A DNA stretch of 64,000 nt from an uncultured virus (IMG/VR IMGVR_UViG_2912869438_000005) (Duplodnaviria > Heunggongvirae > Uroviricota > Caudoviricetes). Positions 1 to 64,000 of this stretch are shown piece by piece. The notes under the pieces were generated by a model. That model did not search any database and was not told where the DNA came from. It was given only the letters and a program-made list of their open reading frames with translations. The stretch lies in IMG/VR virus record IMGVR_UViG_2912869438_000005, positions 62,001-126,000 of that record; one strand, 5' to 3'. Numbering within the stretch: the first letter of the stretch is position 1; each line of letters opens with the position of its first letter. Made by a program: the position numbers and the translations under genes.

Positions 1-32
1 AAGATAGAACAGATTAAAAATACTGGAGGTAA

Positions 33-257
33 ATGAATTTTGCTGAACAAGTTGAGGAATTGAATAATGAGGAACTAAGAGAAGCATTTTTTGAAATTCA
101 AGAGTTTCGAAAGACAGGAGTTTTAAAGATTGATGGAATATATAGAAGAGTGGTTGAAGAATATGAAAAAGAGACTGGGCAAGAAATTTTTTCTCCACCA
201 AGCATGAGAGAATTTTTCTTATTCGAGATGGCAAAAAGAGCATATATGAAAGAGTGA
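33..257 (+). CDS. hypothetical phage protein (74 aa)
   Basis: ORF with GGAGGT RBS. Confidence 0.7.
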   Translation: MNFAEQVEELNNEELREAFFEIQEFRKTGVLKIDGIYRRVVEEYEKETGQEIFSPPSMREFFLFEMAKRAYMKE

Positions 258-487
258 TAGGAATAAAACGCATTTAGCTATGAAGAAAATAAGTACAAGA
301 ATTCTTAGAGGGAAAGGGAAAAAAAATACCGAAATATAAAATTTACTACGGAGTAGGCGGAACAATTAACGACATCACAAAAGATAATGAAGCTTATGTT
401 TGATTTTGATTTTGTTGATCTAATAGAGAAAGAATCAAGCAATGAACAGGATTTAAAGGCTCTATTATGAGATGGAGGGAAAATGTA

Positions 488-742
488 ATGACAAATCAAT
501 TTAATAAATCATTTACAGAGGCATTGGAAGAACTGGTAAGCGGCAAAGCAGTCTTTGCTCAGGGAGAATTCTTTGAAAAGGGTCTTTATCTTGAGTTTGA
601 TAAAACAGGAGTATTACAAGAAGTAGACGCAAAAGGGACTTTTCGAAAAAGAATAAATGCGATTATTTCTACAGGGATGCTCAAACAAAAATATAAAACG
701 TTTAAAGTTGCAAATAAACAAGAAATTGGATTAAAGGACTAA
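488..742 (+). CDS. hypothetical phage protein
   Basis: ORF 467..742; GGAGG RBS favours the MTNQ start at 488. Confidence 0.65.
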   Translation: MTNQFNKSFTEALEELVSGKAVFAQGEFFEKGLYLEFDKTGVLQEVDAKGTFRKRINAIISTGMLKQKYKTFKVANKQEIGLKD

Positions 743-746
743 AAGG

Positions 747-1076
747 GTGATTATGATGACAACAAAAGAAAGAGAAGTTGTATTGAATTTATTGAAACGC
801 AAAGGATTTGCTTTAAAGACATATGAAGATCAAGGACTTACATTTTATACAGTTACATATAGTGATACTGGGATTGTAAAAGGATTCATTGACAAGTTTT
901 ATGAACCATTAGAAGAGGAAGAGGACTTTGACTGTACAGGTATTGAATTCGTTGTTGAGATCCAAGACGATTTTGAATCCCCTCAATGGTGCTTTACAAA
1001 TGGACTAGAAAAACATCATATTTTCGATAGCGTGAGTGAATTTGTCAAGTTCGTTGAAGAGCTGCCGAATATCTGA
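747..1076 (+). CDS. hypothetical phage protein (109 aa)
   Basis: ORF in co-oriented cluster. Confidence 0.7.
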   Translation: MIMMTTKEREVVLNLLKRKGFALKTYEDQGLTFYTVTYSDTGIVKGFIDKFYEPLEEEEDFDCTGIEFVVEIQDDFESPQWCFTNGLEKHHIFDSVSEFVKFVEELPNI

Positions 1077-1119
1077 ATGAAATTATACTTTAAAATAAAT
1101 TAAAAAACAAGGAAAAGGA

Positions 1120-1347
1120 TTGAGGGAAATGAATAACTTAGAACAACATTTGAAAGAGCAAACAGATGCCTTTCTAATCGATTGCTTTAATGAAATTGAG
1201 GAATGGGGAAAATCTAGAGTCTTGGGGCAGGGGAAGGTCAGAAATCTGTATGAGTCGTTTAATTTGAATATTACTCAACTTCACATGATTAGTCAGGTTA
1301 TTTACAAGGAAATGGCATCACGGTTTGTTGAAAGCAAAGTGGATTGA
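1120..1347 (+). CDS. hypothetical phage protein (75 aa), weakly similar to 33..257
   Basis: LIDCFNEIEEWGKSRVL ... EMASRF resembles LREAFFEIQEFRKTGVL ... EMAKRA. Confidence 0.65.
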   Translation: MREMNNLEQHLKEQTDAFLIDCFNEIEEWGKSRVLGQGKVRNLYESFNLNITQLHMISQVIYKEMASRFVESKVD

Positions 1348-1401
1348 AGATAGGCGAACATAAAAAGAGAAAGGAGGGTATGACAATGCCAGTATGGAGA
1401 C

Positions 1402-1707
1402 ATGAGATTACCGATTAAACAATGCTTAACAAATGAAGAGTCGGATCACGCTGTGCTTCAATTTGTAACAAACACACTTCCTAAATTGAAATTCATTTTA
1501 AGAAGAGAAGAAAGACGAATTGAAAAAGGAAGCGTCCATGCCCTTGATTGGCTTATTGAAAATGGTGGAGATCCTGCAGAATTTGATTTTGATAACTGGG
1601 TTGACGCTTTAAACGAATACCTTAATTGCCTGTATGATATTGGTGACACGGTAACACTTTCTAGAGACTCAAGAGTTAACGATGAGAAATTTTTGTGGAT
1701 TTCCTAA
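1402..1707 (+). CDS. hypothetical phage protein
   Basis: ORF in co-oriented cluster; start uncertain. Confidence 0.6.
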   Translation: MRLPIKQCLTNEESDHAVLQFVTNTLPKLKFILRREERRIEKGSVHALDWLIENGGDPAEFDFDNWVDALNEYLNCLYDIGDTVTLSRDSRVNDEKFLWIS

Positions 1708-1719
1708 TTTTAATAAAGG

Positions 1720-2031
1720 ATGATAAATCAAATGGATAACAGCTCAACTTCAGTCAGATCTTTAATTTTTAGCACGCATATCGAAAGATTGAAAGAGTTG
1801 CTGTTTAAACTGCATGATGGATCAATTACAAAAGAAGAGCTCCGGGAATTATCCAAGATCCATTTAGAGTGTATGGAAATGACCGCGCATGTGGTTGGGG
1901 AAGCAAACGAATTTCTTTTAAAGTCTGATTTGCTTCCTGAAGACGATGCTAAAGAAATAAATGAGCTGCTACATAAGATCAAGGAAAGCAAAAAGGAAAA
2001 GAAAGATTTTTCTGATCAAGAATTAGAATAA
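1720..2031 (+). CDS. hypothetical phage protein (103 aa)
   Basis: ORF; its TAA stop is the first part of a TAAAA-N6-TTTTA site. Confidence 0.65.
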   Translation: MINQMDNSSTSVRSLIFSTHIERLKELLFKLHDGSITKEELRELSKIHLECMEMTAHVVGEANEFLLKSDLLPEDDAKEINELLHKIKESKKEKKDFSDQELE

Positions 2032-2066
2032 AACCAGTCTTTTAACGAAAGAGAGAGGAAAGGTTT

Positions 2067-3164
2067 ATGACAGGAGTTTTAAAAGAAAAAATTAAGAGTT
2101 TAATTGAACTTGGCTATGAAGGGGAGTATTGGGATTTTAAAGAAAAATGGCATGATGACAATGGGAAATTGGTACATGATATTTTATGTTTTGCTAATAC
2201 TTTTCATGACCATGATTGTTATATTATAGTCGGAGTTTCTGATTTAGGTGAAATTAAAGGTTTGGAAGAACATGAAAAGAAAAAACAAGCAAATCTAATA
2301 GATATGCTTAGAAATATTAGCTTTGCTGGTGACAGACCGAAAGTGTTTTTAAAATCATTATTAATAGATGGAAAATTCATTGATGTATTAATCATTCCAA
2401 ATTCAATAAATGTTCCTTATTTTTTGAGGAAACCGTACAGAAAAGTTAAGGAAGGATACATCTATACAAGAACTGGAGATAGTAATACTCCAATTAATCA
2501 AAATTCTTCAATATCAACCATTGAATCGTTATGGAAAAAGCGATTTGGCTTTAACAAAACAGGACTAGAAAGGTTCAGTCATCTTTTGAAAGATAAAGAT
2601 AATTGGAACTCCAATGATTATGGATACTATCATACTCTTAGTCCAGAGTATGCAATGAAATATAAGTTCTCTGATTCATTAAGAGAGACTATATCAGAGT
2701 TCTATTCTTATGTAATGTATAGTGAGCACACGTCAGTTGAGCAAATTGAGCTTGAAGTAAATGGCACAGTTCTTAAGGAAATAGAGTTAATAACATTAGA
2801 TAGCGGGAGGTATACCACACCTTCGCCAGAGTGGGGTTATATCAAATTCAACTTCAATGATGTATTTGATTTTAAGTATTTTATAGTCGATGACCTTAGA
2901 TATAATTTACATTCTTTCTTTATTGATGAAGAAAGCGAAGATGGAATGATCGCTTACAAAAATTTCATGGAAGTTACTTTAACGTTTAAAAACAGTATTG
3001 AGAAAGAAGATTTTGTAAATTTCGTTTATCACAAAGAGGCTGATTTCAAGAATAAGCTTGAACATGAATCTAAGCAATATTTTAAAACGGATAACGAAAT
3101 ATTCCAAAGAAGGATTGTAACAGCTCGCATATTAAAACAAATGCTTGAAGAATTTCGAGGTTAA
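2067..3164 (+). CDS. Schlafen/AlbA_2-domain protein
   Basis: EGEYWDFKEKW ... DILCFAN ... YIIVGVSD ... IYTRTGDSNTP motifs typical of AlbA_2. Confidence 0.8.
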   Translation: MTGVLKEKIKSLIELGYEGEYWDFKEKWHDDNGKLVHDILCFANTFHDHDCYIIVGVSDLGEIKGLEEHEKKKQANLIDMLRNISFAGDRPKVFLKSLLIDGKFIDVLIIPNSINVPYFLRKPYRKVKEGYIYTRTGDSNTPINQNSSISTIESLWKKRFGFNKTGLERFSHLLKDKDNWNSNDYGYYHTLSPEYAMKYKFSDSLRETISEFYSYVMYSEHTSVEQIELEVNGTVLKEIELITLDSGRYTTPSPEWGYIKFNFNDVFDFKYFIVDDLRYNLHSFFIDEESEDGMIAYKNFMEVTLTFKNSIEKEDFVNFVYHKEADFKNKLEHESKQYFKTDNEIFQRRIVTARILKQMLEEFRG

Positions 3165-3469
3165 AAAACTACGATTTTTCAAGAAAGTGTTGGTGAATAC
3201 AATGGTAAAAATGATTACGGTCTGGTACAAATACGATGATAAGCGAAGCGAAACTAAATCATATTGAAGATGGATGGATAAATGAAGACTATCCAAAACC
3301 CAAAGATCCATCATATTCAAATCAAGAAGCTTGGAAGAAAAGTAATTGGGAAAGGAAGCATGCCTATTTAGATGAACAATATCATGTGTTAAATGTTCCA
3401 CCAGCGAATTGGGTTAAATAATGAATAGTTTTAAACTCCAATTTGGAGCTTTAGGAGGGGAGTATACAA

Positions 3470-3685
3470 ATGATCAAGGTTTACACAATAGGTCATGAGA
3501 TACCAAAAAAAATTAAGTCCTGCATTTCTGAATGGAATTACTGGAATTGGATTGTTACTGCAAATACACCAAAGAAAAACAAGGATGCTAAAGAGATCAT
3601 TAACAAAATTGAGCCTGATGCTGATAAAGTTGCAGTATTTAAGAACGGCGATGTTGATGTTAGCTACATGTTTCCCGTTAAGTAG
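3470..3685 (+). CDS. hypothetical protein (71 aa)
   Basis: ORF with strong AGGAGG RBS. Confidence 0.65.
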   Translation: MIKVYTIGHEIPKKIKSCISEWNYWNWIVTANTPKKNKDAKEIINKIEPDADKVAVFKNGDVDVSYMFPVK

Positions 3686-3736
3686 CTTTAAATAAAAGAA
3701 GCATTTTAACCTAACCGGGCAACAGAAGAAGAGAGG

Positions 3737-3916
3737 CTAAATGCTCTTCTTCATCCCGCAGCGGCGACATTCACGCAGGAATATACCGTCTTTGACTGAG
3801 CTCTTGAAAAGTGTATAGTCGCAATTGTCGCAGCGGCCGTAATGTACATCAGGATACTCTTTATAATCGTAGACAATTGAAGTATCATAACCCTTTGTTT
3901 CAAACTCTTTCTCCAT
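3737..3916 (-). CDS. small Zn-ribbon protein, 59 aa (not in ORF track)
   Basis: MEKEFETKGYDTSIVYDYKEYPDVHYGRCDNCDYTLFKSSVKDGIFLRECRRCGMKKSI; GAAGGTG RBS; two CxxC motifs. Confidence 0.75.
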   Translation of the reverse strand: MEKEFETKGYDTSIVYDYKEYPDVHYGRCDNCDYTLFKSSVKDGIFLRECRRCGMKKSI

Positions 3917-4008
3917 GAAATCACCTTCATAAAATAAAGTCAGCTTTATAAGAATAACAAACCTTGATACTCAAATACAGATCTATTTTAAAGAAATGGG
4001 GAGATCAA

Positions 4009-4464
4009 ATGAAACTACCAATTGATATCGAATGGAATGAATTTAGCAGTGGTAAAAGGATTGAAGACATTGAAGGCTTGATGGAAGCCAACAAATTAAA
4101 CAACAATGATTTTAACTACTTTTTTGAATTGCATGAAGATGAAAATGCTGTAGTTTTTGTAAACGTTGCAGGTTATGAGCTTGAGGAAGAAGATATTGAA
4201 AGTGGTGTTGGACGAGTTTTTCAAACTGAAACTGCAATAATTATCAAAAATGCGAACAATGTAAAGCTAATCAATGAACTGCGTTTTGGTGGTGATTATA
4301 ATGGAGACATGCTTGATGAATTGAATAACTTGTTAAAAGATAAACCTGTTTGGACATTGGATGATTTTGAAAAAGGTGGCGTAAAAATAAATGTTAACGG
4401 CTATGATCCTTTCAGATATTCTTGGTACAACTACATCGATGAAAAACAGAGCATTATCGCTTAA
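4009..4464 (+). CDS. hypothetical acidic phage protein
   Basis: ORF 3964..4464; GGGGAG RBS favours the MKLP start at 4009. Confidence 0.7.
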   Translation: MKLPIDIEWNEFSSGKRIEDIEGLMEANKLNNNDFNYFFELHEDENAVVFVNVAGYELEEEDIESGVGRVFQTETAIIIKNANNVKLINELRFGGDYNGDMLDELNNLLKDKPVWTLDDFEKGGVKINVNGYDPFRYSWYNYIDEKQSIIA

Positions 4465-4571
4465 AATACTAATTAAAAGAATAAACAAAATATTAACAAT
4501 AGCATAACAGCCGCTGACAGTAATTATGGCCAATTTAAACAAATTAAAAGTGTAAACGAGGAGTGATTGAG

Positions 4572-4670
4572 TTGACTATTGAAAATTGGAGAGACAGTTT
4601 AATTTTTATTGGTGTTATGAGTTTGGGGTTGACTGCGCTTATATTATCTCTTGCACATTTCGGCCAATAA
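4572..4670 (+). CDS. 32-aa single-TM peptide (not in ORF track)
   Basis: GAGGAG RBS, TTG start, MTIENWRDSLIFIGVMSLGLTALILSLAHFGQ. Confidence 0.55.
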   Translation: MTIENWRDSLIFIGVMSLGLTALILSLAHFGQ

Positions 4671-4735
4671 TTCTTTACTTTGTTGTATAATGGTAATCAG
4701 ATAAAATAATCATTTTACGTAGAGAGGGGTTAAGC

Positions 4736-5112
4736 TTGGTACTCAAAGAAAGAGGGCAAATAGATCAAGATTTGGTGCTGAAGAAATCGCTGATTATTTA
4801 AGATTAAGAGGCTTTAAGCCGAAAGTAGATGCAATGCATTTTGGAGACCATTCCGGGGGAAGCATTACCTTTTGGCACAGACTCAGAAGATATTATATAG
4901 TTCTTGTTCAGTTTGATAAACCAGGAGATAAAGATCCATTAAGTAGCAAAAATGGTTTTACTCAATTAGGAATGGATTCTAAAGGACGAGCAGAAGAGAT
5001 AATGATGCATTTGGTAGCATATTTTAATGGGTGGTATCGGACAAATAAGGAGCCATTCCCAGAGGAAGAAGAATGGCTTAACTTATATCTTGAATACAAT
5101 GAAAATGAATAA
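4736..5112 (+). pseudogene. hypothetical protein, apparent single-base frameshift near 4754
   Basis: RBS+TTG at 4736 is one base out of frame with the open frame that runs into ORF 4834..5112. Confidence 0.5.
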
Positions 5113-5156
5113 AATTTATTAATTTATTGATTAGAGATATATTTAAGGAGTAAATT

Positions 5157-5564
5157 ATGTTTTTAATAGCGTTTGTATTCGCGTACTTTATAAAGGAGCC
5201 GATATTAAGTTTTGGGACGATTTTTCTTTTCATCTATGGATTTATATTTTCTTCTAAAGGCATTAAAGCTAAAAAACATTACCGAATAAATCTTTTCAGA
5301 GGCTATTTTGTCTTGCAATACCTTTCCTTAATTTTTTTATGTATTTGTCTACGATAGGCGGTAATGCGGGGTTTGGACGTTTAGTCCACTTACTATAATA
5401 CAAAAGCTTTCTTTCTTGGTGCAAGTTATCTTGATATTCTTACCTGAATTTTGTGTATTTTTGTCTCAGAAAAATGTCATTCATGTTGATGAACGAAAAA
5501 AGAAATTAGGAACAACTCTGTATCCAGTTGCATTGATTCTAACAATTTGTATGGCATATGATTA
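5157..5564 (+). pseudogene. probably degraded membrane-protein gene
   Basis: Hydrophobic 66-aa ORF followed by further hydrophobic coding-like sequence in another frame. Confidence 0.4.
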
Positions 5565-5638
5565 AGGTTAATTGTAAATAAAAACATTACATTAACGGGA
5601 AGTAGCATATTTCTTCAGGTTGTCTATAATAGTTAAAT

Positions 5639-6508
5639 ATGAAAGTGGGTATTGCTTTGAATGTCGAAAATGTGCTTAAGAAGATAACCCCTAATAACCA
5701 TAATATAATTTCAACTAGATATCATCGAATTGTACGCTCAATCAATTCATATTATTGGGGAATAGATTCTAGTCGACAGAATTGCAGATACGTAGGATCT
5801 TATGGGAGAGGAACGGCTATTGATGGATTTTCAGATGTAGATATGATAGTTGTTTTGCCTGAAACGTATTATGAAAGGTTTAGAAAGTACCAACATAATG
5901 GTCAATCGGCACTTATTCAAAATGTCAAAAGGGCATTGAATTTTACTTATTCCCGTTCCTTCACTAAGGGAGATGGACAAGTGATAGTTATTGAATTTTC
6001 AGACGGGATTAAGTTTGAAATAGTCCCAGCATTTAAGATAAAGGACACATATACTTATCCGGATTCTAATGAATCGGGTAGTTGGAAAAAATGCAATCCT
6101 CTAAAAGAAATTGAAGCTGTTAATCTTATTAATAAGTATCATAATGGGAAGCTGAAAAACTTATGTAAACTTACTAGAGCTTGGAAAAAAGAAAACAACA
6201 TAAACATCTCAGGAATACTAATTGATGCATTAGCCGCGATGTATATGTTGTATCTAAAGGAAGAGCAAAAATCTTGGGACTACAAGTTTTTGTTTACTGA
6301 CTTCCTAAATTATTTAGGTAGTCAGTTTCAAAAAAACAGTTGGCTGATTTGTGGAAGTTGGGATGTAATTCAAAGAAACAATATGGAGTTTGAAGATTGT
6401 GCTCTTCAATCAGCTAGTTATTGCATAAAAGCAATGAAATATGAATTCGATAAAGATTATAGCTTAGCGGATACGTATTGGGAAAAAATATTTGGAAATG
6501 TTATATAA
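5639..6508 (+). CDS. SMODS / CD-NTase-like nucleotidyltransferase
   Basis: VGSYGRGTAIDGFSDVDM (GS...DxD), GDGQVIVIEFSDGIKFEIVPAF, YPDSN.SGSWKKCNP. Confidence 0.88.
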   Translation: MKVGIALNVENVLKKITPNNHNIISTRYHRIVRSINSYYWGIDSSRQNCRYVGSYGRGTAIDGFSDVDMIVVLPETYYERFRKYQHNGQSALIQNVKRALNFTYSRSFTKGDGQVIVIEFSDGIKFEIVPAFKIKDTYTYPDSNESGSWKKCNPLKEIEAVNLINKYHNGKLKNLCKLTRAWKKENNINISGILIDALAAMYMLYLKEEQKSWDYKFLFTDFLNYLGSQFQKNSWLICGSWDVIQRNNMEFEDCALQSASYCIKAMKYEFDKDYSLADTYWEKIFGNVI

Positions 6509-6518
6509 GGAGTGGGCA

Positions 6519-7090
6519 ATGGAAAATAATATTCACAATATTTTAGACACATTTGGAAAAATAGTATACACTCATAAAACTCATGAAAAGGCTATTGAAA
6601 GAATTGAAAAAAAGATTAGTAGACTGAAAGTTTTTCAGATTATTTTACTTTCATTAACTACTGTTGGCGTTGCTTCATCATTCACAGATGTGCTTTCACC
6701 TTTGATCTCGAATACCTCAACAATATTTCATTTTGTGAATATAGTGGTGTTGATTATTTCATTAGTTGCAACCTTCCTATCTGTTTATGACATGTCTAGT
6801 TCAGATAGAGATATACTATATGATCATAAAAACACAGCCAAACAACTTTTATATATAAGAGAGCAATACTTAATTTTAATAGCAGACTATAAAGATTCTG
6901 CAGTCAACACAGATGAATTAATAAAAAAAGAAATGAACTACTCGAAAAGCTTACCAATCTGTATAACAATGCTCCTTCTACAACTTCAAAAGATTATAAA
7001 AAGGCTCAAAAATCGTTGAAAGATGAAGATGAATTTACTTTTGAAGAAGGGGAAGTTAACAGATTTTTACCTCCATCAATGAGAGGTTAA
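6519..7090 (+). CDS. SLATT-type two-TM effector, frameshifted at A7 (6923-6929)
   Basis: FGKIVYTHKTHEK and two TM helices; the -1 frame supplies the family-typical C-terminus RNELLEKLTNLYNNAPSTTSKDYKKAQKSLKDEDEFTFEEGEVNRFLP to TAA 7090. Confidence 0.78.
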
Positions 7091-7108
7091 AAAAATAATG
7101 AAAGGTTT

Positions 7109-7720
7109 TTGTATATGGAGAATCAAATAGTAAATGTGATATGGAATATATGGAGCTGGTTTCTTTCTAACACGGGAAGCTTGGGGATGTTTGTTTTAAC
7201 AATTTTTATTGCATATTACTCTAAAAAATCTTCAAAAGCTAGCTTAGAAGCTGCTCAACTAGCTAAAAAAGAGTACGAAAGTAAAAAGGAACCAGAAATA
7301 ATAATCTATTTTGAGTTAAATGAATTTAGGCTGGATTTTAAATTGAAAAACATTGGAAACGGTGTTGCAACCAATGTAATTATCAAATTAGAAGAAAAGA
7401 GCGGTAATTTCCACAACAGCTATATGCATAAAATGGAAAACGGAATCTTTAACACCAGTATTCTGACATTTGCTCCTAGTCAAGAAATCAAAGGTATTGC
7501 TGCTGAAGTTTCTGATATTAAAGGTGATTCTGGATATCCAGTATTCACATGTAATATCAATTACCATGATAAGAATGGAAGATTGTACAATAAAAGTTAT
7601 GACTTTGATTTGAATTATATAGCCGGACTAGTTTGGACTAAAAAAGCTACCTTAGATAAGGTTGCTGAAAGTTTAAAGGGGATTGAAAAGGAAATAAAGA
7701 AACTTCATTCCAAGTCTTAA
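7109..7720 (+). CDS. membrane-anchored hypothetical protein (203 aa)
   Basis: N-terminal TM segment followed by a soluble beta-rich domain. Confidence 0.7.
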   Translation: MYMENQIVNVIWNIWSWFLSNTGSLGMFVLTIFIAYYSKKSSKASLEAAQLAKKEYESKKEPEIIIYFELNEFRLDFKLKNIGNGVATNVIIKLEEKSGNFHNSYMHKMENGIFNTSILTFAPSQEIKGIAAEVSDIKGDSGYPVFTCNINYHDKNGRLYNKSYDFDLNYIAGLVWTKKATLDKVAESLKGIEKEIKKLHSKS

Positions 7721-7811
7721 TTTTGTGAGGGTTCTTCTTTTAAATTTATTTTATTTTAATTTTACGCTCTTTCAATAAAATAATTGTTTTAAAGTCATTT
7801 GGAGGTGTTTC

Positions 7812-8027
7812 ATGAGAGACGATGAGCGAATTAACAGAATTGCAGGGGTGATTACTCAAATATGGGAGCAGCAGCACGACAAAAGCTTTTTGCAACTCAT
7901 TGAGACTTTGAAAAGTGACTACATTATGCGGCAGACTGGATATGTAGAGAAAGAAGTCTTTATTATGGATGATGAGTTTGAGATGTTCCTAAAAGAGCAT
8001 CTTAATAACGTAATAGGAGAGAGGTAG
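7812..8027 (+). CDS. hypothetical phage protein (71 aa)
   Basis: GGAGGTG RBS; lies between palindrome copies 7776 and 8037. Confidence 0.75.
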   Translation: MRDDERINRIAGVITQIWEQQHDKSFLQLIETLKSDYIMRQTGYVEKEVFIMDDEFEMFLKEHLNNVIGER

Positions 8028-8213
8028 ACTTAACAATAAAATTGTTCTTTTACACATGAAAGGAAATACATTGATAAAAATGATTATATTGTAACAAAAG
8101 GTGTTTACATACATTATACTATAGGTTAATATAATCTTGTGTTTTAGTGAGAAGGGGGGGAATGAGGTTATTTATTTGAATTTTTAAATATTGTTTGTGA
8201 GAAGGAAGCCTGA

Positions 8214-9146
8214 ATGAAAAGATCGAAGATTGTGTTTCTATTTGTTTCTTGCTTATTTGTGATTTTTGCAGTTGGCTTATATTTGATGTGTATTGGTGAT
8301 ATTTCTAAAGATAGGAGTGCTACATCTAGTACAAATAAGAAAGAAGACCTGATGTGGGGGTATGAAATTATTGGCCAAGAAGCGCGCAATAATGATACAG
8401 AGCCTGTCAAAATAGCTATTCTTGATAGTGGCATTAATAAGTCACATAAAGAGTTTAATAATATAACCTTTTATGAATTCAATGCTATTGCCCCTAGTAA
8501 ATCCGTTAAAGATGAGTATGGTCACGGTACAGCAATTGCTGGAATAATAGCTGCAGGCGGTGAAGAGATAAAAGGGATTTCACAGAATGCTACTTTATAT
8601 GATGTTAAAGTACTAGATAGTAGTGGTAAAGGCAAAGTTAAGGATGTTGTTAGGGGAATCAATTGGTGTATTGAACAAAAAATAGATATTATTAATATAA
8701 GTTTTGGATTTGAAAAAGACTACGATGACTTGCGTAATGCTATTAACAATGCTTTACATAACAACATAATTATTACTGCTGCCTCTGGAAATACTTTAGG
8801 CCTTACTGTTGAATACCCAGCGAAATATAGAGGAGTCTTATCTATTTCCTCTTTTGATGAAAAATTGAAAATTGATCCGGTATCAGCAAAAGGCAAAATT
8901 GATTTTTCAGCTCCAGGAGTAAATATAAAATCAATAAATAAAGACGGAAGTTATATAAAGGTAGGAGGCACATCCTTTGCAACTGCGTTTGCAACTGGTG
9001 CTATTGGCTGTTTAATTTCAAAAAAGAAAATATCTAAAGAAAATTTTCATCAAACACTCAAGAAGTATGCGGTTGATTTAGGTAGTTCCGGGTATGACAA
9101 AGAGTTTGGTCATGGAATGATTATTTGTAACAAAGGAGAGAAGTAG
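8214..9146 (+). CDS. S8 subtilisin-like serine peptidase, membrane-anchored or secreted
   Basis: Catalytic motifs IAILDSG, GHGTAIAGII, GTSFATA; N-terminal hydrophobic segment. Confidence 0.93.
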   Translation: MKRSKIVFLFVSCLFVIFAVGLYLMCIGDISKDRSATSSTNKKEDLMWGYEIIGQEARNNDTEPVKIAILDSGINKSHKEFNNITFYEFNAIAPSKSVKDEYGHGTAIAGIIAAGGEEIKGISQNATLYDVKVLDSSGKGKVKDVVRGINWCIEQKIDIINISFGFEKDYDDLRNAINNALHNNIIITAASGNTLGLTVEYPAKYRGVLSISSFDEKLKIDPVSAKGKIDFSAPGVNIKSINKDGSYIKVGGTSFATAFATGAIGCLISKKKISKENFHQTLKKYAVDLGSSGYDKEFGHGMIICNKGEK

Positions 9147-9147
9147 T

Positions 9148-10008
9148 GTGAAAAAGACTTTAATAAGAATTCTTATATTTACGTTAGTTTTATCTGGGGT
9201 TTTACCTGGGTTTGCAAGCGCAGAAACAATTGAAAATAAAATTGAGAACGATACCAAAACTGTAGGTATTGAAGAAAATACAAATAAAGCGTATGAAGTA
9301 AATGTTGAAAAAGAGTTTGGGGTTGCTCTTGAAAAAGATATTGAGATGGCTGTTGAAGAAAATTCAGATGAAGTGAATGTTACTACTAAGCTTGAAGCTG
9401 AGAATACTAATATTCAAACTGATATGAATATTAATCAGGAAACCGGTGAAATCACAGTTACTGGTATTAGAGAATTAGAAAACGGTGAAAAAGAAATTAA
9501 CCATTACAATGTATTGATTGAAGAGATTGAGGGGACTGATTTTAAAGCTACGTTTGTGGATCAAAAAACGGGCGAACATTATAAAATTAGCACCTTAGAA
9601 GCTCAAGCTTCCATCGTCCCTGCAATAATAGTTGGAGTTGTTGCTAAGTTTGGTATAAAGTGGGCTATTAAAAAATACGGGAAAAAACTTATTATAAAAA
9701 CATTTAAAAAAACAGCAATTAAGCAGGCTATAAAAAAAGTTTCAAAGTTTTCTGTTAGCAATAAACATCTCAGTAATGCCGGAGGTAGATACAGAAAATT
9801 TAATACTACAAGTAAAAGCACAGTGAATAAATGGATAAAGGAGGCTTTACAATCCAAGAATCTTTCCTTTACTATAAATGATAATAAAAAATTATCATTT
9901 GTCATCACTGCAAATTTAAAAAAGAAAATCGGAACAAAAGGTGAGACAAAAATAAAAATAGTAATAGGATGGGATGGTAAGATATGGACGGCGTATCCAA
10001 TCAAGTAG
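9148..10008 (+). CDS. secreted polymorphic-toxin-like protein (SAR2788-like architecture)
   Basis: Signal peptide, acidic beta domain, EAQA-SIVPAIIVGVVAKFG hydrophobic helix, basic C-terminal domain ending GWDGKIWTAYPIK. Confidence 0.72.
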   Translation: MKKTLIRILIFTLVLSGVLPGFASAETIENKIENDTKTVGIEENTNKAYEVNVEKEFGVALEKDIEMAVEENSDEVNVTTKLEAENTNIQTDMNINQETGEITVTGIRELENGEKEINHYNVLIEEIEGTDFKATFVDQKTGEHYKISTLEAQASIVPAIIVGVVAKFGIKWAIKKYGKKLIIKTFKKTAIKQAIKKVSKFSVSNKHLSNAGGRYRKFNTTSKSTVNKWIKEALQSKNLSFTINDNKKLSFVITANLKKKIGTKGETKIKIVIGWDGKIWTAYPIK

Positions 10009-10454
10009 AATTTATTTATAAGTTCACATCCGAAGAAGCAGATATCCCAAAAAAAATGAAAAAAGACCCTTCAGCAGCGATGAGAGTTGAGGGGGAATTT
10101 AAAATAAAAATAAATGGAATTGTGTATTTCGAAGAAAATATTGCCCTACTAGAGTTTTACGCTTCTTTGAATGAGTGGATTAAAAAGATCAAGAAAAAAA
10201 ACAAAGTTGTAGAGTATAGATATTACACCATGGAGTATGAGGAGGACGAGCCCATTATTTCATTGATACCATTTGACAATAAGGCTCGACTAACGACTAT
10301 TTGGGAAACTCAACAATTATATAATGTATTTGGCCTTAATTACATTATTGAACAAATGGAAATGCTTCATGAAAGACTTGGACGAGACATTGAGCACCAT
10401 TATAAAATTTCATTGAAAAACTTTATTGGAAAGATCCCATTAAGAAAATATTGA
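9984..10454 (+). CDS. putative cognate immunity protein
   Basis: Overlaps the 3' end of the toxin gene; cytoplasmic, 156 aa. Confidence 0.62.
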   Translation: MDGVSNQVEFIYKFTSEEADIPKKMKKDPSAAMRVEGEFKIKINGIVYFEENIALLEFYASLNEWIKKIKKKNKVVEYRYYTMEYEEDEPIISLIPFDNKARLTTIWETQQLYNVFGLNYIIEQMEMLHERLGRDIEHHYKISLKNFIGKIPLRKY

Positions 10455-10501
10455 TTGAAGAAAAGAAGCCTTTGTTTTTTAGGGCTTCTTTTCTTCAATC
10501 A
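10452..10501. terminator. long hairpin terminator
   Basis: 19-bp perfect inverted repeat tgattgaagaaaagaagcc / ggcttcttttcttcaatca. Confidence 0.8.
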
Positions 10502-10582
10502 TCAGTTATAGTGAAAAGAACTATGTAACGCTTATTCTTTAATAAAATACGAATTTTATTAAAACTAATTAAAAGAAATATA

Positions 10583-10611
10583 TTGACCGTTTGGATTTAG
10601 AATGCTATTAT
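10583..10611 (+). promoter_or_regulatory. sigma-A promoter of aimR
   Basis: TTGACC-17 bp-TATTAT with extended -10 TG; AATTAAAAG box at 10567. Confidence 0.65.
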
Positions 10612-10634
10612 AAACATATATTCTAAGGGGAAAC

Positions 10635-11804
10635 GTGGTGAAAGAATTGGAGTTGAAAAATTTTTTAAAGAATAAATGTGAAGAAGAACGCGGACTCGAA
10701 AAGGAGCTTGCACGAATAGCAGGATACTCTAACTCGTCAGGCTTTCATCATTTCATTTACAATGAAAAGAAAGAAATGGATAATATTCAAGGTATCATTG
10801 ACGTGATTCAGAAGATTTCCCCGGAATATGAGTTTGATTTAATGAGTGAATACATATTTACATTAGACATAAATAAATCTGCAGCAAGGCAAGGCTTAGA
10901 ATATCTTAGTGTAAATCAGCTATATGACACTCTAGATAAACATATTAAGAAAATGGTGTCTGCAAAGAATTCAGTTAGTAAAGAATGGGGAAAAGTCTAT
11001 GCAGCCCAAAGAGAGCTAGACAAAGGCAACATTGGTATTGAAGAGTGCATTAGGCTGTTGGCTGAAATCCAACCCAAATCATCTGAAATGAAGGTTTACT
11101 CTAGGATTATCCCCATGTATGCCATACTACCTTTAAAGCAATTTGGTAGATTAAAAGATATGAGTGATAGTGTCTTGATTGACACAATCAGTAATCAAAA
11201 TTATGTTTATCATTCGTTTAAGAGTCGCTATATGCTATTACTGGCAAACTGCTTCTTTGGAAACAATGAGATTGAGAAAGCACAAGAATACGCAAGACAT
11301 GGGATAGAGAATTCAAATGTGAAGAGGATCATTTTTTTCTCATACCTCACGTATGGAAGTTCTTTAATGTTAGATGATTACGAGAAATCAAAAAGCAGTT
11401 TTTTGAAAGGTTTAGAAGTTGGCAAAGGAAACAAAATTTATGAGCAACATGCGATTAGAAATCTTTGTTTCCTAGAAAATCTATGGGGGAAAGAGAATCA
11501 ATATTTGAATATACAATCTAATGAAATAATAGATAGGCAAGAAGTTGTTCATTATCTTATAAGAAAAGGTTCTAAGCAACAGGCCAAAAAAATGCTTGAC
11601 CAGTTAGATCTCATGGAGCACGATGATAACGATCTGGGATTACATTATTATTTAAAGGGACTTTTGGAAAGCTCTCGCGAATATTTTTTAGAATCAGTCA
11701 AATATTTTAAATTAAGTGGTGATAAGTTTTCCTGCACCCTTCCAATAATTGAACTCGAAAAGTTAGGTGTTGAAAAACAAATTTTAGAGATAATATCAAT
11801 TTGA
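10635..11804 (+). CDS. aimR: arbitrium receptor AimR (HTH + TPR, RRNPP family)
   Basis: 389 aa with ARQGLEYLSVN, SKEWGKVY and YFKLSGDKF motifs; directly upstream of the peptide gene. Confidence 0.95.
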   Translation: MVKELELKNFLKNKCEEERGLEKELARIAGYSNSSGFHHFIYNEKKEMDNIQGIIDVIQKISPEYEFDLMSEYIFTLDINKSAARQGLEYLSVNQLYDTLDKHIKKMVSAKNSVSKEWGKVYAAQRELDKGNIGIEECIRLLAEIQPKSSEMKVYSRIIPMYAILPLKQFGRLKDMSDSVLIDTISNQNYVYHSFKSRYMLLLANCFFGNNEIEKAQEYARHGIENSNVKRIIFFSYLTYGSSLMLDDYEKSKSSFLKGLEVGKGNKIYEQHAIRNLCFLENLWGKENQYLNIQSNEIIDRQEVVHYLIRKGSKQQAKKMLDQLDLMEHDDNDLGLHYYLKGLLESSREYFLESVKYFKLSGDKFSCTLPIIELEKLGVEKQILEIISI

Positions 11805-11835
11805 TTCTAGACTGCATTGAAAGGAGGTGAAGAAT

Positions 11836-11949
11836 ATGAAAAAGTTGTTCGTTGGAATTGTTGTATCCGTTTCTCTTTTAGCTGTCGGTATTGCTGCAGC
11901 TCAAGTTAACAGTGGATTCTCTGTTGCAGGTTTTACTGTAGGGGCGTAA
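11836..11949 (+). CDS. aimP: arbitrium pro-peptide AimP, predicted mature peptide GFTVGA
   Basis: AAGGAGGTG RBS; MKKLFVGIVVSVSLLAVGIAAAQVNSGFSVA-GFTVGA*; signal peptide plus C-terminal hexapeptide ending GA. Confidence 0.93.
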   Translation: MKKLFVGIVVSVSLLAVGIAAAQVNSGFSVAGFTVGA

Positions 11950-11986
11950 TACATAACAATTAAAAGTTTAGTTTCACTACATAATT

Positions 11987-12020
11987 AGACGTTTGACTCT
12001 TTTGAGTTAAGCGTCTTTTC
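11987..12020 (+). terminator. intrinsic terminator after aimP
   Basis: agacgtttgactc-tttt-gagttaagcgtct stem (with G-U pairs) followed by a T run. Confidence 0.75.
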
Positions 12021-12083
12021 CATTTTAAAGAGTTTTTTATCAAAATTGCAATTATTCTTTTCAGTAAATTTTCATAGTTCAGT

Positions 12084-12174
12084 TAACACATTCAAAAAAA
12101 TAATAAAGAATGTGTTATTTGTCGTGGAAAAATAAACTAAAAGGGTTTACAAAGCACATGACATCAATTAAAAT
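12084..12174 (+). promoter_or_regulatory. inverted-repeat operator plus sigma-A promoter of the sro operon
   Basis: TAACACATTC-14 bp-GAATGTGTTA, then TTTACA(12146)-17 bp-TAAAAT(12169). Confidence 0.6.
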
Positions 12175-12219
12175 GAGAATATAACATTATTAATTAGTTT
12201 AGTAGAAAGGAGTTAACCT

Positions 12220-12423
12220 ATGATTCCGTGCGGCAAACAAAGCGAAAGTAATGTTGAGTATTTCAAGTTGGCTTATGAAAGTAAAATGAAGAAGTATGGG
12301 GAAGAGTGGATTTTCGCCATTGAAAATAAACAAAAACAAGTTATGCGTGAAAAGAAAGAGAAAATTAGAAGAGAGCTTACAAAAGGATATATGGCGCTAC
12401 TAAGTGCACAATTAGGAGAATAA
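12220..12423 (+). CDS. AimX/YopM-position protein with MazE-like C-terminal helix
   Basis: First gene after aimP; KIRRELTKGYMAL resembles MazE (NdoAI) RDLMRRGYMEM. Confidence 0.65.
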   Translation: MIPCGKQSESNVEYFKLAYESKMKKYGEEWIFAIENKQKQVMREKKEKIRRELTKGYMALLSAQLGE

Positions 12424-12426
12424 ATA

Positions 12427-12756
12427 ATGAAAATTCTTGAAAACAAATTAAAAATAGAAGATGATTATATAATTGACGCGATTGACACATTTCAAAAAGG
12501 TAAGTTACATATTAGAGAACAAATCATTCATTCAAATAGCGCTGTTGATCTTTATTATGCTAAATTGCAAATAGATGAATTTTTTAAACAGATCAATGAT
12601 TCAATAAAATTAATTAAAATTACCTGCAGTGATCTGTTTGAGAAGAAAGAAATGAATATGGCTGCCTTAGAGATACTAATTAATATTAGAGAAGAAGCAA
12701 AAAACGAATTTAGCATATTTATTTCTGATAACAATAAACGAATTAAAAGTGTATAA
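12427..12756 (+). CDS. YopN/SroB-position protein (109 aa)
   Basis: Position and size only. Confidence 0.55.
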   Translation: MKILENKLKIEDDYIIDAIDTFQKGKLHIREQIIHSNSAVDLYYAKLQIDEFFKQINDSIKLIKITCSDLFEKKEMNMAALEILINIREEAKNEFSIFISDNNKRIKSV

Positions 12757-12794
12757 ATACATAATTCATAATATAAACCAAGGAGGGAAAACAG

Positions 12795-13889
12795 TTGGGG
12801 GCTGTAGTTCAATCGATAAGAAAATACAGGGTGTTCGATGATATTTTAGCTTTTCTAAAGGAAAAAGACACAGATAGCTCAGCTGGAAACATTAAGGGGT
12901 ATAACAAAAACAAGAAGAAAAAATCGAAATACGGATTGCACTCTAATACAGCAGTTAACTATTTAAGCGACATTAAGCAGTTTTTTTGGTTTTACTGTAA
13001 GACTGAAATTGAATTTTTAAAAGAAGAACATCTGTCTTTTAAAAGGTCAGATGTTTTGGCATTTAAACATTATCTTGAGCATAACAAAGGTGCAGCTAAC
13101 ACAACTATCAATCGAAAGATCGCAGCACTTAAATCATTACATGGTGAACTGAAAAGGCTTTATCCTGACTATGTTGAAGATGATCCTTTTTATAACGTTA
13201 AAAGGAGCAAAGAAATAAGAAGGACAAGAGCCAATACTTCACAGATCCAAGCAGAAATGATTTGTGACAACATGTTCATTTATGAAAAACAGAAACCACT
13301 TCTGAAAAAATTATTTGGGTACTTCCTTTTGAGAAGTTCTTTTAGAATATCCGCGGCTCTTGACGTTAGATGGTGTGATATTGAAGTATCTAATGAGAAC
13401 CCAGATTGGTTTAGAGTCACTGTCATTGATAAAGGGGCAAAGCTGTGCACTACAGGAATTCACAGAGTGTTTTATGACCAGTTGCTTGAATTAAGAAGTG
13501 ATAACACAAAAGACACAGATAGGGTATTCGAGGGACTTACTGAAGATGCATTTAGAGCTTCTCTCAAACGCTCATTAAAAAGTCTGGGCATTCCAGAAGA
13601 AAGCGGGATATCTCCTCACTCATTTAAAGGAGTAGGGATAACGGAAGTATTCGAAGCCACAGGAAATGATTATAGAGCAGCCATGAAACAAGGTAATCAT
13701 AGTAACTTTGATACAACCTTGAGATACTTGAACAGCGAAACAGACATCTCCCAAACGGCGGGGATAATAATGGATGAAGAATTAGACATATCTATTCTAC
13801 AGCAAGTTACTAAAGAAGAGTTCTTAGATTTTTTTGAACAATGTGATAAACAAACATTAAGAAAGGCTTTACAGTTTTTCAATCGTTAA
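12795..13889 (+). CDS. yopP: tyrosine recombinase-fold protein (YopP/SroD-like)
   Basis: SAM-like N domain (NTTINRKIAALKSL); FRISA, DKGAK, PHSFK, GNH...TTLRY motifs. Confidence 0.85.
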   Translation: MGAVVQSIRKYRVFDDILAFLKEKDTDSSAGNIKGYNKNKKKKSKYGLHSNTAVNYLSDIKQFFWFYCKTEIEFLKEEHLSFKRSDVLAFKHYLEHNKGAANTTINRKIAALKSLHGELKRLYPDYVEDDPFYNVKRSKEIRRTRANTSQIQAEMICDNMFIYEKQKPLLKKLFGYFLLRSSFRISAALDVRWCDIEVSNENPDWFRVTVIDKGAKLCTTGIHRVFYDQLLELRSDNTKDTDRVFEGLTEDAFRASLKRSLKSLGIPEESGISPHSFKGVGITEVFEATGNDYRAAMKQGNHSNFDTTLRYLNSETDISQTAGIIMDEELDISILQQVTKEEFLDFFEQCDKQTLRKALQFFNR

Positions 13890-13956
13890 TTCCTATAACC
13901 TTGATTAAAGTGAGGTGATCTGCTACATTTAACATAGTATTAGGTGAGGTGATATC

Positions 13957-15333
13957 ATGGAATCTCCTGTGATTTTTGATATGGAAGCAGATAAAAAGTT
14001 GATGGAAGAATTAATTGAGACTAAATTAAAAATACAACATGATAATAAATTAATGACAGCATATAGACAAGCTATGATGAAGGACAAATTTCCTCCAGGG
14101 AAAGCGCAAGAACTTTTCAATAAGCTTAGCAGTCCACATGCAAGATTAACGACTGGAGAAAAATATTTTCTCGCGAAAAACCTACACAGGATCACTAAAG
14201 AGGAAAGAATTTCTCCTGAAAACTATTTCCCTCCGAACAGAATAAAGGATATAGAACTTAACTGGGAAGGCTACAAAACGGATGAAGTATCGTTCCCGTA
14301 CACATTTACAGATGTTACAAAGATTGCTTCAGACAATTATTTCTTTAAGGTGAAAGCGAGCGAATTATTTAAGCTTTATGAATCACAATTGCTTCGCTAC
14401 AATCCAAAGGCTCAACGAACTGACAGGACAATTCATTTAAAAGAAGTAGATGATGAAATACCCGTTCCTGAGTTGGTTGAGTCTTCAGTCGAAGCTATAG
14501 CGCAATTAACAGAAAAGAACGACTTGATAAAGTCAGTATTGACATTTAACGCACTATTAGGGAGCTCAGAAGAAGGAATCGAGCTTTTATTCGATGAGGA
14601 AGAAAGAAAAATAACTGTTACTAAAGGCACTCGTTTGGACGTAATTGATGGTTGGCACAGACTGACTGGTATAAGTAGAGCTTTCAGAAGAAATCCAAAT
14701 ATCAAAGATTTTTATTTGAAAGTTGATTTGTATAACTACACAATGAAAAAAGCAAGAAAACACTTCGGACAACAAAATACCATTAACCCGGTGGCCAAAT
14801 CAAAGATCGCGGAAATGAGTGAGAACGATTATCTTTCTGTTGTCATTAACTTTATTAAAGACAACAGTGACATCGGAGAATTAATTAAAGTGAATGAGGA
14901 CAGCATACGCAAGGGAGAGCCTTATATCACCACTTTCGAAAGATGTCTCAAAGGACTAAAAAGGGCTTTGAATACATTTGACTATACAGTTGAAAATTTA
15001 GCCGAAGCAAGAAAGCTTGGCATGTATTTGACGGACGTATTTAATACGGTTTTTAATTCGTATATAGATGATTTTACAAACCATTCCTTTGGGGAAAGTA
15101 AAAGTGCTATAACAACTTCTCCAGTCATTTTAGGAGTTTTAGCATTGGGGATTAAAATGAAGTTAGAATCAAAATCTGCAGATGATGTGGAGGATGTGCT
15201 ATCTAACTTAGATTTTTCCTTGGATAACAAACTGTGGCGAGAGCTTAAATTAGTAAGCGAGGATACAAAACTAAATAATAATGCAATTAAAGATACATTC
15301 GAATTTTTTAGTCGGTTGACAACAGAGGTGTAA
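13957..15333 (+). CDS. yopQ: DndB/DGQHR-like ParB-superfamily protein (YopQ/SroE-like)
   Basis: VIDGWHRL motif; position between two integrase-fold genes. Confidence 0.82.
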   Translation: MESPVIFDMEADKKLMEELIETKLKIQHDNKLMTAYRQAMMKDKFPPGKAQELFNKLSSPHARLTTGEKYFLAKNLHRITKEERISPENYFPPNRIKDIELNWEGYKTDEVSFPYTFTDVTKIASDNYFFKVKASELFKLYESQLLRYNPKAQRTDRTIHLKEVDDEIPVPELVESSVEAIAQLTEKNDLIKSVLTFNALLGSSEEGIELLFDEEERKITVTKGTRLDVIDGWHRLTGISRAFRRNPNIKDFYLKVDLYNYTMKKARKHFGQQNTINPVAKSKIAEMSENDYLSVVINFIKDNSDIGELIKVNEDSIRKGEPYITTFERCLKGLKRALNTFDYTVENLAEARKLGMYLTDVFNTVFNSYIDDFTNHSFGESKSAITTSPVILGVLALGIKMKLESKSADDVEDVLSNLDFSLDNKLWRELKLVSEDTKLNNNAIKDTFEFFSRLTTEV

Positions 15334-15336
15334 ATA

Positions 15337-16338
15337 ATGGAACTGTATAATGATACGGTAAAGAAAAAGTTTATAGAACAAGTCAAAAAGGAAGAGCAGC
15401 CCCAGTTATTATCAATATTCCGAAAAGGTGCAGAACTTGAAGAATATTTGAAAAAAGATATTTACGATTTTAATTCTAAAGAGATTCTTGAGTTCTTAAC
15501 TCTGTTGAATAGATCCACGCTTTCTTCTATAATGAGTTGCTGGTCTCACATCACAAGGTATATTGATTGGGCAATTTATCAAAATATCACTAGAGGTACT
15601 ACAAATTTGTCTAGAGACTTAACTATTGATGATGTTAAGAACTGCGTTGATGAAGGGAAGAAGCTCTATATTACTTTAAATGAGCTCAAAGAAATTTTAA
15701 ATACCTTAGTGAATCCCAGAGACAGAGCTATGTTAATTCTCCTATTTGAAGGGGTTCAAGGTTTCAAATGCAGTGAAATATTAAATCTTGAAAAATCAGA
15801 TATTGAAAAAGCCTTACAGAATGACAACATTTTAACCGTAACTGATGATAAGCATGGGCAGAGAGATATCAAAGTGAGTGATGAATGTCTTAAAATTTGT
15901 CTTGAAGCTGCAAATGAACCAGTGTATCAAAAGAAAAATGGATATTCTGAAGCATTTAATAAAGAAACAATATTAGCTGATAATAATTTTGTTATTAGAA
16001 ACCGAAGAACCAATTCAGATAAAGATCAAGAAAGATCTTCGTTTTTTGTCATAATTAACACGATGAGATATATTTTCTCACCAGAGTTTTTTGATTATCC
16101 ATATGTTAACCCAACGAGAATAAATAGGTCTGGTGTTTTATATGAAGGATTTAAAGTGTATAAAGAAAAAGGGAAATTAGAAACAGAAGATTATATTAAT
16201 ATAATTCAAAAGAGAAGCGAAAGATATGAAGACATTCATAAAAAGGTTTACAAGGTTAAAGAATATATGAATGAAGAAGAGATTAAAAAATATTATGCGA
16301 AAGAGCTTGGGATTGAGGGTACTATTAGAATGCGTTAA
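15337..16338 (+). CDS. yopR: integrase-fold master repressor (YopR/MrpR/SroF-like)
   Basis: NPRDRAMLILLFEG...SEILNL integrase fold without the usual catalytic Arg/His motifs; last gene of the operon. Confidence 0.85.
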   Translation: MELYNDTVKKKFIEQVKKEEQPQLLSIFRKGAELEEYLKKDIYDFNSKEILEFLTLLNRSTLSSIMSCWSHITRYIDWAIYQNITRGTTNLSRDLTIDDVKNCVDEGKKLYITLNELKEILNTLVNPRDRAMLILLFEGVQGFKCSEILNLEKSDIEKALQNDNILTVTDDKHGQRDIKVSDECLKICLEAANEPVYQKKNGYSEAFNKETILADNNFVIRNRRTNSDKDQERSSFFVIINTMRYIFSPEFFDYPYVNPTRINRSGVLYEGFKVYKEKGKLETEDYINIIQKRSERYEDIHKKVYKVKEYMNEEEIKKYYAKELGIEGTIRMR

Positions 16339-16341
16339 AGC

Positions 16342-16367
16342 AGCGTCCGGAATCGGGCGCTTTTTTT
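16342..16367 (+). terminator. intrinsic terminator of the sro operon
   Basis: agcgtccg-gaat-cgggcgct followed by a T run. Confidence 0.85.
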
Positions 16368-16631
16368 ACTGAAATAAAAATCTTCATTTTTAATAAAATA
16401 AACACAAAAAATATCGGAAAAATCGGATTATACGTGTTTGTTCGACATGATAAGACAAAAGTAGCTATTCTCATGATAAATAATATGTAGTAATATAGGC
16501 ATATGTTAACAGAAGTCAATTGAAACGAATAAGTCTAAAGTCCTTTTTGTAAGTGAGCTATTATTGAACAACCTCTGACTAGGGATATCTAGAGCATAAA
16601 AATATCTCTGGATATGCTTAGAAAAAAGAGG

Positions 16632-16668
16632 TATAATAAACTCACGAACAAAAACAGAACACACGTTC
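16632..16668 (+). promoter_or_regulatory. -10 box followed by LexA (SOS) box
   Basis: TATAAT at 16632; GAAC-ACAC-GTTC at 16657-16668. Confidence 0.7.
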
Positions 16669-16699
16669 TTATTTAAATTCATTATAGGATATAGGGGAA

Positions 16700-16960
16700 A
16701 TGAGAATGAAAAAACAAAAGTATTTAAACAATTGTTCTTTGCAAATTGATACAGTCATTGAAAACGCAGCAAGTTCAACTGAGTATTCAAAAAATAAAGC
16801 GGAGTTTATTCTTGAAAAACTTATGGAGGCATATAAGGTTGTTTTTGTGAAAGTCGACGGAGAAACTGAGGAGTTTGAGATCTGTAACTTGGAATATGAA
16901 ATTGAGAATACTGAAGAAGATGAATGTGGCCAACCACTGGCCTTAGCTATGGCTAAATAA
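16700..16960 (+). CDS. hypothetical phage protein (86 aa)
   Basis: ORF with RBS downstream of the SOS box. Confidence 0.7.
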   Translation: MRMKKQKYLNNCSLQIDTVIENAASSTEYSKNKAEFILEKLMEAYKVVFVKVDGETEEFEICNLEYEIENTEEDECGQPLALAMAK

Positions 16961-16972
16961 AAGGGAAAAAGT

Positions 16973-17167
16973 ATGGATATCTCAATAAATGTTGCTCTAG
17001 AGAGCGTAGACATCAAATTAAAAAGCAAAAGTCTTTCATCAAATCAGTTCTCGGCCGTTATGATTCTAAGTGATACAAGTAACAACAATTTAAAATTAAT
17101 TATGCCAATTGAGGATATTGTGAAATTGAGGGATGAAATCAATGAGTTTCTATTCAAAGTGAGATGA
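16973..17167 (+). CDS. hypothetical phage protein (64 aa)
   Basis: ORF with RBS. Confidence 0.65.
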   Translation: MDISINVALESVDIKLKSKSLSSNQFSAVMILSDTSNNNLKLIMPIEDIVKLRDEINEFLFKVR

Positions 17168-17283
17168 TGCCACCGGGGTCTCAGTCAATAGGGTTAAAAA
17201 GTAATCAAATTTTATTACTTTTTGAAAATCCCTATTGACTAAACTTTTCCTGCGTTATACAATTTAAATACAAATTAAAAGGG

Positions 17284-17469
17284 GTGATTGAATTAGAACT
17301 TATTTTTAAAAAAATGGGTAAGATACTTGATTCACACACTAGAGCCTCAAAAAATTTGAAACAGAGTGATTACAGAAGGGTCATTGGTGATTTGCACTTT
17401 GTTATTGAGAATGCACAAGAGATTGTATACATATTAAATGAATTGATTAGAGAAAAGGAAGAGGGGTAA
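17284..17469 (+). CDS. hypothetical phage protein (61 aa)
   Basis: ORF downstream of a TTGACT...TACAAT promoter-like sequence. Confidence 0.6.
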   Translation: MIELELIFKKMGKILDSHTRASKNLKQSDYRRVIGDLHFVIENAQEIVYILNELIREKEEG

Positions 17470-17470
17470 C

Positions 17471-17694
17471 ATGATCGCTGCATATCCAACAAGAATTGAA
17501 ATTAAAGACTACAGTAAAGTAGGTTTAGTAAAGAGAATAAGAGAAAAGGAGGCAGCTGGATGGGAATGTATTCAACCTATCTCAAAAAGATGTAAAGAGG
17601 AGTTATTACCAACTGTGTCGATAGTGGGCTAAAGTACAAACGAGCGTATGTTAGGCGTTTTGAGCATTATGTTGTTATGAAAAAGACCAAATAA
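17471..17694 (+). pseudogene. small gene with apparent single-base frameshift near 17599
   Basis: The ATG 17471 frame continues in the -1 frame to TAA 17694. Confidence 0.45.
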
Positions 17695-17765
17695 GCAAAT
17701 TAAAAGTAAATAAAAGAATATTTTTATACAAATTAAAAGGGGGAATACATATAACTTCAATTACA

Positions 17766-18929
17766 TTGTCAACAATGCAGCAACAAGCCGTGGAAAGTAT
17801 TGAAGATTGGTTTAAAGGGGAGGGTAAAGCACCCTACTTCTTAGCAGGGTATGCTGGGACAGGGAAAACCACACTTGTTAATTACGTAATTGATAAGTTG
17901 AAGATCAAGCTTTCTGAAGTAGCATTTGCATGTTATACGGGGAAAGCGGCACTGGTAGTAACACAGAAAGCTCAAGGAAAGTATAAAGCAAGCACGATAC
18001 ACAGTTTGATTTACGACACCTACGTGGATAAAAAAACTGGAGATCTAACTGTAAAGAAAAAATCAAAAGATATGTTGTCACACCTTAAATTAATTGTAGT
18101 TGATGAGGCCTCAATGGTAGACGGGCAGATTATGAGTGATCTGAGGTCTTTTGGAGTAAAGATTCTTTTTATTGGAGATACAGGGCAATTGCCGCCAGTC
18201 TCACAAAACAAAAATGAGGAATTTCTTCAGATGTTCAATAACCCTGATTTCACATTGACAGAAATTCACCGACAAGCTGCAGAAAATCCAATCATATACC
18301 TGTCAATGCTTGCGCGAACTAAACAAAAAATTGAACCTGGCACGTATGGGAAAAATGGCGAAGCGGTAGTGATTACTCATTCGACCTGGGAAACAATGAA
18401 AGAGCATTTTTACGAGAAAGCAGATCAGATTATTTGTGGTTATAACAGGACAAGAAAGCATTTGAATTCTGAGATAAGAAAGTTTTTAGGATATGAAAGT
18501 GACTTTCCTCTTGAAGGCGATAAGATGATCTGTTTAAAGAATGACTGGAATAAAAATCTTGATGATATAAGTCTGGTTAATGGTATGACTGGATATGTAA
18601 GCAAAGTTTATCAAGAAGATGCTGTTAGTGAACAGCTTAAATACGATTCGACCGTTATTGATTTTCAACCAGATTTTACTGGCGATTATTTCGAAAAACT
18701 TGTTATTCCAAATGACTCGTTAACTGATGATGCATTTAAGCTGCAGCCGCATGAACATAAAATTTATAACTCTTTTGATTATGGTTATGTAATCACTTGC
18801 CACAAATCACAAGGATCGCAATGGGAAAAGGTTGTAGTCATTGATGAAGTTCTAGATAGGAACATGCACCACAGATGGCTCTATACCGCAATAACACGTA
18901 GCACAGAAAAGTTAGTGTTGGTTGTGTAA
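17766..18929 (+). CDS. SF1B RecD/Dda-like DNA helicase
   Basis: GYAGTGKT, VVDEASMV, GDTGQLPPV, LTEIHRQ, TCHKSQGSQW, YTAITR. Confidence 0.92.
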   Translation: MSTMQQQAVESIEDWFKGEGKAPYFLAGYAGTGKTTLVNYVIDKLKIKLSEVAFACYTGKAALVVTQKAQGKYKASTIHSLIYDTYVDKKTGDLTVKKKSKDMLSHLKLIVVDEASMVDGQIMSDLRSFGVKILFIGDTGQLPPVSQNKNEEFLQMFNNPDFTLTEIHRQAAENPIIYLSMLARTKQKIEPGTYGKNGEAVVITHSTWETMKEHFYEKADQIICGYNRTRKHLNSEIRKFLGYESDFPLEGDKMICLKNDWNKNLDDISLVNGMTGYVSKVYQEDAVSEQLKYDSTVIDFQPDFTGDYFEKLVIPNDSLTDDAFKLQPHEHKIYNSFDYGYVITCHKSQGSQWEKVVVIDEVLDRNMHHRWLYTAITRSTEKLVLVV

Positions 18930-19195
18930 CTTTTAAATAAAATTGAAGTTTTAAACAAATTAAAAGGAGTAATATCTACGAGAGAATACTTGTGCATGCA
19001 AGATTGGGGAATTGACAGTGGCATTTATTTTGAAAAAGGGAAGAAATACGAGGGCATACCTAGTAAAGACGGAAGATCAGTTAAAATGTTTGGGGAAGTA
19101 GGTATGGTGATAACTTTTCATGAGGGAAGTAAGTACTTTAAAATTTAAATTTTTAATAAAAAGATTGTTTTAAAGAGAATTGGAGATAGTGAGAT

Positions 19196-19438
19196 ATGAA
19201 GTTGAGAATAATGAAATGTTCAGATCTTTCTTACTGGTACAAGGATAAAATCGGTATGTACTTTGATGTATTAAATAGAGGGGAAGTAGCACACAGCGTT
19301 GATCATGAATCAAATACCGCATTATCAAAAGCTGCTGTTTTAAAAGAGGATGCCACCATTTTTGAAGATAAAAACATCAATAAAGTGCAACAGTTATTTG
19401 AGAAATTAGAAGTTCAACTTAAAAAGATTTGCCTATAA
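19196..19438 (+). CDS. hypothetical phage protein (80 aa)
   Basis: ORF with RBS. Confidence 0.65.
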   Translation: MKLRIMKCSDLSYWYKDKIGMYFDVLNRGEVAHSVDHESNTALSKAAVLKEDATIFEDKNINKVQQLFEKLEVQLKKICL

Positions 19439-19447
19439 GAGAAAGAG

Positions 19448-20125
19448 GTGAGTGATATGGTCGATTTCAAAAAACTAAGCGATCCTGAGTGGATTAAGCA
19501 GTGGAAAAAAGAAAAAAGAGAACGTGAGCGGCTTTATGAAGAAAATGAGGCGCTGAGGCAAAAAACTGCATGTTTTACTGGTCACAGACCGGACAAGCTT
19601 GGAGGGTATGATATGAAAAATCCCACAATGCTGAAATTGAAGGACAAGCTGCTTGAAGTCATTGAAGACCTGATTACACGAGAAAATAAAAGTCGATTCA
19701 TTTCAGGAGGAGCGCTCGGAACTGACATAGCTGCATTCTGGTGTGTACATATGCTGAAGAAGAAGCATCCCTTTATTGAAAACATTGTCGCGATTCCATT
19801 CAGGAATCAAGATAATGTTTGGTCAGATGAACAGAAGTATTGGTATCAGAGAATGCTTGAGTCGGCTGATGAAATCGTGAACGTTGAGGAAGTCGATAAG
19901 TATAAAACTGATGACGATAATCCAGGTGAATTTTCACTTGCTAAGATGCAGAAACGTAATGAATATATGGTTGACCACAGTCAAGCAATAGTGGCCGTCT
20001 ATGATGGGGGTAAAGGCGGTACAGCGAACTGCTTAAATTATGCAAGGAGATGCTATTTAGGACATCAAATATGGAGGCTGTATCCTAAATATGACTTTGA
20101 GTTAGACATTTCATACGCATATTAA
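19448..20125 (+). CDS. SLOG / YspA (DUF1273)-like protein
   Basis: ACFTGHRP, FISGGALGTD, MQKRNEYMVD, GGTANC. Confidence 0.85.
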   Translation: MSDMVDFKKLSDPEWIKQWKKEKRERERLYEENEALRQKTACFTGHRPDKLGGYDMKNPTMLKLKDKLLEVIEDLITRENKSRFISGGALGTDIAAFWCVHMLKKKHPFIENIVAIPFRNQDNVWSDEQKYWYQRMLESADEIVNVEEVDKYKTDDDNPGEFSLAKMQKRNEYMVDHSQAIVAVYDGGKGGTANCLNYARRCYLGHQIWRLYPKYDFELDISYAY

Positions 20126-20301
20126 TTCTAGATACAAGGATTATTTTATCCAAAGAGGGGATGAAAGTATCGGTTACATCAAATACATATTTGAAACAGC
20201 ATGGTTTAACTTAGTATGGTTTAAATGGCATTTGGGAGCAGATATAAAAGCGTTTGAGAATTGCAGCTGGAAAGACTATATAGATTCCAAGAGGAGGGAC
20301 A

Positions 20302-20502
20302 ATGATGAATTACAATCTTAATGATAAGATCCTTAAAGAGATTTTTGATTTTTATTTTGAGTCCCATGGTCAGAAAGTGGAAGAAGTACAGTTTCTTGAA
20401 AACCGTGTCCTTGTAAGAACTAAATCAAAAGTCAATAAGCGTATTGATATTCCTGAATTCATACATAAAAGACCACACAAATCAAAATATGCTATTGGAT
20501 AA
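20302..20502 (+). CDS. hypothetical phage protein
   Basis: ORF with GAGGAGG RBS. Confidence 0.65.
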   Translation: MMNYNLNDKILKEIFDFYFESHGQKVEEVQFLENRVLVRTKSKVNKRIDIPEFIHKRPHKSKYAIG

Positions 20503-20548
20503 AACATAAATCAATTAAAAGAACAATTTCGAAAAGGTTTATAAGGAG

Positions 20549-20893
20549 ATGAGGAAACTGGATAAAACATCAGAATTATTAAATATATTGAGCATGTATC
20601 CAGAAAGAGAACTTATTTTTATGTATCCAAATGAAGGATCTGACCACCCTTACACGCTTGGTTATCCATCTAGAATTTTAATTGATTCTTATATTACATT
20701 GAATGATCGAGTATGGCTATTTAATGAAGAGAAAGACGAATTGTTTGAGGAGATTGCTGATAGTGTCGCGGAGGATTTATATACGGAATTTCCACTAACT
20801 AATGATCAATCAGCTTTTGTAGATAAGCAAGCTAAGAAAAAAATAGAGAGTCTAGCGTGGAAAAAAGCAATAGTGGTTTATATAAAATATTGA
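20549..20893 (+). CDS. hypothetical phage protein (114 aa)
   Basis: ORF with AAGGAG RBS. Confidence 0.7.
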   Translation: MRKLDKTSELLNILSMYPERELIFMYPNEGSDHPYTLGYPSRILIDSYITLNDRVWLFNEEKDELFEEIADSVAEDLYTEFPLTNDQSAFVDKQAKKKIESLAWKKAIVVYIKY

Positions 20894-21102
20894 GGTAGTG
20901 ACTGAGAAAGGATGAGGAAATGAGCGGCATTAACACTAAATTTTCATACAAACAGCTGTACACATTAAAACACGCTTTATTGGAGTATGTGAAACGTAAA
21001 GGCATAACAGATGATGACTTTAAAAGCGAACAGGATTTGTTGCTAAAAATCAACTACCAAATTGAAGAAATGAACGAACGTTACCATATTTAGATAGGAG
21101 AA

Positions 21103-21402
21103 GTGGGTGAACTTTTGAAACTAACAAAAGATAAAATTATTTTGACGGAAAAAGCAAAAGAAATTTTTGGTGATGTCGTGGAGTCTGCATTTATAAATAA
21201 GCCTTCTTATGTGTCCACTCATTCATTTGAAGAGCTTTATAATGCATTGAAAAAAAATGAAGAAAGGCAAAAAGGTGAGTTGTTACCTGAGGACTGGTTT
21301 CCTATCATTGTGAAATTAATTAATGGAAAATCCTTTGAAATTTGGTCTTCTGATCGAGGGGGAGGCGTTTCTTCTATCTTAGAAGAAGAGGTGACACAGT
21401 AA
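21103..21402 (+). CDS. hypothetical phage protein
   Basis: ORF with RBS. Confidence 0.65.
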   Translation: MGELLKLTKDKIILTEKAKEIFGDVVESAFINKPSYVSTHSFEELYNALKKNEERQKGELLPEDWFPIIVKLINGKSFEIWSSDRGGGVSSILEEEVTQ

Positions 21403-21436
21403 GGAATACGCGGGAGCCGGGAAGGGTGAGGAAATA

Positions 21437-21885
21437 GTGAAATATAAGTACGAGGATATTGAGAATGTAGTTGCTAAACAAGATTTTGAAGTGTTCAAGC
21501 ACGATGAAAACAGAGAACTTGTTGGAGTTGTAACAATTCCAAAAGGTTGTAAGGGTATTGTGGAATCAATGGGTTGCAGTAGCACAGATGGGTTTAGAAT
21601 CAGTTATGACATCCTTTTCGTTGAAGGTGAAACAGAAATAAATGTTGCCATTTATGAAGAAAATATCGAGTTATATTTGGAAATTACTTAATGAACAATA
21701 AGCCAAAACATCGGCCGGAGCCGGGAAGGAGAATGAGGGATATGGAAAAGGGATATCGAGTTTTTGATTCCCGAAACAACTCTACACTTTTTGAAGGAAC
21801 TGAATGGGAGTGTATGGATTTTATTCTAAAGAATTACCCAGGAGAAGATTTTGTGCATGTTTTAATTGGGAAAAACGAGTTTTAG
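21437..21885 (+). CDS. two coupled hypothetical genes (21437..21691, 21691..21885)
   Basis: Overlapping TAATG stop/start. Confidence 0.6.
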
Positions 21886-21976
21886 AAACACGTAATGCAG
21901 AGATAGATTAAATTAAAATCGTCATTTTAAACAAATTAAAAGAAAAGATGGATTTATCGAGTGGAAGGAGGATTAT

Positions 21977-22381
21977 ATGGGTTTAGATGTAACACATGGC
22001 GCCTTCAGCGGGGCATACTCGGCGTTTAATAATCTTAGAAGGTTTTTATTAAGATCAATTGGAGGTAGTTGGCCACCTCATGATGATAAAAAATTAAAGG
22101 ATGGCTATTGGTATTTTGGTGAGGGCTATTCCACAAAAACGCATAAGGGACTAACTGAGTTTTTCGGTCATTCAGATTGTGATGGTGAAATTAGTCCTGA
22201 AATGTGTAAATTTGTTGCGGATGAGTTAGAAGCCATCTTGCCATATGTAGAAGAGTTGGCTAGAAAAGAAATGCCTCATGGTCATATATTACGTGATGGT
22301 GGATACATAGTGTGCACAAAACAGTTTATTGCTGGCTGCAGACTAGCACATGAATTAAATGAACCATTAGAGTTTAGATAA
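21977..22381 (+). CDS. conserved phage protein (HSDCDG motif)
   Basis: AAGGAGG RBS; bracketed by palindrome copies 21914 and 22379. Confidence 0.8.
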   Translation: MGLDVTHGAFSGAYSAFNNLRRFLLRSIGGSWPPHDDKKLKDGYWYFGEGYSTKTHKGLTEFFGHSDCDGEISPEMCKFVADELEAILPYVEELARKEMPHGHILRDGGYIVCTKQFIAGCRLAHELNEPLEFR

Positions 22382-22422
22382 AAGCATGTTTTTATCTGAA
22401 AATAAATTAAAAGGAGAGAATC

Positions 22423-22956
22423 ATGGAGGATATTCAATTTTTAAAGGATATGCAGGAAGAACTACGAACACAAGACACAGATTGCCAGGCAGCACCTCGT
22501 TTTTGGGCATTGATGGACTACAGATGGAGAGAAACCACAGAGGGAGAGCATGAAAGGGTAAGCATTTATTCTTCCGATGAAGCCGAATGTTATGAGTTAA
22601 GCGAATATGTTGAAGATATTCTCGATGATAAATACAACTTGTACACAGAAGAAATGCTTGAAGAGCTTAGAGAACTCTATGACTTAGATGATGAAAGCGA
22701 AATGCTTGAATGGATAGCTCAAAATGTTAATGATGAAACTTTTCCGATTTTTGAAATAGAAGAATCATTTATTGTTCCTAGCACTATGTTTCTGACAAAA
22801 AAAGAAGCAAAAGAACATATCAAAAGAAATCAACACCATTACACTAAAAAGGTACATACATACGCTATGACAGCTTGGAGAGCACCAAAAGTTGAGCGCT
22901 TAATGAAAATATTAGAGACGTTTGATTGGGATTCAGTAAAAGATCTAAGGGACTAA
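22423..22956 (+). CDS. hypothetical phage protein (177 aa)
   Basis: ORF with AAGGAG RBS. Confidence 0.8.
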   Translation: MEDIQFLKDMQEELRTQDTDCQAAPRFWALMDYRWRETTEGEHERVSIYSSDEAECYELSEYVEDILDDKYNLYTEEMLEELRELYDLDDESEMLEWIAQNVNDETFPIFEIEESFIVPSTMFLTKKEAKEHIKRNQHHYTKKVHTYAMTAWRAPKVERLMKILETFDWDSVKDLRD

Positions 22957-22968
22957 GCACCCCTTAGA

Positions 22969-23286
22969 TCAATGGCTTAAGTAGACAGTCCCTTTATACT
23001 CAACTCGATATCTGCCATCAGGTTGCTTTTCCCAAGTTTTTAAATCCACAGTCAACGTTCCATACCAGCCGTTCTCAGCGTATTCGATCTGATATGGAAG
23101 CCAATTACGAGCTTCTTCACTAGTATAGTATCTCACAACAGTCATTTCCATTTGATCGGCTTGGATTTGAACATTCTCTTTATTATTCACTGAAGAAGTT
23201 GCTGCATGGGATGGGGAGGTAAAAACAATTAAAGACGTAAGCAAAAACAAACCTGCAAACATTTTTTTAAATTTCATAATTGTCAT
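22969..23286 (-). CDS. small secreted protein
   Basis: Signal peptide MKFKKMFAGLFLLTSLIVFTSPSHA; aromatic beta-rich mature part. Confidence 0.78.
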   Translation of the reverse strand: MTIMKFKKMFAGLFLLTSLIVFTSPSHAATSSVNNKENVQIQADQMEMTVVRYYTSEEARNWLPYQIEYAENGWYGTLTVDLKTWEKQPDGRYRVEYKGTVYLSH

Positions 23287-23410
23287 CTCCTATTCTTGTA
23301 TTAGGAATACGATGTAATTATATGTAAATTGATATTGGGGAGAAAGGTGCTTAGGAACAGTATTTACGGAACAAAATAAAATAGTTATTTTATTATGAAG
23401 GAGGAATTGT

Positions 23411-23659
23411 GTGTTTATCATTCAAAACATCGAAACGGAATTCTATTTGAAACATAATGGGAGCGAGTCATTAGAACACCCCTATATCGAAGTGGCCTGT
23501 CCGGGAGATGCAGAAGCTTTCAGTTCATTGAAACACGCAAAATATGCAGTTACATGGTATTGCGATATGTTTAAAAAATGGAGAATTATCGATGTATACG
23601 AAGGTAAATCGTATGTGAAGAATAAAATTTTTGAATTTGTTTTAGAAGAAGCTATGTAA
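23411..23659 (+). CDS. hypothetical phage protein (82 aa)
   Basis: AAGGAGG RBS. Confidence 0.7.
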   Translation: MFIIQNIETEFYLKHNGSESLEHPYIEVACPGDAEAFSSLKHAKYAVTWYCDMFKKWRIIDVYEGKSYVKNKIFEFVLEEAM

Positions 23660-23668
23660 CGGAGAGTA

Positions 23669-24481
23669 TTAATCTCTCCAGGAATTAAATGAGGGGATAC
23701 GAAGTTTGCCATTTTTAGTCTTAAAACGGTGCTTCACATTACATAATAAAGGCTTAATGAATACATAATCGTCATTTTCATATTCTATTTGTTTGATAGA
23801 GTGGAAGTATTTGCGTTCATCGAATGGCATAAATTCCATGAACCCGGCAGATAAACCGTCAGGGTAACTGAGAAGAAACTTGATATCTTCCTTAGTGTAT
23901 CCAGTAATGAGCACGTCAGTGTACTGATAATTTATAACCTTGATCCAGTTTTCCGATCTCTTGTTGATCTCGTAAGGGGAGTTTGCTTTCTTAAGCACGA
24001 TTCCTTCAAGGTTCTTTTCTTTAGCCATTTCAAAATAGGCTTTTCCTTTGCCTTGTACTCCTTCAATCACAAAGATATTTGGATGGTTAAGATTTAGTGA
24101 TCTAAGGAATTCCTTGCGTTTAAAAAGTGGATTTGAAGCTATTGATATTTCATTTAATCTTATGACATCGAACACGCAATAAACAATTTGATGAGAAGAT
24201 TTGCTTGATTGAAAACGTTCCATAACAGATTCAAAATCGGGCAACCCATCAGAATTGGTAACGATAATTTCCCCATCTAAGACTGTCCCTTCGGGAATAT
24301 CAATATCATGCAGCTCAGGGAATTTATTGGTGACTTCATTATTATGGCGCGTGTAGAGCTTAATCTTACCATCTTGCTTAGATAGAATGATTCGTATTCC
24401 ATCAAATTTAAGCTCAGCAATATAGTTTTCATCATCAAATGGCTCTTTGGCTGAATCAAGCAGCATTGGAGCTATAAACAA
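23669..24481 (-). CDS. ligB: ATP-dependent DNA ligase
   Basis: ELKFDGIR (KxDG), LDGE, EGIVLK, WIKVIN, LRIPSF. Confidence 0.92.
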   Translation of the reverse strand: MFIAPMLLDSAKEPFDDENYIAELKFDGIRIILSKQDGKIKLYTRHNNEVTNKFPELHDIDIPEGTVLDGEIIVTNSDGLPDFESVMERFQSSKSSHQIVYCVFDVIRLNEISIASNPLFKRKEFLRSLNLNHPNIFVIEGVQGKGKAYFEMAKEKNLEGIVLKKANSPYEINKRSENWIKVINYQYTDVLITGYTKEDIKFLLSYPDGLSAGFMEFMPFDERKYFHSIKQIEYENDDYVFIKPLLCNVKHRFKTKNGKLRIPSFNSWRD

Positions 24482-24573
24482 AAAACCACCTCCATTTAAA
24501 CATCTTATCTAAGGAGAGATGTTATTTAAAGCAAAATGCTGATGGTACTTAATGGATTAAAAGGAGGGATGTA

Positions 24574-24798
24574 ATGCACCAAGCAACAGCGCAGCTCAAA
24601 GATGTGAAAGTATTGATTAGGGGAATCTGGACAAAGAAGAAATTCACTGAAATAGAGCGCGGCCAGACGTTTATGATTGAGGAAGGTGGCTGCTTTAAAA
24701 AGTACATAGCCAGAACAGAGCCTTATTGGGATAAGGAATTTGAAGCTTATGTTGTTGATGTGATGGATAAAAACAAGTTGAGGAGAGGGATTAGATGA
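24574..24798 (+). CDS. hypothetical phage protein (74 aa)
   Basis: AAGGAGG RBS. Confidence 0.7.
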
Positions 24799-25055
24799 GC
24801 AAGCTTTCCGTATTAAAATTCAGTAGAGATATCGGGAAACCATTTAGTCAATTGGTGTTTGTTATTAATGAGTTGTCTTTTGATTACAAATCGAAAAGAG
24901 AGCTGCTGCAACAAATTGAAAAAGTCCGGTTTAGTTAAAACAGAAATTTTATACAAATTAAAAGTGAGTAAACAAGGTGGGATAGAGGATGCAGCAGTCG
25001 GATACAGGGAAAAACAGATCAAACAATGGTTACAAGATGACGGGAGGTAAGGGGA

Positions 25056-25505
25056 ATGGACATTATCAAGATTCGTTACACATTTAGGCATAAAGGTAGC
25101 GGCAACATTGAAATGAAATGGTACAACATCGGGCAATTGGAAGAAAGAGCAGCCGCCAAGCTGTCTCCAGTCTTCTCAGATGAATATGAATTGATCAGCC
25201 GGGATTTATACACCGGATTGAAGGATAATACTGACCGCGAGATTTACGAGGGGGACATTATTCATTGCGTGCACTGGTTCTTTGATGGAAACGAAATAGA
25301 AGAACACTTTACTGCTTCAGTTGGATTTCGGGATGGATCATTTACTTTGGAGAATATTAATAGCCGTTATTATTCAGATTATACATTTGAAGAAAACGGG
25401 AAAGGTATTTGCTGGATTGGGGATATAAATTACTGTGATGAAGATTATGAAATCATCGGCAATATCTATCAAAATCCTGATTTATTATTGGAGGCTAAAA
25501 AATGA
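25056..25505 (+). CDS. YopX-family protein
   Basis: YTGLKD...EIYEGDII...EIIGNIYQNPDLL. Confidence 0.9.
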   Translation: MDIIKIRYTFRHKGSGNIEMKWYNIGQLEERAAAKLSPVFSDEYELISRDLYTGLKDNTDREIYEGDIIHCVHWFFDGNEIEEHFTASVGFRDGSFTLENINSRYYSDYTFEENGKGICWIGDINYCDEDYEIIGNIYQNPDLLLEAKK

Positions 25506-25900
25506 CACATCTTCACTATCGAGTGTGGGACGGAGAACAGATGCATTATTGGGATGATGAGGGGATAAGCCTGACCATCGAAAACGATGGAAGTTGGTTC
25601 TTATGGCACGCTTTCGGCGGCGGCTGTGTTGTATCAAGCGATGATAAAGACGCGGTGCTCATGTGGGGAACCGGCGTGAAAGATGATGAAGAGAAAATGA
25701 TCTATCCGGGGGATGTGGTCGAATATGAAACGAGAAACCTTGTGCAGGCTTTTGGTGGAGACGGCCCGGAATATTTGCTAGAAAGGCGCATCATCTGCTC
25801 GTTCGGAGGAAAGCACAATGTCCCTTGCGGATTTCTGGGGAATTTAAAGGTTATCGGGAACGAGTATGAAAATCCCGGTCTATTGGAGGCGGCGGAATGA
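25502..25900 (+). CDS. YopX-family protein
   Basis: YRVWD...MWGTGVKD...IYPGDVV...VIGNEYENPGLL. Confidence 0.88.
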   Translation: MTHLHYRVWDGEQMHYWDDEGISLTIENDGSWFLWHAFGGGCVVSSDDKDAVLMWGTGVKDDEEKMIYPGDVVEYETRNLVQAFGGDGPEYLLERRIICSFGGKHNVPCGFLGNLKVIGNEYENPGLLEAAE

Positions 25901-26330
25901 CGTGGCTCGACTTAGTGAGAAAGTATTTTCCGGATGCAAATGATAAGCAGTGCGACTTTATTTTGTGGGAAAAGACTGCTTTTCCTTTAGTGCCTGCGGA
26001 AACTGTTGAAAAGCAGTTGCAGGAGTATCAAATGATGATGTTTGCAGATAGAAGGAGTAACCGGATCAATAAGGAGGCGGCGGAAGAATGAGCGGATATT
26101 CACAAAGACAAATTTGCCCGCATTGCGATCATGCAGAGGAAGAGCACTTTGAAAATTTAGATCAGGACAGCGACGGCAGAGTTACATGTCATTGGTGCGG
26201 AAAAGATTATTATGCTATGCCCCAATATGAATTTTTAGGATTCGAGGTTGAAAAAATTTGTGAGGACTGCGGCGAGCAGGAAAGTGAATGTTATTGCGAG
26301 GTGGAGGTGAAATTATCACACAACTTTTGA
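25897..26330 (+). CDS. two small genes (25897..26091; Cys-rich Zn-finger 26088..26330)
   Basis: ATGA overlaps; CPHC, CHWC and CEDC motifs in the second. Confidence 0.7.
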
Positions 26331-26444
26331 ATAAAAACAATCTTTTATTTAAAAAGGAGAGATGTTTTTAAAAAAATAACATTAAAAAGGGACAATGAGC
26401 AATCAAAGAAGGGAACTGTATAAACAGCTCCCATAAGTTGATGT

Positions 26445-26633
26445 TCAATCCTTCTTTTTCTTGTAGTCTTTCACTAAACTTGAAACAACTAAAGCCATAA
26501 CAGCAAAAGCTACAATATAAAATAAAACATTTGTTATAGGCGTATCAATTTTCCCTAAAATCATCACGATAGCAATGATGGCAATGGGCAAAGTTATTAA
26601 CAAAGTTTTGGACGGTTTAATTCCCTGTGTCAC
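26445..26633 (-). CDS. two-TM small protein, putative immunity
   Basis: Two hydrophobic helices and a basic tail; downstream of a secreted bacteriocin-like gene. Confidence 0.65.
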   Translation of the reverse strand: MTQGIKPSKTLLITLPIAIIAIVMILGKIDTPITNVLFYIVAFAVMALVVSSLVKDYKKKKD

Positions 26634-26696
26634 TTAACCAGTACCTCCTTGTTGTTCCACCCTTTAGGTGTTTTAGTTAATTTTAACATATGAAAA

Positions 26697-27197
26697 TCAC
26701 ACGAACAACATTAGAGTTTTAGCGACCCACCATGCGGCGGTTTCATTCCCAGTAACTTTAAGAGCACCTAAATAAATGCCGTGCTCAAGCGCACCAGTAT
26801 AGTGTTCTAAAGTCCTTAGAATTGTATCTAACCCTGTAACACCGCCTATAGCTACTTTCACTTTTGTTGGTAGTTCGTCAAAAGCTTCTTTTAGTGCTTT
26901 TATAGCCCAGGTGAATTTTCCTTGTACAGTAAAGTCTCCGTTTTTTTCTGACTGAGACTCTTTAATGGCTTTTTTGAAAATAGCAGTTTCTTCTTTGTTT
27001 AAATTCCAGTGTTGTGCAATTTCATCTATAGTGGGTTCTTTAGTTTGATCAATAGCAGATTTTACAGATGAAAAGGAATAGGACTGTTCTTTCACTAGAG
27101 CTTTAGAAGCATTTGCTTCTGCAAAAGGAGTGAATGTAAAAATAGAAACTCCTGCAACAGTTGATAAAATTAATCCTTTGACACAAAATTTTTTCAT
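26697..27197 (-). CDS. secreted bacteriocin-like precursor
   Basis: Signal peptide, pro-region, VQG-KFTWAIKALK... amphipathic C-terminus ending AWWVAKTLMLFV. Confidence 0.65.
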   Translation of the reverse strand: MKKFCVKGLILSTVAGVSIFTFTPFAEANASKALVKEQSYSFSSVKSAIDQTKEPTIDEIAQHWNLNKEETAIFKKAIKESQSEKNGDFTVQGKFTWAIKALKEAFDELPTKVKVAIGGVTGLDTILRTLEHYTGALEHGIYLGALKVTGNETAAWWVAKTLMLFV

Positions 27198-27514
27198 GAA
27201 AAGTCCCCCTATTTTAAATATACTTTAGAAATTGCTTTTTGATGTACTAAGATACTTGGGAATTAAGCAATGAAAACTAGACTTGCGATTCAACGAAAAT
27301 TAATCTGATTTATTTAGGAAATTTCCTATTTTTCTCGTTGCTGGGAAAATTGCACCCCCTTGACAATAATCCTATCATTTGTAAATAAATCGAGTAAATA
27401 GTAAATATGCACAATATTTAATTTGGGCAATATGGATATTAAAGGTATAAGGAAAACGTTGAGTGGTTTAAGAAACAAAAAAATGAAAAAATATTAGAAA
27501 AGGAGATTTCAGAA

Positions 27515-27769
27515 ATGTCAGTAGAGCAACTATGCGGAGGACAATGTACAGAAGAAACAATTAATTTGGTTAGAAAGCAATTACTGCAGCAGCAAAGTGT
27601 CCTGCTCACTCAAAAGGCAAAAATTGAGGCTAAGATTAGACGTCTGACAGATTTACTGCAATTGGAAAATGACAAACTTGAAAAAGTTAACTGTGAGCTA
27701 GGAAAGATTCAGTGTGAGCTTGAGGAACTGGGTTGCCTGGAGAAAGCATTGCATGAAGAGGGTTTTTGA
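27515..27769 (+). CDS. coiled-coil hypothetical protein
   Basis: AAGGAG RBS; heptad-rich sequence. Confidence 0.7.
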   Translation: MSVEQLCGGQCTEETINLVRKQLLQQQSVLLTQKAKIEAKIRRLTDLLQLENDKLEKVNCELGKIQCELEELGCLEKALHEEGF

Positions 27770-27850
27770 TTTCCATAATTTTTAACGAAATAGTAAAAAT
27801 GTGAAGAGCGTATAGTATAATGGTCTTGTTATAAGTTAAGGAGGAAAGTC

Positions 27851-28501
27851 ATGAGAAGACCATTAATTAAGTATTTATCTGTTTTAGGGATTATCGTAGC
27901 GCTAGGAGGGGGCGTTGTCATCTATAATGTTCAACATAACAATGACAAAGAATCAAATGATAATGCTTCTTCTGAGAACACATCTGAAGATAATTCTAAT
28001 GATGTGCATAGTAGCTCTTCAAGTGAATCAGATGAAAGTGGGATGACGCCTGATAAATTTGAACAGCGGTTTAACAAAGAGGCAAGGAAACTAATAGGTG
28101 AAAACACTAAATCAATAAACCTTGAATATAGTGATGGAGAAAGTTTAAATAGTTTTTCTTATGAGTTTAATGATAATTTGATTTTAGTAGGTGGATTTGA
28201 AAAGGGTACAAATAAAATTGCAGAATTAATATTAACGACAAAGGATGAGTTAGAGGGCGATAGCCTTAAAAGTTATCTGCAGGTTGTTGGGGTTATAATT
28301 AAAGTGTTTAATCCGTATATGACAACGACCGAAATAACAAATATGATTTACAATAAATTGGACTTGAACAATGTAATAAATAATCATGGGGTAAAATCAC
28401 ATAAAGTTGAATCAGAAGTTTATCATAATTTAAGGTATTCTTTTAATTATTCTGTTGAAAAATTAGGATTATTGTTTACAATTTCAATTTCAGAAGATTG
28501 A
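27851..28501 (+). CDS. membrane-anchored extracellular protein
   Basis: N-terminal TM, Ser/Asn/Glu linker, globular domain; convergent terminator at about 28511-28537. Confidence 0.8.
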   Translation: MRRPLIKYLSVLGIIVALGGGVVIYNVQHNNDKESNDNASSENTSEDNSNDVHSSSSSESDESGMTPDKFEQRFNKEARKLIGENTKSINLEYSDGESLNSFSYEFNDNLILVGGFEKGTNKIAELILTTKDELEGDSLKSYLQVVGVIIKVFNPYMTTTEITNMIYNKLDLNNVINNHGVKSHKVESEVYHNLRYSFNYSVEKLGLLFTISISED

Positions 28502-28540
28502 ATGTACAGAATATAGCAGGCATTCAGCCTGCTATATTAG

Positions 28541-28888
28541 TTATTTTAATACCTTTTTAATCATCTTGTCCATTATGCCATCTGATTGATAACCTTTGAG
28601 GATATCTTCCACTTTACCCATTGGAATGCTATCCTCTGGGAGATCTTGTATTTCTGCTAATTTAGATCTAACTTCTTCTTTCGTCGGGGCTTTATTTTGA
28701 ATATGATGGTCAATAAGATATTTCTCAAGCTTCCCTGATTCTTCAGAAGTGAGTCCATACTTCAATATTGCAAAATCCCTAGTTGTGAAATCAGGAGCCA
28801 GATGCTCATACAGTGAAACAATTGCATTTTTCATGTGCATTAAAGTTGCGGCAAGCTCTTCTCTTTCTTTATCGTTCATTGTATTCAC
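28541..28888 (-). CDS. hypothetical protein, putative immunity partner
   Basis: Immediately downstream of 28905..29483 with GGAGGTG RBS. Confidence 0.65.
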   Translation of the reverse strand: MNTMNDKEREELAATLMHMKNAIVSLYEHLAPDFTTRDFAILKYGLTSEESGKLEKYLIDHHIQNKAPTKEEVRSKLAEIQDLPEDSIPMGKVEDILKGYQSDGIMDKMIKKVLK

Positions 28889-28904
28889 CTTCCAACATCA
28901 TAAA

Positions 28905-29483
28905 TTAGAAAAACCATTCCATAACATGCCTAATCCAAAAAGCTATACTTCTTGCTGTGGTATCTTTTATACCAGTACCTTTAAGTGCATTAGCTGCTGC
29001 ACCTTCAATATTGTCCCATACTAATGTTTCGTATTTTAAAAGTTTCTTTAGGGCTGGTTCAACATATTTGTTAAAACGTTTCTCTAAAGTGTTTCTGTGT
29101 CTTTTCCCAGCAACACTTTGAATTATTCTAAATAGCTTACTCTTGTTTTTAAGAACTGTTTTAATCGTTTCTTTTACAGCTTTTGTTGTTCCAGCTTGTG
29201 TTTTAATAACAGGCTCTTGTTGCTTTGCAAGCTGCTGAGTTTTAAACATTAAAGAGTCAAGATTCGCAAATAGAGCATCAAGTTCCTGATTTTCAGTAAG
29301 AGCGCTACTTTCAAATAAAACACTGTCATTGTGTGTCACATATGTAATTTTATTGTTGCCAGACGACTCATAAATTTGAGGGCTTTCACTTTCATTAGCT
29401 TTGGCCATTGGTGTTAGTGAAGATGCAATCAAAGTAAGAGCAATACTTGAAAGTATAGTTTTTGTAGGTATGTTGGTTTTCAT
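28905..29483 (-). CDS. secreted bacteriocin-like precursor
   Basis: Signal peptide, acidic pro-region, TQA-G junction, then a cationic amphipathic domain ending SIAFWIRHVMEWFF. Confidence 0.65.
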   Translation of the reverse strand: MKTNIPTKTILSSIALTLIASSLTPMAKANESESPQIYESSGNNKITYVTHNDSVLFESSALTENQELDALFANLDSLMFKTQQLAKQQEPVIKTQAGTTKAVKETIKTVLKNKSKLFRIIQSVAGKRHRNTLEKRFNKYVEPALKKLLKYETLVWDNIEGAAANALKGTGIKDTTARSIAFWIRHVMEWFF

Positions 29484-29883
29484 TATAACAAACTCCTTTA
29501 CAATTAAAATAAGAAGAACACCCTAAAATAAAGATTCACAGCCTTAGATATTTATACTCACCTTCCTTTATTGGTATATTCAGGTTATGTAAATTGTATC
29601 AATTAACGACAATAATATACAATAGGAAATTGTTAATTTAATGGAAAATGAATTTAAAATCCTTTAAATGAACAGGTTAAAAGTCCTGAATATCGGTTGT
29701 GATAAATCAATTAACGGTATATTTGAACGATTAAGGAGAGTTTGACTGTCCATTAAAGCAATAGGAGGTAAGAGAGATGATTAATGTCTTAGGAGAGTGA
29801 CTTATGGTTGTAAGAGTTGGAGGTCAAATTGGACTGCTTATAGGGACAGCTTAATTTTTGAATAAAAAATGTTGAAAAAACAA

Positions 29884-29912
29884 TAGACAAAAACTAATTA
29901 AAAGTATATAAT
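29884..29912 (+). promoter_or_regulatory. repeated sigma-A promoter with AATTAAAAG operator in spacer (copy 1)
   Basis: TAGACA-aaaactaattaaaagta-TATAAT. Confidence 0.85.
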
Positions 29913-29943
29913 CGAATCATACCGATAAGAAAGAGGTGATTAT

Positions 29944-30276
29944 ATGAAAATGCTGAAGGTGTCAGAAGACGCTCTAAATTATTACAGGGAGTGTGTCAAG
30001 GGGAACAAAAACATAAGTGAAGATCAGGCAAGAGCAAAGCTCACTCGGAATGTTAACTTAGTACAAGCTGAGGCTCCAGAGAGGGTATTGCGTAGCGGGC
30101 TCTTTTCTAAGGTTTACATGTATCATGACCTCCACATAACTGTTAGAAATGGAAAGGTGATTAAAGTCGTAAATCTTAAGAGACCGAGATTTTCAAAGAA
30201 AAGATACATAGAGTTATCAAAAGCTTTAGGAATTAAAGACATAAAGTATTACAGGAAGCATTGTGCAGCCAGATAA
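29944..30276 (+). CDS. hypothetical basic phage protein
   Basis: First ORF after the promoter; GAGGTG RBS. Confidence 0.75.
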   Translation: MKMLKVSEDALNYYRECVKGNKNISEDQARAKLTRNVNLVQAEAPERVLRSGLFSKVYMYHDLHITVRNGKVIKVVNLKRPRFSKKRYIELSKALGIKDIKYYRKHCAAR

Positions 30277-30359
30277 CATACATATGAGATCTAGAATAAT
30301 CATGCGTATATTAAATTAATTATACACTAATTAAAAGAATGAAAAGGGAGAGTCGTTGA

Positions 30360-31271
30360 ATGTCAGAAAAGCAAACAGTGTTACGTGAAGCAGAAAACAA
30401 AGTAGTTTTAGAGGGGTTACTTCTAGAAGTTCGTCACAATGAATGGAAAAGTGGAGAAGGACTAAATATTGAGCTGGATATCGAAACAGCTCCAAACGAG
30501 GTACATACTGTCACTGGAATGTCAAAGTATAAAAAAGAAGACGGCTCAGAAAATGGGATTGCTAAGGGTTATAAAACAATAATTAATGACTATAAGTCTG
30601 TAGCTACTCATGGTAAAGAAGAAGCTGACAAAGTTAGAATAACACAAGGGAAAATTGGACTGAATGAATATTATGTCCAAGACAATTTAAAGTCATACCC
30701 GCAATTGTCCACTAACTTTGTTAACCGCTTAAAATCAGATGAAGAATACAATCCGAGAGCAAAGTTTGAAGTTGAATTATTTGTAAAAGGGGTTAAAGAA
30801 GAAAAAGTGAAAGGGGAGGAAACGGGAAGAGTTCTATTGGAAGGATACATTCCTTTATATGGAGGAAAAATTATCCCCTTTACATTTGCGGTAACAAAAG
30901 AGGGTTCTGATTACGTAGAAAACAATTACGAAAAGGGGAACACCGTTAAAGTATTCGGGGATATCATTAATTTTAAAGAAGTGAAAGTGACCGTTCAAGA
31001 ATCAGCATTTGGAAAAGACAAAGAAAACATTACATATAACACAAGGCGTGAATTCTTAATTACAGGTGGCTTTGAACCATATGACGAAGACGATAAATCA
31101 GCCTTTGACGCAGAAGCAGTAACAGCAGCATTGACTGAGAGAGAGCTTAAGCTAGAGGAAATGAAGAATGACAGCAAGAAAAGCAATAAAAATGAGAAGA
31201 AAACTGGATTCGGAGGGAAAGCAGTCACAGGCTCTTCTAAATCGATCTCTAAAGATGATCTGCCATTTTAA
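30360..31271 (+). CDS. putative ssDNA-binding protein (YorF-like)
   Basis: Acidic DDLPF tail; head of the replication operon. Confidence 0.7.
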
Positions 31272-31318
31272 TAATTAATAATTATTAAGGTATCAATATA
31301 AAATAAATTAAAAGGAGA

Positions 31319-32296
31319 ATGTTGATGGTGCTAGACATTTTTACCCCTCAGATTTCTGTAGTAGCAAAAGGACTAGAAGGAAAAGTTATTACGATATATG
31401 GATCTAACAACTTAGGAAAAACAAAACAGAGTACCAGAATGAAAAAGCCACTCTATCTTCCATTTGAAAAAGGATTGAATGCAATTGCTGGAGTCCCTTT
31501 CATGCCGATTAATAGCTGGGGAGATTTCAAAAAAGTGAACAAGCAGCTCACAAAAAATCCCGAAAAGGCTAAAGAAGTTTATCAAACCATAATTGTTGAT
31601 GAAGTTGATGCTTTCTCCAAATATGCTACGAGATATGTATGTGACCAATATGATGTTGATCGAATTAAGGATGGGAATGATGGATTTGGTTTATGGAAAG
31701 AGTATGAAACCGAAATCTGGGAGGAAATTAACAAACTCTTAAATGTAGGATTCACTGTTGTCTTTATTGCCCACGCAACTGAAGATAAGGATGGGAAAAT
31801 CTTTCCTAAAGGGGATAAGCGAGTGCTCGCACCAGTAATCGATAATAGCGATATAGTCTTATTTCTTAGCTCAAATGGTGTGGATGAAAATAACAGGGTG
31901 ATTAAATCTAGTGCTTGGTTAGCTGAAACAAAGAAATTTTTTGCTCGAAGCCGTTTTGATTATATTGATACATACATTGAGGAGTTTACTGCTGAGAACC
32001 TTGAAAAGGCTGTTATCGAAGCAATTAAACGACAAGAAGAAGCAGAGGGGATTCAGGCCGTTACATATGAAGAACAGAAGCAAAAGAACTCATCAGAGAA
32101 ATTGGACTATGACCAATTAATGGAGCAGATAATCGAAATCGGCACAAAGCTAAGCGAAGAAGGCAGAATTGAGGAAGTAAATGAGGTAACCGAAAAGCAT
32201 CTCGGTCAAGGGGCGAGGGTAACAGAATGTACGAAAAAACAGACAGATGTAATGTCAGTTATTTTAGACGATCTTAAAGACCTTCTTGAAAATTAA
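31319..32296 (+). CDS. yorG: AAA ATPase (Sak4/YorG-like)
   Basis: YGSNNLGKT Walker A, IIVDEVD Walker B. Confidence 0.8.
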   Translation: MLMVLDIFTPQISVVAKGLEGKVITIYGSNNLGKTKQSTRMKKPLYLPFEKGLNAIAGVPFMPINSWGDFKKVNKQLTKNPEKAKEVYQTIIVDEVDAFSKYATRYVCDQYDVDRIKDGNDGFGLWKEYETEIWEEINKLLNVGFTVVFIAHATEDKDGKIFPKGDKRVLAPVIDNSDIVLFLSSNGVDENNRVIKSSAWLAETKKFFARSRFDYIDTYIEEFTAENLEKAVIEAIKRQEEAEGIQAVTYEEQKQKNSSEKLDYDQLMEQIIEIGTKLSEEGRIEEVNEVTEKHLGQGARVTECTKKQTDVMSVILDDLKDLLEN

Positions 32297-32342
32297 GGCG
32301 CGAGGGAGTTTATCTCCCTCATTATTTTAAAGAGGTGGGTAT

Positions 32343-32813
32343 ATGGCACGTCGAGTTAAATGTCCATACTGCGAAACTTATTTAGACAAAGATGATGCAA
32401 TCCCTTATAAAAAAAGATATTATCACCAGCATTGTTTTGATACCTGGAAGATGGAAGCAGAACATCGGAAAGAGTTAATTAAATACATATGTGAACTATA
32501 TAAGATTGATGCACCAACTGGAATGATGTTAAAACAGATTAAAGAATTCCAGGAAGAATACAAATACAAATTAAAAGGTATAGAGTTAGCTTTAAGGCAC
32601 TTTCATGAAACGCTGGGGAATCCTGTCCGTGAAGGAGATGGATTGGGAATAGTCCCATTCATTTATGAAGAAGCAAAAGCGGACTATCTTCAGAAAAAGG
32701 CGATTAAAGAATCAGTTGAAAAAGCAAAAAAACATAAACCAAAAGAAAGAATTGTTGTAATAAAAAAACAAAATAGAAAAAATATAAAGATTGTTGATAT
32801 ATCTACTTTGTAG
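32343..32813 (+). CDS. Zn-finger replication protein (YorH-like)
   Basis: CPYC...HQHC; directly upstream of the helicase. Confidence 0.7.
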   Translation: MARRVKCPYCETYLDKDDAIPYKKRYYHQHCFDTWKMEAEHRKELIKYICELYKIDAPTGMMLKQIKEFQEEYKYKLKGIELALRHFHETLGNPVREGDGLGIVPFIYEEAKADYLQKKAIKESVEKAKKHKPKERIVVIKKQNRKNIKIVDISTL

Positions 32814-32827
32814 AAAGGGGAGTTCAA

Positions 32828-34342
32828 TTGCTACAAGATAAGAAAGCAATTATTCAAGTGTTAGGCTGTATATTAAAGGAGCCCTCTCTTTTATCAGACA
32901 GCAACAAATATCAAATTACAGCAAACGATTTCCCTGAACGCTTTCATTCAATTCTTTTTTTTGCGATGTATAATTTATTTCACCAGGGAACAGAAGTTAT
33001 TAATGAAATTGAAATTGATGGCTATCTTAGAGATTTCGATATACAATACAAAATTTTCAATGAAAACAACGGACATGATTATGTCGAGCAAATTCAAAAG
33101 TTAGCTGTAGTTGAAAACTTTGATTATTATTACACAAGGCTGAAAAAATTTAGCCTTTTGAGAGAGATGGTCGGCTTAGGCTTTAATATTGATGAAATAT
33201 ACGATGAGTCCATAATTGATCCCAAAGAACAAGAAGTCATGAAAGAGAAATTCGACAAAACATCTATCGAAGACATTCTTTCCTTTTATGAAATGAAAAT
33301 TGTTGATATTAAAGAGAAGTTTAGCACAAACCCTGAAAGCATTGGAATTCAAGGTGGAGAGGGAGTAGACGAGCTACTCAAACGACTTGAAGATTCACCG
33401 GACATTGGAGTTCCTATGAACAGTGAGATGTTAACATCTATTTTCCGCGGTTCTAGGAAAAAGAAATTTTATTTAAGGTCAAGTATGACTGGTGGAGGAA
33501 AAACCCGTAATATGGTAGCTGATGCTTGCAGGCTTAGTGCAACTGAATTATATGATCTAAAGCAGAATAAATGGGTTAAAAACGATTTTCAAGAAAAGTC
33601 GGTAGTTATTTCTACTGAAATGATTTCTGAAGAACTGCAAAGTTTAGCTTTGGCATATATCAGTGGAGTTGAAGAAAAAAAAATACTCAGAAACACCACA
33701 ACAGAAGATGAAAAAACGCGAGTGAAAAAAGCTGCAAAGGTGTTAAAAGAGTCGCCTATTTGGTTTGAGCATTTACCAGATTTCAATATTAAAGAGATAG
33801 AGAGAACAATTGAAAAAAACGTAATCAGAAATGAAGTCGAATACGTTTATTTTGATTATATTCATTCCTCTGTAACGATTTTTGCTGAAATGAGTAAGAA
33901 AAGCGGGGTTAATTTAAGAGAAGATCAAATATTATTGCTTATGTCGGATAAGCTTAAGGGACTTTGTAACAAGTACGACATCTATATGATGAGCGCAACA
34001 CAATTAAATGGTGATTGGAAAGATGCATGGCTAAGAGGGCTTCAAATTGATGCTTCATACTTAAGAGGGAGTAAAGCGATTGCGGATAAAACTGATGCTG
34101 CAATGATTGTATTGCCATTAAGTAAAAAAGAAAAAGATGCAATTGGCGCCATCTTGGAATCTGGCTTCTATCCGGAGCCTAACTTCGTTACTCATGTATT
34201 TAAAAACAGAGGGAATGAACACGATAAAGTCAAAGTCTTTTCACATATTAATATGGGTACCATGAGAATAAAAGATTGCTTTATCACAGATGTGGACAAT
34301 AAATTGATCCAAATCGAAAAGTTAATTATAAAAGCAGGGTAG
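32828..34342 (+). CDS. yorI: DnaB-like replicative helicase (YorI-like)
   Basis: SMTGGGKTR, ISTEM, YFDYIH, SATQLN, KNRG. Confidence 0.9.
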   Translation: MLQDKKAIIQVLGCILKEPSLLSDSNKYQITANDFPERFHSILFFAMYNLFHQGTEVINEIEIDGYLRDFDIQYKIFNENNGHDYVEQIQKLAVVENFDYYYTRLKKFSLLREMVGLGFNIDEIYDESIIDPKEQEVMKEKFDKTSIEDILSFYEMKIVDIKEKFSTNPESIGIQGGEGVDELLKRLEDSPDIGVPMNSEMLTSIFRGSRKKKFYLRSSMTGGGKTRNMVADACRLSATELYDLKQNKWVKNDFQEKSVVISTEMISEELQSLALAYISGVEEKKILRNTTTEDEKTRVKKAAKVLKESPIWFEHLPDFNIKEIERTIEKNVIRNEVEYVYFDYIHSSVTIFAEMSKKSGVNLREDQILLLMSDKLKGLCNKYDIYMMSATQLNGDWKDAWLRGLQIDASYLRGSKAIADKTDAAMIVLPLSKKEKDAIGAILESGFYPEPNFVTHVFKNRGNEHDKVKVFSHINMGTMRIKDCFITDVDNKLIQIEKLIIKAG

Positions 34343-34358
34343 TGGGGTGTAAAGCCCT

Positions 34359-35492
34359 TTGAGGTATGACAAAGATAAATTAAAAGAAAGTTTATCAATT
34401 GAAGACGTGCATAAGGTTTTGTATGAACTTGGCAGTGAGACATATAAAATAGATAGCAGCGGAAATCCAATCTACAGAACAGTCTGCCACAATAAGACAA
34501 AGGGGAGTTTTAAGCTTTATTACTACCATGAAAAACAGCAGTTTCACTGTTATACAGAATGTGGGGACACTTTTGATATTTATGAGCTGGTAATCAGGGC
34601 TAAAAAGCAGCAAGGGATTACTTTCACATTTACACAAGCGATTGAATTTGTGGTTAATGTGTCAGGCAAAACTTTTGGACTGGTTTTTACGTCTTCAGCT
34701 AAAAATGAACATATTGTTGACGATTGGGATTGGATTTCCAAATTCAAAAAACGAAATAAAATTGAAACAAGGCTACCAGCATACAGTGAAACTGTCCTGG
34801 ATGTTTTTATGAAATATCCCCATGAGGCCTGGCTTAATGAAGGGATTAGCAATGAAACCATTACGGATTTCGAAATCGGGTACTATTTTCGAAATCGAGA
34901 GGAAGGAATTGTAATTCCTCATAGAGATATCGATGGAAGGCTAATCGGCATAAGAAGACGCTCAATGATCCAAGAAGACATGGACAATGGACGAAAATAT
35001 ATGCCCTTAACCGTTGGGAATATGATGTACAATCATCAAACAGTAATGAACCTGTATGGATTACATAAAACACAAAAAGCAATTAAACGCTTGAAAAAAG
35101 CAATGATTTTCGAATCGGAAAAATCAGTTTTAAAATGTCAAGATTTCTATGGGGATTTGAATTTTACCTGCGCTGTTTGTTCAAACAATATTTCAAACTT
35201 CCATAGAGACATTCTTCTTTCGTTAGACGTAGACGAAGTGTTTATTGCCTTAGATAAATTTAGAGGGATTAAGGAAGGAGAAAGCAACGAAAAGTACAAA
35301 GAAAAGTTAAAAAACTATGAAGAAAAAATTTTGAAATTAGCAGCAAAATTTACGCCATTTATGCGTGTATATGTTCTCTGGGATACAAAAGGGTTACTTG
35401 ATTATAAAGACAGCCCAGCCGACAAAGGGAAGGAAGTTCTTGAGGAGTTGATGAGTAATAAAATTGAAATTGGAACAAGAGAAGGTGAATAG
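34359..35492 (+). CDS. yorJ: DNA primase (YorJ-like)
   Basis: Zn motif CHN...HCYTECG, IPHRD, FESEKS, ALD TOPRIM, KDSPAD. Confidence 0.87.
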   Translation: MRYDKDKLKESLSIEDVHKVLYELGSETYKIDSSGNPIYRTVCHNKTKGSFKLYYYHEKQQFHCYTECGDTFDIYELVIRAKKQQGITFTFTQAIEFVVNVSGKTFGLVFTSSAKNEHIVDDWDWISKFKKRNKIETRLPAYSETVLDVFMKYPHEAWLNEGISNETITDFEIGYYFRNREEGIVIPHRDIDGRLIGIRRRSMIQEDMDNGRKYMPLTVGNMMYNHQTVMNLYGLHKTQKAIKRLKKAMIFESEKSVLKCQDFYGDLNFTCAVCSNNISNFHRDILLSLDVDEVFIALDKFRGIKEGESNEKYKEKLKNYEEKILKLAAKFTPFMRVYVLWDTKGLLDYKDSPADKGKEVLEELMSNKIEIGTREGE

Positions 35493-35495
35493 TTT

Positions 35496-37217
35496 TTGAA
35501 ATATAAATTAATTGGCAATAATGATTTTTGTTTTTCTCCTCTAAAAACCATACTTAAGAACAGAGGAATTGAAGATATAGAAGGTTTTTTAAGTTTATCT
35601 GAGGACGCAGTAAATCATTATTCTAACCTTATTAATATTGATGAAGCAGCAGAATGTTTAATAAAGCATCTCAGAAAAAAGGCTAGAATTTTTATTCAGG
35701 TAGACAGTGACGTTGATGGAGTTACTTCAAGCTCAATTATTATTAACTACATAAAGAGAGTGTTCCCTGAGGCCAATATTGAATGGAGAATGCATGAAGG
35801 GAAGCAACACGGGATAATTTTAGAAACTATACCTGAAGGCGTGGATCTTGTCATAATACCCGATGCAGGCTCTAATCAATTTGAAGAACATCTTGTCCTT
35901 AGACAAAAAGGGATCGATGTAATAGTAATTGATCACCACGAGTGTGATAAGGAGTCCCAAAATGCAATTGTGGTAAATAATCAGCTCTCACCGAAGTATA
36001 AAAATAAAGCTTTGACTGGTGCGGGTATGGCATATAAGCTCTGCCAAGCTTTAGATGATAAACTCGGAAAAAATGAAGCAAAACGATTTATAGATCTTGT
36101 GTCTGTCGGGAACATTGCGGATTCGGCAGATTCAAGAGAGCCGGAGACGCGATACTACATGAATCAAGGTCTCAAAAAGGTAAGAAATCCTTTGATTAAA
36201 GAGCTTTTCATAAAACAAGCGTACTCAACCAAAGGGAAAAAGAACATACAGAACACACAGTTCTATATCAACCCACTAATTAATGCAGCAATTCGTATAG
36301 GCTCCCAAGATGAGAAAGATCAGATGATGAGATCGCTGCTCGAATCTAATGAAGAGATATATTACAAAAAACGTGGAAAAGATGAGGGTGAACTGGTATC
36401 GATTCATTGGGATACAGCTAGAGTATTGGGGAATATTAAACAGCGCCAAAAGAAAATGGTTGACAGTGCGGTATTGGAAATCGAGAAGCGGATTGAAGAA
36501 AAAGGACTGTTAAAAAATAAGATTTTAATAGTTTATATTGAAGGAATTTTAAACAAGAACTTAACAGGGCTTGTTGCGAATCAGTTAGCAGCTGAATACA
36601 AAAGACCAGTTTTATTGGCTAGGGAACTTGAAGATAGAACTCTAGGAGGATCAGGAAGGGGATACGACAAAGGGGCAGTTAAAAATTTCAAGCAGCTCTT
36701 AGAGGAAACAGGTAAATTCGAGTTTGTCGAAGGACATGCTGAAGCATTTGGATTCAGCATAACACCAGAAAATTTAATTCAGGTCAATGATATTCTTAAT
36801 CACAAATTGAAAGATATTGTGATTAATCAAAATGAGTATGAGGTTGATTTTGAGATTGCTGCGGACAACCTCACTGAACGATTTATTAAGCTAATCAATA
36901 GTTACCAAGACTATTGGGGATACAAAGTAGAGGAACCGTTGCTCGCTATTACTGATATTGAAATAAACAAAGAAGATATCAGTCATATTGGGAAAAAAAC
37001 AAAGAATACTGTAAAGTTCAAGGTTGGCGGAATTGAATACATGAAATTTAAAAGTGATGAGGAATTCTATGAATCTCTCATCAATAGAGGAGATCGATTG
37101 GTACTTACTGTAATCGGAAGAGCTAAAGTAAATGAATATAAGGGTAAAGAAACACCTCAGATCGAAATCGAAGAGATGGAGGTGGTGAAAGCAAAGAAAA
37201 AAGTGCTTGTTTTTTAA
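35496..37217 (+). CDS. yorK: RecJ-like ssDNA exonuclease (YorK-like)
   Basis: DSDVDG, IDHH, GSGRG, GHAEAFG. Confidence 0.92.
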   Translation: MKYKLIGNNDFCFSPLKTILKNRGIEDIEGFLSLSEDAVNHYSNLINIDEAAECLIKHLRKKARIFIQVDSDVDGVTSSSIIINYIKRVFPEANIEWRMHEGKQHGIILETIPEGVDLVIIPDAGSNQFEEHLVLRQKGIDVIVIDHHECDKESQNAIVVNNQLSPKYKNKALTGAGMAYKLCQALDDKLGKNEAKRFIDLVSVGNIADSADSREPETRYYMNQGLKKVRNPLIKELFIKQAYSTKGKKNIQNTQFYINPLINAAIRIGSQDEKDQMMRSLLESNEEIYYKKRGKDEGELVSIHWDTARVLGNIKQRQKKMVDSAVLEIEKRIEEKGLLKNKILIVYIEGILNKNLTGLVANQLAAEYKRPVLLARELEDRTLGGSGRGYDKGAVKNFKQLLEETGKFEFVEGHAEAFGFSITPENLIQVNDILNHKLKDIVINQNEYEVDFEIAADNLTERFIKLINSYQDYWGYKVEEPLLAITDIEINKEDISHIGKKTKNTVKFKVGGIEYMKFKSDEEFYESLINRGDRLVLTVIGRAKVNEYKGKETPQIEIEEMEVVKAKKKVLVF

Positions 37218-40200
37218 ATGGGAGGGAATGCTGTGATTGGATGTCATTGTCATACGTGTAAAAGCAACATCAGGCTGCTGGATTCCACCAATTCAGTAAA
37301 AGGGTTGCTTGAAACAGCGTTAGAAATGAATTATAAAGGACTAGCTATAACAGATCATGAAGTTCTGTCAGCGCATCTGGAAGCAATTCAGACTGTCCGA
37401 AGCATGAAAAAAGAGGGGGAAATGCCTCAAGATTTTAAGCTTATCCTTGGCAATGAAGCATATCTGGTTGATTCTTTAGAAGAAGTAAGAGACAACTACC
37501 AGCCTGGTAAAACAAAATTTCCTCACTTCTTAATGCTGGCTGTTGATGAAAAAGGACATGAACAGCTAAGGATTTTATCATCTAAAGCATGGGAAAATTC
37601 TTTCTACACTGGAACTATGGAAAGAGTACCTACAGTGAAAAAAGACGTGGAAGATCTTCTCAAGAAAGATCCTGGCCACATTATTGCAACCACGGCATGT
37701 CTAGGGTCGGAAGTGAATATTTACTTACAGAAGATCATGGAAGTTGAAAAGAACGATGGAGATCCTGAACTAATTAAAGAATACAAATTAAAAATACATC
37801 AGTTTATTACTTGGTGTATTGATGTATTTGGGAAAGATAAATTTTTTATTGAGTTGCAACCTGCTTTGAGTGAGGAGCAGATTTATTGTAATAAAAAGTT
37901 GGTTCAGATAGCGGATGGCTATGGCTTAAAAAGAATAGTAACCACTGATGCTCACTATTTAAGACCCGAAGACAGAGCAATACACCAAGCATTCTTGAAT
38001 GCCAAAGACGGGGAAAGAGAAGTTGACTCATTTTATGAAGCTTGTTTTGTGCAAAATGTAGATGAGATCCATGAAAGAATGAATTATATCGATAAAGAGA
38101 TTGTTGAAGAAGCAATTCAAAACACTCTTTTAATTGGTGAAATGATTGAAGATTATACGATTGAGCATGAGCCCATTATTCCTAAAATGGAACTGCCAAA
38201 CTTCAAATTGAGGCATTTGTTTAAACCAGCCTACGATAAGTATGAATACATAAGAAAAATGTCGGAGTCAAAGGATGACCAAGACAGGTATTTATTAAAG
38301 CTTATTGAAGACGGGTTTGAAAATAAACTTCTAAAAAATGATCTAACAAGAGATGAATTTCATAAAATTCTATCCAGAATTAATGTTGAATTGGGTGAGT
38401 TATGGGAGATCAGTCAAAAGCTAAATCAATCGATGGCATCTTACTATGTAACTGTAAGGGAAATCATTAATATTATTTGGGATGATGAATGTGGAGGAGA
38501 CAGTTTAGTTGGAGCCGCAAGAGGAAGTGCAGCAGGATTCTTAATCAATTACTTGCTTGATAATACACAGATTAATCCAATGCAATACGACTTGCCGCAT
38601 TGGAGACATATTCATAAATCGAGGCCGGATCTTCCGGATATTGACATAGACACTGAAGGATCAAAAAGAGAAAAGATACTCAAAGCACTTCGCGAAAGAT
38701 TTGGAGAAAAACGTGTTCTGCAGATAGCTACATTTGGGACAGAAGGATCTAAATCGGCACTTCAAACTGCGTGTAGGGGATTGGGAATAGATAATGACAT
38801 ATCACAATTTCTAAGTGAAATGATTCCATTTGAAAGGGGATCAAACTGGCCTCTCAAACACTGTTTTTATGGAGACGCGGAAACAGGTAGAAAGCCAATT
38901 AAAGAATTTATTAGGGAAGTTGAGCGCTATCCCAATCTTAAAGAAACTGCTTTAAAAATCGAAGGACTAACCAATAAACGCTCATCACATGCTGCTGGGG
39001 TAATTATTTTTAATGATAAGTATACAAAGTCTAATGCAATGATGAAGACTCCTAATGGGGCATATATTACCCAATTCAATATGGGTGACAGTGAAGCAAT
39101 GGGATCTGTAAAATTTGATCTTCTTACGATTGAAGCATTAGATAAGATCCGTGTAACTCTTGATCAATTGATCGAAAACGAAGAAATTCAATGGCAGGGC
39201 TCTTTAAAAGAGACGTATAACAAATACATTCATCCTGATGTGCTTGAGTATGAAGACGCAAGGTTATGGGAAATGGCCGGGAATGGAGAAATAATGGATT
39301 TGTTTCAGTTTTCAACGGAGGTCGGCCATCAAGCAGTAATAAAAGTTCAACCTAAAAATTTGCTTGAAGCTGCTGTTACAAATTCTTTAATGAGACTCAT
39401 GTCAGATGGCGAAGAGCAACCCGTAGACACTTATGTGAAATATAAAAACAATTTGTCACTGTGGTACGAGGAAATGCGTAAATACGGCCTAAGTGATGAT
39501 GCAATAAAGGTAGTTGAGAAGCATTTAAAAGACATCTATGGGGTTGCTGACACGCAAGAAGTTGTCATGCAAATGGTAATGGATAAAGAAATAGCAGGGT
39601 TCGATATTAAGGAATCAAACTATTTAAGAAAATCCATAGCTAAGAAAAAAGAGGACGTATTAAAAGAGGTTCAGAAATTATTCTTCAAAAAGGGGAAGGA
39701 AATTGGAGCGTCAGATAACCTTTTGAATTATGTATGGAATGTTCAATTTAAAAGACAGTTTGGGTTAAATGATAGCCCGTATGTGGTGAACCTGTAAAAG
39801 CAGGGTGTGTCCTCTTCTAAGGATGCTAACGGTGGAACTCTAAGGGAGGAATCCTATGACAATACCGTGCCAAGCCTAGGTTACTAGGAAGGTGTAACGA
39901 CTATCCCATTTGGGAGTAGTTAGTAGGTGAAATCCCTACTTACGAAGCGCCACACATCTACGCTTAAGGAGGTGATAAAGATGGAAGAATGGAAAAGAAT
40001 TTATATAAATGGGACAGAAACAGTTTATGAAATATCAAACACTGGCAGATGCAGAAACATAACAAAAAAATCATGGAAAACAAAGGGGGTTTTAAGGCCG
40101 AGAGTAAACAATAAAAGTGGATATGTTCAATACTGTATTGTTCATCAAAGTAAGAAATATTATATGTATGCACATAGATTAGTTGCAACGTACTTCCTCG

Positions 40201-42174
40201 AAGAAAATAAGAATTTACAAGTTAATCATAAAGATGGTGACAAACAAAATAATCACAAAAATAACTTAGAATGGGTAACAGGGAAAGAGAATATGCGTCA
40301 TTGTTTTGACACTGGCTTATCTAATATTCCAAAGCCGATAGTTCAATATACACTAACAGGACAAAAAATTGCTGAATATAAGTCAGAAAGCGAAGCAGCA
40401 CGAGCACTTAACATTGATGTAAGAACAATTTGTAATGGACTGATTAACAAAGAAGGAAGTCAGGCTTGTGGTTATCAATGGAGATATACAAATGACAAAC
40501 GAAAAGTCAGCAATATCTCGAAGAGCGTAAAGTTTTACTCCAGAGGGGTAATACAATTAACAATAGAAGGAGACTTTGTAAACTATTTTAGTAGTATTAC
40601 TGATGCTTATAAAGTATTGAATAAAACAGACAATGGTGCAATTTCTCAGGTGTGTAAAGGAAATAGAAATTCGTTTGCGGGTTATAAATGGGTTTATGAG
40701 CAAGACTACAAAAAAAGCGTAGATGAAGATATAGTCTATTCCCCTACTTAAATATCGGGAAACCGAGGGTGTAAAAGATTCTTTTAGTTTACTTCATACT
40801 TTGGCATATTCAATCATTGCTCTACAGGAATTGAACTTAAACTATCGATATAACCCTTTATACTGGAATACAGCCTGTCTAACTGTGAACAGCGGAGGAG
40901 TCGAAAATGAAGAAGAATCTGATGACCTAGACAAAAAGAAGAAGACACAAAAAACAGATTACGGTAAAGTTGCTTCAGCAATAGGGAATATACGACGCCG
41001 GGGAATTAAAGTTGATTTACCTGATATCAACAAGGCCGGATTTGGCTTTAAAGCTGATATTGAAAATAACTCAATTATTTTTGGCATGAAGGGGATGAAC
41101 GGTATCGGCGACGAGGTTGTTCATCAAATTATCAGCAATAGACCTTATACTGATTTTGAGGACTTTCTAGAGAGAATGTACTATAGCGGTATCATAAAGA
41201 AAGGACAGGTCATTCAATTAATAAAGGGAGGCTGCTTTGATTCATTTGGAGAGAGAAAAGATTTAATGAAATCGTTTATTTCTTTAATCTCCGAACCTAA
41301 AAGTAAGCTAACCATGTCCAATTTGAAGATGCTTATTGAAAATGATTTAGTTCCAGGGGATTTTGCATTAGAAATACGGTTCTTTCGTTTCAAAGATTAT
41401 ATTAGCAAGAGAGTTTTTAAAAAGGTCGATTCACCAAAAGACAAATTATTGCTGCTTGATGATATAGCATCTACTTTCTATAATGAACACTTTGATGAAA
41501 GTGGCATAGTTGATGTACATAACGGTAATCTTGTGATATCTGAAAAGGCATTTAAAAAGGAATACGACAGAAAAATGCTGAAATTGAAAAATTGGATTGG
41601 AACCCAAGAGCCTTTAAAAAAGCTAAATGATTGTCTATTTAGACAAGAATGGGAAAAGTACGCGAACGGTTCATATGGAAAATGGGAGATGGACTCACTT
41701 AGTTATTATTATCACGATCATGAGTTAAGCAATGTGAACTTTTCAAAGTACAGCATCGTTGATTTTCATAAACTGCCCGATGAACCAGTAAAAGGTCGAC
41801 CATACAAGTGGAGAGGAAAAGAGCTTTATGAATATGAAACTCATAGAATTATAGGTACAGCTCTTGATCGAGATAAAAACAAACACACAATTACATTGTT
41901 AACACCAACAGGAGTGGTTACAGTCAAACAGTGGGCTGGGAGCTTCAGTCATTACAATAAACAAATTTCACGAAACATAAACGGAAAGAAAGAAGTTGTT
42001 GAAAAGTCCTGGTATACAAGAGGCACACTGTTAATGTTTACTGGCTTTAGAAGAGGAAACAATTTTATCCCTAAGACATATAAGAATAGTGTCTATCAGC
42101 ATACGGTGTGTAAAATCGAAGGTGTAGACGCGGAAGGAAATTTAATCTTAACCTCAGAAAGAAAGCAATTATAA
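37218..42174 (+). CDS. dnaE: DNA polymerase III alpha, spliced: join(37218..39765, 40778..42174); start may be GTG 37233
   Basis: PHP motifs (HCH, TDHE, TTDAHY), GAARGSAAG, PDIDIDTE; splicing restores KRQFG-Y-SFSLLHTLAYS. Confidence 0.93.
39766..40777 (+). ncRNA. group I self-splicing intron in dnaE (1012 nt)
   Basis: 5' exon ends GGGU with a U.G wobble against GCCC at 39775; P7 GACUAU/AUAGUC (GAAGAUAUAGUCU); terminal G; exons rejoin in frame. Confidence 0.9.
39927..40751 (+). CDS. intron-encoded HNH homing endonuclease (NUMOD4-HNH-NUMOD1 type); likely start 39981
   Basis: MEEWKRI...YEISNTGR, HRLVA, VNHKDGDKQNN..NNLEWVT..EN, two NUMOD1-like repeats; AAGGAGGTG RBS before 39981. Confidence 0.92.
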   Translation: MKSLLTKRHTSTLKEVIKMEEWKRIYINGTETVYEISNTGRCRNITKKSWKTKGVLRPRVNNKSGYVQYCIVHQSKKYYMYAHRLVATYFLEENKNLQVNHKDGDKQNNHKNNLEWVTGKENMRHCFDTGLSNIPKPIVQYTLTGQKIAEYKSESEAARALNIDVRTICNGLINKEGSQACGYQWRYTNDKRKVSNISKSVKFYSRGVIQLTIEGDFVNYFSSITDAYKVLNKTDNGAISQVCKGNRNSFAGYKWVYEQDYKKSVDEDIVYSPT

Positions 42175-42181
42175 TACGGAT

Positions 42182-42901
42182 GTGATGGAAATTTTCAAAA
42201 AACTGATAGACTCAAACAAATTAAAAGTATATAATAGATACAAAGAGTTGCAGATCTATTCTGTAATCTTTCTATTGGGGGTGGGATCAACATTAGGCTA
42301 CAAGATGATAGAGGAACATATCCAGCAGCAAAAGAAGGTTTCAATAAAAGAGCCATTTTATAAAAAACCAGACTTCATTCGTGAAGTGAAGTTTGAAAGG
42401 CAGGTGCTGCCTCATTTAGAGACTCGCCAAGAGATTATTGAAAAGGCACAAGATAAGTATTTACATATTAAAGTAGAAGAAGTTAAAAAAAATAAACCAA
42501 AAAGCAAATTAAAAGAAAATAAAAAGAGGGAACTTTCTTTCAAACCCAAGCAAAAGACTCAAAAGAGGCCTCACGAACAAAATCAAGCCATTAAAATGGA
42601 GGCCACGGCTTATGTTCCATTTTGCGATACTGGCTGTATAGGGACAACTAAAACAGGCTATGACGTATCAAATACAATTTACTATAAAGGGAAAAGAGTG
42701 ATTGCAGTTGATCCATCTGTAATTCCTCTGCACTCTTTAGTGAAGGTATCTTATAATAACGATTCGTTTGAGGCTTATGCTATAGATACAGGAGGTGATA
42801 TTAAAGGGAATCGAATCGATCTTCTTGTTCAATCAGAATCAATCGCAAGAGACTTTGGTCGAAGAAATGTTGATGTGAGTATCATTACAAAAGGGAGCTG
42901 A
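42182..42901 (+). CDS. 3D-domain cell-wall protein (YorM-like); true start likely downstream of 42235
   Basis: MEATAY, IAVDPSVIPL, AIDTGGDIKGNRIDL; N-terminal TM. Confidence 0.85.
   Translation: MMEIFKKLIDSNKLKVYNRYKELQIYSVIFLLGVGSTLGYKMIEEHIQQQKKVSIKEPFYKKPDFIREVKFERQVLPHLETRQEIIEKAQDKYLHIKVEEVKKNKPKSKLKENKKRELSFKPKQKTQKRPHEQNQAIKMEATAYVPFCDTGCIGTTKTGYDVSNTIYYKGKRVIAVDPSVIPLHSLVKVSYNNDSFEAYAIDTGGDIKGNRIDLLVQSESIARDFGRRNVDVSIITKGS
42207..42235 (+). promoter_or_regulatory. repeated sigma-A promoter with AATTAAAAG operator (copy 2)
   Basis: TAGACT-caaacaaattaaaagta-TATAAT. Confidence 0.8.
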
Positions 42902-42905
42902 TTGA

Positions 42906-43121
42906 TTGCCAAAGTATTGGACTTACAATGTGAATGATGAAGTAGAAATTAATAGTAATGCAAAGTATGGTATGCCTTCATTTTTTGGACTTAAGGGCGT
43001 TATCATTGCTAAGGTAAACAGCTGGCAATATGATTATGATGTACTTCATTACAACGGTGAGATTGGGAGATACAAAGAATCAGAATTGAATTTAATACAT
43101 AAAGTGAGTGATACATATTGA
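42906..43121 (+). CDS. YorP-like protein
   Basis: MPKYWTY...YDYDV...RYKESEL; position. Confidence 0.65.
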   Translation: MPKYWTYNVNDEVEINSNAKYGMPSFFGLKGVIIAKVNSWQYDYDVLHYNGEIGRYKESELNLIHKVSDTY

Positions 43122-43451
43122 GATTGAATCAAAAGGCTTTTGTAGATGAAATGGGGACAGGCGTTGTCTCTTACATAGATTATGAGAATAAAAGAGTTGG
43201 TATTGAGTTTGATGGTATCGGTTATGAGGAATATGATTTTGAGGATAAAGATCTCATCTTATTACAGTAATTAAAAGGAGTCGATTGGTTTGTATAAAGT
43301 CGATGAGAAGGTAATTGTTAATCTCTCCGGTGAAAAAGCAACTGTAAAAACAGTGGATGAACGATATCATCAAGTAGAAGTTCAATATGAAGATGGATCT
43401 TATGAAGTATTGGGATGGCACAAAGTCAGAAGGGAGGTGGATGAATGCTAA
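43118..43451 (+). CDS. two small genes not in ORF track (43118..43270, 43290..43451)
   Basis: Open frames of 50 and 53 aa with TTG starts, overlapping their neighbours. Confidence 0.6.
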
Positions 43452-44029
43452 TAATTTTAGAGGGAGCCAGGGGGACTGGAAAGTCTTCAGTTGCATATAA
43501 ACTTAGGCAACGGTTGAAGCATAGTACATTGATTAATCCAACAGGATTTCATGAAGATGGTGATAAGGGACTTGCTAAGATTTCAAATTATTACGAAGGA
43601 ATATTCGACCTCTTATACAAATGGAAGGCAAGAGTAAACGATTATACAACGATATTGGATCGTTTCTTCCCAACGGAGGTGGTGTTCTCATCCCTATATA
43701 AGGAGTATGATTTTCATCAAAAATTTAAGAGTCTTTGTAAACTGCTGCCCACACTGGATGATGATATTTACATTTTCTTTTTTACGATATCGAATAAGGA
43801 AGTTTTAAAAGAAAGACTAAACAGAGATAAGATTCAGTTTGGGCAAGTGGAAGAAAGTGTAGAAGAGTCATTAAAGCAACAAGACGCTTATTATAAATAC
43901 ATAAACAAATTAAAAGAATATGTTGATTGGTTTGAAAAGGGAAGTATGAAAATCATCGAGATTGATACGGCTTATTTGTCTCAGGATGACGTTATTAACT
44001 TTGTAATTAGGCGTATAAAAAAGGAGTGA
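43445..44029 (+). CDS. nucleotide kinase-like P-loop protein
   Basis: IILEGARGTGKS, ILDRF. Confidence 0.8.
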   Translation: MLIILEGARGTGKSSVAYKLRQRLKHSTLINPTGFHEDGDKGLAKISNYYEGIFDLLYKWKARVNDYTTILDRFFPTEVVFSSLYKEYDFHQKFKSLCKLLPTLDDDIYIFFFTISNKEVLKERLNRDKIQFGQVEESVEESLKQQDAYYKYINKLKEYVDWFEKGSMKIIEIDTAYLSQDDVINFVIRRIKKE

Positions 44030-44053
44030 ATAATCACTCCTTTTACCAAGAAT

Positions 44054-44398
44054 TTATCGAGGTTCTACAGTAATCTTATAAATCACATAGTTATCATTGA
44101 TATCATAAGCATAAACCAATGCTGTACCGAGTGAAGAATGGGAAGATACAACACCACCAGGGCTTATGCTAATAAGATGGCTACCAGAAACTATTTCCCA
44201 TCTTGTATAGCCATTTAACAACAAAACATTAGAATTCCTTAGCATATGGAAATCTACTGTTCCAATGGCATCGGCAGGTTTTACAACTTGTTTAATTTGT
44301 GCTGGCTCTTGGGCATATGCTTGATTTGTCAGCGCTGGAAGAGCTAATGAAGAAATAGATAATGCTGAAACAATCAATCCTTTGTAAAACTTATTCAT
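44054..44398 (-). CDS. secreted Ig-like protein (YjdB-like)
   Basis: Signal peptide VSALSISSLAL; RNSN...EIVSG...ISIS.GGVV...LG.A.V...YKITV. Confidence 0.65.
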   Translation of the reverse strand: MNKFYKGLIVSALSISSLALPALTNQAYAQEPAQIKQVVKPADAIGTVDFHMLRNSNVLLLNGYTRWEIVSGSHLISISPGGVVSSHSSLGTALVYAYDINDNYVIYKITVEPR

Positions 44399-44707
44399 AA
44401 GATTTACCCCCTAGGTTTTGATTGAGTTACAAGTCTAGTATATCATGTAAAAATTTAGTAATGTGTGAAGTGTTTGTGAAACTGAATAAAATATCAATTT
44501 TAAACAGACTATAAAAGAGAAAGGTAAGTGAATTTGGGAGAGAATTATTTTAGAGTATTGTGGAATGGAACAAGGGTTAATCTTAAGTTTCCAACTAAAC
44601 AGAAAGCTATTGCATACATAAACAGAAGAAGAGCATTTAATTGTGAGATTCAAGAGCGAACACAAGATCATAAGCTTGTGAACAGTTGGATCATCCATAC
44701 ATATTGA

Positions 44708-46520
44708 TTGGGGGAGGGTACTATCAACTACTACGCTTATAATTTCATATTAGATAACTTAGATTTGATCGAGAAAAGACTTGATGATCTTCATACATAT
44801 CTAGAGAATACTTTTACATATGAGGAAAGAAAAGTGTGGAATCGTGCTGACAAGGATTTGATTTTTGCACTTATGAAAATCGAAGAAATTAAAAACGACA
44901 TTCGCTAATTTTTTATAGACAAACACAAATTAAAAGTATATAATTATTTTCATAGTTAAGAGGTATTTATGAACTACATATGCGATATTTGCAGTGGCTA
45001 TACAACTCACCCAATGTGCATAAGGATTTCTGAAGAGAAAATAAGGACAGCAGAGGACAAAATTGAAATCAACTGCTGTAAGAATTGTGGCGAGGCTCTT
45101 TTCAAAAGAGTTAAAAAAGAGTGTAAAGGAATGACTATAAAGAAAACTTTAAACCATTTAAGTCTAATTAAACAAATTAAAAGAAATTTAAGATGTGATT
45201 AGAGTTAAGGTAGTCATTGGTTGATTGAAAAATGGGAGGTAAAACACCTAAAACAACAGGAGCGGACTCAATGATTCAACTTCCACTGAATGAAAAGAAA
45301 TACGGGAAATAGGGGAGTTATTCCCCTTTAAATTTCCTAAGAAAGCGCATATAACCACAAATGTAAACAAAAGGAGAGAATGTGAATGAGCAATGAGCAA
45401 TGAGGAATGGGGAGTAGAAGTTTATTCTGGTTATGATTATGTTGGGAAAATGACAGAAGCAAATGGTGATGTAGCGGTTTTTGACAAAGGGGAAAAAGCG
45501 ATGGCGGTAGCTCAAAAATTTAAAACAGCTAGTTCACTGGGCATCTGGTGTAAATTGGTGAAGCTTAATAGGGAGGGGCATCATGCAATCTGAATTCAAA
45601 GTATTTAAATTCAATGATTATGATAGTGCGGCAGCCGTTAGCGAAGAAGCAGGAAGAAAAGCTTACTTAGAGTTCACTGGGTTATCTGAAGAAGAGGCGT
45701 TTGACGAGGCTGTTTACGATGAAATAGATCCAAACTGCAATCGTGTTATCGTAAGCGAACCGGGACAGGAAGTAATAAAATTAACATATATAGAAGCTTA
45801 TGAAAAAGGATATTTTACCTTACCTGCATTTTTCACAACTGAGTATTGATTTAAATGAAATTCAAATTTTATTGAGAGGGAGGCTAATGTATGAAAAATA
45901 AATTAAAAAATGCAGTGCACTATATTGAAGCAAACAGAGATGAAATGGGCGATAAGAAAGCACTTGATTTGCTCATTAAAGCTCTTAAGAAAATTGCTGC
46001 AGAAGCGTTTGTTTGATTTAAAGGAGGCGATGGTTTGACAAGACATAAAGCAAAATTTACGGGTCAAATTTTATACAAGAATTATATGTTTAATGTACAC
46101 CCTATGTTGTTTTCTAAAGATGTTGAAATATGTGAAGTCCTTAAGCCTTTTATTAGTGCTATATCTGCATACGATAAACATGGAGTTTATTCATTTGTAG
46201 ATCACTCTATTGGTGAAAAGAAGATATTTTTTGAAGGGGAGATAGACGGAGAACCTATCAATGTTGGTGAAAAAGTTTATATTAAAGGTATAAATGATTA
46301 CATTGTTATTAAGGACAGATATCGAAACCTCAATAATGAATGGACGTATGAAACAGATCACATTGTTAAGATTATTGAAGATGAAGAAACAATTTTAAGC
46401 AAAGAATGGGCAGTTAAACAGTATGAAGAAGCTCTTATGGATATTGAGCATGAAAAGAGATATGAAAATGCAGATGCAGTTAAGGCTAATAAATCCTGGT
46501 TGAAACGGCTGTTTAATTAA
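44708..46520 (+). CDS. cluster of small hypothetical genes (44708..44908, 44969..45202, 45393..45593, 45583..45849, 46035..46520)
   Basis: Co-oriented ORFs with RBSs. Confidence 0.65.
44916..44944 (+). promoter_or_regulatory. repeated sigma-A promoter with AATTAAAAG operator (copy 3)
   Basis: TAGACA-aacacaaattaaaagta-TATAAT. Confidence 0.85.
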
Positions 46521-46526
46521 AAGGAG

Positions 46527-46898
46527 GTGAGAATTTTGAATTTTCTTGGTAAAAGTAAAACAAGTACAGTCATCAGCAGTAGCGGTAAAGTCACTGTTAA
46601 TGGAGTTAGATATGAAGGGAACAACATTACAATAACCAATAACAAAGTTCTTATTGATGGACAGGCTGTAGAGAGCTCTGTATCTGGAGAAGTAAAGGTT
46701 AAAATCGAAGGCAGCCCAGTTAAAGTTTACTCTGATGCTTCTGTTGAAGTGAGAGGTGACGTCTTAGGTGATGTTGATTCAGGAGGAAGTGTAAATTGCG
46801 GCAATGTTAAAGGGAATGTAGATGCTGGGGGAAGTGTCTGTTGTGGAACTGTAGGCGGAAGTGTAGACGCGGGTGGCAGTGTAAGCATGAGAAGATGA
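46527..46898 (+). CDS. Gly/Val-rich beta-solenoid-like protein
   Basis: Repeats of GxVD(S/A)GGSVxCGxV. Confidence 0.7.
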   Translation: MRILNFLGKSKTSTVISSSGKVTVNGVRYEGNNITITNNKVLIDGQAVESSVSGEVKVKIEGSPVKVYSDASVEVRGDVLGDVDSGGSVNCGNVKGNVDAGGSVCCGTVGGSVDAGGSVSMRR

Positions 46899-47056
46899 AA
46901 GGAGCTGAATAAATGTCTAATGTGAATATAAAAGATTCTGCAATGATTGTTTTTAAAAAGAGTCCATCTGGAGAAATAGTGGATGAAATAAAGGTGGTTA
47001 CTATGCCGTCGAAGATAGCTGGTCAAAAGTTTTATTTTAACTAAAAAACAAAAAGG

Positions 47057-47743
47057 GTGATGAAAATGGATTTAAATTTAATTATAAATGACACTCTTAC
47101 AGAATTAAAAGATCAAGGATACGTTGAGAAAATTGTAAGGAAGCAACTTGAAGAAACCATTCAAGATATTATTAAAGATTCTTTTAAAAGTTGGAGTGAC
47201 TTTGGGAAAGAATTGAAGCAGCAAGTTCAAGATCAGATACAATTTAATTTAGAAAGTTTGGATATTCCATCTTACAACCAAGTTATTGTAAATATCATAA
47301 GAGATGAATTAGAGCGATCTGTCCATGAGGAAGGGGGAAGACGTATTCAAGAAAGTATCCGGGATATTTTGGGTACTGCAAAAGAAGAATACAAGCTGTC
47401 TGAACTTATCAATGAAATCGTAGAGCAAGATTGTGAACTGAATGAACTGCACTATGATGATTACAAAGAGATCACTGTAATTGTTGAAAATAAATATGGT
47501 GGTAAATACATTTATATCGATCCAGAAGAAGACCAAGACTGGTACAGATGCAAATATCGATTAACACTTGACAACGATTTAACAGTCACACGAGCAGAAA
47601 TTAATGATAGGGCTTTTGATAATAAGACAATCATGGGCGGATTATATGGCGCAGATGCAACTATTTTCAAAATGTGGACTCGTAAATCAAAGTTGATTAT
47701 CGATAATTATCAGACGAGCTTTACCAACCCAGAATATGAGTGA
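47057..47743 (+). CDS. hypothetical phage protein (228 aa)
   Basis: Long ORF bracketed by palindrome copies 47024 and 47766. Confidence 0.8.
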   Translation: MMKMDLNLIINDTLTELKDQGYVEKIVRKQLEETIQDIIKDSFKSWSDFGKELKQQVQDQIQFNLESLDIPSYNQVIVNIIRDELERSVHEEGGRRIQESIRDILGTAKEEYKLSELINEIVEQDCELNELHYDDYKEITVIVENKYGGKYIYIDPEEDQDWYRCKYRLTLDNDLTVTRAEINDRAFDNKTIMGGLYGADATIFKMWTRKSKLIIDNYQTSFTNPEYE

Positions 47744-47801
47744 TTGGTGCCCTACATAGTTTAAATAAAAGGATGATTTTAAAGAAAGAGGAGGAAAGCC
47801 C

Positions 47802-47993
47802 GTGGCTTATGATGAGATTAATGGCAAGTTAATTAACCCAAAAGTAAGTGATGTAATTAAAGCATTACAAGATCAACTTGATTTTTACGGCGACACACCA
47901 GTTAACTTCAGGATTGATGGTGAAGAAGCAAGGGATGAGATTCAATTAGATCCATATAAAAATGTTCTTGTGTTGCATTTAGAGGAAGTTTAA
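47802..47993 (+). CDS. hypothetical phage protein
   Basis: GAGGAGG RBS. Confidence 0.7.
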   Translation: MAYDEINGKLINPKVSDVIKALQDQLDFYGDTPVNFRIDGEEARDEIQLDPYKNVLVLHLEEV

Positions 47994-48007
47994 GGAGGAA
48001 AGCTACA

Positions 48008-48219
48008 ATGGACACTTTTGATTTTATCGATGTTATTTTAAACACTATAAAGGTGGCATTTATAAGGTTATAGGGGAAATCATTCATACTGAAACAGAAG
48101 AAATACTTGTTACATATGAAGATCAAGATGGAACACTTTGGGCAAGACCTAAGGACATGTTTTTTGGGAATGTGATTGTAGATGGAAAAGAGAATAAGAG
48201 ATTTATAAAAATGGATTGA
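48008..48219 (+). pseudogene. DUF1653-like gene with single-base frameshift at T4 (48036-48039)
   Basis: The -1 frame reads FKHYKGGIYKVIGEIIHTETEEILVTY...LWARPKDMFF...KRF. Confidence 0.7.
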
Positions 48220-48259
48220 GAAGCCGTTAATCGAAGGAAGAATGGCCGAAGCCATCTCC

Positions 48260-48574
48260 CTAGAAGCCTAATTGTTTAGCAACATATATGTTTGCTGCTT
48301 CTTGTTGCATTTCTTCCCAGTTAAAAAATTTACTGTTTTCCCTAACAAAGTCATCCCATAAATCATCGGGGATTGATTCAAAATCTTGCTGGGTTTCAAT
48401 GGTGAAAGGAGATTTATCAAGCATTTCATCAAGAGACGAAAATTTCGTATTCTTTTTCATAAATGAATCGGTAAAAAGCTCATTTAATTGAAGTTCTTGT
48501 CCCTTTTCAAGTTCACTAGCTTTTTGTTGCATTTTTTTAAGTTTTCGATCGAATTCTTTGAAACCATTACTCAT
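48260..48574 (-). CDS. hypothetical protein (104 aa)
   Basis: ORF with AGGAG RBS. Confidence 0.78.
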   Translation of the reverse strand: MSNGFKEFDRKLKKMQQKASELEKGQELQLNELFTDSFMKKNTKFSSLDEMLDKSPFTIETQQDFESIPDDLWDDFVRENSKFFNWEEMQQEAANIYVAKQLGF

Positions 48575-48591
48575 AATTTTTCATCTCCTGT

Positions 48592-48738
48592 TCATTTTCT
48601 TTTTGATTTTGCTTGAGAGAGAACTGAACCTGCTAAACTCTTTGAAGTTTTGCTAGAGCCTTTATTTCTCAAGACTTTTGAAGCGACTTTAACCATTTTT
48701 GGCGATGAGACTCTTCTGGAGCTTGGTTTTCTAGGCAT
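48592..48738 (-). CDS. 48-aa highly basic protein (not in ORF track)
   Basis: MPRKPSSRRVSSPKMVKVASKVLRNKGSSKTSKSLAGSVLSQAKSKRK; AGGTG RBS. Confidence 0.7.
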   Translation of the reverse strand: MPRKPSSRRVSSPKMVKVASKVLRNKGSSKTSKSLAGSVLSQAKSKRK

Positions 48739-49276
48739 ATGTATACACCTGCCTTTCAAGGTAGAATATGTGTTCCTTCACAATATATAGTATACTACCA
48801 TTCAGGGAAACACAATATACTGTGCTCGAGTTGATGAATGTTCACAGTTTGCTTTAGCTAGGAACCTGTGGATAGGAGCTAAGCATTTATTAATGATCAG
48901 TAAAGGGAGGTGAAGTACAAAGTTATCGTGTATTTAGGTGGAATTACGGATTTATAGGGAGGTATGATCTCATGGAACTTGAAGCTAGATTGAAAATACA
49001 CAAAGATTCAGACAATACACATCCACAAGGGAAACTCATCGTAAAACCAAACGGAGAGTATGTAAACCTTAAATTTGATGATTATGGTCGTGAAGTTTCA
49101 GTATTGGCTGATGAATTAAGAGCCGTGCTTAATATAGGGAAATGAAAGGAGGAAGATTATGAGTAACCATTTCAAATTTAAACTGTCAAATATCGAAAAT
49201 GGTGATTTGATTCTAATAATCTAAATAAAATCATAATTTTATATACTAATTAAAAGTAATCTAAGGAGGAAGAGTT

Positions 49277-49624
49277 ATGGGTGCTGCTAAAAAACTGTAT
49301 GTGAAAAAAGATCAACTTGTGAGCATTGAAGAAGCTAAAAGTAATATGACAATACATACACCGGAAGGCTATTCTGTCCCTGTTGCAGTGGGAGAGCTTG
49401 TGGCTACCAATCCAAAAGGAGAGCAATACGTCGTACCTAAAAGCTACAGGAACAAATATGTCGAAGTCAAACAATTTAAGGATGCTTCATTATACGAGTC
49501 AATGGCAAAAGGATATCAAGAAATGGCTGCAATTAATTTAGAAGAGGCAAGCACCGGGTTTTCTGCGGAAAATCAAGCAGAAGAAATCACAGAGAAATTT
49601 GTTTCAGGAAGTATAAACGAATAA
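49277..49624 (+). CDS. yosL: YosL-like protein with MazE-mimic C-terminus
   Basis: Directly upstream of nrdI; MAKGYQEMAAINLEEASTGFSAENQAEEITEKFVSG parallels MazE MRRGYMEMAKINLNISSEAHFAECEAETTVERLVSG. Confidence 0.8.
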   Translation: MGAAKKLYVKKDQLVSIEEAKSNMTIHTPEGYSVPVAVGELVATNPKGEQYVVPKSYRNKYVEVKQFKDASLYESMAKGYQEMAAINLEEASTGFSAENQAEEITEKFVSGSINE

Positions 49625-50025
49625 TGCTTGTTACATATGAAAGCATGACAGGTAATGTTAGAAGATTTGTAAGAAAGCTTGAGCAAAAAATGCAAATTAA
49701 AACTATGGAAATCACTGAGGATTTAAAGGTTGATGAGCCATTCATACATATTACATACACAATTAAATTCGGGCAAATTCCTGAAAAAACTCAGAAGTTT
49801 ATACATAATAATAAAGATTTTTTGTACGGGGTTTGTTCAAGCGGGAATCGAAATTGGGGTAGCTATTATGCTGCGGCGGCAGATAAACTCTCACAACACT
49901 ATCAAGTACCAGTACTTCTTAAGTTTGAATTAAGTGGATCAGATTCAGACTTGGACAAGTTAATACAGGAGGTTAAGTTTATTGACATTAATCAATCAGG
50001 TGCCAAAGTGGGTTCAACTGAATAA
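49624..50025 (+). CDS. nrdI: NrdI flavodoxin-like protein
   Basis: YESMTGNVRRF, SSGNRNWG, KFELSG. Confidence 0.95.
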   Translation: MLVTYESMTGNVRRFVRKLEQKMQIKTMEITEDLKVDEPFIHITYTIKFGQIPEKTQKFIHNNKDFLYGVCSSGNRNWGSYYAAAADKLSQHYQVPVLLKFELSGSDSDLDKLIQEVKFIDINQSGAKVGSTE

Positions 50026-53000
50026 CGAAATTATGATTCAAAAAGACGGGAAGTTTCAATTCGAGAAGGACAGGGAAGCTGTACACAGTTATTTTGTTGA
50101 CTATGTTAATCAAAACACTGTCTTCTTTCACGATCTCAAAGAAAAACTGGACTATCTTTTAGAGAATGATTATTACGAAGAAGAGTTTTTAAGCAAATAT
50201 ACCTTTGCACAGATTAAAGAAGTGTTCAAATTGGCGTATAGCTTCAAATTCAGATTCCCTTCATTCATGAGTGCATTCAAGTTTTACAATGACTATGCCT
50301 TGAAGACAAACGATAAAACGAAAATTCTTGAACGATATGAAGATCGAGTGAGTATTGTTGCTTTGTTTTTCGCCAATGGAGATGCTGAAAAAGCAAAAGA
50401 ATTCACTTCACTTATGATGAAACAGGAATATCAACCATCAACACCTACTTTTCTTAATGCAGGACGAAAAAGAAGAGGTGAAATGGTTAGCTGCTTCTTA
50501 CTCGAAGTTAATGATTCATTGAATGACATTTCTAGAGCAGTTGATATTTCAATGCAGTTATCTAAACTCGGAGGCGGAGTCGCGCTTAATTTAAGCAAGA
50601 TTAGAGCAAAGGGAGAACCAATTAAAGACGTCGAAAATGCCACTAAAGGCGTTGTAGGTGTAATGAAGCTGCTTGACAACGCGTTCCGCTATGCAGATCA
50701 AATGGGTTAATTTGGCCCCTTTCGTCAGTAATGGCGATCGAAAACCTCTTTAATTGCTGGGAACTCCTTATAGGACAATCAGCAGCGAAGCCTCATTCGA
50801 GGAACGTTCAACGACTAGGCAAAAGCCGTAGGCTACAAGCGATTGGTAGTCGAAACTGGAGGCATCCCAATGGGATGAAGATATAGTCTAATCTTCGTGG
50901 TAACATGAAGCTGCCGAAAGGCGGGGCGTGTGTAGCGAACACGTCCGAATAGTCTGCAAAGACAAGGGTCAGGAGCTGCTTATCTTAACGTATTTCACCC
51001 GGACATCAACGATTTCCTTGATACGAAAAAAATCTCAGCAGATGAGGATGTTAGGGCAAAAACATTATCAATTGGTGTAGTTATTCCAGATAAATTTATT
51101 GAGCTTGCTAGGGAAGATAAAGACTTCTACATGTTCTATCCTTATTCAGTTTATAAGGAATACGGGCAACATTTAGACGAAATGGATATTGCAAAAATGT
51201 ATGATGAACTGGTCGAAAACCCAAATGTCAGAAAGAAAAAAGCGAATGCTCGTAAACTATTAGAAAAGCTTGCAATCTTACGATCAGAATCGGGTTATCC
51301 TTACCTGATGTTTGCCGACAATGTAAACCGATTCCACGCTAACAGTCATGTTTCGAAGGTTAAATTTTCTAACTTGTGTGTGACGGGAGATACTCTTCTT
51401 TTAACCGAAAATGGGTACGAAAAAGCCTCAGATCTTTATAAAAGTCAAAAAGATTTAAGGGTCGTTATTGACAATCGGACAAAACGGTTTGACAAGGATT
51501 GTAAAGGGACTTCAATTGTGAATGCGATACCTATGCAGCTAACTAAAAAGGACGCAGGTGTTTTTAAAGTTAAAACTAAGCAAGGATTTGAAATCAGAGC
51601 AACAGAGTGGCACAAGTTTTATGTTAAACGAAATAACGAAATACAGAAACTTCAGCTTAACCAACTTGTTCCGGGGGACAAACTACTGATTCAGTCAGGT
51701 GAAGGGGCATATGGGAATATTCATGAACCTGATCTCGCATATATCATGGGGATTATAGCTGGGGATGGAACCATAACAGATAAGACAGCGAAGATTTATT
51801 TATATGACAATAAAAAGGTGTTGGAACAAAAGGTTAAAGAGAGTGTTCATCTTGTAATTAATAGACATAAAATTAATCGTGTTTATAAGCACAACACTTC
51901 TTTTACTCCAAAATTTAATGCTGCTGATCCAGAGAAACAAGATTTATTATTTATGTCTAGTACAGTGCTCTTTGACATTTTAAATAAATATGGAATGACA
52001 AAAGATACAAAAACAAGAGTTCCAGAGTTCTTATATCAAGCTGACAAGGAAACACAAGCAGCTTATTTGTCTGGATTGTTTCAAACGGATGGTTGTGTAA
52101 ATGCCAATCATAAAGCGAAGGCACTAACAATTGAATTAACATCAGTTGATTTTGAGAGTTTGCAAGATGTGCAAAAGTTACTCATTAATATGGGAGTATA
52201 TACAACCATTTATACCAATAACAAACGCTCACAGGAGCTTCTCCCTGATGGCCGGGGCGGTTCCAAATTATACAAAGTTAAACCAACTCACAAGCTTAGT
52301 ATTCAGGACAGAGCGTCGAGAGAATTGTTCATGAGCATTGTTAATTTGAAAGAATATGATAAGTACAAATTCAACATGTTGACTGAAACATTGCAAGCAA
52401 AATCACGAAAGCCAAAACATGATTTCACAGCCGAAATTATCAGCATTGAAAAAGATGGGGTAGAGGATGTCTATGACACAACACAAGAAGATTATCATTC
52501 TCTAATTTTTAATGGAATTGTAACTGGTAACTGTTCAGAAGTCCTTCAGGCTTCCCAAGTATCGTCTTACACCGATTACGGAGAAGAGGACGAAATTGGC
52601 TTGGACATTTCATGTAATCTAGGCTCGATTAATATCTTCAACGTCATGAAGAACGATTCAATTAAGAATACAGTTAAATTAGCTATTGATGCATTGACTC
52701 ATGTATCGAATAAAACCAATATTACAAATGCTCCAGCAGTTGCTAAGGCAAATAAGCTTATGAGGTCAGTTGGGCTTGGAGCAATGAATCTGCACGGTTT
52801 CTTAGCTCAAAATGGTATTGCCTACGAAAGTGAGGAAGCGAGGGACTTCGCGAACACTTTCTTTATGATGATGAACTTTTATTCTCTTGAGCGTTCAATG
52901 GAAATCGCCAAAGAAGCCGGGGAAACATATTACCAGTTTGAAGGCTCTACATACAAATCAGGTGAATATTTCAAGAAATACGAAGAACAAAGCTTTAGTC

Positions 53001-53491
53001 CAAAGTTTGAAAAGGTAAAAAAACTGTTTGGGCAACAGCATATTCCAACAATTGAAGATTGGAAGCAGCTTAAACAAGCTGTGATGAAGTATGGCTTATA
53101 TCATTCTTATAGACAAGCAATAGCTCCTACAGGAAGCATCTCATATGTTCAATCCTCAACAGCTGGTGTCATGCCGATCATGGAGCGGATTGAAGAAAGA
53201 ACATACGGCAACTCCAAGACGTATTATCCGATGCCTGGACTTGCGCCGAGCAACTGGTTCTACTATAAAGAAGCGTATGATATGGACATGTTCAGAGTTG
53301 TCGACATGATCTCGACGATTCAGCAGCACGTTGACCAAGGCATAAGCTTTACATTGTTCCTGAAAGATACAATGACGACACGCGATCTGAACCGAATTGA
53401 CTTGTACGCTCATCACAAAGGGATCAAGACGTTGTACTATGCGCGGACAAAAGACACGGGGCAGGAAGGCTGCCTATCATGTGTGGTTTAA
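49982..53491 (+). CDS. nrdE: class Ib ribonucleotide reductase alpha subunit, join(49982..50707, 50957..53491), contains an intein
   Basis: PSTPTFLNAG, VSCFLL; spliced junction YADQMG-QRQGSGAAYL; SNL-C / CSE; C-terminal CLSCVV. Confidence 0.95.
50708..50956 (+). ncRNA. group I intron in nrdE (249 nt, no ORF)
   Basis: GGU/UAA 5' site, GACUA / GAAGAUAUAGUCU core, terminal G, exons rejoin in frame. Confidence 0.92.
51377..52531 (+). mobile_element. intein in NrdE (385 aa) with LAGLIDADG endonuclease
   Basis: Starts CVTGDTLLLT and ends IVTGN before the extein Cys; IMGIIAGDG and LSGLFQTDG motifs. Confidence 0.93.
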
Positions 53492-54142
53492 ATGTGAGTT
53501 ATCAGATACATTGTGCGCAAGGGAGCAAGGTAAGGTGCCTATACATAGATGTGTTTAGATTTCGCATCCTTACAGTTTATAGTGACACGGAGTGGTACAC
53601 AAAAGGAAAAACAAGAAAAGTTCCAGTGTGGATCAGCGATAATGGACTCTTCTTTTACAGGTTAGCTATCCGGATAGGGATTCCAAAAACAAAAAGGAGG
53701 TGTTTTGATGATTAATTTTACAAGCAAAGTTTTAGAAATTGCTACGCATTTTTCAGTGTTTTTAATTGTATTTTTAGGTTGTTTAACTACCGTAATCATT
53801 CTCTTATGTCCAATTTGGCTACTGTTAAACAACATATTATACAAACGGACAAAAGCGTCTATTTATTTTGTATCTTACATTAAAAACAGACATGCGTTTA
53901 TGGAGTGGAAGAAAGAGAAAAAGACCAAGGTCTATAAGCCATCAATTAAAAAATAAAGAGGTGCAGATGTGCGGAAGGTTAAAATCGAGGGCTACGTGAT
54001 TTACAACGAGGACGAATTAATTCAAGGAACGTGTGTGACGCATGAAATCGATCATTGGTTATTCAACGAAGATATTCCTCGCGAATGGTCTTTCAGTGCT
54101 GTATCAGACGAGGAAGTAGATTATGACGAGGAGGACGAATAA
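53479..54142 (+). CDS. three small ORFs between nrdE and nrdF (53479..53715, 53705..53956, 53969..54142)
   Basis: ORF track plus a 57-aa acidic GTG-start ORF ending 1 bp before nrdF. Confidence 0.6.
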
Positions 54143-55114
54143 TTGACGCAATATACAGCGGCCAACTGGTCGCAGCACGAAGACGGATTCACACAAATGT
54201 TTTATGAACAGAACGTTAAGCAGTTTTGGCTCCCTGAAGAGATCGCACTTAACGGAGATTTGCTTACATGGGAATACTTAGGGAAAGATGAACAAGATAC
54301 ATATATGAAAGTGTTGGCCGGATTAACCTTACTAGACACAGAACAAGGGAATACTGGTATGCCTACAATCGCTGAGCATGTGAAAGGGCATCAGCGCAAA
54401 GCCGTCCTGAATTTCATGGCGATGATGGAGAACGCAGTCCACGCTAAGTCATACAGCAATATCTTTCTCACTTTAGCTCAGATGGAAACAATTAATGAAG
54501 TCTTTGAATGGGTTAAAAACAATAAGTATCTGCAGAAGAAAGCAAATATTATTGTTTCTGTATACAAACAAATTAAAAGTGATAATGAATTGTTGTTGTA
54601 TAAAGGAATGGTTGCATCTGTATTGCTTGAAAGCTTCCTGTTTTATTCAGGATTTTATTATCCATTGTATTTTTATGGTCAGGGGAAGTTAATGAACAGC
54701 GGAGAAATCATTAATTTGATAATTCGTGACGAGGCACTTCACGGTGTATACACAGGATTGTTGGCTCAGGAAATCTATAATAAACAAACTGAAATCAAGA
54801 AAAAAGAATTGTATGAATGGGTTATTAACTTGCTGCTCGATCTATATGAAAATGAGCTTGAGTATACCGAAGATGTATATGATCAAGTTGGGCTAACTCA
54901 TGATGTAAAAAAGTTTATACGATATAACGCAAATAAAGCCTTAAATAATTTGGGCTTCGACCATTATTTTTATGAAGAAGAAATTAACCCAGTTGTGTTG
55001 AACGGATTGAGTACAAAAACTAAATCTATGGACTTCTTTAGTCAAAAGGGGAATTCTTACAGGAAGGCTACTGCTGAAGCCTTAAAAGATGAGGATTTTT
55101 ACTTTGGGGATTGA
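54143..55114 (+). CDS. nrdF: class Ib ribonucleotide reductase beta subunit, uninterrupted
   Basis: [43 protein letters not shown]. Confidence 0.96.
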
Positions 55115-55823
55115 AAAAGAACTAGTCGGAAGTGTGTTCTCAAATAACCATGGTCAGAAATATAAGGTTCTACGGGTAAATGGGCAAAAGAAAAACGGAA
55201 CAAAATTGTTTAGAATACGATTCATAAAAACCGGATATGAACGAGATGTAGAAAAAGTTGAAATAATTCGTGGAAAAATAAAAGACCGATATGAACGATC
55301 TGTGTTTGGAGTTGGATATCTTGGTGACGCAAAGATGTCAGATGTGAAAAATGTATACTCCGTTTGGAAGGGGATGCTAGAACGTTGTTACGATCGTAGT
55401 TGCTCACAGTATTCTAACTATGGCGGTTCAGGGATTAGAGTTTGTGAGAGATGGTATTGTTTCAAGAATTTTCTCGAAGATGTTTCAAAGATAGAAGGAT
55501 ATGATGAGGATCTTTTCAATAACCGAAAGCTCTTTCTCGACAAAGACATAAAACAGCAAAGAACACCGAAAAGCCAAAAGATTTATTCCCTGGAAACTTG
55601 TTGCTTTGTCACTAGGGAAGTCAATAATGCTTATCGAGATTTACCGAATACTCGTGTCCACTTTATAGCTAAATCCCCTGATGGTGAAATTATACGAGCA
55701 GAAGGACTTCGTCCTTTCTCTGAAAAATACGGACTGCATCGCCCAATAATAAAGAAATGTTTACGAGGGGAACGCTCGAACTATAACGGATGGACTTTTA
55801 AACTGATTAAGGAATCGAATTGA
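55089..55823 (+). CDS. free-standing HNH-like homing endonuclease
   Basis: [38 protein letters not shown]...[10 protein letters not shown]-terminal NUMOD-like DNA-binding segment. Confidence 0.8.
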
Positions 55824-55860
55824 AAAAACAAAAGCGCTTAAAGCAAAAGGAGGTATCACT

Positions 55861-56115
55861 ATGATGAAATTAATCAAATTAGAACAGCCTTCATGCACCC
55901 CTTGTCAATTAGTCTCTAATTATCTAAAAGAAAAAGGGATTGAATTTGAGGCGATTGATGTTACTGTACGGCCAGAAGTAGCAGCAGAGTATGGAGTGAT
56001 GGGAGTTCCCGTCACTATCCTACTCGATGGAGAAGGTAAAGAAGTAAAACGCAGCAGCGGTTTTAAGCCAAATGAATTAGATGAATTAATTTTTAAAATC
56101 GAAAACTATAAATAA
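55861..56115 (+). CDS. thioredoxin / NrdH-like redoxin (YosR-like)
   Basis: CTPC motif, GVPV. Confidence 0.9.
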   Translation: MMKLIKLEQPSCTPCQLVSNYLKEKGIEFEAIDVTVRPEVAAEYGVMGVPVTILLDGEGKEVKRSSGFKPNELDELIFKIENYK

Positions 56116-56152
56116 TGGGGTTTTTTTAATGAGAATTAAAAGGGGAGATTGA

Positions 56153-56539
56153 ATGTATTTCATTGAAAAACAAGAAGAATTAATCGGAAAAGAAATTGCT
56201 TATGTCTGGGCAAATCAGTTTTGTGAACAAACAACTATCATTACAAAAGATAAAGGTGTATTTATGGTTTGCCAAGAAGTTGGCTGGGACGATGGAGATA
56301 AAGAGACAAGAGTATTTTATGCACATGAAGCCAAGGAAATATTATATCCTCTTAGAAGAGAATTGCATACAAAAGGAATCATTGACGAATCTGAGTGGGG
56401 AGAATATGAAAAAGAATTGAAAAAGAAACAGGAAGCTGAAAGGGAAAGATTCCGTAAAAAACAAGAAGAAAGAGAACGTAAACAGTATGAGGAGTTGAAA
56501 GCAAAGTTTGAAAATCAGGCAGAGCCAATTAAGGATTAG
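56153..56539 (+). CDS. hypothetical phage protein (128 aa)
   Basis: ORF with RBS. Confidence 0.75.
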   Translation: MYFIEKQEELIGKEIAYVWANQFCEQTTIITKDKGVFMVCQEVGWDDGDKETRVFYAHEAKEILYPLRRELHTKGIIDESEWGEYEKELKKKQEAERERFRKKQEERERKQYEELKAKFENQAEPIKD

Positions 56540-56867
56540 GGGGAATAAATAATATCTAAGTGGAAAGTTGATTTTTTTATTGAAGAATTAACCGATCTTG
56601 ATTTTTTTTATCCAACTACTGTAAGCTCGCACACTAACTTAGATTTGGATATTGTATTTGAAAGACTTATGGAATTAACGCTTGATTGCAAACTAACATT
56701 GAAGTTTGAATGGAGGACAGAGGAAGGCACTAAGATTCTTGATTTGGATAGAATCAATAATTTATTTAAATTAAAGAGGCATGATCAAATACCTCTACAT
56801 GAATTATATCCTGTGTTCCAAATTTCCGAAGAATATAAAAGACACTTAAATAAAAGGAGCTTGAAAA

Positions 56868-57302
56868 ATGACACTACAAATCAAAATCAAATATGCAGAC
56901 GAAAAACAAACGCGCATTTCAAAAATCGAACAGGGTGATTGGATTGATCTGAGGGCTGCGGAAGATGTATCTATTCCAAAGAATGAGTTTCAATTGATTC
57001 CTCTCGGAGTAGCGATGGAATTGCCTGAAGGGTATGAAGCCCATGTCGTTCCTCGTTCAAGTACATATAAAAATTTCGGTATCATTCAGACAAATTCAAT
57101 GGGTGTGATTGATGAGTCATACAAAGGGGACGATGATTTCTGGTTCTTCCCAGCTTATGCGCTACGAGATACTGAAATTAAAAAAGGAGATCGGATTTGT
57201 CAATTCAGAATTATGAAGAAGATGCCTGCAATTGAATTGGTCGAGGTAGATCATTTAGGTAACGAAAATCGCGGAGGGCACGGTTCAACGGGCACTAAGT
57301 AA
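56868..57302 (+). CDS. dut: dUTPase
   Basis: [30 protein letters not shown]. Confidence 0.95.
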
Positions 57303-57397
57303 TTTATTAATTCCTAGATAATGAGGATCTCTTTATCCTGAAACTTTGATAAAGCATTAACGTATTACATTATAGTGGAAATAAGGAGGTTGCTTAT

Positions 57398-57580
57398 ATG
57401 GGATTAAATTTCTTTAATATAGAGCTAATATGCTCTAACTGCGGAAAAACATTAAAATCAGGCGATGAGATAGTAGCTCATATTACACTTCCAAGTGAGA
57501 AGAAGATGCCTGTGGGGAGAATGGACAGAGTGTTAAGCAAACACTCTGATAAGGTTTACTGTAAAAAGTGTAGCGAGTAG
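57398..57580 (+). CDS. small Zn-finger protein
   Basis: CSNC...YCKKC; AAGGAGGT RBS; terminator hairpin at about 57583-57615. Confidence 0.7.
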   Translation: MGLNFFNIELICSNCGKTLKSGDEIVAHITLPSEKKMPVGRMDRVLSKHSDKVYCKKCSE

Positions 57581-57625
57581 ATTTTCTGAGGAAGCCCATT
57601 AAAGCTTCCTCAGAACTAATATTAA

Positions 57626-57790
57626 TCAATTTAAATTAGAGAAAAGCGAAATAGTAATGACTAAAGTTGATAAAGAGCCTAAAGACATCAAAGAGATCAT
57701 TTTTCGTTTACTTTGCTCTTTTGAAGGTTTACTTAGCTCGTGGATGACTGCACCCCATAAAAGCATGGATGCCAAAATGATAATACTCAT
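57626..57790 (-). CDS. 54-aa two-TM protein (not in ORF track)
   Basis: MSIIILASMLLWGAVIHELSKPSKEQSKRKMISLMSLGSLSTLVITISLFSNLN; converges on the terminator. Confidence 0.6.
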   Translation of the reverse strand: MSIIILASMLLWGAVIHELSKPSKEQSKRKMISLMSLGSLSTLVITISLFSNLN

Positions 57791-57891
57791 GTCTAACGGA
57801 GCTCCTTTACTTATTTTTTATAATTTTACCACATATAGGACAGAGATGCCGATCTAATAAACATCGCTATAAAAGAAGACTTTTATCGTAA

Positions 57892-58197
57892 TTGTTAAGG
57901 AGGTGCAAAATGAAGAAGATAGATGAAATAAAGCAACACTTAGAAAAAATTAATAAGCTAGAACAAACATTGGCTGTTTTTGAGGAGTCAGACGAATTAC
58001 ACCTTGACGTGCTTCATAAAATCCAGGGGGAATTTGATGAGATCAGTGATTTAGCTTTGAACGCTTTTCGAGAATTAACTGAAAAAATACGCAATGTAGG
58101 AAGCAAAACAATCAACAATAAAATTAAAGCTTTACCCAATACAGTACAGAAAAGTGTCAAGGAGAATATGGATGAACTAATAAATGAATTAAAATGA
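57892..58197 (+). CDS. hypothetical coiled-coil protein (likely start 57910)
   Basis: AAGGAGGTG RBS. Confidence 0.7.
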   Translation: MLRRCKMKKIDEIKQHLEKINKLEQTLAVFEESDELHLDVLHKIQGEFDEISDLALNAFRELTEKIRNVGSKTINNKIKALPNTVQKSVKENMDELINELK

Positions 58198-58198
58198 G

Positions 58199-59050
58199 GT
58201 GAGTAATATAGTTAACACTGCGGATACAGTTTTAAAATCAAATTTATATAAAATACTGTCCGAAGGCAAATCGGATAAAGGGCAAAAGATTCGACCTAAG
58301 TGGTCTGATGATACGCCAGCTTATACATTAAAATGCTTTGGAGTGTTGAATGAATATGATTTACAGAAAGAATTCCCTATTGCTACTCTAAGGCCAACGG
58401 CTTTTAAATCAGGGTTAAAAGAAATTCTCTGGATATACCAAGATAAATCAAACGATGTTCAGTTGCTTGAAGAAAAATATGGAGTTAAATATTGGCGTAG
58501 CTGGGCTAATGAAGATGGCAATTTAGGGTTAGCTTATGGGAGACAGATGCAGTATGAGCACAAATACAAAGAAGGATACTTTAACCAGATTGACAGGTTG
58601 ATTTGGGATCTGAAAAACAACCCATACAGCAGACGAATCATTACAAATTTGTATAATCATCAAGATCTTCATGGAATGACGTTATATCCATGCGCTTTCT
58701 TGACAATGTGGGATTATGACGGAGAATTTTTAAACATGACCCTTGTCCAACGCTCGTCAGATTATCTTGTAGCAGGGAACATCAATGTAACTCAATATGC
58801 GTTATTACAGCATATGATTGCACAAGTTTGTGGTTATAAGCCAGGGAAATTTCATCATTATATTAACAACTTACATATCTATGACCGACATATCGAACAA
58901 GCCAAAGAAATTATTAACCGCGAATCCTTGGCAGCACCAAAGTTAGTAATGGATAATTCAATAAAGAATTTTTATGACTATAAACCTGAACACTTCACTC
59001 TAGAAGGATATAAGCCGCATACACAAATCAAACTTGAGGTAGCCTTATAA
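58199..59050 (+). CDS. thyA: thymidylate synthase
   Basis: EILWI, AYGRQ, SRRII, LYPCAF, QRSSD, NLHIYDRH. Confidence 0.95.
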   Translation: MSNIVNTADTVLKSNLYKILSEGKSDKGQKIRPKWSDDTPAYTLKCFGVLNEYDLQKEFPIATLRPTAFKSGLKEILWIYQDKSNDVQLLEEKYGVKYWRSWANEDGNLGLAYGRQMQYEHKYKEGYFNQIDRLIWDLKNNPYSRRIITNLYNHQDLHGMTLYPCAFLTMWDYDGEFLNMTLVQRSSDYLVAGNINVTQYALLQHMIAQVCGYKPGKFHHYINNLHIYDRHIEQAKEIINRESLAAPKLVMDNSIKNFYDYKPEHFTLEGYKPHTQIKLEVAL

Positions 59051-59066
59051 AGAATGTAGAAAACAA

Positions 59067-59095
59067 TAGACAAACACAAATTAAAAGTATATAAT
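59067..59095 (+). promoter_or_regulatory. repeated sigma-A promoter with AATTAAAAG operator (copy 4)
   Basis: TAGACA-aacacaaattaaaagta-TATAAT, identical to copy 3. Confidence 0.85.
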
Positions 59096-59203
59096 CAGGG
59101 TGAGGTCGTTACTCACCCTTTTTCTGTGGGATACCTGGCAAAGGGGATGATTCATTTAGAAAAAATAAAACACAAATTAAAAGTAATTTGAGGAGGTGAG
59201 GAA

Positions 59204-60103
59204 TTGAGTTCAGAAGCAAGTGACGCGCATAAGATTGATCTGGCAGCAAAAAAAGTTGAATTAGAAAAGGAAAGTGAAATACTTCAAGGGAAAATACTCG
59301 AAAAGGAACGTGACATACTACGACTCGAGACTGAACAGGATAAAGAGCAGCTTGATCTATTGCTTGAAATGAGTAAAGTTCTTCAGCAAATTGAAAATAA
59401 GAACTGGGTTAGTGCAACAATAGCTTTTAAGATTATTAGAAGTAATCCAGGCAAATATTTTGATCTATTTAAAATGAAAGACGGTAAAGCGTACATAGTA
59501 AATAAAAGATTCAAAGAATTAGATCATGAGTTTTTCATATTAAAGGGTGAATTAAATGAGATATAAAGTACATATCAAGGATTTTTGTGCATTGGTCAGT
59601 GAAGGTCAGTTAGAAACTGAACAGATTTACTTGTGTCACGAGGGGCATTTGTTCGAGAAACCAGGTTATAAACAAGTTAAACAAATCAATGGATTTGAAA
59701 AAGAGATTGCAGTATGCCCTATTTGTGGATGCGGCAAATCGTTTTACAGTGAATTTCAAGTTAAACAAAACAACGGAAGTAGCTAAATGGAGGCGGTAAA
59801 ATGAGCGAGCGTTATTTTAATTTCAGTCTAGCGGATACGAATAAACAACTACGAGAGGTCAACGAATTAGCAGCGAAAAAGGTTGCTGAGTTTCAAGATT
59901 TTAGTTCTAAAGTTGAAAGGGTAGTCGAATATAACGAAATTTTGCTCTGCACTATTGCTGGATTGATTGCAGAAAACGAGCGATTGAAGAAGGCATTAAA
60001 ATTAATTGAATCGAAGTCAGAGCTTCCCGAAAAGCCAGTCGATTTAGTTCCGATTACTGATCTGTTCGAAATAAATTTACACGCGAAGGAGGCGCTAAAA
60101 TGA
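59204..60103 (+). CDS. three small hypothetical genes (59204..59566, 59556..59786, 59801..60103)
   Basis: Co-oriented ORFs with RBSs. Confidence 0.7.
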
Positions 60104-61164
60104 GCGAAATTAAAAAGTATGTGCGGATTTTGAAGGCGGGTAAACCTTCGTACTGGTATGTGAATCAGATTGATCGGATGTTTGAGTTCGAAAGAGAAGG
60201 AAAATTCACGTACAAAATACGAGAAGAAGACGGTAGTTTAGCAGTAATACGAAAAGAAGACGCCGAACTTATCGTCACAGAAAAGCGTCCGGCCAAAGTT
60301 GGCGAGCGAATTCTGATTGTTAATGCTGAATTGGGTACGTATAACAACGGACAAATTCACAAGGTTCATAAATGCGTAAGTGCGTCGAGCGATAATAACG
60401 AACACATTGTAACTGACGCAGGGTTTGTATTCTGGACTTCAGAATACGAAGTCATCGTAAATAACGAAGTTAAAAACGAGGAGGATGACGAAGTGGAGAT
60501 CGATTTGGACGCAATGGGATACGATGAACTAATCGAGCATGGAGAAGCGGTTATGAGGGCGATCAGACTGCGCTCTTATGGCGAAGGTTATAAGCAAGGA
60601 AAATTCGATGCGGTCATGGATGCAACACATTCTCCGGAAAAAGAAGAATTGCCATATGAATTTTCCGACGAGGATATCGAATTAGCGATTAAGGAGGCTC
60701 GAAGATATCTCGCGCAAGAACGCCGGGATGAAATCGTCGAGCAGGCGAAGGCGGACGTATCGGATTTAATCAACAGAGACATCGGACATGATCACGAATT
60801 CATCGTAAACACCGAAAAAAGAACCGTCGTGGTTTTGAGAAAGCTGAGAGGATGTACGAACATAGTCCGCAGAGGAATCGCCAAGGCCGCACCGGACGAT
60901 TGCTTCAACGTCCATATCGGAGAAGCCATCGCTCTTCATCGCGCACTTGGACTCGAAGTACCTGACGAATATCTTAACGCGCCGCAGCCGACTGAGGTTC
61001 GTGTGGGCGACATTGTAATGCACACCGTAACTTCAGAAATTGCACCAGTAATTTCTGATGATGATTGGCCGCCGCTAACAGGCGATTATGTCTATCACAA
61101 GGATGTTGAAGCCGCGCGTCGTTATGCCCTCATTATTGACGACAGTCGGACGGAGGCGATTTAG
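60100..61164 (+). CDS. modular hypothetical phage protein (354 aa)
   Basis: Long ORF; GIAKAAPDDCFNVHIGEAIALHRA motif seen in phage proteins. Confidence 0.75.
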   Translation: MSEIKKYVRILKAGKPSYWYVNQIDRMFEFEREGKFTYKIREEDGSLAVIRKEDAELIVTEKRPAKVGERILIVNAELGTYNNGQIHKVHKCVSASSDNNEHIVTDAGFVFWTSEYEVIVNNEVKNEEDDEVEIDLDAMGYDELIEHGEAVMRAIRLRSYGEGYKQGKFDAVMDATHSPEKEELPYEFSDEDIELAIKEARRYLAQERRDEIVEQAKADVSDLINRDIGHDHEFIVNTEKRTVVVLRKLRGCTNIVRRGIAKAAPDDCFNVHIGEAIALHRALGLEVPDEYLNAPQPTEVRVGDIVMHTVTSEIAPVISDDDWPPLTGDYVYHKDVEAARRYALIIDDSRTEAI

Positions 61165-61756
61165 ATCGGTTTTTAGGCGCTGACATCTATCTGCTGACAC
61201 AATTGATTCTGTATGAAATCTGTATTTTATTTAGATTAAGACACAAAAAATGAAGAGGGTTAACCTCTTCATCAGGTAGTTTTCTTCTTAGGTTCCCAAC
61301 TGCAGCCTAAAACTGAATTAATAGTCCCAGCTGTTAAGAATCCCAAAAAAACACCTAAGTAATGATTTATATTCACACTAAACCATACACCAAGAGAAAT
61401 AGCTGTGATTAGAATTTCAGAAATATTTTTAATAAATGGATGTGAATTGAAAAAATTTTAAAACATGTATTGCTCTCTTTCTGCTTTAATTTCTTAAATA
61501 GTGATTTTTTAAACAAAGTATGTAAATAAAAAATTAGGAATCAAGCACAAGGCCAGAAATTAAAGAAGAATACGATTATATTGACCAAACACTTATTTTT
61601 CTTTGTTTTGTGCTTATTTTGCCACAAGTTAATACACCTCTAGATGATATTTACATAGAAAATCATACCATTGAAAAATGTGATAGAAAAAGTGAGAGGG
61701 TTAAATGTAATGGCAGGGATTAGACAGGAGCATAAAAAGAGGGGATTTACCCCTCC

Positions 61757-61975
61757 TTAATGAAATTGACCGCCCATGTTCTGTTGAGCTAAGCGAACTA
61801 AACGTTTGGTGATTTCTCCACCAACCGAACCGTTTGCACGAGAAGTGGTCTCAGCACCTAATTGAACACCAAACTCAGAAGCTATTTCAAGTTTCATTTG
61901 TTCAATAGCTGAAGCTGCTTGAGGAATTAATAACTCGTTATTGTTGTTTGATCTTGATCTACTTTGTTGAGCCAT
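61757..61975 (-). CDS. sspC: alpha/beta-type small acid-soluble spore protein
   Basis: [13 protein letters not shown]...[33 protein letters not shown]. Confidence 0.96.
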
Positions 61976-62021
61976 CTTATTCATCTCCTAAAGTTTAATG
62001 AAAACAAGCTTGTTTGAATCA

Positions 62022-62050
62022 TATTATGGAGAGATTATTTTAATTTATAC
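62022..62050 (-). promoter_or_regulatory. sigma-G-type promoter of sspC
   Basis: GTATA-17 bp-CATAATA on the minus strand. Confidence 0.65.
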
Positions 62051-62094
62051 ACGCCAAAGAAATAAATTTTTTCATTAAGAAAGGTGGGGGACAA

Positions 62095-62910
62095 ATGAAA
62101 ATTGATTATGTATCAGATCTCCATATCAATCATTGGATTCCTTGGAATGTAAATCAGATCAAGTGGGAGAAGCAAACAAGGGAAATCGTAAATAGGTTGA
62201 TCTCAAACGGTAATGGGGAGGTGTTGGTCATTGCTGGTGATTTTACTGAATGGAATCAACAAGCCATTTGGGTTTTAGATGAAGTAGCAAAACAGTACGA
62301 GAAGGTTTACTTCACATATGGAAATCATGATCTTTATTTACTCAGTAAAAGTCAAAAAAGAAAATACTCTGATTCATTAGGCAGGGTGAATGATCTAATC
62401 AAAAAGGCTGCTGACATGAAGAATGTGACTCCGTTAGTCAAGTCAACGGATACATACAAAGGAAAAGTCTTTGCAGGAGATGTTATGTGGTATTTGCCAA
62501 AAGGAATTGAAGGGTGGGATTTCTTCAAAGGAGTCTCTAATGATTCAAACTACATTAGCATTAATGGTTACAGTAAAGAAGATGGAGTAAGAGCAATGTG
62601 GAAAGATTCGATGGATTGGTATGAAACGCTCGAAAACACTCATGTCGATGTGTTTGTTTCTCACGTCCCACCTGTTCACAATCCTTATTCTCCATTTGAG
62701 CCTAACAGTTGTTATATGGTCGATGTACCATTCATTAACGCTAAGCATTGGATTTGTGGGCATGAACATTTACAAACTGAGTTTGCGAAAGAGGGAGCAA
62801 GCTTTCATATGAACTGTATAGGCTATCCATATGACTATGATAAGTATCCTAGCGTAAGTGAGGAAGCGGATATCTATAAAACGTTTGAAGTCAAAACTTT
62901 TGAGATTTAA
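62095..62910 (+). CDS. metallophosphoesterase (YotB-like)
   Basis: SDLH, AGD, GNHD, SHVPP, GHEH. Confidence 0.9.
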
Positions 62911-63412
62911 ATTTGATTGAATGAAATTCTAATTTTATTAAGAAGAGAGGTGCAATAGATGAGTTGGGGTATATCATCAAATGCGGCAAATAAAGAGAAA
63001 TTGAAGGCTGAAATGGCTGATTACCTAAATGGTTTAAATTCAACAGGGATAATGAGTTATGAAGTATACAGTGAGGCATTGAGTGTCTCTATGAAATTAC
63101 TTGACAAAATGTATGACTTAGGAAAGTTTGAAAAATGACTTGATAAAATATTGATTTCATTTAGAAAGGTGGAAAAGTATTGACCGTTACAGCTTGGATT
63201 TTGTTGATTATGTTTGGTTTATTCGCCTTATCAGATTTGAACTTAACTGAAGATGAAACAAAGCATATCAAGTTCTTCATAATAATGAAATTTGTTTCTG
63301 TCTTTATAGCTGCTATAGCTGCAGGCGTGATTTGGGGAGGGCTATTTCAATGAGATTAATAAGGAGAATGACCGTTAATCTGCTTAATTAAAAATAAGAC
63401 AGGAGTGGTGGA

Positions 63413-63769
63413 ATGATTCTCAAATGGATAGAAAATAAGGAGAAGAATAAGTTGATGGATGAGCTAAGTACTTTCATCGACAATCTGATGGGTGAAAGAG
63501 ATTCACTTGCAGAAAAGCTGAGGAACTTCAAAAAAGATGAAGAAATCTCTAAATTGTTAAAAGAAAACGAGAGTCTTAGAATTAACAGCCTTCATACATT
63601 ATCTGAAAAAGAAAGGGAGGAAGCGGATGCTTTTAGGGAAGAACATTGGAAAAAATGTAAAGGTAACACATCTTTTCTTTTAACAGGTGCAAGTATTGGT
63701 ACAAGAGTAGAGGTGATTTGCTCAAAATGTAAAACCCAAAAAGACATCACAGACATTAGTGTGTGGTAA
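63413..63769 (+). CDS. hypothetical phage protein (118 aa)
   Basis: AGGAG RBS; CSKC motif. Confidence 0.75.
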   Translation: MILKWIENKEKNKLMDELSTFIDNLMGERDSLAEKLRNFKKDEEISKLLKENESLRINSLHTLSEKEREEADAFREEHWKKCKGNTSFLLTGASIGTRVEVICSKCKTQKDITDISVW

Positions 63770-64000
63770 AGAATAATTTATTTCGAGGTGAATAAAATGG
63801 AGAAAGTTTATAAAGCAGAATTTTATATTACAGATATGTCTAATGAATTTTACAGTGTTGATGATCTTAAAGAAAAAATTGAAGAATCGCCAACATTCAG
63901 GTGGGCACTTGTTCATGTTTCAGATGTTAAAGAATCCGAAGAATTTGAGTGGGATGATGATTTGAAAATTAACAATATTGCGGCTACAACAGAAGATCAT

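Follow-up and report, generated by a model that had tools for sequence, protein, structure and literature searches.

ParB-family sites, i.e., parS, the Noc-binding sites and the KorB operators of RK2, are palindromes of 13-16 bp read by the ParB fold. A single replicon has a dozen or more near-exact copies, whose distance from promoters varies and whose centres are conserved. For T4-type phages, the available text of PMC2839356 describes the promoter-early stem-loop (PeSL), which carries a sigma-70-like promoter and a terminator hairpin and recombines by homology. In SPbeta-like phages, SPBRE and Phi3TRE are the operators of SroF (MrpR), an integrase-fold repressor; in the available parts of the sources a monomer binds these asymmetric A-tract boxes, which are present in ~10 copies and variable between phages (PMC10516654, 10.1101/2025.11.27.690993). 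The published MrpR ChAP-seq, in the part available, gave about ten SPBRE peaks and covers MrpR, not other proteins. A second repressor, SroE, is also described, with a mode of action given as not known in the available text (10.1101/2025.11.27.690993).

The window, i.e., the whole analysed stretch of 64,000 nucleotides, contained 19 exact copies of the palindrome TAAAA-N6-TTTTA. Shuffled sequences gave 1.13 (sd 1.10, maximum 5), and none of 100 shuffles reached 19. The initial annotation had listed 18 copies, which were all recovered at their positions and with their spacers, and one was added at 42345. In the 8.6 kb of intergenic DNA of the window, 17 copies were counted against 0.38 expected (maximum 3), as estimated by 1000 first-order Markov simulations with our own crude ORF calls. 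The observation made in the annotation is confirmed, and it is stronger than was first stated. Two of the 19 copies were within called ORFs, i.e., 42345 and 44487, and the gene call is ambiguous at the latter. In the 127-kb phage genome, 29 copies were found at N6 and 0-4 at any other spacer length from 0 to 15, whereas the swapped arms, TTTTA-N6-TAAAA, occurred four times. All 29 spacers were distinct, in agreement with the earlier claim that the spacer is always 6 bp and never repeated. The symmetrised half-site is TYTnaATAAAA (11 bp); the symmetry extends into the flanks, where T stands at -6 and -4 and A at -1. The extended palindrome is TYTnaA-TAAAA-N6-TTTTA-TtnARA, a layout of 11-6-11, and the bases adjoining the spacer are the best conserved of the half-site.

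All sites are given in window coordinates, without strand assignment (.). The palindrome at 2029..2044 (spacer ccagtc) supplies the TAA stop of ORF 1720-2031 and is 22 nt from the start of 2067-3164 (Schlafen/AlbA_2); the homology block of relative L054 begins at 2027. Copies at 3693..3708 (gaagca) and 4702..4717 (taatca) follow. The site 7776..7791 (taattg) is 20 nt 5' of gene 7812-8027, and the blocks of L052 and L053 start at 7770 and 7776. The site 8037..8052 (ttgttc) is placed ahead of the S8 peptidase / DUF7878 module (8214-10454). At 10543..10558 (tacgaa), where the L019 block begins at 10541, the palindrome precedes the -35 of the predicted aimR promoter (10583-10611) by 24 nt and is therefore outside the aimR transcript. 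The copy 17711..17726 (gaatat) precedes a helicase gene (17766-18929) and is followed by the box TACAAATTAAAAG; a sequence switch in L019 falls within its spacer. The spacer of 18938..18953 (ttgaag) is identical at the syntenic SPbeta site 87599, and this site adjoins differing downstream or upstream genes among relatives. The copy 19157..19172 (agattg) corresponds to SPbeta 88400 (agactg).

At 21914..21929 (tcgtca), the L020 block begins at 21914 and a contig joint connects 21929 to 23379. The TAA of 22379..22394 (gcatgt) is the stop of ORF 21977-22381. At 23377..23392 (tagtta), three relatives match only from the site rightwards, and the left arm is imperfect in two of the three. The next copies are 24936..24951 (cagaaa) and 26332..26347 (acaatc), where blocks of relatives end at 26354. 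The added copy, 42345..42360 (gagcca), is inside a yorM-like 3D-domain gene, and SPbeta yorM has a palindrome at the matching place (111029). After 44487..44502 (tatcaa), the copy 47766..47781 (ggatga) has an identical spacer in SPbeta (118867) and SPbetaL3. The site 49226..49241 (tcataa) is ahead of a yosL-like gene (49277-49624), and 57870..57885 (gaagac) is ahead of 57892-58197 and thymidylate synthase. The enclosure of single genes or modules by pairs of palindromes, e.g., the helicase between 17711 and 18938, was confirmed. No palindrome was found in 10559-17710 (aimR/sro), 26348-42344 (replication) or 49242-57869 (nrd) of the window, as the initial annotation had noted. The palindromes, ~30 per genome, are located at the edges of accessory gene units, around but outside the aimR-sro, replication and nrd operons.

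Six one-mismatch copies in the annotation exist as described, but the class is not enriched at N6. In the genome, 41 such forms were found at N6 versus 43-51 at other spacers, and in the intergenic DNA of the window 7 versus 6-15, i.e., no excess in either set. Exact copies with an identical spacer exist in relatives for four of them: 20133..20148 (TACAA arm; L016 and L017), 47024..47039 (CAAAA arm; SPbeta 118470), 61214..61229 (TGAAA arm; phi3T and SPbetaL3) and 62922..62937 (TGAAA arm; SPbeta 131162, phi3T and SPbetaL3). For 45856..45871 (TGAAA arm), the exact copy of a relative differs at one spacer base. From these alignments, the five copies may be read as decayed or weakened real sites. 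At 63144..63159 (TTTCA arm), the relatives are likewise one mismatch off.

The palindrome is commonly 18-47 nt 5' of a start codon, where a gene unit begins, with a stop codon on one side and the following ribosome-binding site on the other. By crude ORF calls, its TAA doubles as the stop codon at 25 of 92 sites. The palindromes coincide with neither promoter-like nor terminator-like matches, and sigma-70-like promoter matches were not enriched in 7001-27000 (70 versus 75.3 expected). In SPbeta, sites 76171 and 99498 come after annotated terminator stem-loops, ahead of aimR and yorE; others lie between convergent genes (39886, 92394, 116415) or divergent genes (57148, 92753, 128077). Because some sites are upstream of promoters or between convergent genes, we infer that the palindrome is read as DNA, not RNA. 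Three of the ten MrpR ChAP-seq target genes, i.e., yorE, aimR and yosX, have an SPbeta palindrome at most 140 bp upstream. In the phage studied here, five palindromes are directly followed by a strand-biased box, ACAAATTAAAAG.

Exact N6 copies were also frequent in SPbeta c2 (34), phi3T (30) and SPbetaL3 (36). A distant Metabacillus prophage stretch had 29 N6 copies versus 2-8 at other spacers, and in all 23 SPbeta-like IMG/VR loci the N6 copies exceeded the mean of other spacers. The whole Metabacillus genome contained 115 copies against 113 in the control, with no chromosomal excess outside the prophage. The unrelated Bacillus phage SIOphi (Herelleviridae) showed no excess (1 copy versus 1), and two distant non-SPbeta loci had 1 and 0 copies. 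The palindrome is family-wide in the SPbeta-like phages examined and is phage-specific, not a host feature. In 17 copies aligned between relatives, 0 of 170 arm positions were changed, whereas the flanks had changes at 4-8% of positions and the spacers at 9 of 102. The arms alone are under purifying selection, and the spacers evolve at the rate of the flanks. One helicase junction has the site, a degenerate copy or no site among close relatives; such turnover indicates that no single site is essential.

The palindrome often sits where gene modules were swapped, and the homology of relatives often begins exactly at its left edge. Among close relatives, 10 of 48 block-start clusters fell at -6..+2 of a palindrome, where random placement would give 0.17. 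Of 45 block ends, 6 fell at +4..+33. Junctions were found at 12 of 16 gene boundaries with the motif and at 29 of 68 without it. At the level of gaps, the enrichment is modest and varies with the data set, i.e., p = 0.13 with 25 loci, and p = 0.026 (all gaps) or p = 0.076 (gaps of at least 16 bp) with 32 loci. Junctions without the motif are equally sharp, at the Shine-Dalgarno sequence, start codon or stop codon, so exchange is not motif-dependent. The junction position varies between the left edge, the right edge, after the leader and, once, the spacer. Accordingly, of the earlier proposal that these are crossover sites for accessory cassettes, the abutting of breakpoints on the motif stood, but dependence on the motif and a fixed breakpoint did not; breakpoints inside the 6-bp spacer were borne out in that single case. 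In 25 loci, no inverted match of at least 150 bp was found, and all rearrangements were collinear replacements or indels. In L018 and run X14, a 290-bp gene has the motif with its leader on either side; at this place the window has them once.

The palindrome is most likely a docking site for a candidate phage protein. That a dimeric phage protein, possibly the homologue of Xer-like YopP or ParB-like YopQ, uses it as an operator or "punctuation" site, and that it also favours modular exchange, is tentatively given not quite an even chance. The dimeric regulator, which the initial annotation had kept as the main alternative, fits the data at least as well as recombination. A symmetric dimer of a phage-encoded protein would contact both invariant arms, which are spaced by one helical turn, and leave the 6-bp centre free. 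Across the genome, the ~30 sites would then serve as operators or mark boundaries, for silencing, roadblock or loading. As a secondary effect, the palindrome may be a favoured, not obligatory, place where modules join, as with the PeSLs of T4, because it is the only sequence common to otherwise unrelated gene junctions.

The likeliest candidate readers are a pair of DNA-binding proteins encoded in the lysogeny (sro) operon. Sequence matches and the available text of PMC8612738 point to a YopP-like, Xer-like integrase-fold protein (12795..13889, + strand) and to a YopQ-like DndB / DGxHR (ParB_N-like) protein (13957..15333, + strand). Both genes are core and lysogen-expressed according to the available parts of 10.1101/2021.11.22.469490 and PMC8612738. 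The YopQ homologue would be the 'second repressor' SroE, provided that the sro genes were lettered in their order along the operon. Of the integrase-fold proteins encoded by the phage, the YopP-like one has weak Xer-family matches and keeps R, K, H, H and Y; its second Arg is Lys, as in SPbeta YopP, and the Metabacillus copy retains Arg-II. The SroF/MrpR-like master repressor (15337..16338, + strand) is not expected to read the palindrome, since it binds a different, asymmetric box in SPbeta and phi3T. Some observations count against the operator reading. The identity of YopP to that of SPbeta is 42% and to that of the Metabacillus prophage 24%, and of YopQ 42% and 31%, respectively; the proteins are divergent, yet the motif is identical in the three phages. 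Sets of operators seldom show such all-or-none exactness, with no excess of one-mismatch copies; it is more typical of sites recognised by an enzyme. The centre of the palindrome is free, whereas the central bases of ParB/KorB-type sites are normally conserved.

It is unlikely, though worth weighing, that the palindromes are core sites for an enzyme of the tyrosine-recombinase type, for which the Xer-like YopP homologue is the natural candidate, and that this enzyme cuts or pairs them and thereby inserts, deletes and swaps cassettes within and between SPbeta-like phages. The symmetric 11-6-11 geometry fits Xer/dif-type sites, the exact arms fit enzyme recognition, and YopP-like proteins retain Arg-I, Lys, His-II, His-III and Tyr besides their weak Xer-family matches. 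The clustering of block starts and ends, the excess of junctions at motif-bearing boundaries (p = 0.026, all gaps), the 290-bp gene between two motif copies and the concentration of sites in accessory regions agree with it. Against it, boundaries without the motif are junctions almost as often and equally sharp, the enrichment is weak in the other comparisons (p = 0.13 and 0.076), the junction position shifts across the element, and changes are all collinear. Arg-II is Lys in this phage and SPbeta. Differing spacers block classical tyrosine recombination, and here all spacers differ within a genome; since they change as fast as the flanks, they are unlike conserved 'addresses'. Sharp junctions at the motif would also result if selection kept gene units intact. 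A phage-specific transcription signal, i.e., a compact promoter for each accessory unit or a factor-dependent pause/termination site, is more doubtful. The location at the 5' edge of units, and homology starting at the left edge, as if the functional part of the unit began there, speak for it, and phage-specific promoters are typically near-invariant. A promoter, however, has no obvious use for perfect two-fold symmetry, and sites are also found where convergent genes end and ahead of an aimR promoter of the normal sigma-A type. Sigma-70-like matches are not enriched, a scan of 178 ORFs gave no sigma-factor domain, and SPbeta has no palindrome between 57148 and 69424, where we take its start site to lie (near 60 kb).

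Slightly less probable again is a site that is read by a conserved host protein, or acts through DNA shape alone (phased A/T tracts), and that the phage would use in compaction, replication or packaging. Phages from different host genera have an identical motif, the palindrome is an A4-N6-T4 phased tract, and the phage encodes an HU-like protein. But no excess occurs in the Metabacillus chromosome outside the prophage or in another Bacillus phage, and the exact outer T and A with the strict N6 exceed what shape requires. Action in mRNA, with UAAAA-N6-UUUUA as a hairpin or protein site between cistrons that guides processing, stability or translation of the next gene, is very improbable. It would suit the position between stop codon and ribosome-binding site and the TAA used as stop. 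However, the arms are conserved as sequence, beyond pairing, and an RNA signal needs no symmetry. The five A-U pairs are rarely extended by the flanks, and the hairpin would, by estimate, be unstable. Several sites are probably untranscribed or lie at convergent or divergent junctions.

Among known systems, the integron attC/attI system likewise has single genes or small modules between repeated inverted-repeat sites. The integron-like system proposed initially was not upheld, as the phage has no IntI-type integrase, no attC structure and no attI or common-promoter (Pc) platform; its genes are on both strands, and breakpoints are not at one fixed position. Xer/dif, Cre/lox and FRT-type core sites share the two inverted arms of ~11 bp, the 6-bp spacer and the conserved spacer-adjoining bases, so the geometry named in the annotation holds, and a Xer-like protein is encoded near the palindromes. 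They differ from the ~30 palindromes per genome with all-different spacers; the relatives compared showed no recombination product in which the crossover at palindromes had a fixed position, and the candidate enzyme has Lys for the second catalytic Arg. ParB-family sites differ by their conserved centre, and we know of no binding, CTPase activity or spreading of YopQ. The parallel is that ParB_N/DndB-like YopQ is encoded in the repressor operon (PMC8612738, available text). SPBRE and Phi3TRE are also repeated AT-rich intergenic elements of SPbeta-like phages, and some copies neighbour palindromes, but the palindrome is symmetric, present in ~30 copies and identical in all phages examined. The PeSL differs from this AT-only palindrome of 16-28 bp with a free centre. 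Both are short conserved intergenic repeats flanking small accessory ORFs in variable regions, and both (for the PeSL, by the available text of PMC2839356) delimit the insertions, deletions and replacements by which close relatives differ.

The palindrome TAAAA-N6-TTTTA, i.e., the arms TAAAA and TTTTA around a 6-bp spacer, was counted in the window and in the whole phage genome, which is a single contig of 127,460 bp (the window being bases 62001-126000). All 18 exact copies of the initial annotation were recovered with their spacers, and a 19th, absent from that list, was found at 42345. The 19 copies compare with 1.13 in dinucleotide-preserving shuffles of the window (maximum 5). In the 8.6 kb of intergenic DNA that our own crude ORF calls leave over, 17 copies were present vs 0.38 expected in 1000 Markov simulations (maximum 3). 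The best internal control for this excess is the spacer length: 29 copies across the genome have N6, but any other spacer from 0 to 15 gives only 0-4, and arms in swapped order at N6 were found four times. The six imperfect copies that had been proposed all exist, but the one-mismatch class has no statistical support, with 41 such forms at N6 vs 43-51 at other spacers in this genome and 41 vs 41-60 in SPbeta. Four of the six match the spacer of an exact copy in a relative and the one at 45856 is one spacer base off, so these five were read as decayed sites. No spacer is used twice within a genome, as had been claimed for the listed copies (29/29 here, 34/34 in SPbeta, and 29/29 in the Metabacillus prophage), which is roughly the chance outcome with 4096 possible spacers.

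The same excess was found in related phages. SPbeta c2 has 34 copies at N6 vs 0-3 at other spacers, phi3T has 30, and SPbetaL3 has 36, with 1-2 for the reversed-pattern control. A 187-kb stretch of the prophage-bearing Metabacillus contig has 29 copies vs 2-8 at other spacers. The entire Metabacillus genome of 6.1 Mb has 115 copies vs 113 for the control, so the excess is limited to the prophage. The phage SIOphi (Herelleviridae), from the same host genus, has one copy vs one for the control. Copies at N6 exceeded the other-spacer mean in all 23 fetched SPbeta-like IMG/VR loci (L016-L037 and L039), and two distant loci, L038 and L040, have one and zero copies. From this distribution in phages and hosts, the motif belongs to the SPbeta-like lineage and not to the hosts.

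A half-site profile was built from 92 sites in three genomes and symmetrised. It reads T(77%) Y T(67%) n a A(64%) TAAAA, with T, Y, and T at positions -6, -5, and -4, and A at -1, where C and G are nearly missing; the 6-bp centre has no information. The layout is an 11-6-11 palindrome of 16 bp in its core and 28 bp with the weak flanks, AT-only with a free centre. Conservation was counted in relatives with 85-100% identity in the surrounding sequence. Across 17 distinct aligned copies, changes were found at 0 of 170 arm positions, 9 of 102 spacer positions, and 4-8% of flank positions. At least seven sites are syntenic with SPbeta, three with identical spacers and four with spacers one base apart.

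Most copies are placed 0-60 bp past a stop codon and about 18-47 nt ahead of the next start, and the TAA of the palindrome is itself the stop codon at 25 of the 92 sites by crude ORF calls. The element does not depend in its position on a ribosome-binding site downstream; from the end of palindrome 10543 it is another 24 nt to the -35 of the promoter predicted for aimR. In SPbeta, as annotated, terminator stem-loops precede sites 76171 and 99498, and the genes that come after these sites are aimR and yorE; convergent genes flank three SPbeta sites and divergent genes another three. This placement, the two-fold symmetry, and arms that are conserved in sequence rather than in pairing make it reasonable to consider that a symmetric protein recognizes the element as double-stranded DNA. 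A single palindrome, 42345 in the window and 111029 in SPbeta, is clearly coding; it is in a yorM-like gene, and its place and reading frame agree between the two phages (I-K-x-x-F-Y). In the accessible text of the published ChAP-seq study, yorM is one of ten MrpR target genes.

The gene order of SPbeta was present in the window by Pfam scans. AimR is encoded at 10635-11801 and is followed by the repressor (sro) operon, which includes a YopP-like integrase-fold protein (12795-13886), a YopQ-like DndB/ParB-like protein (13957-15330), and the MrpR/SroF-like master repressor (15337-16335). The replication block was placed at 31319-42171, and the nrd genes at 49624-55111, followed by thymidylate synthase and dUTPase. 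The DNA polymerase has only about 76% DNA identity to those of SPbeta and phi3T. When a species collection was scanned with it, a single locus was hit, the prophage of a Metabacillus isolate, with 79% protein identity over the polymerase. These identity levels make the phage a distant member of the SPbeta-like group. In the Metabacillus prophage stretch (L010), a second MrpR/SroF-like gene with 28% identity was found about 55 kb from the first (L010 at about 14188-17697; meta coordinates 172177-173085).

Several genes of the window showed features of their own. DNA polymerase III alpha is encoded in two ORFs, 37218-39794 and 40801-42171, with an HNH/NUMOD homing-endonuclease gene (39927-40748) between them; the arrangement across 37218-42171 suggests a split gene or an intron. 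The nrdE gene (49982-53488) is broken between 50707 and 51131, and its second part has an intein with a LAGLIDADG domain, like SPbeta bnrdE. An SspC-like small acid-soluble spore protein, at 61757-61984 on the minus strand, has 99% identity to the SPbeta copy, where most shared proteins have 25-88%; a transfer in the recent past or a very strong constraint is suggested by this. In the accessory region, at 5639-7016, the gene of a SMODS nucleotidyltransferase (E = 1e-38) precedes that of a SLATT_4 two-transmembrane effector (E = 1e-23), a putative CBASS-like or SMODS-SLATT defence pair. A Schlafen/AlbA_2-domain protein (2067-3161) is directly behind palindrome 2029. The YosL-like protein (49277-49621) matched a MazE antitoxin model only weakly, at E = 5.5e-4 and far under the cut-off. 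The available part of one report (PMC10769878) describes MazF as bound by phi3T YosL.

The initial annotation had proposed that the palindromes are crossover sites of exchanged gene cassettes. To test this, 32 IMG/VR loci from relatives, from about 20 contigs since many loci share a contig, were aligned to the window. Matches were kept if they were on the plus strand, reached 85% identity, and spanned at least 150 bp; ends at locus edges and small alignment breaks were dropped, and ends not more than 6 bp apart were merged into clusters. The 24 RNA runs found for 17000-26999 are all in contig form, which does not show transcript ends; X3, X7, X8, and X14, aligned to 7500-27499, gave no starts or ends of molecules, and the contig joints served as extra strain variants. 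Gene boundaries were taken from crude ORF calls. Of 48 block-start clusters, 10 were at -6 to +2 of an exact site vs 0.17 expected at random positions, and 6 of 45 block-end clusters were at +4 to +33 of a site vs 0.52 expected. At single-base resolution, unrelated sequence reaches up to the T of TAAAA at 10543, 18938, 21914, 23377, 24936, 47766, 49226, and 57870; further block starts are 47765, 2027, and 7770/7776. The site with spacer ttgaag is followed by different genes in three relatives, and in a fourth the gene before it is a different one. A gene of 290 bp, found in one relative (L018) and in an RNA-run contig (X14), has the motif plus leader twice, one on each side, and the window has the motif plus leader once.

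Among gene boundaries, 12 of 16 with the motif and 29 of 68 without it had a junction in some relative. Fisher's p was 0.026 for all gaps, 0.076 for gaps of at least 16 bp, and 0.041 for gaps of at least 30 bp with the 32 loci; on the first 25 loci the counts were 9/13 vs 28/64 and the difference was not significant (p = 0.13). The motif-less junctions were equally sharp, with homology that sets in exactly at the start codon or the Shine-Dalgarno sequence and breaks off exactly at the stop codon. Gene-precise mosaicism is therefore general here, and the motif is not needed for it. The proposal stood as far as the geometry and the association with mosaic seams go, but the seams do not depend on the motif. 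The switch point is mostly at the left edge of the element. It was also found in the left arm at 23377 (L016 and L017) and in the spacer at 17711; at 24936 and 26332 it is on the right edge, and at 18938 it follows the leader. This spread does not support a crossover fixed inside the 6-bp spacer. Inverted matches of at least 150 bp were absent from the 25 loci L016-L040, where every difference was collinear. The data fit recombination somewhere in a short shared element, or selection for intact units.

Known elements of similar appearance were compared with the palindrome. It is not the SroF (MrpR) operator of SPbeta, SPBRE; the A-tract boxes near yorE, aimR, and yosX, taken to be SPBRE, adjoin palindromes and differ from them in sequence. 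The annotated 'palindrome' features of SPBc2 are both other sequences, and 2 of the 34 SPbeta sites are inside annotated stem-loop features. Nor is it the YonO promoter: late transcription by YonO is reported from one start upstream of yonK, and the SPbeta interval 57148-69424 is free of palindromes. There was no excess of sigma-70-like promoter matches in 7001-27000 (70 vs 75.3 expected), and none was at a site. No sigma-factor domain was found in 178 ORFs scanned. The ComK-box has the form A4-N5-T4, and this identity was dropped because N5 shows no excess. Literature searches on SPbeta palindromes and motifs, SPBRE, YonO promoters, and SroE, SroF, yopP, and yopQ returned no description of the palindrome, a bare motif being hard to search. 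The searchable literature gave no account of such a sequence-invariant, family-wide element in about 30 copies.

A second repeat, (A)AACAAATTAAAAG, was noticed in this genome, with 25 copies on the plus strand and 2 on the minus strand; the corresponding counts are 2 and 3 for SPbeta, and 5 and 4 for the Metabacillus stretch. Plus-strand copies are at 10570-10582, 17728-17740, 18955-18967, 21931-21943, 24953-24965, and about 20 more positions. Five copies come directly after a palindrome, and several adjoin -35-like or -10-like hexamers, e.g., ...AAAAGTATATAAT and ...AAAAGAAATATATTGAC. The repeat may be the phage's own SroF-type repressor box.

Candidate readers were sought among the 41 ORFs common to the window phage, SPbeta, and the Metabacillus prophage. 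The DNA-binding candidates were the sro proteins and YonN, which is HU-like. Alignments of the YopP-like protein to XerA, XerC, and XerD models were weak and sub-threshold; its best match, to the XerA/integron-integrase model, had 46.9 bits vs a cut-off of 220, and its Pfam Phage_integrase match was under threshold. By sequence alignment, it keeps Arg-I, Lys, His-II, His-III, and Tyr of the Xer/dif-like catalytic set R-K-H-R-H/W-Y, but at Arg-II the window and SPbeta copies have Lys, whereas the Metabacillus copy has Arg. The YopQ-like protein matched Pfam DndB (E = 1.9e-12) and, sub-threshold, the DGQHR model, and a DGxHR motif is conserved in its alignment. Relatives retrieved with a two-sequence alignment of it were only 93-100% identical. 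Phmmer searches of both proteins against solved structures returned nothing useful.

In the accessible text of Brady et al. (PMC8612738), YopP is described as XerC-like and YopQ as ParB_N_Srx-like. That of Kohm et al. (10.1101/2021.11.22.469490) gives yopP, yopQ, and yopR as core genes transcribed in the dormant prophage. A second repressor, SroE, is named in the available part of a 2025 preprint (10.1101/2025.11.27.690993). As the operon has six genes, named both sroA-F and yopM-R, SroE is probably YopQ. The YopP-like or YopQ-like protein could plausibly sit as a dimer on the 11-6-11 palindrome. YonK was dropped as a reader, because it is a small acidic protein whose charge makes DNA binding unlikely. 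Its homologue is outside the window (genome 42357-42548, minus strand), with 90% and 85% identity to the SPbeta and Metabacillus copies; it ranks second to SspC against SPbeta and first against Metabacillus. Among solved structures it matches 2h4o, for which no function is named.

Our leading but tentative reading is that a dimeric phage protein may use the palindrome as an operator or boundary site throughout the genome, and that modular exchange at it would be a by-product. The initial annotation had instead taken the palindromes for recombinase sites through which cassettes are shuffled. The core geometry of tyrosine recombinases, a 6-8-bp spacer between inverted arms that each have about 11-13 bp, is indeed that of the 11-6-11 profile from the 92 sites, and the seam association points the same way, but the equally sharp motif-less junctions and the variable switch point speak against it. 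On balance this explanation appears unlikely. Its integron-like form found no counterpart in the genome, which has no IntI-type integrase, no attC, and no fixed crossover position.

In a more specific version, Xer-like YopP would act at the roughly 30 invariant 11-6-11 palindromes, and a large temperate phage would thereby have an integron-like cassette system; we consider this version improbable. Under it, the lysogeny operon of every SPbeta-like phage would hold a near-complete tyrosine recombinase. YopP would pair or cut equivalent sites of co-resident phages or prophages, and genes and modules would be swapped without flanking homology. The free 6-bp centre would then decide which sites may recombine. 

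SPbeta and phi3T are model phages for arbitrium signalling, and the conserved YopP and YopQ of their repressor operon are candidate readers. The palindrome marks many seams of the gene-by-gene mosaic in SPbeta-like phages, and it could therefore explain the reshuffling of accessory and defence genes among them.

Compared with named systems, the palindrome resembles several in part. The attC sites of integrons span roughly 60-140 bp, and their inverted repeats are imperfect and have conserved core boxes, whereas the palindrome has 16-28 bp, is AT-only, and is perfect with a free centre. As in ParB-family systems, a ParB-fold protein, the YopQ-like one, is encoded on the same replicon as multi-copy palindromes. 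The palindrome is symmetric, unlike Phi3TRE, the SroF operator of phi3T, which the accessible texts (PMC10516654; 10.1101/2025.11.27.690993) describe as an asymmetric 26-bp box bound by an SroF monomer. The promoter-early stem-loops (PeSLs) of T4-type phages consist of a sigma-70-like promoter and a terminator stem-loop, and the palindromes coincide with neither. At the 12 palindromes of 7001-27000, where terminator-like matches numbered 12 vs 8.3 expected, no promoter or terminator match coincided, and the aimR promoter is downstream of 10543. What the palindrome shares with PeSLs is that it bounds indels and replacements by which close relatives differ, although motif-less boundaries share this in part. 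Exchange as a by-product at the palindrome is likened to that at T4 PeSLs as described in the available text of PMC2839356. As a seam-marking element, the palindrome would be a compact analogue of the PeSLs.
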